DNA of 62,921 nucleotides, the filler included, from Asterionella formosa (taxonomy: Eukaryota): the NCBI GenBank assembly GCA_002256025.1. It is 5 parts of 5 records of this genome, joined end to end, with 100 filler letters (N's around TTAATTAATTAA, not from the genome) between each part and the next. Parts side by side here need not be neighbours in the genome. Positions count along the whole stretch, not along the records: positions 1 to 28,580 come from NKIB01001184.1; positions 28,681 to 30,466 come from NKIB01001186.1; positions 30,567 to 32,354 come from NKIB01001187.1; positions 32,455 to 34,242 come from NKIB01001188.1; positions 34,343 to 62,921 come from NKIB01001189.1. One strand, given 5' to 3'. Position numbers and translations under genes: made by a program. Positions 1 through 62,921 of this stretch are shown one piece after another. Numbering within the stretch: the stretch's first letter is position 1; each line of letters begins with the position of its first letter. Below the pieces are notes generated by a model, which saw nothing but the letters and a program-made list of their open reading frames with translations, searched no databases and was not told the origin of the DNA.

Positions 1-688
1 TGAAAAAGCGCTTTTGGGTGAAGAATCTGGAATTCAACATTTATGTCCGGAACGGGTTGAAATCATCCTTTCAAACCACGAGATGGACGTCGACGAAATG
101 TCTGTTTTCCGGATGCTATCAAGGTGGGTCGAATGCCGTGAAAATGCTGACGAAGGTATGGAAATGGCGAAACGATTGTCAGCGAAAATTGATCTTACTC
201 GTATAGAAACCAGGGATCTGCAAACATCCATCAAGCAGAGCGATTTCTTTGATCAAAATATCGTTGACAAAGTCATAACACAGCAATCTATTCGAGCGTC
301 GACTGGAACCCTCTCATTTTCCTCCCTTTCGCGAAAGCAACAGCATTCCGAAGATTGTTCTCAAGAACGAGTTTTGGTTTCTGGTGCTGGTGACAGTGGT
401 GTCAATGGATTGTACTACCGAGAGAGTGAATGCAACGAGGAGGCAGAGAATCAAGAGGATTCAATTATTCATTTTAGCAAGGACAGAGACAGTTCAGGAG
501 CATTTGGATTGTATCTTTGGGGGGATGTTTGGGGTATTGCCTTGGAAGTAGACTTGAGCAATACATATTACCAGTGCCAACGAACTTCAGGCAATCAAGT
601 CCCGGAAGTGGGGTGGACAACTGGGATACAGGGGGAATCCCCACCACCCACCTGTACCTGGATCAGTGCAGGTTCATCACATAACTGA
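1..688 (+). CDS. BTB/POZ-BACK protein, 3' part (5' end lies outside the window); paralog of 3443-4732
   Basis: BACK-like segment (EMDVDEMSVFRMLSRW..IDLTRIETRDL) and C-terminal VLVSGAGDSGVNGLY..FGLYLWG..VDLSN..VPEVGW..PPP domain align by eye with the downstream paralog. Confidence 0.8.
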   Translation, partial: EKALLGEESGIQHLCPERVEIILSNHEMDVDEMSVFRMLSRWVECRENADEGMEMAKRLSAKIDLTRIETRDLQTSIKQSDFFDQNIVDKVITQQSIRASTGTLSFSSLSRKQQHSEDCSQERVLVSGAGDSGVNGLYYRESECNEEAENQEDSIIHFSKDRDSSGAFGLYLWGDVWGIALEVDLSNTYYQCQRTSGNQVPEVGWTTGIQGESPPPTCTWISAGSSHN

Positions 689-1490
689 GATTCATTAACA
701 TCGTCTTTATTAGTCAGTGCTTTTAAAAAAATTAAATTGTACATGTTAAATGCTTAAGAGGGGGGGGGGGGCTTAAGCCTAGTTTAGAATAGAGCGTTGC
801 TAGGATTGTGAAATTTTCATCGAACAAGGAGTTTGTTTCTCTGAATTCCCATGATTTGAGCACAAAGTTTGAATATTGAAATTGAATAGTAATTGGTGCC
901 AAATTGGTAGAGTTCCATTTCAATCAAAAATAAAAATATTTTACACTCTCAAAATAATCTATGATAACATTATACAAATGAAGGTTCTGATTCCAATATT
1001 TTGGCGATTTTTGAAAAAGCCAATATGGTTGACTATTTGGAAAGGATTGCTCGATGGTGGCAGGATTTCATGGAGATAAAAAATTAAAGCCATTTACCTT
1101 GTAATTTTAGGAGTCACACAGTTATCCCTCCTTGATTTGTTACTATGCTCGATAGCCCCTTTTTGACTTTTTGGGATAGTAAAAATTCCTAGAGGGATAA
1201 CTGCAACTACTCTTCAGAAATGAGGTCCTACCCATATCTTCTTAGGATAATACATACCCTTAGTAATCCGAATAATGACTGTACCTAAGCATTTGCAAAA
1301 GAAGGATTCTTTCCTTGACAATATGATCCGTTAGTAGTTGACGGCTGCTGCGGAGTAATAGATAGAAGTTATTGGTACGAATTTTTTCATTGACAACGAC
1401 GATAAAAGACATGCTCATTCAACAGATATCGCAACAATGACTTCGTCGTATTTGTGTTCACTTTAAAATCGCCGGATACAGAAACAAAAA

Positions 1491-2336
1491 CTAGATGATA
1501 ACAATAACACTTATTAAGAATTGGTTAAAGACTCGCTCTTGATCTTTGAGACATGATGGAGTACCGCAAAAGTCATCAAAAGAACCAAAGAAGTATCTGA
1601 AAAGAAACGGCGCTCCCTTGACTCCTGAATCATCAACAAGGTTGTCTCCTCGCCTAAAGAAGTATCTGAAAAGAAAAGGCTCTTCCTTTACTCCTGAATC
1701 ATCAACAAGGAAGTCTCCTCGCCTACTACTATCAAAGCAACTTTCTACTACCAGAGAAGATATTGCCAATGACTCAAGTTCAGATTCCGAATTATCTCCT
1801 TCCCAATTGTCTGCATTTCCATCTCCAGTTCCTGCTGATATTTTATTGGATGGCGATTCTGAAAGATCCCACCAGATTATTAAGAAACAGTGATGACCTC
1901 CCAAGAATCAGAGGAAAAGAAATGCTGCAACTGCTCCCAAATATATTAAGAAGCATGGCACATACTACTATTGAGTAATTAATGTGGTCTTCTTCGATGA
2001 GAAACATCGGCAAGATATTTTGTGTCTTGGGAATACTCCAACTATGTGTAAGTTAGATGCAAGGTAATTTCCCCATAAAGCAGTTTGGGACAAGTTATTG
2101 TATACCTTTCAACAGCAAATGAGCGCCATACACAAATGACACTTGGTGCCTCTCAAAGTTCCAATGCAGAACTTTCTCGAGCATTTTTTCTTGTAAAACG
2201 AGAGAAAAAACTAATGGATGTTGTAAGTTTGTACTGCGAAAAGTTAAGGGAAGCTCGGACTGAAGTAGCAAGCAATGAAGTGTCACAAAAATGTGATGGT
2301 AAAGAGTATCAAATGTCAGTTTTGTTGAACTTTTGA
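1491..2336 (+). pseudogene. Broken ORF, possibly the accessory (DNA-binding) ORF of the adjacent PIF/Harbinger remnant
   Basis: Fragmented basic/Ser-rich ORFs (1546-1893, 2085-2336) converge on the transposase, as in two-ORF Harbinger elements. No domain positively recognised. Confidence 0.3.
1588..1725 (+). repeat. Tandem duplication of a ~69 bp unit (KKYLKR.G...TPESSTR.SPRL x2)
   Basis: Two adjacent copies of aagaagtatctgaaaagaaa..ctcctgaatcatcaacaagg..gtctcctcgccta. Confidence 0.85.
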
Positions 2337-2519
2337 AGCCAAACTTTTTGAAGCTTTGGATGCACTGACCAAGAATTCTGTAGCTCTCATACAAACAGCT
2401 GAAGAGGATACATCTAATCATAATTAGGTTACCAATTATATTTCTAGTACTTAGTTCTTGTTATCACCTAATTCCTTCCAGGTATAGTTTGTATGCTACA
2501 TTAGTCAGTTCACGCCAGC

Positions 2520-3100
2520 ATCAGCACAACACATTAGCCGGAGGTTGCCTAAACCCTTTGTTGGTGACAACATAAAGAATAATTTGCCAAATCTGTTAAG
2601 AACCTTGTACTACATCCAACTACCTGACAGTTGGAAGATAAGCCCAGCACCCAAGAGGAGCATCATTGGGCATTGGATCAACAAGCTCCAGACTAGTCAG
2701 AAAATCCATTCCATTGGCAAGTTCTTCTTCTTTTTACTATCATCATCCATGAATAGGCAAAAATTGTGTAAGTGGGCACAAGCAGAAAGAATTGCAACTG
2801 ATTTCTTCATCCTGAAGGACAAGGATGTCCTCAGGATCCTCCATTTATTGGTGAGCAATCCAAACGTCATCTCAATTCTAATGCGTAGTTGTGAAAGGAA
2901 ATAATTGTATGCATCTTTGTTTGTTGATTCTCTTTGACTTCCAACAAATGGACAGAGCATTTGATCAGTCAATGTGTAAGCAGAATCACCTACTATGTAT
3001 TGTCCTGGATGAAGGTTGGATACAATCTGAAAAAGTTTTGTTCTTTCAAATACCTTCTGATCTGGACATTTTCCTGGTGCCACGACACCAAAGTATACCT
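2520..3100 (-). mobile_element. PIF/Harbinger (DDE_Tnp_4 / HARBI1-like) transposase, 5'-truncated pseudogene
   Basis: YFGVVAPG, YIVGDSAYTL..PF, YNYFLSQLRIRIEMTFGLLTNKWRIL and ACAHLHNFC are canonical C-terminal Harbinger motifs. Frameshift near 2700; N-terminal half absent. Confidence 0.9.
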
Positions 3101-3442
3101 ACCGGTATATTAAATTTATAAAATTAGTGTTGCTTAATGCTGTATCTGCAGCGATACACACAGATACACATTTCGGAGCAACAAGAAAGTGTTGCTGGAA
3201 GCACCATATCACCCGGATGTGTGAGATACAAAAAATCGGGCGGCCGAGCAACATTTTTTTGATTTTTGTATCTCTGTTAAAAAAGATTGGCCCTAATAGT
3301 ATAGGACCAGGTACCCTGGTACCCTGGTACCATGAAATTGATGAGACATTGTCACGGCCTTGCATTATCATTCCTAGAATACCGGTAACCACTCCAGCGT
3401 TCCCTCACATTCTATATAATGATCGGACACACACGGTTTACA

Positions 3443-4732
3443 ATGCTTCATGGCGAGATTCGAGAACGGGCTAGACGATCAAATTCGGCGCCTCCCATGC
3501 CCACGCGGGCTGCCGTTGTCAAAAGTGGCGTCCCCGTTGTTACGGATCTCATTGATGGTCTGAGCCGACCTAGGTTGTGCGACTTGTCATTCAAGAGCAA
3601 AGACGGAATAATTGTCAAGGCGCCGAGGTTCATGCTGGGTATTCAATCGCAGCAATTGGAAACGCTGCTCTATGACGTGCACAAGGATGAATCAGACCTT
3701 TCCTGCTTTGAAGGGTATTCAAGTTTAGTCCTGAACGCGATGTTGGAGTACTGTGTGTCTGGTGAACTGAATGATTCGCCGTTGGCTCAGCACGAGAGTT
3801 CAGCGACAGCTCGCGAGCTAGTTCACTTGGCATCGTTTTCTGAGAAGTATGGTCTCAATGAACTCTTCGACGAAGTCTTCAAGATTGCCCGGATTTTGAT
3901 GAACAAGAGGGAACCACTAGCTGCTGCTTTCTATGACGAAAGCGCTTCCCTAAAGTTGTTTGAACGATACGCCTTGCAAATTTTTGTTGATTCACCTCAT
4001 GCAGCTCTCATGGATTCACCTGATCCTGGAATTTGCCACTTGTCATCGGCGAGGCTGATTGCACTTATTCAGGACCAGTCCTTCGAAATTGAAGAAATGC
4101 TGGCATTTCAGATCGTTCTGCAATGGCTGGAACAATCGGAGGAAGAAAATGCCTTTGACATTGCAAGACAGTGCTGCCAGTTCCTTCATCTCGAAGATAT
4201 TGAGCCCTTGGATTTATTAACAACGGTTCGTGAATCCCATCTCGTGGACGGGCTTCAAATTCTCCATGCATGCGCCAATCAAGCAGTGGCAGCACAACGA
4301 TTGGGTATATACTTTTCCCAACCTCGTGGTCCTGGATACTTCGACCGTTTATTAGTGACTGGCGCAGGAAAGTCCGGAGCCAACGGCTTGTACCATGCGC
4401 GAAATGAGGACGATGATGGGATGAAAACTATTTATCTAAAAACTAGTGAGCGAAATGGTGGTGATTTCGGTGTGTTTATATGGGGGAAATTTTGGAATTT
4501 GGCGCCCGCAGTAGATTTGAGCAATGTGTGCTATTCAGTTCCAATTAACGAAGAAATTCCGGGATTGGTTCCAACTGAAGGTTGGAAGACCAAGGGTAAT
4601 GGAACCGACCCAGCACCTAGCTTGCGACTATTTCGGGCCAAACGAAGAATTCCAAGCATTCTTCCTTTACCGACATTGACACACAATCTTGAAGATGAGA
4701 AGAACATCAAGGACGATGTATCACGAATTTGA
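3443..4732 (+). CDS. BTB/POZ-BACK domain protein with an uncharacterised C-terminal GAG..NG.Y / P..GW domain
   Basis: BTB motifs (LCDLSFKSKDG..VKAPRFMLGIQS..LETLL, MLEYCVSGEL, SEKYGLNEL), BACK-like IEEMLAFQIVLQW, intact intronless ORF. Confidence 0.85.
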   Translation: MLHGEIRERARRSNSAPPMPTRAAVVKSGVPVVTDLIDGLSRPRLCDLSFKSKDGIIVKAPRFMLGIQSQQLETLLYDVHKDESDLSCFEGYSSLVLNAMLEYCVSGELNDSPLAQHESSATARELVHLASFSEKYGLNELFDEVFKIARILMNKREPLAAAFYDESASLKLFERYALQIFVDSPHAALMDSPDPGICHLSSARLIALIQDQSFEIEEMLAFQIVLQWLEQSEEENAFDIARQCCQFLHLEDIEPLDLLTTVRESHLVDGLQILHACANQAVAAQRLGIYFSQPRGPGYFDRLLVTGAGKSGANGLYHARNEDDDGMKTIYLKTSERNGGDFGVFIWGKFWNLAPAVDLSNVCYSVPINEEIPGLVPTEGWKTKGNGTDPAPSLRLFRAKRRIPSILPLPTLTHNLEDEKNIKDDVSRI

Positions 4733-5109
4733 GCATCGGTTGAGGCCTTTCGGGTGAGTTTGAGAAACTACGGTAAATCCGTTCATCCAAACAACACATA
4801 CTAAAACTTGTAATAAATTGTATAAAAGGACGAATACATCTGTTTCCTTGGGTATATTGCTTTCGTTTCTGATATCCCAGTAACGGAATTTGCTGCTCCA
4901 ACTTCTTGCTGGGTTTCGAAGACTATACAAGGTAGCAATAGTATCATATCCTCGAATGGTGGTGTAAAGGGAGCTAGGGTCAATTCATTCTATTATACGC
5001 TTACAAATCTCATGGAATCTGATCTTCACTATATGCAATAAAAAATCAAAAAAAACTGAAAAAATGTTTTCATTACTCAGACGCAAAACTAGTCAAAAAT
5101 ATTATAGTG

Positions 5110-6321
5110 TCATTTGCTAGCAATGGTGAAGCAAAGCAGTAAAGGTCTTGGATAGACAAGAGTCGGTTGATAGCAAACGGAAGCCATCCACCCACTGGTA
5201 CCTATTGGTCCCACTCTATCTTCATCATTGGCAAGAGTCCATCGCAGACGAGAAGCACTTAGAGCTTCCAAAACAGCAGAAATGCACATGACCGAAAGGG
5301 TGCCAGCTGGACAATGCCGGTCTCCCAGTCCCCATGGTGCAGCTGATCCCTGCGATCTACCCGGACAGAATTTCCAAGTGGATTCATTGTTGCAGCTAGC
5401 ATGTGCCAATGTTAACAAATCAACATTGACCATGTCTCCTTCTTCAACAGCCATACGTAATGCACTATTGATTTCCGAGTTATTGCCCCTGACAGGACAT
5501 CGTGGCAACGACCCCACCGGAGGCAGGATTCGTAAGGCTTCCGTCACAATAGCTCTAGAATTTCTTTTGGATTCTTCTTCTTGTTGTTGTTGTGGATGTT
5601 CTGCCATGTGAGCCAGTGCCCCAGTCAATGTTGTAGAAATGGATTGTGTCCCAGCCAACAATGCCGAGTGACAGTTTCCAACGACCTCGTCACGCACCAG
5701 CACGCCATCCACTTCCAAATGTCGTAACCGAACGGCCAGGCAGTCATCAGCGGTTACACAATTGACACAGTTTCTCACTGCATGATCAAGGTTCTCTGTT
5801 TCTTTTCCCATGCCGACTCGTTTAGCTGCAAGGTTTGACCCAAATATCGCCTTGAGTGGCCCGGCCACTTCCATCCCTTCGTTCCCAAAGACAGCACATA
5901 CCACAGCAGCTACTGCTATGGTCAGACACAAGTCTCTTGCATCGTGAGTACCAGCTGTAGTTACATTGAGTGCACATTGGACGGCAGCATCCACAGCGGC
6001 TTGTCTGGCTCCCTTGGCACCTCCAAGTGCTCTTTGTACGGCTGGTCGCTGTCGTTTCCAATCATTACCATTGGCATTGGTCAACGAATATTTGAGCAGT
6101 GGACTTTGCTTGTGTGGCTTATTATGCAGATCTTTGTTCTGAAGAATCTGCTTGGCAGTTTCGGACGATAGTACATTGATCACTTGATGATGGGTACGTG
6201 AACGAACTGCTACCGCACCAGATTTGATATCGGTTGCGGCAGCGGAAACTCGTTGCAGGGCGGTTGGACATGTCAACGCAGTTGCATCAGCATTGTCCTG
6301 GCAGCCGCATATCCATGTCAT
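5110..6321 (-). CDS. Cytochrome P450, atypical and short (~403 aa)
   Basis: WKRQR C-helix, LLAGTQS I-helix, EALR (ExxR), heme motif PWGLGDRHCPAG; first ATG at 6321. Confidence 0.85.
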   Translation of the reverse strand: MTWICGCQDNADATALTCPTALQRVSAAATDIKSGAVAVRSRTHHQVINVLSSETAKQILQNKDLHNKPHKQSPLLKYSLTNANGNDWKRQRPAVQRALGGAKGARQAAVDAAVQCALNVTTAGTHDARDLCLTIAVAAVVCAVFGNEGMEVAGPLKAIFGSNLAAKRVGMGKETENLDHAVRNCVNCVTADDCLAVRLRHLEVDGVLVRDEVVGNCHSALLAGTQSISTTLTGALAHMAEHPQQQQEEESKRNSRAIVTEALRILPPVGSLPRCPVRGNNSEINSALRMAVEEGDMVNVDLLTLAHASCNNESTWKFCPGRSQGSAAPWGLGDRHCPAGTLSVMCISAVLEALSASRLRWTLANDEDRVGPIGTSGWMASVCYQPTLVYPRPLLLCFTIASK

Positions 6322-7198
6322 TGTATAGTGACCAACTATACGTGTACAGCACTTTGTGATTGTATTTGGATTTACTCGAAACAAAAATAGAAATGAATGT
6401 TGTGAACACTTCCATCATTAGGCGTCGCTCAAGAAGAACGGCCCGAAATGGCCGAGTCGTGTTTTCCAATTTCTCAAATTCTGCCTCACCGGTATCACAT
6501 CATAATCCGGGGAAAAAACGAAGCAAATAAAAATATTTATTACCAGTATGATCTTTTTATATTATGTACATACCTGTCTATGGTTAATTAATACAGCGGT
6601 ATTATTTATATTCATGATGCAATGATAATAATGGTGATGTCTTTTTCCACTGATGGCGCTATACTCTACATAAAATAATAGAGGTAATATACCGGTACTT
6701 GGTTTACCAGAACTGAGACAAAGAGATGGGAAATGCTGAGACTATTAATAATACCGGTAGCCTATTAATACCTTCCAGATACCAAAGAAGAGTAGCTAAA
6801 CTTTTGGTTTTGATATAATATGGAGTAATATGACGTCTGCAACAGAAAGATGCAGTGCATTGCATTCTAATATAGAAGTAGTTGGACGCTTGATATAAAG
6901 AAGAGAAAGAAACGAAGGACATGGACTTGGGTTGCTTCTACCAGTGCACTTTGGGATAGACTACTTCTGGATATTGAAGTATCAATTGAGGCTTAGCTAT
7001 GTATTTCCCACAGTCCTTCACGATTGTATTTGCCCAGCCTCAGTCAGTATTGTAAGAGCCACACCCTATGTTGCTTCAACAAATTGTAACCGGAACGAAT
7101 TGTTTTCCACGCACTTAAACAAGTGTCCCATAGCTTTATTGATAAAATCAAAACTACTGCAACCATTTGCTGTATCACATAAAGAACTTTTTGTTTTC

Positions 7199-7939
7199 TT
7201 ACCCTGTAAACCAAGGCTCATCGTCCACTGGACCAGGTTTTGTCCCTGGCATCCAAGAATCATCTGGATTGCCCGGTTTGAAAAAATCCTTTGTCGCTCG
7301 CTTGACATTATCCTTGGCAATTTCATCCTTTCTATCTTGTATTCCATCCTTTCCTAGAGGTCGAATGACATTGGATTGGTCAGTATTCAAAAGTGAAAAC
7401 AATTCTGCATCCCAATCCACATTGTCGTCCACGGCTGGTAATTGATTCAGTTTCATATACCCCACTCGTCGCGCCACTCCAATCCGTGTCCATGCTTCCG
7501 TCGGATCTCCACGACACGCTTCCAAGGCCCATGCTGCATCTTGTGGATGACAGTTGGCATTTTCTGCCAATGACAGTACGACACGGTCAGTAACTTCATA
7601 GTAACATCCCACGCCACTGGTCAAATATCTGTCAAGTTCCGGTAACAAGTCATTTGCTTCTTTTCCAGACGGTAGCATGTTAAATAGAAGAGGAGATTCT
7701 TGAGTGGTATCAATAAAATCAATCTCATTGTCTTTGAACTCGTCGGCGGGGGGTTCATCATCATTGTTATCATCACGTGGTGCAGGACGCGGAGGCAACG
7801 GTTTGTCGTACAGGCCCATTGTCAAAGATGTCGACGACGATGACGCGACAGAAGCACATTGGTATGACTTGAAGGGTAGAACAAAGGCATCAATTCGTCT
7901 GACAAGCAGCAATGTGAAGAGTAGAGGACGAAGCGCCAT
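7199..7939 (-). CDS. Putative plastid-targeted protein with a UBA-like segment
   Basis: Signal peptide MALRPLLFTLLLVRRIDA|FVLP followed by a Ser-rich transit peptide; QDAAWALEACRGDPTEAW resembles a UBA/EF-Ts N-terminal helix bundle. Confidence 0.7.
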   Translation of the reverse strand: MALRPLLFTLLLVRRIDAFVLPFKSYQCASVASSSSTSLTMGLYDKPLPPRPAPRDDNNDDEPPADEFKDNEIDFIDTTQESPLLFNMLPSGKEANDLLPELDRYLTSGVGCYYEVTDRVVLSLAENANCHPQDAAWALEACRGDPTEAWTRIGVARRVGYMKLNQLPAVDDNVDWDAELFSLLNTDQSNVIRPLGKDGIQDRKDEIAKDNVKRATKDFFKPGNPDDSWMPGTKPGPVDDEPWFTG

Positions 7940-8323
7940 GAGGATGGAGGATGAGACACACATCAGCAGGTACAAACAAGTATAAGAACAAAAGAAGCAA
8001 AGGAGCAGATGATGAACACGTACAGAGTATAAATAACATACCATAATTATACTACATGTGAGAGTCACAAATACGACCAGTACGGTAATTTTAAAAAAAT
8101 AAAAGAACACTTGCCATGTGAAGACCAGCAAGGAAGGTTTTGTTCTTATGATGCACAATATTAAAGAAAATATATTTTGGCATGATGGGTACTCTACCTG
8201 TATTAAGTTAACTAAATATGAAAAAGGTCTTCATCCATAACAGCTAGATACTAGCCTACTTGTAGGAAAGTATGGCTGGTATGTATCCATCCTGCATCAA
8301 CAAAAAACACAAGAACAAGGTGA

Positions 8324-9396
8324 CTACCCCAAACGCTTCTTGATCTGAGCAATGGCCTTGGCAGGATTCAAATGCTTGGGGCAAACCTTGGTGCAGTTCA
8401 TAATTGTATGGCAGCGGTACAACTTGAATGCATCGTCCAATTCCTCCAGCCGCTTTTGTGACTGTCCATCTCTGGAATCCTGAATCCATCTATAGGCCTG
8501 CATCAATACAGCAGGCCCCAAGTACTTGTCCCCATTCCACCAGTAAGAAGGGCACGACGTCGAACAGCACGCACATAGGATACATTCATACATGCCATCC
8601 AACTTGGCCCGATCTTCACGCGTTTGCAACCATTCCGCTTGTCCTTCCTTCTTGTCGTGTGCAGGTTGCAACCATGGTTGGATGGACCGGTACTGTTCAT
8701 AAAAGTTTCCCATATCAGGGACCAAATCTTTAATGACATACATGTGAGGGAGAGGGTAAATCTTGGTGGCAGCCGCTGATTCCTTGTCAATGTATGCCAA
8801 ACAAGCCAACGTGTTGGATCCATTAATGTTCATGGCGCAAGAGCCACAAATGCCTTCACGGCACGAACGACGAAAGGTAAGAGTGGGGTCTTGCTCGTCC
8901 TTGATTTTGATGAGAGCATCCAGTACCATGGGACCGCAAGTGTTCATGTCGACGGGGTATGTGGACTAAAGCAGTTCAAATGTATGTATGTTTGGGTTTA
9001 CAATGAGTGATGTGAGTTTGGAGTGTTCAACAGCAAAAGCATGAATCACAAACGGAAGCAAAACTGTACTTGCCAGCCGGTACTTACCAAATAAGGCTTT
9101 TGGTTCTGTTCCGGATCCCAACGATAAATCTTGAAATACTTGATCTTTTCCACAGTAACAGAAGGAGCCTTCGCTGCTCCCTTGAGATTCGCTGTGTCGG
9201 TCGACAATGAACGGCTGATGCCTCGGTGAATCTTTTTCTTGTTGTCGCAAAATATTGGGAGTTGTTGTGAGTGCAAACTTTATTGTCATTGCAACCTGAT
9301 TGTGATTAGATCCATCCTTCATCAACTCTCTATCATGTAGGTAGGTACGTACGCACGTACCAGTAGTGAGACGGCAGAGCGGTTGGTGGACATCAT
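8324..9396 (-). CDS. SDH2: Succinate dehydrogenase iron-sulfur subunit; 3 exons (9396-9361, ~9238-9088, 8965-8324)
   Basis: [32 protein letters not shown] and [14 protein letters not shown]e-S motifs; GT-AG introns restore the frame. The acceptor of intron 1 is uncertain by ~6 nt. Confidence 0.96.
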
Positions 9397-10139
9397 GGTG
9401 GATGGTACAATAGAATTGAAAGCAGGAGACACTATTGGAATATTAATGTATTAGCGACCGCGAGCCAGGAACAGATCAAGTGAAGAAACTGAAACAGCCG
9501 GATCTTCTTTCCAGGGCAGTAAGAAAATGTATGATGGAGTTCTCAAAACCAATTTTGTTGTTTTATACTATATCTACCCGTATGATTTACATGATATGTG
9601 TAGAGTGGCCACTGTATTACCTTCATGGTAAGTAAAGTATATACCGGTACCGACATTCTTATAGCGACCGGCAGTTGCAGATGTGGGTGAGGATGGAATC
9701 ACGGTTGCCGCTGTGGTTCGCATTGGGTCCCACCCAACGACTGCCTCATCCTCATGCACCGTATATCGTATGCAGCGGTCTAGAGACGGAACCCTTCTGC
9801 AACAATGACTTGGTCGTAATTTAGTTGAGACTAGTTCAGTCAAAGTCTGTACTCTAATATTGGTCGTATATACCTACCCCGGTAGACTCATCCTGTTCCA
9901 CACCGGTGGGCGGTCGAAAAAGCCATCATCCTTCCTCGATGTTCATCACCATCATGCTGCCATGACGCGTACGTACGTATGATGTACGGTACCTGGGGAT
10001 GCTCCGTTCTACGAAGAGACGAAAACAAAACGAAACCACTCCTCAACCCCCGTAGATTGATCATAATCACTACCAGTTACCGTATCAGCCATCCGCATTT
10101 CATCATTATCACACAAATACTGCTTCCATCACAATCAGC

Positions 10140-10514
10140 ATGTCTTGGTTTGGTGGCGGTGCAAACAAAGAAAACAAATCCATTCCTAAAGACTTTTCTT
10201 CTGGCAGTGACGACCATCTCGGGGCTGGATATTCCTCGTCGTCTCCTAATCTCATGATGGATTCATCTCGTGGCGGTGCACTTGCAGAATTGCAACAATT
10301 TCAACTCATGATTCAACAATCCATGATGGTGCAAGAAATTATTGGTGATTTAACGGAAATGGCATTTGACAAATGTATTACTGGAAAACCTAATGATCAT
10401 TTAAGTGGAAAAGAAGTGGCATGTACACATTCAGTGGTGGGGAAGTGGTTAGATACGAATGAGTTTATGAATGGAAGATTAGCCAAGAAACAGCAACAGT
10501 CTTCTGGATATTAA
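10140..10514 (+). CDS. Small Tim (Tim8/9/10/13 family) mitochondrial intermembrane-space chaperone
   Basis: LTEMAFDKCITGKP..LSGKEVACTHSVVGKWLDT matches the zf-Tim10_DDP pattern. Confidence 0.85.
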   Translation: MSWFGGGANKENKSIPKDFSSGSDDHLGAGYSSSSPNLMMDSSRGGALAELQQFQLMIQQSMMVQEIIGDLTEMAFDKCITGKPNDHLSGKEVACTHSVVGKWLDTNEFMNGRLAKKQQQSSGY

Positions 10515-10703
10515 AGTGTATTTCATATATTTTATTTATATGAATACAACGATTCTTAGATGAATGAATGAATGGTTATTACAATAACTATAATATAATA
10601 ATATCGGCAAGACATTTCAATTTTTGTATGTTTACCTGCTTTCTTGGTTTATTCTATTTTTATGTTAACCTGCTTCTTGTTATACAGTTGTTTGATTTCC
10701 TTT

Positions 10704-12468
10704 CTAATTTGCACAATGTCTCTTTTTCGACGCCACCAATAAAACGTCATGCTGTTCCCAAATAGTTGGTAACGTGCGGAGCATTGTCATTCCTCCTAAA
10801 GCAAAAAGAATTGCCAACAATACCCATGCTGCTGTCCATCCCAAATCATCATTCGCCACCACTTTCCCCACAACAGCCCAAATCGGGGCCGCCATGGAAT
10901 ATCCAACTCCATCCATAAAGGACAAGCATACGGCTTGATTTTCACCGAAGACGGATGCTACCATATTGGGGATTTGGTAAAATTGAAAACTAAGTGACGA
11001 TGCCATGGCACCTGAAGCAAAAAAGACGGTTGAGGCTGTAGCATAGGGGTGCATTCTGCCATTCTGGGCAGCCGAAGCAGCCAACAGGAGTGCAGCAACA
11101 ACAGCATTCCTATACCGTTGTGACAGCATATGCCTCTTCCCTGCAAGGTCCTTACTGGGATAGGTACTGGCAGTAACGACGCCATGGATGAAACCGAGTG
11201 TGACGGATGCAGTCAGACCTCCGCAAATGGAGCCTGATGTTTTGAAAGAAAAACGATCAATAATTGTGAGAATGATATTGTATTCATCCACTTAATAGGT
11301 AACAATAAATATACTCACGAGGAAGCGTAGAAACAGTTTCAAAGAAACTTCCCAACACTCGATCTGATGTGCTTGCTAAACTGGATATGGAATGAGCCAG
11401 ACCTAATATCCAAAATAACCTTGACCCCAACACAGCCTTGGTGCTTTTGAATATCCTGTAGATTGAAAATTCCGGTCGAGGAGGTGGCATGGCTTTTCTT
11501 GGATGTTCGTGAACGAGACCCTGCATTACCATGGCCCCAAGAACAGCTACACCCGCCGCTATTTGAGAAACTTGTCGCCAAGGAAGTAGTTGAAGAAGGA
11601 CGATTCCAGCTGCCTTGGCAACCAGTGTTCCCACAGTATTTGCCAAGGACATGGCAGTTATTCCTGCCGCGAATACCTTTGGGTTTCCATCAAAGTGATT
11701 GAATAGAACAGACGACGAGGATGTCCATTGAATAGATGCCAAAAATTCCATACTAAAGAACAAAATTGCAAACTGAAAGGACGTTGTCGCTTGTGCAAGC
11801 AGCAGTGCACACGCTGCCATTCCCATCATGTAGGTGGAACTGGATTGTTTCCCACCCATGTGTTGACACACGAAACCGTTGACGAATTGTCCCACCGCAC
11901 CTCCAATGGTACTCACTGCTGCTGCCGCCGCGACGAGGGCAGTAGCACCTCCAGCGGCGGACTGTTCGGCCGCAATAAGTTGTACTAATACCACTGGCAT
12001 GGTTTGTGTGATGGAGTTGCAAAAGTTGCAAACAAACAGCGATCGACGGAGGCGTTTCGCATCGATTTCAGTTGCTCCCTTGTCGACATCGGCCATTGTA
12101 CTTTTGCCATTACTAGAGTAATAGTATGGCATTTTCACAGTGCAAGTAGGCCGCTTCCATTCCTTGTTGTCGTCCAAAAAAAGTAAACCATGTTCCATGT
12201 GGTCCAAAGATCTTGGACTATTTGCATGCTGATACATCTGCTTCTGGTGTCTCCTAGTTCTTCTCAAGTCATTGTCGTCCACGGCACACAATTTCCTATA
12301 ATCCAGAGAACTTGGGGAATCCAGAACGCTGTTCGCTGATGGCAACCATCGACGATGATTAAGGGAGTGTGGTTTCTTGTCGAGAAGGGAATCATCGTTG
12401 TCATTTTGATTATTATGCTCCGTAACTTCGTGGAGCACGACAGTATTGGGAGACTGCCGGAGTGCCAT
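10704..12468 (-). CDS. Major facilitator superfamily transporter; intron 11234-11318
   Basis: Many hydrophobic helices, GQFVNGFVCQHMGGK motif-A-like loop; the GTGAGT..CAG intron joins LPR|SICGG in frame. Confidence 0.85.
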
Positions 12469-13605
12469 GGTATGTTTATGTTTATTGGCTGAGATTCAAT
12501 TAAAGCGGAGATATTTCGAGTAGATTTCAAATGATCAATATTTAGCTTGAGTTGAGTTTTGCCTGGCTGAATTTTCGACTCATGATTGCAATTCGTTTTC
12601 AAGTGATGCTGTAAACTTTATATATATACAACATAGAATATGTACTTTATATATATGAATAAAATTAAAGAATAAGAAGAATTGCTATTGCGTTCACTTC
12701 ATACAATGATGGACTACCGGTAGACTGCTTGAGTAAATATTTTTGTTGATTAGGAGTACACATTAAATAATTCTAAAATTTATACAAATATTAGTACATA
12801 TATATATTTATACTGATTATGCCAGTATAAATGAAACACATGCACATATAACCTCTAGTTATTTTAATACGTCACCCAGTTATGATCGGTAAATAGTAGG
12901 AAATACTCCTGTGAAATACATTTACCACTGGTACATACATGATAGCTGTATTGGTACATCTACTACTGGCAGTTTTGAGCAATACCGCTCGCTCCCCACC
13001 AAAAACAAAAAAATATGTACGACTACCACGGAGAAATTATAGTCTACATACGGTAGATTCCGTAGGAAAATCTTGAAATTTGGCGGTGGCTGCTGGAAGC
13101 AGCCAAACACCAAGAAAATAAAAACAATTAACGAAGCAAGCAAATTACCACCGGTATGACAAGTACATAGTATAATCGCCAACGCAGTTCTAGCACATGG
13201 CTGATGTTCTTACCGGGATGTATGTGACGAAAGAATAATACTTCGACTCCAGGAGTACGCACAGTACCAGGTACAAGAAATCCCTGCTGAACGGATGACT
13301 CGCGTCGGCTAGGCCATTCCCTCAGCAGCTGCCATGACGACAGAAGTATTATCATAAACCTTCAGTGACAACGACAAAAGCAATCATCATGAACTTTCAA
13401 CAAAAAGCGACAACACCGGAGTGACTGAATCAGGTACCGTTGGACAGCTGGAATGACTAATGTTGAATGTAATATGTATCATTATTATATATTTAGACTC
13501 AGTAAATAGTCTTGATTGGTTTTATTGACCATGGACTAAAAATCCGGCAACTACAACAGTAGACCTACTTTGTTGTATACGCACATGCGACCAAACGGTC
13601 AACCC

Positions 13606-15078
13606 TCACGCTGCAAAACTTGCTGCGTACCCTTCCACTTTAGATAGAAAGAGTTCCACATCCTCTTCAAATGGGTCATGACCCTGACCTTCCAATATAT
13701 CAATAGTCACATTGAAAGGGTGGACAAAAAAAGTGTCCAAATATTTCTGCGTCACCACGCAATCCTTACTCCCTCGAAGTACAAAAAGCTTTGTATTTGG
13801 TCGATCCAATACTTGTTGAAATATTGCACGTTCATCAACTGTACATTTCATTTGCGCTTGAGCAAAACGGAGCAAGCCTTGTTCCCACCCCTTTCCAATT
13901 GAAGGCCATTGAAAGCGTAAAGCATCACTATCTGAGACACGTTTCCAATCTCCCCAAACCCCACGTAACATGTTTTTCCAAAATGGTTTCCAACTGTACT
14001 CACAACGACGACTTGTGTTAGAGGGCACTCTTTTAAAGAAATTTTGGTTGGGATGATTGATAAACAACACAAATAAAAAATAAACAACTCACCCGACGAC
14101 ACGTTTTAAAACATATTCCATCACTGGGTCAAACAAGCCCCTTTTAGCCATAGTGTCGGGTGAAAGGACACGCTCGTTAAATTTTGAGCGTAAGGCTGGG
14201 GCCACCAAAATGATCAGCACCTTGGTCGTTTCTGGTAATTTCAGGACCATTAAAAGCGTCGTAAGTGCTCCCATGGAATGTCCCATAAGTAGCAAGGGCT
14301 TGTCGTTGTCATTTTCGTTTGCACGCTTGGAGTTATTATTCAATAACAATTGAATTCCAATGTCACAACTAGCGCCGTTTGTGTAGTTGGACAAATAGTC
14401 ATTACGATCAGTGAACCCAAAGCCAGGTGCATCATGAGCAATGATTTGTCTAATATGGAGTCGCTCAGCCAATTTGGGAATGACAGGTAACCAAGATAAT
14501 GAGGAAGCACCAAAGCCATGATTCAAATGCATGGCTTGAAATTCGGTGGGTGCTTCTTGATGATCATGATCGTACTGTAGAAAATGAACACCGTTGGAAT
14601 ACTTTGACAAGCGCGACGGAAGCCAGTAATTCTCTTGTAGCTTCGCAGTCGTAATCCGAGAAGGAGGTGAGATACGATCCTGCAAGGGTAAATGAATCGC
14701 AGAATACACAAGCAGTGCCTTGCCAAGAAAGGCCAGTATCTTGGTAACGTTGACCTTTCTGTTCTTGATAGCAAGCAACAGATGCATCCATGTCAGACGC
14801 TTGTCCCAAGTAGATACGAACGCTATAAATAAGGAAGCCGCCCCCAGGATGGTTCGCAGTAACAGAGGAAGGGGCTGATAGGTGGCATGCAACAATGTTG
14901 GTATATTGAATACATTGGGCTCGTCCGGTCTCGGCACTGGCGCTTCATTCATAGCTGCCACTGCTAGGACTTCGCTGTCTGATGACAGCGACGATTCACT
15001 GCTAGCAGCCAATCCTCTGATGCTAGGTTCCATCGGAGTCATCATCTTTTGATTCGTCATCTTGCTGTTGAGGATCAT
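13606..15078 (-). CDS. Alpha/beta-fold hydrolase; intron 13994-14092; start uncertain
   Basis: HGFGAS oxyanion motif, DAPGFGFT, GHSMG nucleophile elbow, GSKDCVV acid, GHDPFEE His; spliced VVG|WKPFW. Confidence 0.9.
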
Positions 15079-15864
15079 CGCCTGGACGATGAGCTGCTGC
15101 TTGTGCTTGTGCAACAGCAGCGTTAATGGCGTCGACACTGAAAAATCCAGCAAAATCAATGTGTGTGCTATCCCTGTCGATCGTATTGTTGTTTGGGCCA
15201 AAGGAGCAGAATTCACACATATGGAATAATAGCAGGAAGAGTAGCAAAGGCAAGCTACAATGATATAGATAACTAGAGGCGGATTGGTTGTAGCTCGGGT
15301 TGCTTCTGTCGAATGTTTTGTGTTCCGTTGACCAATGTTTGTACCAGGTACAAGGTACCAGTTTCTGAAGATACGACCGATCATGGTGGTGACTTCTATC
15401 GTTCAGACTGTATTTTACCTGTACCGTATTCCCCTTCCGTACGATCTACGTACCGTAGAATTCAAACTGCTGCCCCTTGCTTGTTGCTGCCGTGGTTCGT
15501 TGAACAGCAGCCATGGATTTGACTCCCTATATGACCCTTGAAAAAGTACAAGGTATCTGGTCCTCCATGTGGCTCTCACCCCCTCAGTCTTCCTTCACGT
15601 AAAGGTTTTCTACCTTCGTCAACACTCTCAATGAGGACACATAGACTACCAGTAGTCGAGTTAGTAGACCGATCTCGCCTAGTCCAAGTATTCCCAATTT
15701 CATTGGTATTGCCTTGTTTTGATGTTCAAGGAGCATGTACCCACTGCTGAAAAGTGAAACATAAAATAATAATCAAACAAGTCAAGCCGACAATTGAATG
15801 CCCACTACCAGTACATAGTTTTCTAATGTCCCCTCTAAAGATCCCTTACTGTGTCTTAATAATC

Positions 15865-16842
15865 TTATATCGTCAAAGTGGAATGCTCCACTGCTATCAG
15901 CATGTCGTCGTCGTCGTCCTCGTCGTCACCCTGCTCGTCTTCATCCTCCCCCACCACACCCTTGCGTCGTACTCTACTTTTCTTCCCACTAGCTGATGCC
16001 CTTACTCGCTTTTTATTACTAGGTAGGGCTTCAATTTGATGCATAAGTGCATCGGCCAATCCAACAATCGGTGCAGGCATATCCCTACTTTCACAAAAAA
16101 CTTTCACTTGTTGCAGCACCGCCAATGCATGAGATGGTGATAATACTTTGGGTCCCATCATCAAAACGCCATTACTGTCTATCATTCCACCATTGCTGTC
16201 TACGGTGGGAAACGGTGTTGGCTTTGGCATGAAAAGTTCCGATCCATGTTGTTGTTGTTGTTGCAGTGTCGTCGCCTCATTGAATTTCTTCATCACGTGA
16301 TGTACCCATCCTGCCGTAACGACAAAGTCCGTCGACGTATCCCACGACGCCACGATATCTCTCACTTCTGCCCACGTCACGTGCGTCGGATCATGAAATT
16401 CCTTTAATTTCTGTCGTAATTTCAAATATTCCATTAATTTTTCTTCTTGTTGTTCCCACTTTCGCTTCCGATGCCGTTTGGTCGCTGTATTGAACAAGGC
16501 CCCCTTTTTGTATTTCGTAAGAGCCCGTGAAAAGCACATTTGATGTTTCTCCGTCACCATTGGACCACTATCATCGGATCGTAAAAAGGCAACTTGTGAC
16601 TTGAAGTCTCCCTGAACGAATCGTTCACATAGTTCAAACCACATGGATTGTGGCAAATCCATTCGTGTCCCACCCTTCTTGGCACCACGACGTTCTTGTT
16701 TAGTCGCATCGTCTGTTCCTGCTACTACGAATCCGAGTGGCTGGTGTTCTTGTTCCGTAAACAGTAGTTGTTGGTGAGTAAGGATACTGGGAGCATTGTC
16801 TTGTTGTGGCAGGATGATGGTAGGGTCACCATGAGGATCCAT
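15865..16842 (-). CDS. CENP-B/Tc5-type HTH DNA-binding protein without a DDE domain
   Basis: KRHRKRKWEQQEEKLMEYL..FVVTAGWVHHVMKKFN resembles HTH_Tnp_Tc5; basic NLS-like stretch and acidic tail; intact ORF. Confidence 0.65.
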   Translation of the reverse strand: MDPHGDPTIILPQQDNAPSILTHQQLLFTEQEHQPLGFVVAGTDDATKQERRGAKKGGTRMDLPQSMWFELCERFVQGDFKSQVAFLRSDDSGPMVTEKHQMCFSRALTKYKKGALFNTATKRHRKRKWEQQEEKLMEYLKLRQKLKEFHDPTHVTWAEVRDIVASWDTSTDFVVTAGWVHHVMKKFNEATTLQQQQQHGSELFMPKPTPFPTVDSNGGMIDSNGVLMMGPKVLSPSHALAVLQQVKVFCESRDMPAPIVGLADALMHQIEALPSNKKRVRASASGKKSRVRRKGVVGEDEDEQGDDEDDDDDMLIAVEHSTLTI

Positions 16843-18096
16843 CGTGCTTGTTCTATCCAAAATCAACTCTCACTTTCACGACGAACAGGAGGATTCAATA
16901 CCAAAATGATCAATGATGCGCGCATGCATGTGTAGGTGTAGTAAGCTTGCTTTTGCGTCTGCGAGAGAAGGTTACTATACAACGAGCAGGAGGAGCAATC
17001 TGTTTGGACGATGAACAAAAAGTGGATCAATAAGGAGCACAACATACACAGCAGTTTGTCATTCAGCATGTGCGTAATATCGTCGTCGTCTGGTTGGTTA
17101 TTTGAATGTAGGTTTACATACTAGGAGTACACTTACATACCATTTCGCGCTGTGTATTCATATGAAATCCTGGGAGTGATCATGGTAAAAAGTGCATCAT
17201 TCTGGTACGTTAATGGCAACTCTGCCCAGTGCTTTGCCCTTCACGGCGGCTACATGATTCCATCTCCTCAAAATAAGTACCAGGTACCATGTACTCGCAG
17301 GCCTGAGACCACCTCGGGAGTGTGTGGGAATTCAGATCCAAAAGTATACTTTGAAACAATTACCAACTTGTTAAACTGCCTTTCTTGCATGCACATTGTT
17401 CACCCCTTCTAGATTGTTTTGGATTGGATTACCAACTAAACTTTGGACTCATACCACACAGTAGTTGGTACTTTGATTTTGGATTGTTGTAGCTAGCATG
17501 GGGGTAATCCTTTCCTTGCTCCAGGTCCCCTTAGCTGCTGTAGGAGAGTTTGCACTTAGCCATGGGGGGCTGGGACTAACAAGGGTGGGTGAATTTTATA
17601 TATAAAGTTGTTTTTACAGCTTGGTGGAGTTCAATAATATTGCTTTGTCAAAAGCTGATTCAAAAAATTGTGAAGTTGCTGCCTTCAAACCTTTTTGCTT
17701 TGCATGCTGGTTGTTGTTCATTGTCTGATCAAATATTCCATGAACTTCTTTTGCTTGTGTGGATGTTTGCTGTTCAATATTAGCCTTCTACCTGTAATCT
17801 TCTCGTCATTTTTGGCTAGACAAAATTAGTTCCAGTGGTGCTAATTTGGCCTCAGCCTGAATCTTATTTCTTGTATCATTGCTTACTACTGTTGTTGCCA
17901 TTCCCATGGTTGGAATGCGCATGATATGCACATTCCTGCTTCCAGCATCCTATAGCTGATTGCAACGGCTCACATGAAGATCAATATGGTAGGATATGTA
18001 GTAGTAGGCCTAAGTTTAGATTTTCTTTTGCATTTAATAATTAAGAAAAAATTATGACACACACACACAAAATGGATGCAATATTTGTTATATGTT

Positions 18097-18097
<1 letters not shown>

Positions 18098-18140
<43 letters not shown>
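18098..18140. repeat. (CT)n(AT)n microsatellite
   Basis: Seen directly. Confidence 0.9.
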
Positions 18141-18144
<4 letters not shown>

Positions 18145-18269
18145 CGTCCTCCCCACAAAAGGCATGTAACATCATTGATCCGTTGTCATTGTCATGATTC
18201 ATGTTAACTGATTTCTTTGCTGCTTGCTTCTTCTTTGTTTTATTGGTTTGTTGTTTGCTATGTAAGATC

Positions 18270-18360
18270 ATAGAGATATGTTGCCTTGAAGAAAGTTGTG
18301 TCGAAATCAAGGGCAAAAGTGTGTGTTTTCAAGTTTTTGAAAAGTTTCTCAATTTTTTGA
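18270..18360 (-). pseudogene. C-terminal fragment of an IS630/Tc1-like transposase (same family as 37750-38900)
   Basis: Translates to KIEKLFKNLKTHTFALDFDTTFF, matching the TQHS..VDFDHCF end of the 38 kb copy. Confidence 0.5.
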
Positions 18361-20214
18361 CAAGCTTCTCAATACTAATGGCTGGGGTTCACTTCATGTG
18401 TCGTCGTGTCAACTTTGGCGTCCATCCTCAAAATTCGCCTAGTAAGGAACAAGCAGTGAATTGTTGCATGTCCATATGTAACTTCGACATGATGACCCTA
18501 ATTAAGAAGATGATTTCATAACATGAAGTACATACATATGAAAGTCAGTACAAAGAAATACATAAAGATTTTTTGCATTTTGAGCTGTTGCATTCTTTCC
18601 GAGATTTGATTTTCTCAATATTTCTCATCTATTTGTACAGTAGACAGAATAATCAGCCATCTAACAAATGCTATCAAGCAAGCTATTACTACAGATTCAA
18701 TGATGTCTCTACTTTGGTAATATCTTCAAAATTGAGCAAGCGACGACCAAAACTAATTCTGCTAGCGTCGGAGATTTCAGTTTTTGTTGTCAGCATTAAT
18801 GCAAAAATAATTATAATGAACGATTACCTCGTCTATGTTGCTTAGCTAGGCTAGATAAACATACGAAATATGAATCGTTCATTGTCATTTTTCGTGGAGA
18901 TATTGAGTCTGAGGATCAGTTCATCTTGGTCAAGACAGAGATGATGAATCATCGACATCCTACTATGGCAGTGGCACAAAAAATATTAAATTTACATTTG
19001 GTTGTTTGTCTTATATATATATACTCGGATAAGTTGACACTACCTGGTGCCAGTATGCTATCATTGCTTGTTGCAACAATTTAAGCCTCTGGTCACAATG
19101 CATCACTGTGCAATCCTATTGGCTAGTTTAGAATATGGCTTGCACTGTTGTTGTTTGTTCCTGGATATCGTTCTTTTTGTTGCTAGCTAGTAGTAGAAGA
19201 TTGCAGGGGTGATGATCATTCAAATGATTCCTCTGGCTGGTTGTTATTGCTCAGTCCCAAGTCGTAGCTAGCTCTGATGAAACATCAGTCCCTCACTAGC
19301 TCTTACTGTTCCCTCCTCCTGAAGCATTATTAAATAAGTAGTAATTGCTAATTGCCTGCTCCTTCCTGCTTTTTCTTCACTTGTCCTTATCCTTTTTCTT
19401 GAATTCAATTCTTCTCTTAGACTTGTAGTATAGGAGGGAAAAAATATCACATGACCAATACCTTGTATCGGAAAATGTTGCGCCGCCCAATACAAGGTAT
19501 GCCTGGATTTGGAGGACAAACACAATTTGAAAACATAACAAACATTGCCATTACAGGGTACTTTCAGCATTACCTGTGTACTAGTACCAGTAGCTTTGTC
19601 CTCTTTATTTGATTTTTAGGGTTATCAAATTAATGTTGACCAATGGTTACTCAAACCATTAGTCTAGTCTTTAAAGTACCATAGTTTTTTATTGACCAGC
19701 CTAGTCGAAAATCTTGGGGAAACTAGCACAACAAGTTTTAGCTTTGATAACAAACCCGGAAAACTTAGGAAATTTTTGACTACCGGTATGTACGGCACAG
19801 TCCGAGCATTGTTGCATGTTGTGCAGATGAAATCATACCGGGAAAATATTTGTTTTATTTCGAAGCACGCCCAGTATACCCGGTCGTACTCGTCATCATT
19901 CATCTGCCTTTGATTTGCTTGCTTTGCTTTGTTCTTTTAGTTACCGGTATGCAGTTTTTACAAGATTCATAACAAAGCCCCCGGAATGTACTTATGTACT
20001 ACCTGGTACTTACTGTGCATGATGTTTACGTCCTTTTTTCTGAATTATTTTTCTTGTACCTAACATACCAGGTAAACATGAATACCCGGCGGTACCGGTA
20101 CCCTGGTAACAAAGTGTATCTGTTAACTCGTCAATCATTATCATTAAATTATCATCATCATTTTCATTTTCATCATATATCCTGTAGACTATTCACTATT
20201 TGGATCACCCCATC

Positions 20215-21683
20215 ATGTTGAAAGAAAACGTGGCTCAAACAAGCTTTGAAATTACTGTACGTACAATCATGAAATAGTTTATTTGTTGTATGGGATGCTG
20301 ACGATGGCAATCAGAGTCAATTCTGTCATCCATCCTTCTCCTATGGAAGCACCACCAGTACATTCTTATGCGTTACAATTACTACAACTACCGGTTCCAC
20401 CCTTTAACTGCGAACTCTCTCTCTCACACACACACACTCACACATACACGCAGGTCTCGGACCCTACCACATCCGGAGAAGGTCGCACCAAACACACAAC
20501 CTATCTTGTGGAAATTGCTAAAAAGACTTCCTCCCGTCGTCGTTATTCGGACTTTCAATGGCTCTATCAAGCACTCGTAGATGAGGTTCCAGGTGCATTT
20601 GTCCCACTCATTCCTCATAAAACGGCCATGCGTGGCAGTGTCCGTTTCAGTGATGAATTGGTAGAACAACGCTCTGTCACATTGCAAGCATTCATGACGA
20701 AAGTGGGACAACATCCCGAATTGAAAGAAACCGTGGCGTTGCAAAAATTCTTGACGGCATATGAGGAAGAGTTTACCAAAGTCAAGGCGGGGTTTATCGG
20801 GCCAGACGAGGCAGACGCCGCTGCTGCTGTGGGGGAAGAAAAGAAATCGACCTTGTCTAGTTGGGTCACCAGGGCAAGAGCCAGATTGGCGTCGGCAGTG
20901 GGGATGGAATTGGAAACGACACCGGACGATGCAATTATGGAACAAATGGAAACGTACATTCAGGTCCTTCATGCAAACATTAAGGCTATTCACAAGGAGA
21001 CTGCCATCATGGTCAAGGCGAGCAAGGATCGAGGAGGAGCTATGGTGCATGTGGGCGCTTGTTTTACCACCTTGGGGGCACAAAAGTACCCGCTTGCATA
21101 CACTGACTCATTGGCCAGCATGTTTGGAAAATTGGCTGACGATGTGGCGGAAATGGCGGGCTTTTGGACCAAGTTCCACGAGGTCGAAGAAACGGACTTG
21201 GAAGAGGCATTTCAACTATTGATTCTCGAAGTCATGTCCGCCAAGTTGGCGATGGAACAGCGCAAGACTATTCTTTGGGACTATACCCGTAAGGTTAATC
21301 ACCTTAGGAAACAAACAGTCCAAAAGGAAAAAGGAAAAGTCACAGACGATGAAGTGGAAATTTTGAGAAAAGAAGCGAAGCAAGTTTGGGAATTGGTGGA
21401 AGCTGTTTCCAAACGAGTGCAACGAGAAATGGACATTTGGAGAAATTCTTTTGAGGCCAAAGTGCGCGATGTCTTAGAAACGTACGTTTCAAAAACAGTG
21501 AAACATTATGGACTACTAAAAGACAGTTGGGAAAGCACTGTTACAGTTATTGCAGCTGAGAAGAAGGAAGATACATACTCGCCCCCTTCCCCCATGCCGT
21601 CGGCTCCGCCACCTCCGGAACCACCAATCCTTGTTGATGATACTAATTTTGAGAAAGATGAGGCGGTTGTGGTCTCAATCTAA
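20215..21683 (+). CDS. Sorting nexin (PX + BAR/Vps5-like); exon 1 20215-20256, exon 2 20454-21683
   Basis: Spliced FEIT|VSDP; PX motifs RRRYSDFQWL, PGAFVPLIPHK, VEQRSVTLQAFM..HPEL; coiled-coil BAR region. Confidence 0.93.
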
Positions 21684-24057
21684 ATTCGATTGAATTGGGA
21701 GCTTGCACTGGTGTAATTAATAGTTCACGAGTGCAAGAAAAACTTACCAATTGTCATTTAAGTGGCTTTGCTTTGGTTAGATGCCGAAAAAATGGAGAAT
21801 GTCGCTTTGAGACTAATTTGAAATAATTGCATTGTTCGATAATGAATAGATCCTAGTGGTAAACAGACATGCACTTTGCTAATATCACATGTAACTTTTT
21901 TTGCGAAAGCCTCCTATTAGGGATTATTTGACTTCTCATGAAAGTAGAAGCAATAGCAATGCATCTATGATGATATGATTCATCACCTCATCCAAACATT
22001 TTTGACATGGCAGATCAAACATTTGCATTATTGATGAAATTTTGTGCATTTTGCATGCATACTTATGCTTTGATAGACTTTTCACATGTATGATGCATGT
22101 GTATGAGTATATTGGCGTAGAACACGAAAACAAAGTGGTATCATGTGGAATATACTACCACAGTAGTCTATAGACTATAGTGAATTTTTTGAAAATCATC
22201 TAATTTCTGTTGCTTTTGGGAATGCTTCACATCATTTGCACGAGCACTATCAAAAATCAATTGATGATCATGACATCACATTGTGGTTAGATGATTCACC
22301 AAGAACAACTCCACCCTTCACTTGAGGGGCTTTCAAGAACCCATCAGGTAACTGTAGGGTCTATGGTAGATATTATGATCAGGTTCATGTTGATAAAAAA
22401 TGGTTTCTTGTTCAAGAGGTTAACCAGAGGTCTTATTGATTGAGGTAGAAAGGGAACCGATTTGGAGGAAGCACAAGGATCATATAGAGAAGGCAAGAAT
22501 GTTCTTTCAGCTGTTTCTTGTCTGAGGTATGACGAAAATTACTGGACCATGTTAATAGCACTGCTGCTGTAGTTCTGGATTGAATTGGCCAGATTCAATG
22601 GCATGACATGGTAAGCCAACATGTTCTGACGAGCTCTTCTTGAAAATTTTCATATCCTTGCCATGGAAGAAGCAATGGTTGTCATGGCAACGACCAGCAG
22701 CCTTGTCAGCTGCGATGCAAAATGAGCTAATATCTCAGTTCTATTTTGGAAGTTCAATCTGAAGGAGGGAAATGGTATGGAGATGCTCGTGGTGGGAGAG
22801 GAGAAAGGAGATAGACCGATGTGAAGCCCAATCAACTTGCAACAACAGTGACAACAATGATTGCAACATTGAGTATCAATGATTTTCATTATAATTGATT
22901 ACTACAATTTTCTGACAAATGAGACTACCAAGTTTTAGGGAGGAAATAAATATCGATTCACAAGATTGGGTCGTCATTTGATTGATGTTTGGATTGACAT
23001 ACTATTTAAGGTTCCTGCAATTCAACCCTAAGGCAAAATTAAAATATTGCTTAGAATTGCCGAAATTCCCTGGAACTAAGAAATTTTAGGGGCTTTTTTG
23101 AAAAACATGATTCAATTTGAAACATTCAAATTAGTGGAAATTAGCGCATATGTGCATAGGTTCTTTTTCGAATTGGCTTAACATAAAGATGGAGATTGTG
23201 CATCTATATATGTATGTACACTCTAGACACTGATCAACAATTATGTGTCATATGACCCAGCGGCTTGGCAAATATTTGAAAGTGCACTCTAGGAGTGGTA
23301 TGCAGATGTCCAATGATAATCATCAACTGATACCCATAGTGGATATGGTACCAGTGTTTTGGCAATCACCCAAGAAAATGTTACATGTGCCTCTAGTGTG
23401 GCCATTGTGGGTTTTTTGCAAGATTTTGACCAATCAAAAGATTGTTATTGAAGTGGACACTTACAATAGAGTTTTTGTACACGAGATTGCAGGACAAAAA
23501 TTTGAATCACAAGACTCCTATTCCAAAGATGACATTTCGGCGAGTAGTGATTCTGATTCCAACATTTTGGGACTATTAAGAAGGCCAATGATTTCTAATT
23601 TTTGAATAACAATAGCTCAACGTTGGCAGGGTTTGTTTAAAGAAGAGTTAAGTACATAGGTAATCTTCATATAGCCCCAGAAGATAACTTTCAGAGGGAA
23701 AGTGCAGAATGGATCTTTGGTTTTTTGACTAGGCAAAATAAACAAGTTGGCCCAGTAAAATTCACTATTTTCAGCATGGTTAAAATACTGAAGTTCCTTT
23801 CTGCACTTTCTTGACAGATCCTATATCCTGACAATCAATAGCATTGACCTCTACCCCTACTTTGTCAGAAGACTGCATCTAAGCATATGGAAAATGTGTA
23901 TGTTGGTGAAAGTTCCATTTAGTGATATACATTTATATTTTACTCGTAATGAATGTTTGTTTGACTACTCTGACTCAATTGTTTGATAACAAAACCTCAA
24001 ATCTAGGGTTGAAATGCAGTAACCTTGATCTTCAGTACCAGGTACCATAAAAGGTGA

Positions 24058-24145
24058 TGTTGAAATATATGGCAACTTATCTAGTGCACTCCAGTCCCTG
24101 GAATGACTGGTCAAGATTTTTCTCGTGTCACTCATTTGCATATTA
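24058..24145 (+). repeat. Isolated ~90 bp copy of the terminal sequence of the element at 34343-35769 and 45160-46048
   Basis: tgttgaaatatatggcaac..ctccagtccctggaatgactggtcaagatttttctcg matches the reverse complement of ~45960-46048. Confidence 0.75.
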
Positions 24146-25241
24146 TTCTGCTGTAGAAACACTGTCTATTTCCGTTTGGACATTCCTCAGACTACATCTC
24201 GCCTTCGGACTCCTGTCGACATCAACAGCCTAACAGACACACTCTGACAAGGTAATCATGGCCATAAATTTCCCGAATGATACGAAGATTGAGCGAAGAT
24301 TTTGCCGAAAGCTTTACGACATTTGACCTTCGCATTTCGGGCACGGTGATGACTCTCAGTTTTTAGGTGGCACCTGGAATCAAGATTCCGGTAATTTGTA
24401 CCATTCCAAACAAGGTCAGGATACCTGCACTACCAGGACTGGTACCAGGTACCAGGTACCAGGTAGGTACCTACCAGGTACTAAATGGTAGCTTCATTTA
24501 CCGCTCCTCCAGTACCTGGTACCAGGTACTTCTACCTGATACAGCTACCGGGACCGTATATATACCGGTAGTATTTCTGATGAGCACACTCTCGGGCCTC
24601 TAAGTCGTGTTCAACTTGCCGTTATTTTGCGGCTGAGATTGCGTACATCCACATTCATACAGGAGTCAGGGTGTCCAAGGTGCTCAGCTTTAGTGAGTCG
24701 TGAGACAGCACTGAACACGTAGCTAACAACTTGCACGAATTCGAATCCCTCCGGAGGATTCAACATTTATTTGCCTGCCGGCATGCTGAATCATACAGAT
24801 TCCATTTGATTCACATGAGAGCCCGATTCGCATTTGTTTCTCGCTAAAATACGGTACCGGCATCGGCTTACGTAGCTAGACAAGTAATGTGTACCGAGGC
24901 TGTACTGTACCAGGTAGTAAGGAGGAGCCAACTGCTGTGGTCCCGAATATTTTCTTCGTATGTACCAGGTACTTGGCGTATGTGCGTACCGGTAAATACC
25001 AGACAGCACAGGGAGAAAAAAGTACGGGACAAATTACAACTGACGAACCCTCGGAGTCGCGAGCGAATCTGCCAATCGAAATGGAGGAAGAATGGAAGGG
25101 AGGCGATGTCACATTATCGACACAAAACAATCAAGCCCATCACTTGAATAGGCACGACCACAATCAAAGCATTTCAAGTTTGTAAATGCTTTTATATCAT
25201 TATACTGTCCAAGAAAGACCGGCGAATCAATCAGCATCACC

Positions 25242-25934
25242 ATGGCCACTAAGAAGTTAACGCAATTCCTTACAAGTCCATCCAAAGTAGCAAGCGCTTT
25301 GGATTGGAAAAAGACTTCAGGATCCATTTTATCGCTTAAAATTGACCATGACTCGTTCGCAGTTAATGTTGCTCATCATCCATCCATGAAGGACGAGTGT
25401 CAGAGTTTTCAGCGTATCCCCATCAAGTACAAGGTCAAGAACAATCGAAAGGTCCTGGTTGAATCTGTGACTGACACTTTTCAGGACATTATTCAAGCGA
25501 ACAAAGTGTGTGGCTTTGTTGTGGACTGGCCCCTACAGAAGGAGGGCCGAATGGGGGCTTCTTGCGGCCGCGTCCTGCATATTCTTGACAGTCTACTTGA
25601 AGCACAAGTATTGTCTCCTAACCGAAAGTTCTGTCTTTGGGACAGCGAACATGTTCCTATGGAAGAGGAAGACCGTTGGGGTCGATGCTCAACCTACTCA
25701 CGTCACTGTGAACATGCGGAACCTGTCACCAGACGCGGCAACCATAACGATGCTACTTTGACCCCTGTCGCTGACCTTTGGCAGGACTTTTCTCAAACTC
25801 ATTGGCCCGCCTTGTACGGAAGAAAGGAACGCCCTTCTGCCGTTTTTCCGTCTAAACCAAGCGCCTACGATTGCGGGGCATGGCTTGATCACTACGAGAA
25901 AGAAGGAACTTCCCTTCAATCTTCTGCTCTCTGA
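25242..25934 (+). CDS. YqgF/RuvX-like RNase H-fold protein, probably catalytically degenerate
   Basis: ILSL.I......V.VAH, VCGFVVDWPLQKEGRMG and LWDS occur at YqgF-like spacing. Confidence 0.65.
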   Translation: MATKKLTQFLTSPSKVASALDWKKTSGSILSLKIDHDSFAVNVAHHPSMKDECQSFQRIPIKYKVKNNRKVLVESVTDTFQDIIQANKVCGFVVDWPLQKEGRMGASCGRVLHILDSLLEAQVLSPNRKFCLWDSEHVPMEEEDRWGRCSTYSRHCEHAEPVTRRGNHNDATLTPVADLWQDFSQTHWPALYGRKERPSAVFPSKPSAYDCGAWLDHYEKEGTSLQSSAL

Positions 25935-26048
25935 GAGGAGGAGCTACATCTGATAGAGGTTTCACACCACCATAGAAAATAAATAGACCATAGAGTGCTA
26001 CATATTACAATGACCGAAACTGCCATTCTTCAACACATCTCTATGCTC

Positions 26049-26235
26049 GGCCTTCCCTGTAGCTAACGAAAGGAAATCAACCCAAGTGTTAAAAAACCTG
26101 GACCTCTGATTTATAAAGCTTGGACGTCTCTCAGAATTTTCTTGGCCTTCCCTGAAGCTGAAGAAAGGAAATCAACCCAAGTGTTAAAAACCTGGGCTTC
26201 TGATCTATAAAGCTAGCACGAGTCGGAATTTTCTC
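26049..26235 (+). repeat. Tandem duplication of a ~95 bp unit
   Basis: ggccttccctg..gaaaggaaatcaacccaagtgttaaaaa(a)cctgg..tctgat.tataaagct occurs twice. Confidence 0.85.
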
Positions 26236-26718
26236 TTCAGTTGTCAATCCTTTCATAGCCGCTAATCTTAAAATCAGCTATTCTAAAATTGGCTGAGACG
26301 ACATAGGCATAGAAACGCAGAGGTGGTTTGCTTTCCTCGATACTGGCATTGAATCGAATGTCCGACCCTTTTCACTATAGCAGCAGTTCCCATGGTCAAG
26401 TCACTGCCCACTTCTGTAGAGTAGTCTTCCGAGAAGGTTGGATAACAAAAATGCGCACCATAGGTCAAAACGAAGTTGTAGACCTCTTATCTTGGATAAT
26501 CAAAGTCATGGCCAGTGGTGCACTTATAAGTACGTACTCCTACAGTCCCAAAACAGATTGTGATTTGCTGTTACAATTGTTGCACTTAAACGATTAAACA
26601 AGAAATTACGTGCTGCGTCATCACTGAAAACTCTTCAAAAATCCATGGTCGTCGGTCGATTCAGTACGCCAAAGAATTTTGACTCAAACAGAGTTCGATT
26701 TGAAATTTCATCAAAAAC

Positions 26719-27384
26719 TTAATATAGCTTTCGCCCTCTTGTTCGCTTCATACCCTTGTTAGACTTCTTTTCAAGCTTGGAACCCTTGCTCTTTGAGTCT
26801 TTCTCTTTCTTTTCTTTCTTAGCCTTGCTGGCTTTACCTTTACTGCCACTCTTAGAGGGTGCTGGGCCGCTCTTACTAGTATTGTCATATGGAGCAGGAG
26901 TAGGAGGTTCCATATAGCCAGTTGAGGGAGCGGGAGTGTCCTCCGTTGTTGCTACAGGAGCAGGAGTATCGACTGTGTTGGCGACAGGAGCAAGAGTGAC
27001 GGCCACAGGGGGTGAAGTAGCGGCTACAGGAGCAAGAGTGACGGCCACAGGGGGTGAAGTTGCGGCCACAGGAGGAGAAGTTACGGTTGACGACACAGGA
27101 GGAGAAGTTGCAGCCACAGGAGGTGAAGTTACATCAGCACTGCTGCTCACAGGTGGTTCGGATGTCAGTCCAACAGGGGCTAGGGATGCAGTGACAGGGG
27201 GAGTGGTGGTCCCCGAAACAGGGGCTGGTGATGCTGCGACAGGTGGGGTGGTCCCCAAATCTTGACTAGGGGCTACAGGTGGTTCGGTTAAAGTGTATAA
27301 AACAGCCGCAACAGGGGAAGTAGTAAGGCCATCGATACCAGTTACTGCAACAATCAGTGAAGAGAAAATGAAAAACTTGAACAT
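26719..27384 (-). CDS. Secreted Thr/Pro-repeat protein with a Lys/Ser-rich C-terminus (silaffin/cingulin-like)
   Basis: Signal peptide MFKFFIFSSLIVAVTG, repeated TSPPVAA/TLAPVAA units, KxxK-dense tail, terminal RKL. Confidence 0.75.
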   Translation of the reverse strand: MFKFFIFSSLIVAVTGIDGLTTSPVAAVLYTLTEPPVAPSQDLGTTPPVAASPAPVSGTTTPPVTASLAPVGLTSEPPVSSSADVTSPPVAATSPPVSSTVTSPPVAATSPPVAVTLAPVAATSPPVAVTLAPVANTVDTPAPVATTEDTPAPSTGYMEPPTPAPYDNTSKSGPAPSKSGSKGKASKAKKEKKEKDSKSKGSKLEKKSNKGMKRTRGRKLY

Positions 27385-28580
27385 TGTAACTGAAGATCCA
27401 TACATAGCGAAGGGGAAGGCGCAACGCGTTAGAAAAGGTGTGTCAAAGTTGCCGGATCAGTGATGCTTACGAGAACTACCACGTGCTTGTGTCTTTCCGG
27501 TCCGAGGGAACAAACTAGCCCTTCCGGCCTCCTCACTCCCTCCTTTCATCAACCGGGCACATTGTTGATTCAACTCTCACATCCCTGACATCCGTCGCTC
27601 AATGAACGCCTGTAGTCGTCATCTCGTAACTTACTATCTTAATTCGTCACCTCAAGAAGGGTATCAATAAAATGGAGGTTGTGATACAGGTTTTACAAAA
27701 TTCTTAGTTCATCACAGTCTTGTTCTTATATACCTGCGCACCTTTTGCTACAGGGACTGGCCGTATCTAGTAGCAATTGCTGTTAGTTTCGTTACTTTCT
27801 TCTGAGTGATGCTATTGCTAAGGAGCATTGGTACAAAAAATCAAAAAAATTTAAGTTTAAATGCAAGATCGATGTGACAAAATAAACCACTAAATTTGAT
27901 AGTGACTTAATGACATCCTCATAACTGAATATAATTAATAAAACTCCTGTCATTCATGTATTGATTCAAATCACACTTTTATCCACGACAAAAGAAGGAG
28001 GCCCGCTTGTCCCACATATAACCAAGGCGAATCTTGCTTGTTTATCGGACTCAACGAACGGCTGGCTTAAAAAGGACAATGTCGTATGAACGATTTCTTA
28101 CATGAGGAAATATAGGTTGTTGAACGATTTAAACACAAGAGCCAAATTTTAGTATCCACGACAATTCGCCTATATTCCAAGCATGCCGAAACTTGGCTTG
28201 CTTGTTACATTATTGATTACGGCGGGTTTTACCCGATCGCGAACTTCTCTCAAGACGTTGCTGTTACCGGTAGCGTTTCCTAGTACCAGGTACAAATACC
28301 TGGTAGACAACCGGTACCTGGTGAGCGATCTTGCGCATCAATACAGATGTATATAGGGTTAGTGTTGTATCACATATGTATCAGAACTCTATAATGAGAG
28401 AACTCGACTAACCCTCATTGTATACTTTGGTGTCAACTTAGAGAACAAGTTAAACACAAGGATTAACAAATAAGCTCATATATTCAACAAATACTACTAC
28501 TTCTAGTTAGATACTTCACTTTGAATTCAAAAAGAGTCCAATTAGAATTAATATTGTTGATGTCCTCTCAAGTTCCAGTG

Positions 28581-31500
28581 NNNNNNNNNNNNNNNNNNNN
28601 NNNNNNNNNNNNNNNNNNNNNNNNTTAATTAATTAANNNNNNNNNNNNNNNNNNNNNNNNNNNNNNNNNNNNNNNNNNNNTTTTTATTTTTGACATGCCA
28701 AAAATAGCTAATATCAGACTTTTCTCTTTTATTATTGTTTCATTCTTTGATTTTAAAGCATCAGCGGCCCGTTTAACTTGACTCCTGTACATTGTTATCG
28801 TCATGTCCGGTAAAGGAATAAAAAGAAGCGATTATTCGCTCTACAATTGATAACTTGTCTCAGAAGAAGTACCGCAACAGTAGTAACCAGGATGAAAAGA
28901 CTCGGAAATAAAGCCTTCCTATTCATGTCAAAGCAACAAAGCAGGCGTTTCGTTACTCCTGCAACGAAATTGTCTCATGAGTACGAAGAGTTTGTAACAA
29001 ATACAACTGCTTCAACAAAGCAGCGAGATCATCACCAAGATTCAGATTCTAACAATGATGATATTTTGTCAGAACTGTCCTCTCCTGGTAACAAGAAGGT
29101 GCCGCCTTTTTATCCACCCATTCAAGGAAGGAGTGACAATTCACCAGTCACTGATAATCCAAAGACAAATAGTATGGACTTACATCTCGATAATGGCGAC
29201 AATCTCAAATAGTATATATCACAGTTCCGCCTAAGTCGTGAAACAGTAATTGCTCAGAAGCATCATTATCAGTTGTTGTTTTATGTTCAACAACTTCATA
29301 ATAAGATTGACCTATTGGAACGTAAAATCTCCCTGAATAACTTGTCTATCAGTGGATACAAAGATTCCAGCCTTGCCTTTACTGTTTATACAAGAAGAAG
29401 GGATATAGTTGCATCGATAACTTCCTCTCATGCAACCGAATTCGTTGGTGAAATATTTCATACTAGAAAATTTTGTCACACCCAGGTAAGTTCATGTAAA
29501 CATTTAAATCTCCTTGAATCACCTTGTTTTTGATATCGTTACCAACCATTCCTGCTGAAACATGTGTGCCAGCAAGTAGTATTGGAATATCAAGTCCAAC
29601 AAGTCATTGGTATGCACGATTGTGCATTTCGTTCTTGCTGAAACGTCATCCCAAAATCACTCTTGCCGTTAAGGATTATTCTGAATTGGCAGAATGCAAT
29701 TGCATATGGAATGGTGTTGAAGAATTTTCTCATAGGGGAACCGATTTCCTATCAGTAAGAAGTGCTAAGGAAAGAAAAGAGTACTTTGACCATACGTTTG
29801 GAGGAATGTGCATTAAGCGTATTCATTACTTCCAATTGACATTGAACCATTTCATTCGTTCAGTTTTGAGTAAGTTTATTTGGATTGTTTTGATTGGCGG
29901 ATCTGCAAAGGGACACAATAACCTTATTGTAAACAGTTCATGCCGAGTCAATGGGTTGACGTTTTGCTGGACTGATTTAACACTGAAGTACTACAGAGAG
30001 CTTCTTGTTGATATTTGAACAACAGAACGTAATCGAAAAGGAACAAGTATCAAACAGTGAGGGTAAGCCCAACATTGAAGGTAGGCAAGAATATTTTCGT
30101 TTTCAAGAATTTACTACGCATGATTGGGATGATCCCATACCTTTGGATGCATCCAAGATCGTAAATTCTACCAACCTCCTTGACTTTGAAGAAAGAGGAT
30201 GAGGAACTTGGCGATAGTAGTAGTTGGCGGCCATTCAAACATTTCACAAAATAGAAAGATGTTATCTTATAAATAGTAATGAATAGCGTTCAATTACATA
30301 TAAAACATTCCTTATCTGAACCTTCAATCAAAAATTTCATAAATTAGTCCATCCTGTTCCATCATGTTGCACTAAGAACGAGGAAAACTTTTGACTTTGA
30401 CCACAACAGTGCCTCCAACCAAAAACCCAGAAACTGAACAAGAACTTAGACGGTCTGAATGGCTGGNNNNNNNNNNNNNNNNNNNNNNNNNNNNNNNNNN
30501 NNNNNNNNNNTTAATTAATTAANNNNNNNNNNNNNNNNNNNNNNNNNNNNNNNNNNNNNNNNNNNNCCAGATAAACCCGGGAAGGGGGAATACAATAAGA
30601 CATAGTAATCGAATGCGCAAAGGGACTATAATACATCTATCGTACCCTCCTCAGAACATTGTAAAACCGGCAGCGTAGATATTCAATTTTTTTCTGATTC
30701 CGAGGCACTGAGCTAACGGAGATGGGAGTTTGTGAAGAGTTATTGCATATTTCACGATGATGAAGTATTCCTTGCACCACTTCCTGTTTTACTTAACATC
30801 TGCATTTGATTCAACAACAGCTGGTTGTTGCAATTATTTTTCCAAACTCTGGTATTGGTTGCAGGGAGCAAGCAGATTCAGTGGCTTTCGCATCGATTCT
30901 GAAGCAATTTAAGCATCACAGTTTTCAAGTTTGTAATCTTAGCAACAATACAAAGAAGCTAGCACATGCAGTTGTTCTGCTCTGGTTTGAGATTCAATAT
31001 TCCATGTCATCCTATAAAACATTGAACTCAAGACTGAATTAGTTGGATGTTTCAAATAATTCATTTCAAAGCTCAACTACTGACATCATTACTTTAGTGA
31101 ACAATTCATTTGCAATGCAAAGCATCTTCATTAATGAAAAGTAACAATGAATGTGGTGTCTACTTTCATGCATAGATGATCAAAGTTTTAAATTTGTGCA
31201 CATCACGACATAAATAACATTCTTTTTCCTGGTAAACAAGCTCACTCACTCTTCCCAGTTTTCATGTACTGTTTCTCATTCATACATTGAATTCAAGACA
31301 GAATTATTTGATGTTACAAGTAATTACTTTATAAGTTCACAATGTACAATATATCGGACTAAAGCGACTACTATCAAGTTAGTAACTACAGATGATCAAA
31401 GTTTTACAGTTGCTACGTGCACAATACAATTATTATTCCTCAAAACACAGCAATGTCTGCTGATGAGGATGCTTTTGTTTGCCACATATGTGCCAAGGTC

Positions 31501-34342
31501 CATTCAAATTACATTGCATTCACTAGTATATGGAATCTCCTCGTTGCAGAAAGCTGCTGATTTGCCAAGAAAGGCAGCAGGCCGTGTCAATGGTGCTGAC
31601 AACAACACTAAGATTTCAAGACATGAATGGCTGATTCGCCACAATTTTCGGTGTCCCGTCCTTCCATTCTACATCCTCCGCCGGGAACACAACGTTGTCT
31701 CAGGAAATCACTACTTCATCATACACACATGAAGCAATGTTGTTGCCAGGACATCCGTGCAGGTCATAATATTCCAATAGAGTGTCTTTATGGACATCAG
31801 GAGGGTGTGTTGAGATTCATCTTGTTGATGCTACTAGTAGTAAAATCATTCAGGGAAAAAATTCAATCCAGACCACAATGTTCAGTTTATGATTGTGGCT
31901 CAAATTCTTAGCATTGCTATCGATTAGCTAGTATTACTATTGTTACTAGCAGTAGTAATTCTTTCACCAATATCTGTTCAACATTCCAGCATCTTCATTA
32001 ATTCCGTCTGCGCGGCCATTAAGCGATCCAACCATATTGCGACTGCAGCATTCAATGTTGGACCAAGGCCTTGTGCTTCAAGCTATGCTGCCATTTGATC
32101 AATTTTTATTTTCATCAAAACCTCATCTTGTAGCATTTCTTCCAAGAAAGCACTTTCAGCATCAGTAGCATCATTTGCAGCTGCTCTGAAATCAAGTTTC
32201 ACAATTTTTAATACTCATAGAATGAACCTTCTCAGTTTCACGGCTAACGTGCAGGATCTGATCATACACATTGACAAAAGCTTTCATGCCATTGCGACTG
32301 TAACAAAGAAAGCTTGCTACTTCAGCATACTATCACTGTATAGTTGCTGAGCATNNNNNNNNNNNNNNNNNNNNNNNNNNNNNNNNNNNNNNNNNNNNTT
32401 AATTAATTAANNNNNNNNNNNNNNNNNNNNNNNNNNNNNNNNNNNNNNNNNNNNGTATGCTCACACTCTTCGTCGATCAGCTCAATGTAATCCTAACGGT
32501 ACATGCCGGAAAATACAGAAAAGAAGTCTTCAATTAGAAGTCATAAACTAGTGATATGCAATCTTAACCGAGTAGGTGATGGATCAAGTTCCTTTTCTTG
32601 GTGAGCGAGGAGGTATCGCTGGAAACCGAACCAATCTCCCGTGATGACAACAAGTTCACCAGTGCCCAGCCGGTAACTTCAAGGAACCGGAGAATCAGCA
32701 CCAAGTTGCGGTCGTTTTGCCGAAAGTGGAACGCGGCGCAGGACAGGCGCTTAAGTTCTGCAAAATAAATAGAGAACGTCATCAATTCACGCTTCGAAAT
32801 CGACTGTGTCACACGACTTGGTGACGAAGGAATTATGCCCCTTAATTTGTCCAAAAAGATCTGTAGAAATGATTATGTTAGGTCGAAAGCTATGTACCAT
32901 TTGATCAAGCAGTCCAAATGTTAGATCAAAAGGTCAATTAACTTCATCAAACAATTGCTATAATCAGATCGTAAGTTGGATAGTAACTTGATAAAAAAAG
33001 GAATTGTTCTGTATTAACAATCATGCCATTGTTGGAATGATAAATTTAGAGTGTCTTGATAAATGAATAGATTGAATGTATAATACTAAGGGAAGACTAC
33101 CTGATGCAACAACAAAAACTGTTTGATAAAATAACAGTATGTATGTATAATCATGCATACATGTGTTTATGATCAAACACGCAAAAAGCTATCTTTTGGG
33201 GCAGTTGACAATTAAGCAAAAGTGTTAGGCCTAACGCATTTTTCATTCACAGACAATACAGTTATTAATATCTTTGAATGATACTAGCGAACACATTCCA
33301 GGATACCAAACTGTGAGTAGCATCTTGATCATGTAAACAAGCTACTTCGAAGCAATCATCTGAGGAAATAAATGTCAGTAGCAATGACCATTTCCAATGG
33401 TTTTTGTGTTATCAGATCCTCACTTCTATTACCAGGTACCACATTTTTTCGTTTTACCACCAAACAATTTTTCTAACCACTTCTCCACTTCTTTTATGTC
33501 TTCGACTTTTCTTGTACCACTTCTCCACATGTCTTATACCAAATCGCTCAAGTTACTTTGGCTTGAAAATCAGGCGCGACCCTTGTCATCCCCACAATCA
33601 CTCCCAGATGATAACGTAGTAAGTAAGCAATAGATATTATGACATCTGTCTTATTTAGAATGATTGTCCTGTACATACCTGATGGGGGGATACATTGATA
33701 ACATTCAAACATCTGCTATCAGCATGTATGGAGCTATATGATAGACTATATTACCGATTTAAGGTATCTGGCTGGCAAACTGTAACACAGCCAGTACATA
33801 ATGAAAACGTATACAGAATGGATACATGAGTTTGTATCATCTTAAAACAAATATACATATAGATATATATTGCATATAGTATCATAGTTTCAACATCAAC
33901 GGAACATTGAATTTTCCGGTTTACAATCCCAACTTTCCTCTATTTTTCTTAGTACTTAGCCTACATCAGCAGTCTGTCGCGCTGCTGCTGACACCCTCCT
34001 CCTCAGTCACCATGTCGTTTTTGGACACTGCCGCTTCTTTCGCTTACCCCTCCTCCACTCTTTTTCATGCTCAAAATTCACGGTTAGACCTGCTGGTCAC
34101 TCCAGAGCAAAAATTAGTCAAATCCACCTGTTCCTTCCTAAGGAAACGACTTTCGCCTACTTTGCGCGCCTCTGACAGCACATTTGTCAAACGAGTCTAC
34201 GGACTAACCTACACGCTGCTTCTGATCCTCCTCCTGTGCGCCNNNNNNNNNNNNNNNNNNNNNNNNNNNNNNNNNNNNNNNNNNNNTTAATTAATTAANN
34301 NNNNNNNNNNNNNNNNNNNNNNNNNNNNNNNNNNNNNNNNNN
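28581..34342. other. Four assembly linkers N44-TTAATTAATTAA-N44 (28581-28680, 30467-30566, 32355-32454, 34243-34342) joining contigs of 1786, 1788 and 1788 bp
   Basis: Identical 100-nt spacers containing a six-frame stop cassette. Confidence 0.97.
28804..30202 (+). pseudogene. Degenerate member of an unknown multicopy gene family (homolog of 58845-60508)
   Basis: Shared motifs ELA..WNG, TFG.MCI and ST..DF, plus a GTAAG donor at the same position; stops and frameshifts. Confidence 0.6.
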
Positions 34343-35769
34343 GAGTTGATGTGCATGCGATGTAGCGTGGCACTCCAATCCATTATTTCATGCGTCGTCG
34401 CATAAGAGATGGGAAGGGAGATTTGGTTTGGTACCATCTTCGCGGTGTATAGGAAGCTCAAAAAATACTCTGCAGATGCGTACACTTGTTTGCGGATCGC
34501 TGCCTTCTCGTCGTCGGTTTGGGTGGTGCTAAGATTCGCCTGGTTTTCCGCGAATGTTTTGGCTGCAAGGCGAGCGAGGAAAAAGAGTTCAGCTGGGTCA
34601 TCGGTGGAACTGGAGGTGAGGACGTTGAACAGGAAAGGCGGGACTTGGACAAGATGGTTGATGTTGGTGTTCATCACGGTAGTCGCCGTGAGGTGCAAGG
34701 TGCTGAGTTGTTCCGGAGTGGTGGCATGATCATGTAAGGCGTCGTAGTTGGGAATGGTGGTTGTGATGGCTGCGAGAGCGTGTCTGGCTTCGAAAACCAC
34801 TGGTTGGGCGATGGATCCCAATCCAAGGAGAGCTACGTAGGCCGGCTCCGATTTACCCCAATTGTTGCCTGTGAGGACGCTCAGATTGTGGCAAAAATGG
34901 ACTTTATGGTCGAGAGGGCCAATCATGGCATGGAATTTATAGAGGGTGTTAGTGAGGAGGGTTTGACGGGTTTCTGGCGTGGTTGCGTGCTCAAGCGAGG
35001 TTGCAAAGTGGTGGAACTCGGTCAATAGATCGTTTCGAGCGGCGAGAGTATCCGTAAAATAGTTCTTCCAGGCGTTTGCGAGAATCATGTTGTTGCTAGA
35101 GATGTTGTTTATTGATTTTAGACTATAAATTGCGAAAGGCTTGGCGATGCTTTAGACTGCTTCTCTGAATCGTTATTCAAAGAATTGTGTGCTTCACCCT
35201 TGCACTAATTCACTTGTTTAACCTTGTATGGTTGCTCTTGTCTTCCCTTGTCTTAGCTGCCGACTCTTGGTTGTTCGATTCAACTCTAAAAGCTAGAACT
35301 TAATAGTCGCGTTGTCGCTATATTGAATTCTCAGCTTTGACTCCTTCGATTCGCCTCGCGTGGTTTGTATCATCCGGTGCTCGCCTGATATACTAACTCC
35401 ATCGCGTCGGTCCTTGTCCGTAATATCAACTTTCGAGTGGGCACGCCATCACTTTTGCTCTATGTATAAATATGATCATTTTGGCAGACTAAACAAAATA
35501 TTTTTCATGCGGCAGACAAAGTAAACTTTACTCGAATCGAGCAATGACCCAACGTAAATTGCTTTACGACTCGATTCGAGTACCGGTAAAGTTTACTTTA
35601 TCTGCCAAATCAAAACATTTTGCTATACCTGCCAAAATGATCATATTTAGAGCTTGAAATCTTATTCAAAATCACGCCGCAAATCATAAACACCCCATCA
35701 CCACATGAGGTACGTAGGCCCCCAGGGCAGTACTGGAGCGCGCTAGAGTAGGTGCCATGTATTTCAACA
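34343..35769 (-). mobile_element. 5' part of an unclassified repeated element with an ORF1/gag-like ORF (35088 to the contig end); probable retroelement
   Basis: ORF and ~330 bp leader are clearly homologous to 45160-46048; both copies start with TGTT(G/A)AAAT on the minus strand. Confidence 0.65.
35467..35649. mobile_element. 183 bp foldback/MITE-like hairpin inside the element leader
   Basis: Perfect 21 bp terminal IR (taaatatgatcattttggcag / ctgccaaaatgatcatattta) plus a ~31 bp inner IR; absent from the 46 kb copy. Confidence 0.8.
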
Positions 35770-36544
35770 TCCTACCAAAAAAGTCGTGGTGAGTGGCTGG
35801 AGAATCCTTCATTATGTTGTCTCAGCCTTGACCATGACGAAAATAGCGATTATCTCAACAAACATCAAGAATGACACTTTCTTATTTCACACATCTATCA
35901 AGCAAGACATAGACAGTATAATCATAAAAGAATTATTCTTATGACACTAATATTGACAACTAAAATTGAAGTTGCCAATGAATCATTTTTCACCTAATTT
36001 AGAAATGCACAGGTTTTAAAATGATGATGATGTGAGCAGATTTGAAAATATTTGCTAGATATTAAGTCAATCAAGTGATCACTAATTCCCTTGACTAGCT
36101 AATCCATTGTGCACTTTTGGACACTTTTGTGCAATGAAGAGGTATTTTTTCTCACTAAATTTCTGGCAGGTCATCATGATGAAGTTTGACAATACTGTTG
36201 TGCTGAGCGAGTGAAAAGCCATGGTCTCAGGAAAAGGTCTGCTACCCATCCAACAAGTGGAGCCACTGTTACTCCACAATTTCCATCAATGGCTAGATAA
36301 GGTGAATAGAGCCAACAAGGAACTAGTATCTTTGACATATTTTGTTTGTTTGCAGAACCTAGTGATCAACTCCTTGTGGGGTGATCTCTTGCAGGCCTCC
36401 CACCTGATGCAGTTGATTTTGCTGTTCTCCCGCCACATTTCATTCATGGTATAGAAAATGAAGACATCAAGCTGGCATAAAAGATATTTGGTTGCATCAT
36501 TGTGTGCTTGTATGTACGAGGAGAGACAAATGGGGATATAGTTT

Positions 36545-36901
36545 GTCTGCAAAGAAAAACCATCATATTCCTATGATGCATCATAGAATCATGATCATCA
36601 GATCATAATTTTTCGTTATATCATCTAATTATTTTGATAAATGCCCTCGTAATTTAAATAGTAACCTTTTTGAATATGGAAATTTAATTATTATGTGTAT
36701 TGTTTCTTTAAGGTTCCATTATTTAAAATTCTTGGTAGGATAACAATACATATAATAATTAAATATATTTATTCAAAAGGGTTACCATTTAAATTACAAG
36801 GGCATTTATCAAAATTATTAGATGATATAACGAAAAATTATGATTAGATGATCACAATCCTATGATGCATCATGGAAATATGATAGTTTTTATTTGCAGA
36901 C
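36545..36901. mobile_element. 357 bp foldback/MITE with ~155 bp inverted arms, flanked by AGTTT direct repeats
   Basis: gtctgcaaagaaaaaccatcat... / ...atgatagtttttatttgcagac; AGTTT at 36540-36544 and 36902-36906. Confidence 0.85.
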
Positions 36902-37000
36902 AGTTTCCTTGAATTTTTTCTTTAATCTACAGTCCCTACATTCCTATGCTGCTGAAAGTACAAGTTTAATGACTTTTAAAGGTTTCGTCAGTGCAGCACA

Positions 37001-37198
37001 TCTACAAATAAAAACCATCATATTCCTATGATGCATCATAGGATTATGATCATCTGATCATATTTTTTCGTCTTATCATCTAATTATATTGTTAAATGCC
37101 CTCGTAATTTGAATAGTAACCCTTTTGACTCTGGAAATTTAATAATTGTTTTTTTTGTTTCTTTTATGTTCCATTATTTAAAATTCTTGGTAGGATAA
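37001..37198 (+). repeat. Third, direct copy of the foldback left arm plus loop
   Basis: Near-identical to 36545-36742. Confidence 0.85.
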
Positions 37199-37749
37199 TG
37201 TCATACCAGCTAAAGTTATGTGGTTTGGCTTATCAACCTCTCCAGTCCTCACTCTGATTCTTGCAACAACGACAAAGCAGCCATATCAAGTCGAGAAGAA
37301 TGAATGTTTGTGATAAAATCTTCATATGTCGTTCAAGTCATCATATGTTTTCCATGAATCATCATCTACAGTGCACAGTATGTTCGTATGTAATCCGTTA
37401 AGAGCTTGGAAAGAAATCCAATGAAAACGAAATGGCTCATCACACAAGACAAATATTTACGGACTGTCACCCCCAGAGCATCAATCAGTGTTACAACCTC
37501 AATCATAGCTAAACAACATCCATTATAGAACATCACAATCTACTTCTATGCTACACCGTCTCTCTAACGAGAACATAATACATTTAGAATTGAAACGCAG
37601 CATAGCAGGCGATATGTACAAAGAAGCATGAGACTGTCTTTGAATAGTAACAGAGTGATTCTGGTTTCGTAATTTTCGTGTCCCATCAGATTTCCTTTGT
37701 CATCGTACTAGTTCCTTACCTTTGACGACAGGAGCGTATTATTTGATGT

Positions 37750-38900
37750 ATCTAGAGTGGTTCAATGGATGGCAGCAGTTGGATTTAGATACAAACCTCG
37801 ACAAAAGCACTACTTTGTAGATGTTCATGAAAAGCCAAACACTTTGGCCGATCGCCCACCAGCCAGTCTATACTGCGAAAATGCAAGAAACACAAGTTAA
37901 AAGCCCATTTATGGATTCAAGTTTCAGTAGTGAAACAATGTTAAATATTAGAAGCCGGAAGTCACATTTCTTCTAATTACGGTTTTCATTAGTTATACTA
38001 GCTAGTATTGATTAAGAGGAAGCAATGGTAGAATGACAAACGGGCAGGGGCAAACAACACAGAGAAGCCTACTATTTTTTCTCTCTAATGATCACAGACC
38101 CTTCTTGGATATCCCTTGCTACAGAAAATGTAGAACAGCCGCCATGATCTGTTGATTGTTGCTTTATGGTGCCACTGACCAAAATCTCCTGGAATCTCAA
38201 TGAGTTGCTTGTTTCTTGACTTGAATGCCAAAGGGACGATCAAAACCAGTGGAAAAAGTAAAAGGGAACTAGTAATTCTCTGCAAACATCAGGACAATTG
38301 TGAAAGAGAAATGAAGGTTCTTGGGAGGAGAAGTAAAGGGATAATTGCTGCTGGTCTTGCGGGAGCAAGAATAGATTGACCCAAACAATGCTCTTGACAA
38401 ATAGGTACCTACTGGAAAAGGAAGCAATGCTTTTGGCATCATCAATCTATACACACGCCTGCGCCACCTGACGAAAATATAGCTACTACCTTGACTTCAT
38501 CAATGAAGAAGTCGATGGGCGGAGCATGTGAGCAAAATCGGGGTTGAGGTTTCTTGATGCCAATGTGCTTGGCTGAACTTGCAGATGAAGGCATGGAGTA
38601 ACCTGGGCCTGTGCAGCCAAAGGAAAAAGAAAAATCTATGACAAGGTTGTTGAGATAGTGTTTAGGAGCAAAAGTTATCATATCTGGACGCATTCAAAAA
38701 TTCGTATGGACAATATATGGTGGCAGACCATGGCTGCTCTTGGCTGACAGTGCGTTGCCAAGTCAAAGTCAATGTACAAACACAACAAGCAAGGGCGCAC
38801 AAAAAAGACGGTCCCATTTTAACCGACTGGCTGATACATTGTTTTGACACTCAACATTCTGAAATAGGGTGGACTTTGATCATTGCTTCGTTCGAACCAC
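37750..38900 (+). pseudogene. Decayed IS630/Tc1-mariner-like DDE transposase (YVDGHE / ELAGEGIE type)
   Basis: Frameshifted motifs in order: WMAAVGFRYKPRQKHYFVDVHEK, LLLVLREQE*ID, DFINEE, PMCLAELADEGME, GRIQKF..QYMVA, VDFDHCF. Confidence 0.7.
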
Positions 38901-39325
38901 AACCAATTCGAATGCTGTCCAGTGAAAAAATGAAAACAATTATGGCGAAAAAGCGCAGAACAGATCAAGAGATTTCATAGGAAATAAAATAACAGGGCAT
39001 ATATGATGCACTGCTCCTTGTTTAGACTATATTTGATCATTTCCATATTTCATATACAGGTGCATGGATGACTCCTCCCTTTCATTAGCTAGATATGCAG
39101 CCATGTTGCGATAATTCTACAAGACCTATAGGATTGGTAGTCTGGTGGTCATCATTTCCGCATTGTATATACCAGTAGGAGTCATGTATGCATGCATGCT
39201 TTGATAATTCTTACAAGACATAAAAATTTGGTAGCTTGGGGGTTATCAGTTCCATACTGTATACTGGGGGGGGGGGGGGTTGCAAGCATGAGCAACTACA
39301 CCGGTTAAAAANNNNNNNNNACCCC

Positions 39326-39384
<59 letters not shown>

Positions 39385-41699
39385 TTGCATGCATGAGCAA
39401 CTAATCCGGTATAAACTATGATCTTTAATCAATAAATTTAGATTTGTTTATCCTATACCTTTGATCATAACATATTGATCATATGATAAATGGTGTTGTT
39501 GATGAGAAAATGAAAGATCAAAATTTATTTTCAGGAATCAGGATTGATTGATCTTAGAAATGTGATCAAATGATCCTCAACACATGAGCATATTCAGAAT
39601 CCGCTTCACTATTGTGGTACTCCCATGATAGAAGTAGTATTACCCATCAAGTATAAAGTACTACCAGCAGGCTATATGAGTTTTTCGAATGTATATGGTC
39701 AATGTGTCTATATACATAAATGCATGATTTCCACCATTTGAAAAATTGGTGATGACTCCCGTTTATTAGGGGCTTAATGCATTAAATCAGCCACTGACTT
39801 GTAGGTACAAGAATTGACACAAGACAAATTGAAAAATTCAACAGGTCGTGGAAAGCTATGAATGCATCATGCATTGTATATATTTGAATTATGTATAATC
39901 AAAATTGATAGTATACACAGGATATGCCATGTAATGACTGTGTTTAAAACTATGCAAATGTTCAACTATATATACATTTCAATTTACAAATCTTTCAATA
40001 TATGTATTCATGACTGTAAAATTCGAAATCATGTTTTCATGTTCCTTGTCATGCATGCACCTTGATCCTGAAATGAGGGATCATCACACATAATGACGCA
40101 GAAAACGAAAGTGTTAATATAGGACAATGATACTTGCGGCTTAGAAGAGAAGGGTGGAATCAATTGATGGTAAGTCAAGAGCAAATGCCTTTCATGTTCC
40201 TTGTCATGCAAACACTTCCTGAAATGAAGGAGCTCAAGCAACACATGATGATGCAAAAAATTGAAGTGACAATACAACACGATGATACACCATGCGGCTA
40301 AGAAGGAGTGAATATGATAGAGAAGGGAGGAATCAACAAGCTGTGCATAGTATCACGGTTTATCAAGAGCAAATGCCAGGATGATAATTGTTTGGATTAC
40401 AAATACGGAATGACTCGCCCCTTTCAGTGATTCAATAGCTCCTTTTCGATTTGGTGATCAACCATCAATGCGGACAAAAGAAATATGTAAGTGCTATCAT
40501 CTTTGGATCAATACAGAACTGTTAGAAAAACTGACACATTTGTGTTGCTTCCTTCAGGATAATGGTAGACAAACAGTATTTGTAAGTTACAAACAGCAGT
40601 GTTGGAACCCATTTATTGACCGATACTTTCTCGTTTAATCTTCAACTGACACTCACATTATTTTACAGAAATTTGCATCAGTTACTTCCTCAATTTGTAG
40701 TAAGTGAAGATAGAAGCAAGATGCATCTTGTTGTGTAAGCAAAAAATGAACAGCTAACAATGAATTGATTCTCTTTGTTAGTATGATTGGGACAACGAAA
40801 CGGATTTAATAGTAATGGGAAAATGCGTGAATGCAAACTTAGATCAGTCAGGAATAAACGGAAATCAGGGGAACAAGGGTAAGAAGTCAACCAGTACTAC
40901 TACAACAAAATTCAGAATTGGATTGGGGGGAAGGTGGAAGTGAAAGCAGCACCAATCATTGCAATGAGAGCATTGTAGAACATTATGAAGCCACTCAAGA
41001 TATAGAAACATAAAACCATTCTTAAATATAGTTCTAAATTTCGATCCATTTCATCTTATTTTAGACTGTGATATCAATAAGAATTATGATCATGCCAAGA
41101 TAGATGTATGACAAAAGTATACACATCATAGGCCCATGTTTAACTATTTATATATGATGCAAAGGTATCATAACTATGATAGCATCATCATACTTCAAGC
41201 TTGGTAAAAGTTTACTGCATGATCATATTTTTGATTCAAAAACTATCATACATGTAAAAATCCTGTGCCACTTAGCGTACGATACCCTTGATCCTATATT
41301 CATGATAGTTTTTTTGCAGACGTTGGTGTGTTTCTAAAACGATATTCTGTTTTAAAGCACATTCAGACTCTCCTTTTTCAAGGAAAGTATTAATTGTGCT
41401 ACCTGCTCACAAGGCCTGTTCTTCCCTAGTTTTGTTTGCATAGGCAAATCCACAACCACCTTTTGCAAAAGGTGATTGTCTTAGCTGCAGCATTAGGGGA
41501 AACTCCTACCAACTAGGAAGGCGGCACATGCTGCTTGTAGGGGAGACAAAGCCACTATTTCTTGCACACCAGGCAAGACCGTGTGGGATGGTAAGGAGCG
41601 TGGGAGTCAAACCCAACAATTGCTTCCCAAAAAATTTGCGGGGATCAAACCGCAAAACTTCAGATCATAGGCAACATTCTCAAACAACTACCATAAGCC

Positions 41700-42300
41700 A
41701 TTCCTCCAGTTGGTGTTTTCTATTCTTTCTTGCGCCAGTTTTTTTATCACTTGAATGCCTTTGTTGTTAAACCTGTAATTGAGAATCAATAAACCACTCA
41801 TTATTACAATATCCTGACCTTCTTCAGTGCTTGCAAAAAATTGTGACACTTGATAGAACTGACAACATGCCCCAAGCCACAGGGATACCACCACATATTG
41901 ATCAATCACAGAAATTGAGTGAGGTTCTTCTACGAGTCACCCAGATAACATTAATGATGATGAATCAGATAGAGAGAGTCAAAGCTTCTGTAGTTCAAGA
42001 AATTAAAGATCCTGGATGGTGGTGTCATTTTAGTCGATTTTCTAAACAATCAGTTGAAAGGGCATCACAAACAACTTGAACAGGTTATTTGTGAACAGCT
42101 TCAACAAGTTGTAATATTTTGTCAGGTACCTCAACCAGTCCCTGAACAAGAACACCAACAAGGTCAAGAGAAGGGGATAGATCATCCTTTATATTGCTAC
42201 AATGGAAATTTTTGGCAGGCCCCAAGCTATGTAACTTTGCTAAAATATGATGCCATCATGGTTTCTGCTTTTGGGATGATTCAAATGATACAGGTGTAAG
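41700..42300 (+). pseudogene. Possible 3' remnant of a Crypton-like (tyrosine recombinase) DNA transposon ORF
   Basis: ATGIPPHI and LYCYNGNFWQAP resemble C-terminal motifs of stramenopile Crypton ORFs (from recall); no catalytic residues seen. Confidence 0.45.
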
Positions 42301-42532
42301 TCATACACATGTCAATATGTAGGAGCTATTGTTATAGTTGGACTCTTCTCCTTCCTAATGCTATACTTATGCACAACGAAAGGACACACGAAATTCGGGG
42401 AAAAGTCGATTCACAAAGTTTCAAAAACTAGTGTATATGTATATACAGAAATGACTACCGGTACATGCTTCTGGCTTTTCGAGCGATGTGTATGTCTCTC
42501 TGGCCCTCACAATTCATTCTCCGGATCCAGTT

Positions 42533-43066
42533 TCAACTACGTTTCTCTGCATGATGGACATCACTACTTTTGACTACCATTTCTTCCATGCCATCCGTCA
42601 GTGCAGATATTTCCTGATCTTGCAACGGCGCAGTGATTCGTTCTAAGAGTTCTGTTTGTATACTAGCCGGCGGTCTTGCAGCACGTAGCTCGCCGGGTCG
42701 GTCGACGTACTCCATGACAGCCATATCGGCACCGTCACCCTTCCTCTTCTGTGCCAGTTTGAGAATTCGAGTGTATCCACCGTCTCTCTTTTCATATCGC
42801 GGTCCAAGAACCTCGAATAACTTAGTGAGGACCGCCTTTTCTTGAACAATCTTGTCTGCCAATCGAATTCCGTGAAGTGGATCCTTGTGCTTGGCAAAGG
42901 TGACGACCTTATCAGCCCAATGCCTCAGTTCCTTTGCTTTCGGTACTGTGGTGACAATTCTCTCGTGCTTGATCAAGGAAGTCACCATGTTCTTCAACAT
43001 GGCCATCTTGTGCGAAGTCTTACGGCCCAATTTGCTGAATGCAACGCTACCTTTTCGGATCCCCAT
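42533..43066 (-). CDS. rplQ: Ribosomal protein L17 (bL17), probably mitochondrial
   Basis: KLGRKTSHKMAMLKNMVTSLIKHERIVTTVPKAKELR and GPRY..RDGGYTRILK..RKGDGADMAVMEYVD. Confidence 0.95.
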   Translation of the reverse strand: MGIRKGSVAFSKLGRKTSHKMAMLKNMVTSLIKHERIVTTVPKAKELRHWADKVVTFAKHKDPLHGIRLADKIVQEKAVLTKLFEVLGPRYEKRDGGYTRILKLAQKRKGDGADMAVMEYVDRPGELRAARPPASIQTELLERITAPLQDQEISALTDGMEEMVVKSSDVHHAEKRS

Positions 43067-43599
43067 GGTTTTTAGTTAATGTCAATGCGATAGCACTCCT
43101 GATGCCGAGGATGATGATACTCGCGGCCTCAACTATTGCGGTGTGATGAAGCTTATGATGGCTGGTGGTGCTGCGGCGGTTGAAACTATTTTTGTGACGA
43201 GAGCAGGCATCGTCAATCACTGGTTATTATCAGCGCATAAGACGGCTCGTACTTCGAAGGGAAATTTAGCTATGATAACTTTCTCTTTTACCGCAATTTG
43301 CAAGATACACAGGTACGACGTTCCACCTATTTTTGTCCTCTCTACTGCTTTGTACACGGGTGTTAACAGGTACTCGGAGTACCAGGTACGGTACCGTCTA
43401 TAGATTAGCAAACACACTTCGTGGTACCGGGGTGACCTGGTACCTGGTACCTGGTCTCCATGTGAAATGTGATGTACCGGTACATACTTAAGCCATTTTG
43501 TTGACTTGTTCCAAGGGTACCGATACGAACACCACCAATACATGATGATGATATTACCGGTGCTCTCTTCGACGGAATCATCCAGAAAAATCAAGGACC

Positions 43600-44892
43600 A
43601 TGGAACAACGAATGAAAGAAAAACTGAACCGTAGGATACAGGAAGGCTCGCTCCGTCAGCCAATACCGAAAGAGCAACTTCAAAGAAGCAGATCCTTTTT
43701 TTCCGATTTTTCCAGTAACGACTACTTAGGACTTGCTCAAGACACTGGTCAGCAAGAAAGGGTAAACAAATTATACGAGCTATGGAAGAGGCAAGGTCGG
43801 TCGACATTGGGGGCATCAGGCTCGCGATTGCTTTCTGGAGATTCACTTGAATGCAGAGAGTTGGAAGATTGGTTGGCCAAAATACATAATCGACCGTCTG
43901 CAACGCTTTTTAACAGTGGATACGATGCTAATCTTTCAGTTTTGTCTTGTTTGCTACAACCAGAAGATGTTGTAATACTCGACGAACTCTGTCATAACAG
44001 CCTTGTTATGGGTGTACTTATGAGTAGACAACGGGAATACAAAACATTTCAACACAACAACGTCCTTGATTTGAGAATGCAACTAAAGACTTTAGTTTGC
44101 AAGGGGAGAGTGCTGATTGTAGTTGAGAGCCTCTACAGTATGGACGGCGACATTGCTCCCCTTCGAGATATACTAGACCTTGCAAAGGAATATGGATCCG
44201 AGGTTATCGTTGACGAAGCTCACGGCCTTGGTTTGTATGGCAAGACAAACACAGCAAACCTCGCGTTAGTACGAATTAAACCGAAAACGGAATTATGTCA
44301 TATCAATGGAGGAACCGGTGTCTTAGCCGCATTGGAGCTGGAGTCTCATCGTAGCCTTTTATGCACTATCTACACATTTGGGAAGGCAATGGGCTGTCAT
44401 GGTGCCATTGTTTGTGGATCAACAACACTGAGAGACTACCTATGGAACTATGCACGTCCGTTCATCTATTCGACAGCTTTGCCTACACACTCCTTAATCA
44501 GTATTCGATCAGCCTATGAATCCATGACTGGACCTGAAGGAAAAATCCGCCGCAACTTGGTCTTTTCTAATGTCAAACTCTTTCGATCCCAACTGCTTCA
44601 TGCACTTCCCTCCATTGGCAAGGTCAGATTGCTGTTCAGTCAATCGCCGATACAAGCACTTGTTATCCCTGGGAATGATGAGTGTATTAACTTTTGTCGA
44701 AGAATGCAACAAGAATACAGGATTCAACTTTTCCCGATTCGAGCACCAACCGTCCCGAAAGGAGAGGAACGAGTGCGCATCATTTTGCATGCTCACAATA
44801 CACACAAAGAAGTGCTTATGCTTACCAAGATCCTCCTATTGACGCTTTACTCCATGGGGTTGCTGGAGTATAGTTCCCACTCCAAGCTCTAA
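43600..44892 (+). CDS. bioF: 8-amino-7-oxononanoate synthase (biotin synthesis), intronless
   Basis: DFSSNDYLGL, GASGSRLLSG, FNSGYDAN, HNS, ESLYSMDGD, DEAHG, PLP lysine TFGKA, IRAPTVPKG..RVRI. Confidence 0.93.
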   Translation: MEQRMKEKLNRRIQEGSLRQPIPKEQLQRSRSFFSDFSSNDYLGLAQDTGQQERVNKLYELWKRQGRSTLGASGSRLLSGDSLECRELEDWLAKIHNRPSATLFNSGYDANLSVLSCLLQPEDVVILDELCHNSLVMGVLMSRQREYKTFQHNNVLDLRMQLKTLVCKGRVLIVVESLYSMDGDIAPLRDILDLAKEYGSEVIVDEAHGLGLYGKTNTANLALVRIKPKTELCHINGGTGVLAALELESHRSLLCTIYTFGKAMGCHGAIVCGSTTLRDYLWNYARPFIYSTALPTHSLISIRSAYESMTGPEGKIRRNLVFSNVKLFRSQLLHALPSIGKVRLLFSQSPIQALVIPGNDECINFCRRMQQEYRIQLFPIRAPTVPKGEERVRIILHAHNTHKEVLMLTKILLLTLYSMGLLEYSSHSKL

Positions 44893-45159
44893 ACACTCTG
44901 TTATGTAAACTTTTTACATGATCAACTATATTGGTACTGGTACAAGCACCTCGCCCAGACATTATCATGGTTTAGACATTTTTTAGGGGTGTTGATGTGT
45001 ATGGTTTTGATATAATGTGAGCGTAAATGTCAATATAATATTTATCTAGACCTAATTTGTGAGCTAGTTATTGATGTGTCCATTCATTTCGTGGGCCCAA
45101 GCAATTCCAACTTATGGATATCTTCAATGTGTACTATAAGATTGAATTTATCTTTTTTC

Positions 45160-46048
45160 CTATGTAAGGCATGATATTTGAACCAAATGGGCGATATCCA
45201 TGACGGTCGTGGTCGGGGCGGTCAAGTGCAAGGTGCGCAATTGCTCGGGGGTGGTTACGTGATTGTGCAATGCGTCGTGATTTGGGATGGTGGTGGTGAC
45301 AGTGGCCAGTTCCTGTTTGGCATCGAAGGCAACAGGCTGGGCAATCGAGCCAAGACCAAGGAGGGCAACATATGCTGTATCCGATTGTGGCCAGGTGCTG
45401 CCGGTGAGAATGCTGAGTTGGTGACAGACGTGGACTTTGTGGTCGAGTGCGCCAGTCATCGCATGGATACTGAAAGGAGTGTTTGTGAGTACTAGGGCTT
45501 GACTGATTTCTGGCATGGTTGCTCTATTGATCATGTTTGCGAAGTGGTGAAACTCGGTTGTAAGGTGGGTTCGGGTTGCGAGAATATCTTTATAATACAT
45601 CTTCCAGGTGTTTGCTAGAAAGATTCATGTTGTTAGTTTTGGTTTGATTTAGACTATAAATTGTGAAAGGCTTGGCGATGCTTTTAGACTGCTTCTTGGA
45701 ATCGTTATTCAAAGAATTATGCGCTTTGCCCCTCTTACTATTTCACTGAAGATAACCTCGCGTGGTTGCTCTTGTGTTCCCTTGTCTTAGCTGCCGACTC
45801 TTGGTTGTTCGATTCAACTCTAATAGCTAGAACTTCATAGTTGCGTTGTCACTATATTAATGCCTCTGCTTCGACTCCTTCGATTCGATTGCGAGTTTAT
45901 TTGTAGTAGGGGCTTGCTTCTTTGCATGGCCCTATTGCGTCCGTCCTTGTCTGTAATATAAAATGCAGACGAGCGGCGCGAGAAATATCTTGACCGGTCA
46001 TTCCAGGGCAGTACTGGAGCGCTAGAGTAGGCGCCATACATTTTAACA
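45160..46048 (-). mobile_element. Second, 3'-truncated copy of the 34.3-35.8 kb element
   Basis: Shared TEFHHFA, LDHKVH and AYVALLGLGSIAQPV motifs and a shared leader. Confidence 0.75.
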
Positions 46049-46703
46049 GTCTCATTTACCCGGTACCCATCCTCCATGCATTTTTACAGGTCCAGGTCCC
46101 CGTGTTGAAATACCACATTCAGTAAGAAGTTAAACCTGATACCAGGTCGTAACTGGAACTGATAGCCCTTACCTACTCCATATCTCCTTTTTACAATTCC
46201 GTTATGATGATCATTGGTTTTGTGTACGTAGACATATCAATACACAGTTATATCTTTATCTACCGGTACTTGGTAACCGGTACTCTACCGGTATAATAAG
46301 AAATCAGCTGAGTATTGCTGTTACCTAGGGACAATTTCTAGTTGCTATGTTTGTAATCACATACACACTATCTTCCTACACAGCAAGAATTAAATGCCAA
46401 GGATACTGTTGTGCTGTTTGTTATTGCGTTTTTTCATTGTTGCTATGTAGCGAATGTTAAAATGAATGATCGCTCGTGGAAATATTGTTATGCTATCTTC
46501 ATGAATGAAGTTATTTGCAAGGACTGCCGCATGATCGCGCTGGTCAGGATAATATTCTTCCGTTACTGTACGTAAGTTCCGAGTGCATCTCTAGTACTCG
46601 CCAAAACCCCGCAACGAAATCTTCGTTATTCTCATTTCTTGCAGCTGGCTGCTGGTTCATTGACTCAATAAACTTGAACTTCTAGTCTATTGCTCTGTTC
46701 ACC

Positions 46704-48862
46704 ATGTAAGAACAATGAAGCCCTGTTTGGAGGGACAGATTAACTGGAGATGCTCTGTGATTGCGTAGAAGCAGTTTGCGTTTTGAGTATGCTTGAAGCG
46801 ACGTCGTTGGTTTTCTTCTAAGGATGTGTTTCAGGTCTTGGCGGGACGCATCCTGTCATGCTTGTTTCGGCAACTAATATACATTTTCCTTTCTTCCTCA
46901 CTGTTTCAGGGTTTCATTTCGCAAAAAGAAGGACAAGGATGCCGTTGATCCAAAGGCTAAGGCCGCTGACACCAAGAAGACCGAGGAGGTGAGTGTTTTG
47001 TGAACGTTGTTGGTGAGGGGCCCGCAGAACCGTTTCTCGTATACATTCTACGCGGAGTGAGTGCACCAATGCTTTTTGCTTCCATATATGGATCGAAGCT
47101 TTGGTTATCCGCCTGAAATCGCCGATCATCTACTATTATATTAAGACTTCATCAACGAGTCATTATCATTGGGAATAGTTGGGTGGGTCAAGGGTCTAAC
47201 TTCGAGCTCGTGAAGGCCTTCCTATTGTGAAGTAATAGACGACGATGCATTTTTTCACGCTATACTTATTTGCCCTCCTCGCCCTTTTTATTTCTATTTC
47301 AGAAACCCAAAACTTCCACCCCCACAAAGCCCCCTACCCTCGATGACATTCCCGAGCTTGTTGAGACTATGATGAATGAAAAGGGAGAGAAGAGCGCTGC
47401 TGCGACCAAACGTATCTATGAGCTATGCGACGTTGGCCACAAGCAGAATCGCGTCCCGATGGTCTGCTCCGGAAAGTGGGATGTTCTTACCCCTCTTGCC
47501 AAGTGTTTGACACAAGAAAGTGGAGATGGTCGGCATCTTGCTTGCCTCGCCTTGAACAACCTTTCAATTCCTACCGAGAACAAGCGCGTCATGGCTCTCG
47601 GACCAGCATCGAAGGCTGTTATTGGAGGACTTTGTAAGGTGATCGCCGAAGACAAACAGGAATCTTACTTGTGTTGCATCTGTTTGATGAATCTTTCGTT
47701 CCTGGAGGCGAGTATTACCACAATCTTGCAGCACTCCCCTGTGGCCTCCGGAAAGGAGGCTGTTGCTCCACTCTCAAATCCCAGCTCACTTCTTCGAGTG
47801 CTGGAGAAGCTCCTCACCAACTCACCAGCAAACCCAAAATCTGGATCTGGCAAATCGGAAGGTGTGCGTTGGGCCTGTGGTTTGATCAAGAATTTGGCTA
47901 AGGCCGAAGAGAACGCAGCTCTCATTGGACAGACCGATATCCCAAAGTGTGTTGTCGAGAACATTCGTGCGACTTCTTCTCCTCCTGCACGATGGACCTC
48001 GAACAGTCTCGAGGACTTCTCCCTTTTCGTTGTTCTCAACCTTGCTCAGTGGCCTGTTGCCAATGATGCACTGATCAAGGCTGGTGCCGTCGATGTTGTC
48101 AAGCCAATCATGGCTGAAGGCGATCTCCAGGGATTGAAGGCTACCATGGCATGCGCTTTTCTCAATGCTACTTGGGATTCATTCCCCGACGGTGGAGCTC
48201 CTGCTGGAAAGAATGTGTCCGAACTCATGACTAACATTGTCGAGAAGAAGGGCAAGGATGGACAATACGCTTACGGTGTCTTTAAGCTTTACACTGCCAC
48301 TAAGGCCTACCGCGACCTCGCTGTCGCTGCTAGCGAAGCAGATGCTTCCGGCTCCGTTTCTAACAGCAAGACTCTTGCTGTTCCTTCCGCTGTTGCTTTG
48401 AACTTTCAGATTGTTTCTGATCTAGTTCTTTCCGCTATGGATGACGCCGAGGGTGGCTCGAAATACGTTCCTGATGCTATGTCAGCAGAGCATGCTGTTG
48501 GTGCCATCCACGCCATGCTTCCCGCTATCCTTCAAGCCGGTGAACCACCCCGCAAGTCACTCCAATCCGAGAAGGCCTGTGGTGAGATCAGTCAAATGCT
48601 TCTTACTTATTCCGAAATCTCGGGGACTTCTGCAGAAGCCAAGACTTTGGCAAAGGCAGCCTCTGAACAAGTTGCTTCTGCCTCTGGCACTGCACGCCCT
48701 ATCCTTGAGATCAGTCATGATTTGTGGACTCAATACAGAAAGCGTGAGGGGCAACCTCTTGATCAATTCATCTCCCAAGAACGCGGTGTCGAGGTAGATG
48801 AGTCTGGTCCTCTTGACTTTTTGCCATGCGCTAAGAGCGATGGCAGCTGTATTATTCTTTAG
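46704..48862 (+). CDS. ARM-like helical-repeat protein with C-terminal CaaX (CIIL); exons 46704-46705, 46910-46988, 47303-48862
   Basis: ACLALNNLS, CICLMNLS, ACGLIKNLA and VVLNLA repeats; long open ORF; canonical introns give AT|G GTT TCA TTT CGC (MVSFRKKK..EE|KPKT). Confidence 0.8.
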
Positions 48863-49789
48863 ATCTCACTTCGTTTCCGTAATTTGAAATCATATGGGGT
48901 CACTACAGACAGAGTGGGACTGCTGAATTTTTTGTAGTGTTCGCCGTCGTTGGGTGTGGTAGTGAGAGGAGGATCTCGGAAAGGAATGGTTTGTTTTATT
49001 CCCAGTGCGACTTATCATTCCTCTATTTTTATATTAACAGGACAAATAATGGAATTTACTTATTTCGTAGACGTGATAGCGACATTAACGACATGTGAAT
49101 TAACGAAATTTTCACGTACAATTCAGTTGACATTTACTATTGACAAAAATAGAAAAAATACTCACAAAGATGCCCACAAAATATTATAATGCCGATGCTT
49201 CAAGAAAAAATTCGCCCAACATTCCGCCCCTAACTTGTTAGCTGGTTCAAGAGGTTGAAGATTCTTCTTATCCCTATGTACACAATTGGTATTTACACTC
49301 GAATAATCCATACAAGCTTCTTTGGTCAACGCTTCAACAATGCGAGCAAATTGAAATTAAGCTTCTTTGCTGTTGAGTTGTTGGATTCAGCACTCTCAAT
49401 TTACGTCTTTGGCTATGAATCCTTCCAAGAGTTATCAGACTTGGATGAAACAGTTGATGCATGCTTGTGTTCAGTATCCACACTATTAACCAACCCAACA
49501 AGCATGTCTTTAACACTAATCCCCAAAATTAGGAGTTCCAGACTCAAGGATTTGAAATGAATAACCAGTGATGGGATCGACACCCATGTGTTGGAGAAAT
49601 TATTTTAGGAAAGAAAAATCCCGGTATGAATTACCTACTTCATATTGAATCAAATGAGCCAAAAAGAATATAGTACCAGAGAAGACCTAGAATTCGAAAA
49701 CCATCTACATCACCAGTAAAAAACCCATAACTTTATTAAAACTCTTAGGAATGACTACAATCGATTACTGCAACATTGTTGTTCATATC

Positions 49790-52700
49790 TGTTACGTCAT
49801 ATCTGATGAAATCCAAATCAGCAGAATTTATTAGCAAAATCTGCTGAATTAGCGCTATTTATTTAGTTTTCCGGGTTCTTTAATTCATCAGATTTGAAGC
49901 GATAAGTTGCAGTTTCTATATATGAGCTCTTGTTTTCTGAATTCACTCCACTCTCATGACCATCTTTTTGGAGTTGTAGATAAAAATTTCTAGGCGATTT
50001 GGAGGCAATTTAACTTTAATTGAATGTTTTCTAAGCTAAGAAAATCACCATCCTGACCCCTGGTATAGGGGTGGTTCCAATATGCCTACGGTATGTGCAT
50101 TGGCAGTACTACTACTAGTATGCATAATACCAATGCTAGCATAAGGCATTACCAGGAGTACCTAGCACACACTGATTGCTCTGTTCACCACAGTTTCCTA
50201 TACACTGCTGTTTCACCAGATTTTAATATGACAAAAAATCTTATGAAAAAGTATTTTTACCTCATAATGACTTATAATTGTTTATTGAATTTGTTCATAC
50301 ATTTTTCAGAACATTTGCAAGACACACTGCAACCATGCTTTTCCTTAAAGAATCCACAAGCATTTGTGCATTCTTTCAGACACCTACACCTTCGTTTTGA
50401 CTTGCTATCTTGAGGATAACACAAAGCATGAGCTTGCTGCATACTCATTTTTCTATAATTTTCACAAGCGAAAGTTCCATCAAGTATGGCTTGTCTCTTT
50501 TCATTCAAATATGGTGAAATGACTGCCTCATTTGGATGGACAATGTAACTTTCTTGAGGGATTAAGTATATCTTCATTTCTCCCTTTTTCAGAACATATA
50601 ATGCCATGATCAGTTACTGCTTGTATTCCTCATCCAAGTTCATTTGTAGATAGGGCGAAGACAATGGCAGGAATTCCATGTGGGTTGCTTACATCTCTGT
50701 AGTCCATTTTAAGTGTAACTATAGACCCAGTAGTTGCCTTTGGCCTTGACTGCATATGTCTGCCTTTCATGTATTTGCTTTGATCCTTCTGTCTTTGTGC
50801 TCTAACATATTGTGCATGTTTTTGTCTTGCATTTTTCTTTGATTTCATGGGAGTTTCTTGGACTGCACTTTGCATAGCATGTCTTGCACATCTGTTCTCA
50901 TTCCCACGACGTAATTTTCTTGCTACCATTTCATTTAGCATCATTTCATCATCAAATCCACTTGCTCAGTATTCACTTGCTGTGTCATTGAAACAGTATC
51001 ATGTAGGTCACTTGGTAAGATCAATTCAGTATTGAATTGATTAATCATGTCCTTGAACACTGTTACAACAAAGGGGCTATAGTTATGTGGAGAAATAGCT
51101 GATATGTTTACAATTCCTGGTTCAAAAATTGAACCCAGGACAAGGCAAGCAATCGGGCAACAATTGTACCCATCTTTTTGATGTACAATGATTGACTTTG
51201 AAATGATCCAGCTATCCTCATCCTCAGTAACCAGCTCAAGTTCTGTTTTACCATTGGAATGGAAAGTTGGCAAAGAGTTCCTTCCAATTAGTTTCGTCCG
51301 TTTCAGCACATTGGTGATATGGTGGAACCAGTTGTTAAGACCTAGATTGAGGCCATCATGAATTGTTGTGACATTGGTGTCAAGGTTGCTCTCCATCACT
51401 GCAAAGTGATCATTGCCATGAAAGACACTTACAACCCTTTTTACACTGACCTTCAATTTCTTGCACATTTGTGATTCTACTTTTTCCACTGGTAACAGAC
51501 AATGAACAAATTGTATGGAACCAACATGGTTCTTGTGAGCAATCAGTGCTGCAAAACTTGATATTAAATCAGTTTCATACCAGGCATTGGTATTCTCACA
51601 TTTAGAGTAGTACGCTTCATTGCAAAATGTGATTAAATGGTATCCTGAAAAGCAACATGAAATGCAATTGAGTGTGGGATATAACCTTTTGAATTTCTGT
51701 CCTCCCCAAATATGAATTGACCCTTCACCTAATTCCAATGCTTCTTGAACTGATAAGGCATTTCTTCTTCTTGTCATTTTTCATTTTCTTGTTTGTGGAG
51801 GAACTGAAATGATTTCATAACTTATACAATCCCCATCTGGCTCCTTTCCTTCTGTGTTGCGATTGGCAGAAGATTGCAGCATGTTGTCTATGCCTTTGAC
51901 TAAGTTGCTTGTGAAAGAAGACAACAACAAGTTGTCTGTGTCACAATCTAGCTGTAGCTGTTGAAACAAGTGATTACCCAGATTTTCGTTGTGATGCAGA
52001 TTTTCATCTTTACTATGGCAGCAGTAGACATTGAAAGACTACTCTTTTCTCTCAGGTTTTTCATAATCGCTGCTGCTGATATCATAGTCACTGGTTTCCT
52101 CATAGTCATTTTTTGATTGAGCTTGAACACTGTTGCTAACATCAGGTCCTTCCAAAATTTCAGCAAAACGTTGTGAAAAGTCACAGCCACTGAAAGTGGT
52201 GTCACAGACATTGCCAACCTGTGACAATGTCAACTCCATGGAGACAGAGTCATTGGTTTCACTGGGATTTAGGGTCAAGTCATATATGGATTCCACAACA
52301 GCCCAGAATCTGCTGCTAGCTGCCACATCCATGCGCTCTTGGATAGTTTTGCATCTGCGGATGCTGTCTCTGGTATCTGGCATAATGGGATCAAAATCAA
52401 TCCCAAAAACGGTTTCATATGCAGAAACATCATTTTTGGCCCAACCATATTGTCGATTCAAAATTGAATCAACTTCTCCAAGGTATTTGGTCCAGTTTGG
52501 ACGTAGTTTTCCCATTTGAACTTCACTTGCAAGTACACTGCTCATTACACATTTCACAAGTCTATTGATGATTTCGACCTAACCCTGATCCCTGGGCTTT
52601 TGGGGCCTACCAGTGACTGTCAGTATTGTTTGATTCCACCTTTTCAATATACCCGCAACTTGTTCAGCTGTGAACTCAGAACCATTATCTGTGTGAAAGA

Positions 52701-54398
52701 TGTGGGGATATCCAATCAATCCAAAGAGAGAGTTTAATTCAAAGCAGACATACTTTGCAAATCAATCCAAAGAGAGAGCTTAATTCAAAGCAGACATACT
52801 TTGCATTTTTGTTTGGAATAGCTCTTAAAAAGGATAAGCCAGTGAATTGATCCTTCACAACCATAATCCATCGCATTACCCGACCATAAACATTGCGTCG
52901 TTCATTGGCACAATAATCAATTAAGTCAATTTGCATGCAATCACGAAATTCTCCAGAATGTACAGGAAATTGTGTTCCCTTAGATTTCGGAATTTGAGGA
53001 TGCACATGAACACACACAGGACACACACTGATAAATGCATTCACATGTTGTATTGTGATATTGTAAACATGACAATTAACCTCTCTCCATGTAACAGATG
53101 ATTTCAAGTGACCACGGCTGTAGTGAGCATCATATATGGCATCAAACATTTCCTTGCATCAAAGAAGCCTTCTCACCACATTATCTCCTTCTTTCACACT
53201 GTCTCTCTTGAAAACATAGAGGCTTTTTATTAGATTGCCTTCCACATCTTTCTTTGATCTCACTATATACTTTTTACAAGTGAATAACCAATTTGATGCT
53301 GTTTCCGTATCTCTGGATTATCCCAGTTTTCAATAATATACACAACTTCATTGTATTTCTCATCAGTCATGTCACATGATCTAGTTTTTCCTGTTCCTGT
53401 TGTGTTATGTGCAATTTCATTGTATTTCTCATCAGTCATGTCACATTACCCTGCTTTTCCTGTTCCTGGTGTGTTCTTTTCCTTTGTTCCTGCTATAATT
53501 CTTGCAGTATTTTTCTTTGTTCTTGGTTTAGCATTTTTGATTCTCTATGCAGCCCATGTTGCAGTCGTTGTTCCGGCTTCCGTTTTTGGAAATTTTTCTG
53601 TTACCATTACCTTTTAATTCCTTGTTGCAGCCGTTGTTCCGGTTTCCGCATCGACTGGAGCAAGTTGTACCTGTGCCCGCCAATTCATTCCTTGTTTCTC
53701 CAGTTGCTCCGGTTTCCGCATGATTGAATGGAGTTGTACCTGTGCACGCCTTTTCATTCTTTACTGTCGTTGCTCCGGTTTCCGCATTGACTGGAGTTGT
53801 GCCTGATCCCACATTTTCATTGAAAAAACCAAAAGCTACAGCGTTGAAATGCGTGCGAAAGGATTCTCTCATTCTCTGTGCATTACCAATACTTGCAGTG
53901 GCATTGCCATGATCATTGGATGAAGATGTAGAAATGTATGAGAATTCACTCACCACATACTCTTCATCACTGCTACTATCTTCATTGCGATTCTTCTTCT
54001 TCGAAGATTTCGTCTCAAATCAGAGGAGCTTTTCCGGCATACATGTACAAGATGAAGGGTTACTGTGAGCAATCAATAGATTTAGTTGTGCATTGACTTC
54101 TATTGAAGATTCAATGCAAGTAGGTAGGTACATGTGGCTATAGATAAGCATTTGACAGGAGAGATTGCTATCACTCGCTCGTCCTGCTGCTATCTAAATA
54201 AATCTAAGCTTTGATAAGAAAAGAGGTTTTGGGTGAGATAACAATTACCCAATAATAAGATAGGAGGAATCATGAGGCCTGCGTCAGAAATATATTTACT
54301 TACAGCTAATTTATTTTAAAAAACAAAATTACTCACCAGATTTTGAGTGCTCAGATCACTTCAGCTGAATAAAAAAATTCAGCTGAAATGACGTAACA
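49790..54398 (-). mobile_element. Ginger-like DNA transposon (4609 bp) with imperfect TIRs and a TATC target-site duplication
   Basis: Ends TGTTACGTCAT.TC.G.TGAA / TTCAGCTGAAATGACGTAACA; TATC at 49786-49789 and 54399-54402; integrase inside. Confidence 0.9.
50272..53956 (-). pseudogene. Ginger-type transposase pseudogene: NAETGAT repeats, HHCC, rve DDE core, Ulp1-like protease, Cys-rich tail
   Basis: AHYSRGH..CPVC; QIDLID; HTDNGSEF; GRPQKPRDQG*VEIIN; DHFAV..HDGL..QKDGYNC; CRC..C..CSVSCKC. A 46 bp duplication (52714-52805) causes a frameshift. Confidence 0.88.
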
Positions 54399-55766
54399 TA
54401 TCTACAGCCTATTTGGTCCCTGACGTGTCCTTACAGGATACAAGTAAGCAATAGAGGGCTTCGGGATGCAATTTCAACACATAGTAATTGTAATATCAGA
54501 TTTATCTATGAGCGAAGCATATGAGAAAAAGGCATGCCTGTCGAATGAAATAGTATCGGTAGGTAGAGTAAAAAAAGCTCGCCTTTGAATTCGTCATAAA
54601 GATTCATAGGTAGTGAGCGACTTTTTCGTAGTTTTGGAATAGTGTGGTTCTGAACATGGACTTCAGCAATGTTAGGTGAAGGCGGCTCGCAGGAAACACT
54701 TAGTAAGGGAAACCGACGAATATCAGTGAGAATAAACATAGTTTCTATAACCATTAAGACAGTAAACACAGGTGAATAAGTCTAGTTTCAATTATATGAT
54801 TGCTAAAAGCATTTTACCTCATCCAGAATAACCCCAGCCATGCAATTGCTCGCCAATAAAATGGCGAAATGTGAAGACCCACAAACATTCAGATATACAT
54901 GAATGATGTGCACATATGTCGCATAACAGGCGATAGTCAAATCGCCTTGAGATGACCTATTAGCAGGAGAGCCACAGATCGACATCATTTGTCCATCAAA
55001 CTACTAAAAGTGTAAAATTGGTGGCAAGTTACAAATCGAATTCAAATCAGAACCCAGAAACCCATCAGATGTATTCATACCAGTTTGGTACACAAACACG
55101 CATGTAGAACATAGGATATCTCACACCTAGTTGAACTTTTCCTTTGAATTGGTCGACGTCATGCATTTCCTTTGGTCCATTGTGACATGGCTTCTCACAA
55201 ATGTAGACGCAATCATCAGGAGGTAACTGGATGTAGATTGTCATTATGCGAAATTTCTGGATTATTTAGTAGTAGTGTTGGGAGTTGGCGTTGGCTGATT
55301 ACAGAAATTGTGAGATTATGGGCTTCTCTGATAATACTTTGTGATTGATGATAGTTACAAGAATCGTAGGATTCCGCCATGTATCCCAGTCACGTTTAAC
55401 AGCTACTTGGATTGAATTCAGCATCCAACTTCTTTTACTGGCAGTCGAGTCTATGGAGCACTACGGCAACGACTGGTATCTGATTGACTGATGATAATAA
55501 CGAAGATTTCTGGAATTATTTCAAGGTCATGAAAAATATACTGGTACACATATAAGTCCTCGCTTATAAATTAAAAAAGCCGGTACGCTTACTGCTATGT
55601 ATACTGTCTGATGCATAGTGCATTTGCGCAAACATCGATTGGTTCGAGTTATTTAGTCGCGCATAAAGCCCAAATATTCAGAATTTCTTCGCGATCAGAT
55701 AAAGCTATGTACGATACCTTTTTCGATACCAGAATCAAAATGTTAGTAAGTCAATACTCCGGAGTA

Positions 55767-56700
55767 CAGTGAAACCTCCCTATAAGATACACTCCCTGTA
55801 GGATACACCCTCTACACAAGATACATTTTTCTCAATGAAGCGCCCCCAATTTGGAAATCCTTGTAAGGGACCCTCTCTACAAGATATACCCTCCGTTAGA
55901 TACACTTGGATGAAATTTTTCTAAAAAATTGGTTATTCTGACCTCTGTAAAAGATAAAAACGAGCACCACACAGTCTGTACTCAGTTTGAGCGAGTAGTT
56001 TTTAGCCTGTTTTGCATGCTTTGATCATTTCAAATCACTGCTGTGGACTGACAATCTGCGTACACATGTAACAGAAGCATCAGTAGTAAATGTACCACAT
56101 CATCTTGCATAGCAATTATCTGGTGGTACCAGTACTATCTATCACTTGTGACATTACTTGTCAATGGCACTTTCTATAATAATTTTTTGTTTTATACTTT
56201 ACTGAAACGAACCTTGATTGTTTCTTGTACATTTGCTTCCATTTTTTCACTCATTTCAATCTTCAAGATTCAGACATCATCGCCATTGGGAACTGAAGGA
56301 TCTATTGTGAAGAGCATGTCTGAAATGAAGTTTTATCATTGATACAAAAATAAGAGCAATAAAGCTACTTGGTGAATTTTGTTGCAACCGTTGGATTCTG
56401 GAATCACTAGAAGTGTGAAAGCTCTCTCCCGTAAGCTCCAAGTTATACAGTTATTACAATTTATTGAAATGGTAGAACATGCAATAGATCTGACTAAGGA
56501 ATTGCAGATTATTGATGCGATGAGGTTTATCGCTACATCCTGAGGAAATGTTATAACTGAAACAATTCAAAATGCTTTAAAGCATGTGGGTTTGATAAAG
56601 TATGTGATGAAAAATGTGTATCCTCAGTAATGGAGGAAACTGAAATTGAAGTGTAGAAGCTGTTGGAGCGGCTTGGGGAAGTTGATATTCAATATGTACA
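55767..56700 (+). mobile_element. pogo/Tigger-like remnant (one TIR plus a transposase C-terminal trace)
   Basis: TA|CAGTGAAACCTCCCTATAAG terminus with repeated agatacac/ccctc subterminal words; DAMRFIATS*GNVITETIQNALKHVG at ~56514-56595. Confidence 0.65.
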
Positions 56701-58288
56701 AGATTGCATTGGCAAATATGCACATCTGTAAAAAAATTACATGCATATAGGATCAAGGCTATTGTACGCTACACTAACTATGATCAAGTTATCCTGTAAC
56801 TATGATGATTTATTAATATTTTACTGAACTTGAAATATAATGATAACAAGAACAATATCATCATACAATGTATATCAACTGATCAATCGATCAACAAGAT
56901 TTCTCATCAATATCATAAACCTTCTCATTTTATTTTAACTTCTCGTGATCGCCAGATCTAAATTATTACTACAACGTATCCTAAAATCAGCTCGACTCTA
57001 TGCTATCATGTGAATTGTTTCATCGTATATCTATCTTAAACATTATCATAAAGCTAATCACAAAGATTGATCAAAAAGGATTGAAATGGATCAAAATTAT
57101 ATTAACAACTTTAGCAATGATGTTTCTGTTTCGACAGCTACCCAAGTAATGTTTCTCTCCTCTCCACTTGTCTCAATGAATATTCCTGTCTCGCCCTTTT
57201 CTTCCTCTAGTTCCCTGCTCTTAGTGTCATTCTGAACTCGCCGACTATTCTGTTCTTTGATTGGTTTTATTGTCCTATGCAGTTACAGTAACAATGAGAA
57301 GGAATGACTTGTTAGCTAGTCATGCTACACTGACACAACAACATCACGCCATTCCATCGTATCCTCTTGCTTGCTTCACTTACCAAAAATCAAAGCAACT
57401 GATGCATATGTCTGTAATAGTAAATTTTCAGTAAATTTTTGAATAAGTAAGTTTCAGGTACCCAATGTTGTCGAATAAAGCAAACTTACCGATTAATTTT
57501 CGTTAGCTTAACTTTGAGAGAAGGTAAATGTGGCGTGTCCGTCAGTTATGTTCCAAAAGATGTCAATAGATCCAACGACAAGAGCACTTACCAATTTTGT
57601 TTTGTTCTACATTGGTGCTCCCCAAAAAGCGAAATGAGCTATTGAATCAACTGAGAAGAAAGGAAATGGGCGTTTAGTTTACAATTTGTTGTTGTCCTGC
57701 CTCCCAACTATTGTTATGCATATACCACATTGATGGCTTCAATACCTTAAACATACTCCATCCTTCGAAGGGGCAATGTGTCGAAGCCACAATGTTTTTC
57801 GTTATTGCGGAAACTTTCCTTGTCATATGCTTTACTACGATATTTCTTTTCACGACGCAGGCATTGTTTGTTAACATGACAGAACGATTTCAAAATCCTT
57901 TGCCATGTATATAGCTATGAAATTTGTAAAAATATAAATATGATATCAAGTATCGTACTGTTATAGAGTTCAAAGGTACTCTCAACATGACACGTCTGGT
58001 ATTGTTAAGATGATGTCCATTGTTTTCCACGACTTCGTGTACTGGTACTGTTTCTGATATTTGTTTGTATCAATATTTTCTACATCCTTTGGAACTAATT
58101 ATTTACCGGCAGACCATTCAATTGGTGTAAGTCACAACCCATTTGTATCATTATTTATACGCCAGGATTTTGGTAGCTAATTATTTAGGCCCCTTTTTTG
58201 GCGGGAATTCTTCATGTGTACATCAAATGAACATAACATTTTATCATATATATTCAGAGTACCAGTAGCAGGTAGGAAGTGATATACT

Positions 58289-58641
58289 GGGGGTAGTCAG
58301 AGTACCAGGTAATAAGCGAGCAACAGAACACCATATGTTCAGGACTGTTGCTCCTACAGCGGGACAGTAAATTATCATAGTTTCAGGATCGTGTGATTGT
58401 AGAATTGAAAGGGGGTAGTCGGAGTAGTAAGCAAGCAACAGAACACCATATGTTCAGGACTGTTCCTACTGCAGTGGGATAGTAAAGCATCATAGTTTTC
58501 AGGATCGTATGATCGTAAAATTGAAAGAGGGTAGTCGGAGTAGTAAGCGAGCAACAGAGCACCATATGTTCATGACTGCTGCTACTGCAGCGGGACAGTA
58601 AATTATCATAGTTTCAGGATTGTATGATCATATAATTGAAA
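58289..58641 (+). repeat. Three tandem copies of a ~116-120 bp unit
   Basis: gggtagtc.gagta..taagc.agcaacaga.caccatatgttca.gactg...atcatagtttcaggat...aattgaaa x3. Confidence 0.92.
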
Positions 58642-58844
58642 ACAAGATATGCTATGAATCAAACTCGGTTCTGATTTTTTATATGATAATGTAAATAGCA
58701 CTGTTGGTCTTAAGATATCATATCTAGACAGCGTTAAATTCTTTATCTAGTGGCTGATGATTCATTTCATTGTAGCTTGCAACACCTGATTTTAAGATCA
58801 TCGAACCTTAAGGAAAAGAACGACAACATTTATCTAGTAGTACA

Positions 58845-60508
58845 ATGTCTTCAAAAACCCATAAAAAAAGATTCATGGAAAGAAGCAACATGTGGCAAAT
58901 ACTGCCGGTATGGAACAAAGAAGCAAGTAGTACCAAAATGAGTTAACAAAGAAAAATCGAATCGGCGATCATCCAAAGGAACTCAATCGGCAACAGGGAG
59001 CTAGTGGGGGTACTACCCCATTGTCAATGGGGACACCATCAGCTACTATTACACAGGATCCCATAATTGATACTGAAACCAATGATGACGTTTCTCAGTT
59101 TTTGATACAAGAAAAATGTCTCATGTATGTGATATCATTAATAACTCTCGGATGCAGATGGACAACATGGTACCATATCATAAATTTTCTAATTGCACGG
59201 ACCAACAAGTAAATGACAAACTGAGGGGAAAACATTTGGCAATTGCCAAAGGATATTATCAATTGGTCAATGAACTCAATCACTACAAAGGTCGTGATTC
59301 GGTTCAAAACTCGCTTGTCCATACGAGGTTATCAAGAATATTCAATTTCAGCAGCCTTATCAGAACGTAGTTCCCGCTTAGCTAAAATTGACCTGATCCA
59401 TCAATGTCACAAAGGTTGTGAGTTTTCTTTTAAAGACCAAGAAGTTTTGCTGTGAACATGTAAGTTTGATGTTATAGTTCTTGAATTGCAGGTACTGTAA
59501 AACAGAATATCAATCTAATGTGCTTTTTTCTGGTCCCATAAGAGAATCAAACATCCCGCCCTATCTGGTCCAAATAGTATGAAAGGCATTTCCAATCACA
59601 AGCAGGATTGTTCTGGCCAATGTTGCCTAACTCGTCTATACACAGTGAGACTGGAGTTAGGCAAAGAAGTGGAGAGTGACCCAGAGCTTGCCGATTACAC
59701 ATGGAATGGTTCTGATGCACTACTTCCGATGAACCAGACCATTGAACATATCAACAAGACACATTTAGATTACATCAAATCAACATTTGGTAGCATGTGT
59801 ATTCAAAAGTTGAGAGAATGTCAGACTGTATTGATTAATCAATTTAAAGTAGTCATAGGGAAGTTCTTGCAGAGAGAAGCTCCCAAAGCACGATGTTTTG
59901 CTTTGGTGATTATATTCTTATCAAATATGTTTCAATTTAAAAATACTAACAAAATTCATGACCCACCAGCTGGTCTAACAGAATATAAAGACTTTATTAT
60001 GTGGGCGTTCACGCTTTATCGTTTTGCGCATTCAAAGGACATTGACAGGGGAAGCCAAGGATACCAAGTCTGGAGTGATGTTCTTGCTCCAGTGTATTTT
60101 ATAGGCAGGTCAAGCCATGAAGAACCATTTTTAACAGGAGACAAATCTGGTGTGACCAAATTTCAACTCAAACTTCGGGCACAGTGTAAATTGCAATCAC
60201 ATTTTGTTGGTTCACTGATCAATGCCAGTACAGAAGCAGCATTTTTCTACTTGGTGCTGAAAGGAAAATTCCGATTGTAACGAAAATATTTGGGTCTCAA
60301 TCCAGATACGCTTGAAATTTCAGAGAACGATATTCGTCATTCTACTGATTTTGTCGACTTTGATAGGCGCTCAAAATTTTGTCGATACAACATTGAAGAA
60401 CAACTATTTCTAACTAAAAAGTATCCTCACGAGAATTTGTCGTTGTCACTTGATGCCAAATTGTTCCAAAATGAAAGTATGTTGACTTGGTTGGTGGGTC
60501 AGATGTAA
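58845..60508 (+). pseudogene. Degenerate unknown gene (homolog of 28804-30202)
   Basis: 233 aa ORF 59579-60280 with flanking broken ORFs; motifs shared with the 29 kb copy. Confidence 0.6.
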
Positions 60509-60559
60509 CAGATAACAAATCGTATGTTCGATCAGTTGCTACTACCTGACGTTTTAAAA

Positions 60560-61970
60560 CTTTCCAGGACCGTCTCCAAACGGAATTGTGCCCGGTTTCC
60601 AAGAAATATTGTTTTGCTATTCCTTTCTTATTGCAATAGAGTTTCCAATACTTTCACAATTGTAAATGGTCCAAATGACCATCCACTATCATCTTCTGTT
60701 TGAAATAACATGGAATCATGTTCAGGGGCCATAATAATCTGCCATGGTGCTTTGGTGCCAGTATAGAAAGATTCCGATGAACTAATTTCTTCAGGAATAT
60801 GGGAATTTTGTGGATGATATCCTTTATCGGTGCGTAACAATTACAATTGTTTGGTGCATCCAGGATGATGCAGTTCTATTTTTGATCATAATGTTCATCC
60901 ACACTTGGAACTTTTCCTGGATCATGGACTTGACATAATCCATCATTTATAGCAAAAGATAATGCACAAAATGGTTGTTTCCTCCTCATCTGATCTTTTG
61001 CAATAAACAATTAGCACATACCTAGTAACTGTAATGATGAAGTGGATGACAATCACCTTGGTATAGATACGGTTTGTTATAACCCTTTTCAGGGTTCTCA
61101 TCCAAATCAAATATAACCTTTACATCAGTTTTATGAAGTTCATGAATTATATAATGGATCATAGAGGTAATTCTTTAAAGTCTGAACATGATTTTTTGAT
61201 ACCTTTGACTCCATAAAATACAGTGGCGTGATTGCATATATCTTGTGGGGTATGTGTGTACAAATCTTTCCACAATTTTAGTTGTCCATGCGTTTTTGGC
61301 AAACTCAAGGAAAATGTCGTTTGCTCTGGCATAATTACTCTACAGATTTCACATGCCGACTCTTCACAAAAGTAGCTAGATGCCTTCGGGATTGTTCTCG
61401 ATGATTTTACAAAGAAATCCGAAACTTTTTCTTCCATATATGATTTGGAAAAAGATTCAATTTCATGCTTCAGACTTTGTTCCCGACTCTGTGCATCAAC
61501 TGCCTTAGCCAGCATGGTCATCACATCTCTGTCAGCATTGATCTTCTTGAATTCGAGGTCTTGATCTACCACAGACTTTTCTTGAATATCTGTTCTTTTA
61601 GAAATGCAATGCATAGTTTCTCTGCTTTCATAATGTTTGCCACTATTGTATCGGCATACTTGCTTCATTATTTTTTCTGGAGTATTATGAATCTGTTCAA
61701 ATTCATTTGATCTTTGAGTGTATTCAAAGGAATCTTCGATTGATTTCATGACTTTCTTCATCTTCTTTTCTGAAAACATAAAGTCGTGTAGTGTAAACAA
61801 TGGAAGTAAAAAGTCTCGTTTCTTGTTTGACTGACCCTTTGCATGAAATCCACGAAATTCCATTTGGAAAGTTGTCAAAGGGCCAGAAGACTATGATGAG
61901 TTGCACAACCATTTTACCGGACACTGAGGTCGGTGTGTTCCGTTTGTACCAGCCATCTACATACGACAAA
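60560..61970 (-). pseudogene. Degenerate unknown ORF converging on 58845-60508
   Basis: 239 aa charged ORF 61159-61878 with fragments on both sides; no domain recognised. Confidence 0.4.
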
Positions 61971-62362
61971 TTCTACACACGAGTATATGGAGAAACGGAA
62001 TCCAGAATCAGCTTGGATGTAATGCTTGATGTCGAAATCGAGCATCACATCATCAGCATATCACTCACACCGAGAGCGATACGCTGGTACCGGTATTGCA
62101 GCTGGTACCACGATGATACATGTCTCACCAGTGTACATGATACGGTATGTACTAGTGTTAAAGTGAGCTCATCTACGTAGTTAGCACTCGGAGTCAAACG
62201 AGTCAAACGATTCGAATGAGTCAACTTTGACGTACCAAGCTCTCATCAACCACACATTATACCTTGTTACTCCAACTATAATGAGCCGGACAATATAAGC
62301 TATTTCGGAAGACCGATAGTTTGAAAATGAATGATCATGGTTAATAACCTATGATCAGTAAG

Positions 62363-62422
62363 TGTGAGATAGACATGTGTCTATCTATGATTGTGAGATA
62401 GACATGTGTCTATCTATGATTG
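62363..62422 (+). repeat. Perfect ~29 bp tandem duplication
   Basis: tgtgagatagacatgtgtctatctatgat x2. Confidence 0.9.
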
Positions 62423-62921
62423 TATGTTTCTAGAAATGCAAACAGCATTTGGAGAATAGTTCGTTTGTTTGTTCAAACAGAACAACCAAATCTAGATTAG
62501 TAAACTCACAATAAGAATATATAAACGGAAAGAGAAACGAACGTCTCTATCTATAGTCTTCTATGTCTAACGATATAGATCTATCAAAAAGGTAATACTT
62601 TAACATACTAGTAGATATATTTTGTGAGGGAGTTGAAGGTAATGTACTGGAACTGTGTTTGGATTAAAAATGGAACAGCAATAATTCATTTGGACATTGT
62701 AACTGCATAAAATCATACACTATTCTTCTTAATTATTACCAGTGCTCTAGAATCCCATGGATAAATGCTTTTCCCCCTTGCAAAGGAGTAACACCAGCAA
62801 TGTCTACAGTCTCCACTGAAGGATGGCGGCATATATAATGCTGATTGTTACCATAATTTACAACCATTTTGTCTACTACTGCAGAGTATACTCTTGCCAT
62901 CCAAGGATCGAGAAGCTCATC

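What the first reader, a model, noticed from the sequence alone, without database searches (positions are those of the whole stretch)
3095..58311. Pervasive TA-CC(W)GG-TA words in non-coding DNA: a candidate genome-wide excision-footprint record
Seen: TACCGGTA occurs at least 17 times (3100, 3380, 6690, 6752, 9642, 12715, 19781, 19942, 20093, 24563, 24987, 28265, 35581, 42456, 43475, 46261, 46286), against roughly 1 expected from base composition. None falls in a confident exon. TACCAGGTA/TACCTGGTA are similarly frequent, with related TACCAGTA, TACCGTA and TACTGTA. Known: Tc1/mariner elements duplicate TA and leave TA-(terminal bases)-TA footprints on excision. Inference: elements with CC..GG ends have inserted and excised repeatedly and reshaped gene-flanking DNA. 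Alternatively, an unknown templated-insertion process or a cis-regulatory motif is responsible.
Basis: partly seen in the sequence, partly recalled or inferred. Interest (0 to 1): 0.75.

Follow-up and report, generated by a model that had tools for sequence, protein, structure and literature searches.

The report
Transposon excision scars with matched sources
Two short DNA words that crowd the regions in front of genes in this freshwater alga look like scars left when two different families of cut-and-paste jumping genes leave a site, and one family seems to land preferentially next to its own scars, building repeat tracts that other mobile elements then use as landing sites.

Summary
Confirmed. 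TACCGGTA (8-mer) occurs 18 times in the window and 28,528 times genome-wide (control 1,718); TACCWGGTA (9-mer) 20 and 26,886 times (control 902). Both are about 7-fold denser outside ORFs and enriched upstream of genes.

Among repeat copies both appear as whole insertions that duplicate a TA. Matching TA-inserting elements exist: CCG-ended pogo families (473 ends) and a CCA(C/G)-ended family (869 ends) whose 723-aa DD37D transposase has a mariner-like fold but no Pfam match.

Flanks pair them up. GG precedes 68-69% of CCA-family ends and 54% of 9-mer sides, but 6% of pogo ends and 11% of 8-mer sides. So the 8-mer is best read as the pogo scar and the 9-mer as the CCA-family scar, which recreates its own preferred target and grows 7-bp arrays. 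An LTR element, a DD39D mariner and a small MITE insert into those arrays.

Not shown: a locus seen both filled and scarred. The insertion rate inside repeats is about 5-fold too low for the intergenic density. The scan already noted the footprint reading and the LTR targeting on other pieces of this genome.

The parts
3100..3387 (.). Two 8-mers (3100, 3380), 319 and 39 nt upstream of a 437-aa ORF
6541..6759 (.). 8-mers at 6690 and 6752 and a CA variant at 6541, upstream of a P450-like ORF
9358..10084 (.). Cluster between the divergent SdhB-like (Fer2_3/Fer4 domains) and Tim10-family genes; 8-mer at 9642
12715..13273 (.). 8-mer at 12715 and 9-mer at 13265, upstream of an MFS transporter ORF
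15342..15813 (.). 9-mer at 15342 and variants at the 5' end of an abhydrolase gene; the only word inside an ATG-to-stop frame
17278..17286 (.). 9-mer 436 nt upstream of a 325-aa ORF
19585..20259 (.). Three 8-mers, two 9-mers and variants upstream of a PX/Vps5 sorting-nexin gene
24036..24994 (.). Densest cluster: nine 9-mers, including a 7-bp-period array at 24443-24480, and two 8-mers, upstream of a 230-aa ORF
28265..28321 (.). 8-mer, two 9-mers and the half-site into which the LTR element inserted
28322..28518 (+). 197-bp 5' LTR (TG...CA) of a high-copy element that integrates into the 9-mer with a 5-bp duplication; its internal part runs to the contig end at 28580
33430..33438 (.). Isolated 9-mer on a small contig
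35467..35649 (.). Inverted repeat whose right arm carries the 8-mer (35581) where the left arm has a single TA: a 6-bp insertion visible inside the window
42456..42463 (.). 8-mer 77 nt downstream of the ribosomal protein L17 ORF
43374..43482 (.). Two 9-mers, one 8-mer and an 11-base TA-bounded word matching the DD39D mariner termini, between divergent L17 and aminotransferase genes
46261..46570 (.). Two 8-mers and variants upstream of an ARM-repeat gene
55757..56722 (+). Remnant of a CAG-ended (Tigger-like) pogo element starting at the TA at 55765, sharing that TA with a 12-base word that matches the DD39D termini
58260..58311 (.). 9-mer at 58303 and a CA variant at 58260 in a degenerate tandem repeat unit
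62088..62095 (.).

Best explanation
The words are accumulated excision footprints of two kinds of TA-inserting cut-and-paste transposons. An element inserts at TA and duplicates it (shown). On excision the transposase cuts a few bases inside each end, and end joining keeps both TAs plus terminal bases (inferred from known Tc1/mariner chemistry). For CCG-ended pogo elements, 3-nt overhangs can pair through their CG, or 2+2 bases are joined, giving the 8-mer. These elements have little flank preference, and neither has the 8-mer. For the CCA(C/G)-ended DD37D family, the overhangs overlap with a central A:A mismatch, resolved to A or T at random, giving the 9-mer; the geometry is either 3 nt with a 1-nt overlap or 4 nt of the CCAG ends with a 3-nt overlap (not resolved). 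This family prefers TA flanked by WGG and CCW, and its scar supplies exactly those flanks, so revisits stack into 7-bp arrays (inferred). An LTR element, a DD39D mariner and a 90-bp MITE use the arrays as targets (shown as site association). Enrichment upstream of genes most likely reflects insertion into open chromatin plus purifying selection in exons (inferred).
For: Whole-unit insertion: 9 of 54 distinct 6-bp indels between repeat copies are exactly TA to 8-mer; 1 of 14 7-bp indels is TA to 9-mer, with a second such event. Polarity: at 4 of 6 testable 8-mer sites the long allele is private (short in 8/10, 18/19, 44/53, 29/31 other copies) and one 9-mer site is short in 47/52. Window example at 35581. 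Sources: full-length CCG-ended pogo elements, with nine copies at 99-100% identity and 473 ends against a control of 67. CCAC ends 420 against 0; CCAG ends 449 against 23. Empty paralogous sites with a single TA for 2 pogo-B elements and 1 CCA element. Flank match, GG before TA: 286/420 and 310/449 CCA-family ends and 309/570 9-mer sides, against 2/36 pogo ends, 68/612 8-mer sides and 6.7% of all TA. The 7-position flank profile of 31 CCAC ends resembles that of the 9-mer. A 10-base word keeping CCAG on one side occurs 45 times against 3 for the CCTG form, as CCAG termini predict. Adjacent array units carry the same W in 28 pairs and different W in 30. The intact transposase P0001 has three invariant aspartates and matches the Mos1 catalytic domain best (Z 12.3, rmsd 3.3, 195 aligned).
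Against: No locus was seen both filled and scarred: none among 21 elements tested (one of them with mis-set ends). Rate gap: 4 private 8-mer insertions per 4,476 private substitutions in repeats, about 5-fold below what a neutral steady state at the non-ORF density of 0.53 per kb needs and 10-fold or more below the upstream density (my estimate). About 120 8-mers per resident pogo element and about 60 9-mers per CCA element require long or intense serial hopping. Only two 9-mer insertion events were caught. Words keeping four bases of the CCAC ends are rare (1 against 45). The DD39D mariner shares the same flank preference (13/17), so flank match alone does not single out the CCA family; its termini do. 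A commoner insertion signature (2-bp duplication around C, G or GC) has no identified element, so constant-core insertions might arise here without a known transposon. At 2 of the 6 testable 8-mer sites the long allele is the majority or mixed.
Confidence: 0.76

Rival explanations
1. A host break-and-repair process, not transposon excision, inserts constant cores with a 2-bp duplication (for example a 2-nt staggered break filled in with added bases); resemblance to element ends is coincidence.
For: 202 of 280 3-bp indels read as NN-(C/G)-NN and 70 of 131 4-bp indels as NN-GC-NN at many dinucleotides; they make up 74 of 146 private insertions and no source element was found. Scars far outnumber elements.
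Against: The CCGG and CCWGG cores are tied to TA. Each matches the termini and the flank context of a resident TA-duplicating family. Templating of W from the flank was tested and failed: 49 palindromic against 48 same at one-sided sites.
Confidence: 0.12
2. The words are transcription-factor binding sites that arose by point mutation and are kept by selection.
For: Upstream versus downstream density within 1.2 kb of long ORFs: 8-mer 1.17 against 0.47 per kb, 9-mer 0.86 against 0.12 per kb, with flat TA density. The rate gap above. In oomycetes a motif containing the 8-mer was reported upstream of genes (PMC10031896, PMC3520976), and a MYB-related protein binds the analogous TACATGTA (PMC11134190).
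Against: The words enter as whole 6- and 7-bp units, also inside LTRs, transposons and an inverted repeat. Upstream enrichment is broad over about 1.2 kb with no sharp position. About 55,000 copies in 68 Mb. Later use of scars as binding sites is compatible with the best explanation and is not excluded.
Confidence: 0.06
3. The 9-mer arrays are ordinary slippage-grown minisatellites, or by-products of the LTR element's 5-bp target duplication.
For: Arrays have a 7-bp period and continue with probability 0.69-0.88 per base past the closing TA. The LTR element sits on the 9-mer at 20/27 5' and 31/43 3' junctions.
Against: Slippage or target duplication would copy W, but neighbours differ in 30 of 58 pairs. 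Doubled 5-bp cores are absent: 0 against 120 9-mers. Both caught 7-bp insertions arose at sites with no prior unit.
Confidence: 0.04

Closest known systems
Excision footprints of IS630-Tc1-mariner elements: Sleeping Beauty canonical 'cag' or 'ctg' (PMC5224488, passages), Tc1 (cited in PMC3520976, passages), NHEJ footprint model (PMC2874221, passages), Passer 0-4 bp (PMC9976928, passages)
   Same: TA duplication kept, core equal to terminal bases, and a central base resolved either way in the 9-mer.
   Different: Seen as tens of thousands of fixed genomic words rather than single events; two cores traced to two families; the scar recreates the preferred target.
Stowaway/Osmar5 footprints and repeated insertion at one site in Triticeae (PMC1925063, abstract and passages)
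   Same: 1-4 terminal bases kept inside TA duplications; new insertions next to old footprints.
   Different: There one intron; here genome-wide, with pogo and a new DD37D family as main sources. The resident DD39D mariner leaves few recognisable scars.
pogo superfamily, Passer family, DD35D (PMC7386202 and PMC9976928, passages)
   Same: CCG-ended families: DDE_1 hit, weak BrkDBD hit, DD35D spacing, short TIRs, TA duplication, 2.2-2.7 kb.
   Different: They carry a second convergent small ORF. Placement in Passer is taken from an earlier scan note and was not tested by a tree.
Named IS630-Tc1-mariner groups: maT DD37D, Fot/Fot-like DD35D, PlantMar DD39D, HvSm (PMC7325037 and PMC7386202, passages)
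   Same: The CCA family has TIRs, TA duplication, a DDD triad and a mariner-like catalytic fold; a D-G-H-G-S motif recalls Fot-like transposases (recalled, from no call).
   Different: 700-1000 aa, DD37D, no DDE Pfam match in 50 members, 3.4-3.8 kb, conserved CCA(G/C) ends. It fits none of the groups as described in the passages read.
Oomycete promoter motifs: motif-1 and motif-9 of Seidl et al. (PMC3520976, passages), streme-5 (PMC10031896, passages), PsMyb37 site (PMC11134190, abstract and passages)
   Same: TA-bounded palindromes abundant upstream of genes in stramenopiles; motif-9 contains the 8-mer as quoted in PMC10031896.
   Different: They were read as binding sites, and a footprint origin for motif-1 was raised and dismissed without an indel test in the passages read. 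Here insertion is shown for the same word in another stramenopile; nothing was tested in oomycetes.
NuwaI (PHIS superfamily), CWG target duplication (PMC4482050, abstract)
   Same: The 90-bp MITE that sits on the 9-mer can be read with a 3-bp CWG duplication in 5 full copies.
   Different: No transposase was found for it; several other copies do not fit; membership untested.

Membership tests
IS630-Tc1-mariner excision footprint | TA duplicated around a short core, gained as one unit | tested here: met
   9 of 54 6-bp indels and 2 7-bp events; private long allele at 4 of 6 and 1 of 2 testable sites
IS630-Tc1-mariner excision footprint | Core equals the terminal bases of a resident element | tested here: met
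   CCG, CCAC and CCAG termini in 473, 420 and 449 ends
IS630-Tc1-mariner excision footprint | Source elements duplicate TA on insertion | tested here: met
   Empty paralogues with one TA for L045, L031 (pogo) and L169 (CCA family)
IS630-Tc1-mariner excision footprint | Same locus seen filled and then scarred | tested here: inconclusive
   No such pair among 21 elements in about 0.9 Mb of own-genome DNA plus 80 metagenome loci; the read-laying indel table showed 12 of 290 rows, all in repeats
IS630-Tc1-mariner excision footprint | Transposase-dependent excision yields the word | not testable with these tools
   Needs an excision assay
pogo (Passer-like) for CCG-ended elements | DDE_1 catalytic domain with DD35D spacing, short TIRs, TA duplication | tested here: met
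   DDE_1 E 1e-21; 35 residues counted by eye in the L021 protein; TIRs
pogo (Passer-like) for CCG-ended elements | Falls in the Passer clade | not tested
   No tree with reference transposases
IS630-Tc1-mariner group for the CCA family | TIRs, TA duplication, DDD/E triad, mariner-like fold | tested here: met
   invariant D241, D390, D428 in 50 sequences; best structural matches Mos1, SETMAR and Sleeping Beauty, Z 11-12 against 8.8 for integrases; Foldseek E only 3e-3
pogo or Tc1/mariner named families for the CCA family | Match to DDE_1 or DDE_3 profiles | tested here: not met
   0 of 50 members at E 0.01
pogo or Tc1/mariner named families for the CCA family | Profile similarity or clade membership | tested here: inconclusive
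   hhalign against one pogo sequence gave probability 0.4, a weak test; no tree
Transcription-factor binding site | Positional preference relative to gene starts | tested here: inconclusive
   Broad upstream enrichment, no sharp peak; measured from ATG, not TSS
Transcription-factor binding site | Positional conservation across species | tested here: inconclusive
   Orthologue scan found nothing; no allelic contig; truncated
Transcription-factor binding site | Bound by a factor and affects expression | not testable with these tools
   Needs binding and reporter assays

The most novel reading that the evidence does not exclude
Transposon traffic is a leading source of small insertions in this alga and writes its promoter vocabulary. 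An undescribed DD37D family runs a self-seeding loop in which each scar is its next target. The resulting arrays became a shared landing pad on which an LTR retrotransposon, a mariner and a MITE converged. The same process would explain the TA-bounded palindromes reported as transcription-factor sites in oomycetes, with factors such as PsMyb37 having adopted scars as binding sites.
Probability: 0.3. Interest if true: 0.85.

Novelty: new variant of a known kind. Interest (0 to 1): 0.62.

Why it matters
Footprints are usually treated as rare by-products. Here they would amount to about 55,000 fixed words concentrated in front of genes, a record of past transposition far larger than the surviving elements. 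It gives a direct way to test whether abundant palindromic promoter motifs in stramenopiles are scars, binding sites or both: compare indels with resident element termini. It also points to an unclassified, apparently intact transposase family with a strong target preference, and to a case in which one element's scars steer where others land.

Tried and rejected
DDE_3 and Transposase_1 (control silent) found nothing in the genome, although a DD39D mariner is present, so these misses say little.

Laying contigs of four public runs was swamped by repeats; it gave no usable indel test but exposed the LTR. A metagenome scan for sorting-nexin orthologues found none. No allelic contig exists for window 8300-17200.

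CpG decay as the source of the 9-mer was rejected: the S-centred parent has 10 copies and the other decay product 4, against 140. A 4-bp target duplication was rejected by the L123 event. An hAT-like 8-bp duplication did not fit the L115 event. Flank-templated W was rejected. Extra CCAGG as part of the DD39D terminus was rejected because W is mixed before its ends. The LTR as maker of the arrays was rejected.

A genome-wide flank count for pogo ends was not obtained, so that figure rests on 36 local ends. Diverged DD39D copies were not examined for other termini.

Literature: nine searches listed no paper on genome-wide footprints of these words in diatoms or on this DD37D family. Only listings were seen for most hits, the library lacks most subscription journals and Repbase, and no supplements were read, so a described family could have been missed.


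Full report
Terms. '8-mer' is TACCGGTA and '9-mer' is TACCWGGTA (W = A or T; the two forms are reverse complements). G000 is the window's genome, 68.4 Mb in 15,436 contigs; only window 1-28580 lies on one contig. Holders of the DNA are algal and freshwater runs, and named relatives of one of its transposases come from a pennate diatom. 'Diatom' otherwise rests on earlier scan notes and my recall; host genes were not placed taxonomically.

Observation. All 17 listed positions are right and there is an 18th; the 9-mer occurs 20 times. Genome-wide counts are 28,528 against 1,718 and 26,886 against 902 for reversed controls. In 462,821 bases (40 stretches chosen from long contigs, plus the window) densities outside versus inside ORFs of 150 aa or more are 52.6 versus 7.7 and 41.3 versus 5.6 per 100 kb. 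Within 1.2 kb of long ORFs, upstream exceeds downstream: 112 in 95,780 bases against 32 in 68,450 for the 8-mer, 82 against 8 for the 9-mer, while TA is flat. The enrichment is broad, not a sharp peak. In the window 37 of 38 words lie outside ATG-to-stop frames.

The words arrive as insertions. The two arms of the inverted repeat at 35467-35649 differ by one 6-bp gap that turns TA into the 8-mer. All-against-all alignment of the loci then in hand gave 54 distinct 6-bp indels, 9 of them exactly this change, and one more with the CA variant at the same site as an 8-mer in a sister copy, which shows decay of the CG. Of 14 7-bp indels one is TA to 9-mer; a second appeared with more loci. Where three or more other copies cover the site, the long allele is private at 4 of 6 8-mer sites and 1 of 2 9-mer sites; the others are majority or mixed. 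Indels with poorly matching flanks were filtered out, so counts are lower bounds.

Source of the 8-mer. DDE_1 gave 93 matches. TA-flanked elements of 2.2-2.7 kb with CCG...CGG termini fall into at least three families, one with nine copies at 99-100% identity. A pattern for two of them finds 473 ends against 67. The L021 transposase hits DDE_1 at 1e-21 and has DD35D spacing by my count. Empty paralogous sites hold a single TA. GG precedes 2 of 36 local ends, like the 8-mer (68 of 612 sides, Fisher p 0.41) and unlike the 9-mer (p 2e-9).

Source of the 9-mer. The 9-mer has a strong context: 309 of 570 sides are preceded by GG against 6.7% of all TA, and it continues into 7-bp arrays with unrelated W in neighbours. 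A search for TA-flanked inverted repeats found a CCAC-ended element with 420 exact ends in the genome, 286 preceded by GG. L168 is a 2.9-kb copy with a frameshifted transposase, 95% identical to a 3.78-kb metagenome copy (L189) that encodes the intact 723-aa P0001. In 50 aligned relatives D241, D390 and D428 are invariant, giving DD37D. None hits a DDE Pfam family. The AlphaFold model (pLDDT 84.8) matches Mos1, SETMAR and Sleeping Beauty best (Foldseek E 3e-3 to 4e-2; VIA Z 11-12). Relatives in other samples keep TA and CCA(G/C) ends, with G before the TA in 33 of 46 ends (some of these loci may be the same species). That predicted a CCAG-ended subfamily in G000, which exists: 449 ends against 23, 310 preceded by GG. 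A 10-base word that keeps CCAG occurs 45 times against 3 for CCTG. No CCA-family copy lies in the window itself.

Mechanism. Shown: TA duplication on insertion, matching termini, matching flanks, whole-unit gain. Inferred from Tc1/mariner chemistry (PMC2874221, PMC5224488, PMC1925063; passages): staggered cuts inside the ends and end joining. CCG overhangs pair through CG; CCA(G) overhangs overlap around an A:A mismatch. Because the scar ends in WGG-TA and starts with TA-CCW, it offers the family's preferred target on both sides, which explains the arrays. Whether the wider flank profile is read by the transposase or reflects hot spots is not resolved.

Other elements on the arrays. The LTR at 28322-28518 (955 first-look candidates, 40 scored) abuts half of a 9-mer at 20 of 27 5' and 31 of 43 3' junctions, the totals including chance matches. 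A pattern for solo LTRs gave 16 hits. In the 15 solo rows read, W agrees on both sides in all and the 5-bp duplication is exact in 13; the pattern fixed the other letters on the right side, and two rows are one duplicated site. 'Gypsy' is the label of earlier scan notes; I did not test it. A DD39D mariner with Stowaway-like ends inserts at the TA between units (13 of 17 ends after GG; 129 ends after WGG genome-wide). A 90-bp MITE sits on the central CWG.

Against. No filled-and-scarred pair was found. The private 8-mer insertion rate in repeats, 4 per 4,476 substitutions, is about a fifth of what the non-ORF density needs at steady state, so insertion must be promoter-biased, have been faster earlier, or be followed by selection. 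Flanks of pogo ends are only mildly richer in 8-mers (0.76 per kb against 0.53). A larger class of insertions, a 2-bp duplication around C, G or GC, makes up 74 of 146 private insertions and has no known source.

Comparison and novelty. Footprints of this type are textbook. What differs is scale, the pairing of two words with two families by flank context, the self-seeding arrays and an unclassified transposase family. In Phytophthora the analogous TACATGTA and a motif containing the 8-mer were read as binding sites and a footprint origin was dismissed (PMC3520976, PMC10031896; passages), and a MYB-related protein binds the former (PMC11134190; abstract and passages). PMC11267843 had no hit for these words in its main text. 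Scars and binding sites are not exclusive. The scan had already proposed the footprint reading, the LTR targeting and the GC scars on other pieces of this genome.

Verdict. New variant of a known kind; interest 0.62.

Noticed in passing
Repeat copies across L001-L146 and window (e.g. window 40288, 45490, 57696): Most 3-bp indels (202 of 280) and over half of 4-bp indels (70 of 131) read as a duplicated dinucleotide around C, G or GC; mostly insertions; source unknown.
   Followed up: partly
window 28322-28518; L052-L080, L116, L121-L136: High-copy LTR element with sequence-specific integration into the 9-mer and a 5-bp duplication; no tRNA-type primer site evident right after the 5' LTR.
   Followed up: partly
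L148, L152-L155, L159: DD39D plant-type mariner with Stowaway-like ends in an alga, inserting at the TA between array units; probable scars at window 43374 and 55757.
   Followed up: partly
L120:3727-3826, L110:587-681, L048:4966-5060 and about 30 further ends: A 90-bp MITE centred on the 9-mer, readable with a 3-bp CWG duplication as in NuwaI; no transposase identified.
   Followed up: partly
L021:781-1215: Second, convergent Cys/His ORF inside pogo and DD39D elements; 152 matches in the genome; no Pfam hit (earlier notes call it HIRAN-like).
   Followed up: partly
L087:764-5314: 4.5-kb TA-flanked element with CCGC ends and a relative in the window at about 19588-19790; no transposase seen.
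   Followed up: no
window 34291-35460, 45134-46070, 24036-24240: Three related pieces of a very high-copy repeat with an ORF lacking Pfam hits; contig depth up to about 150,000 near 24200 in one run.
   Followed up: no
window 2-688 and 3389-4732: Two similar-looking ORFs, by eye BTB/BACK-like, without Pfam hits; probable tandem paralogues.
   Followed up: no
window 36544-37198: Long nested inverted and direct repeats (161- and 159-nt arms), a foldback-like element.
   Followed up: no
L175:123: Two CCA-family ends share one TA: an element inserted against another's end, whose terminal TGG resembles the preferred target.
   Followed up: no
window 28581-28680, 30467-30566, 32355-32454, 34243-34342: Artificial N spacers with a stop linker join unrelated contigs; neighbourhood across them has no meaning.
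   Followed up: yes
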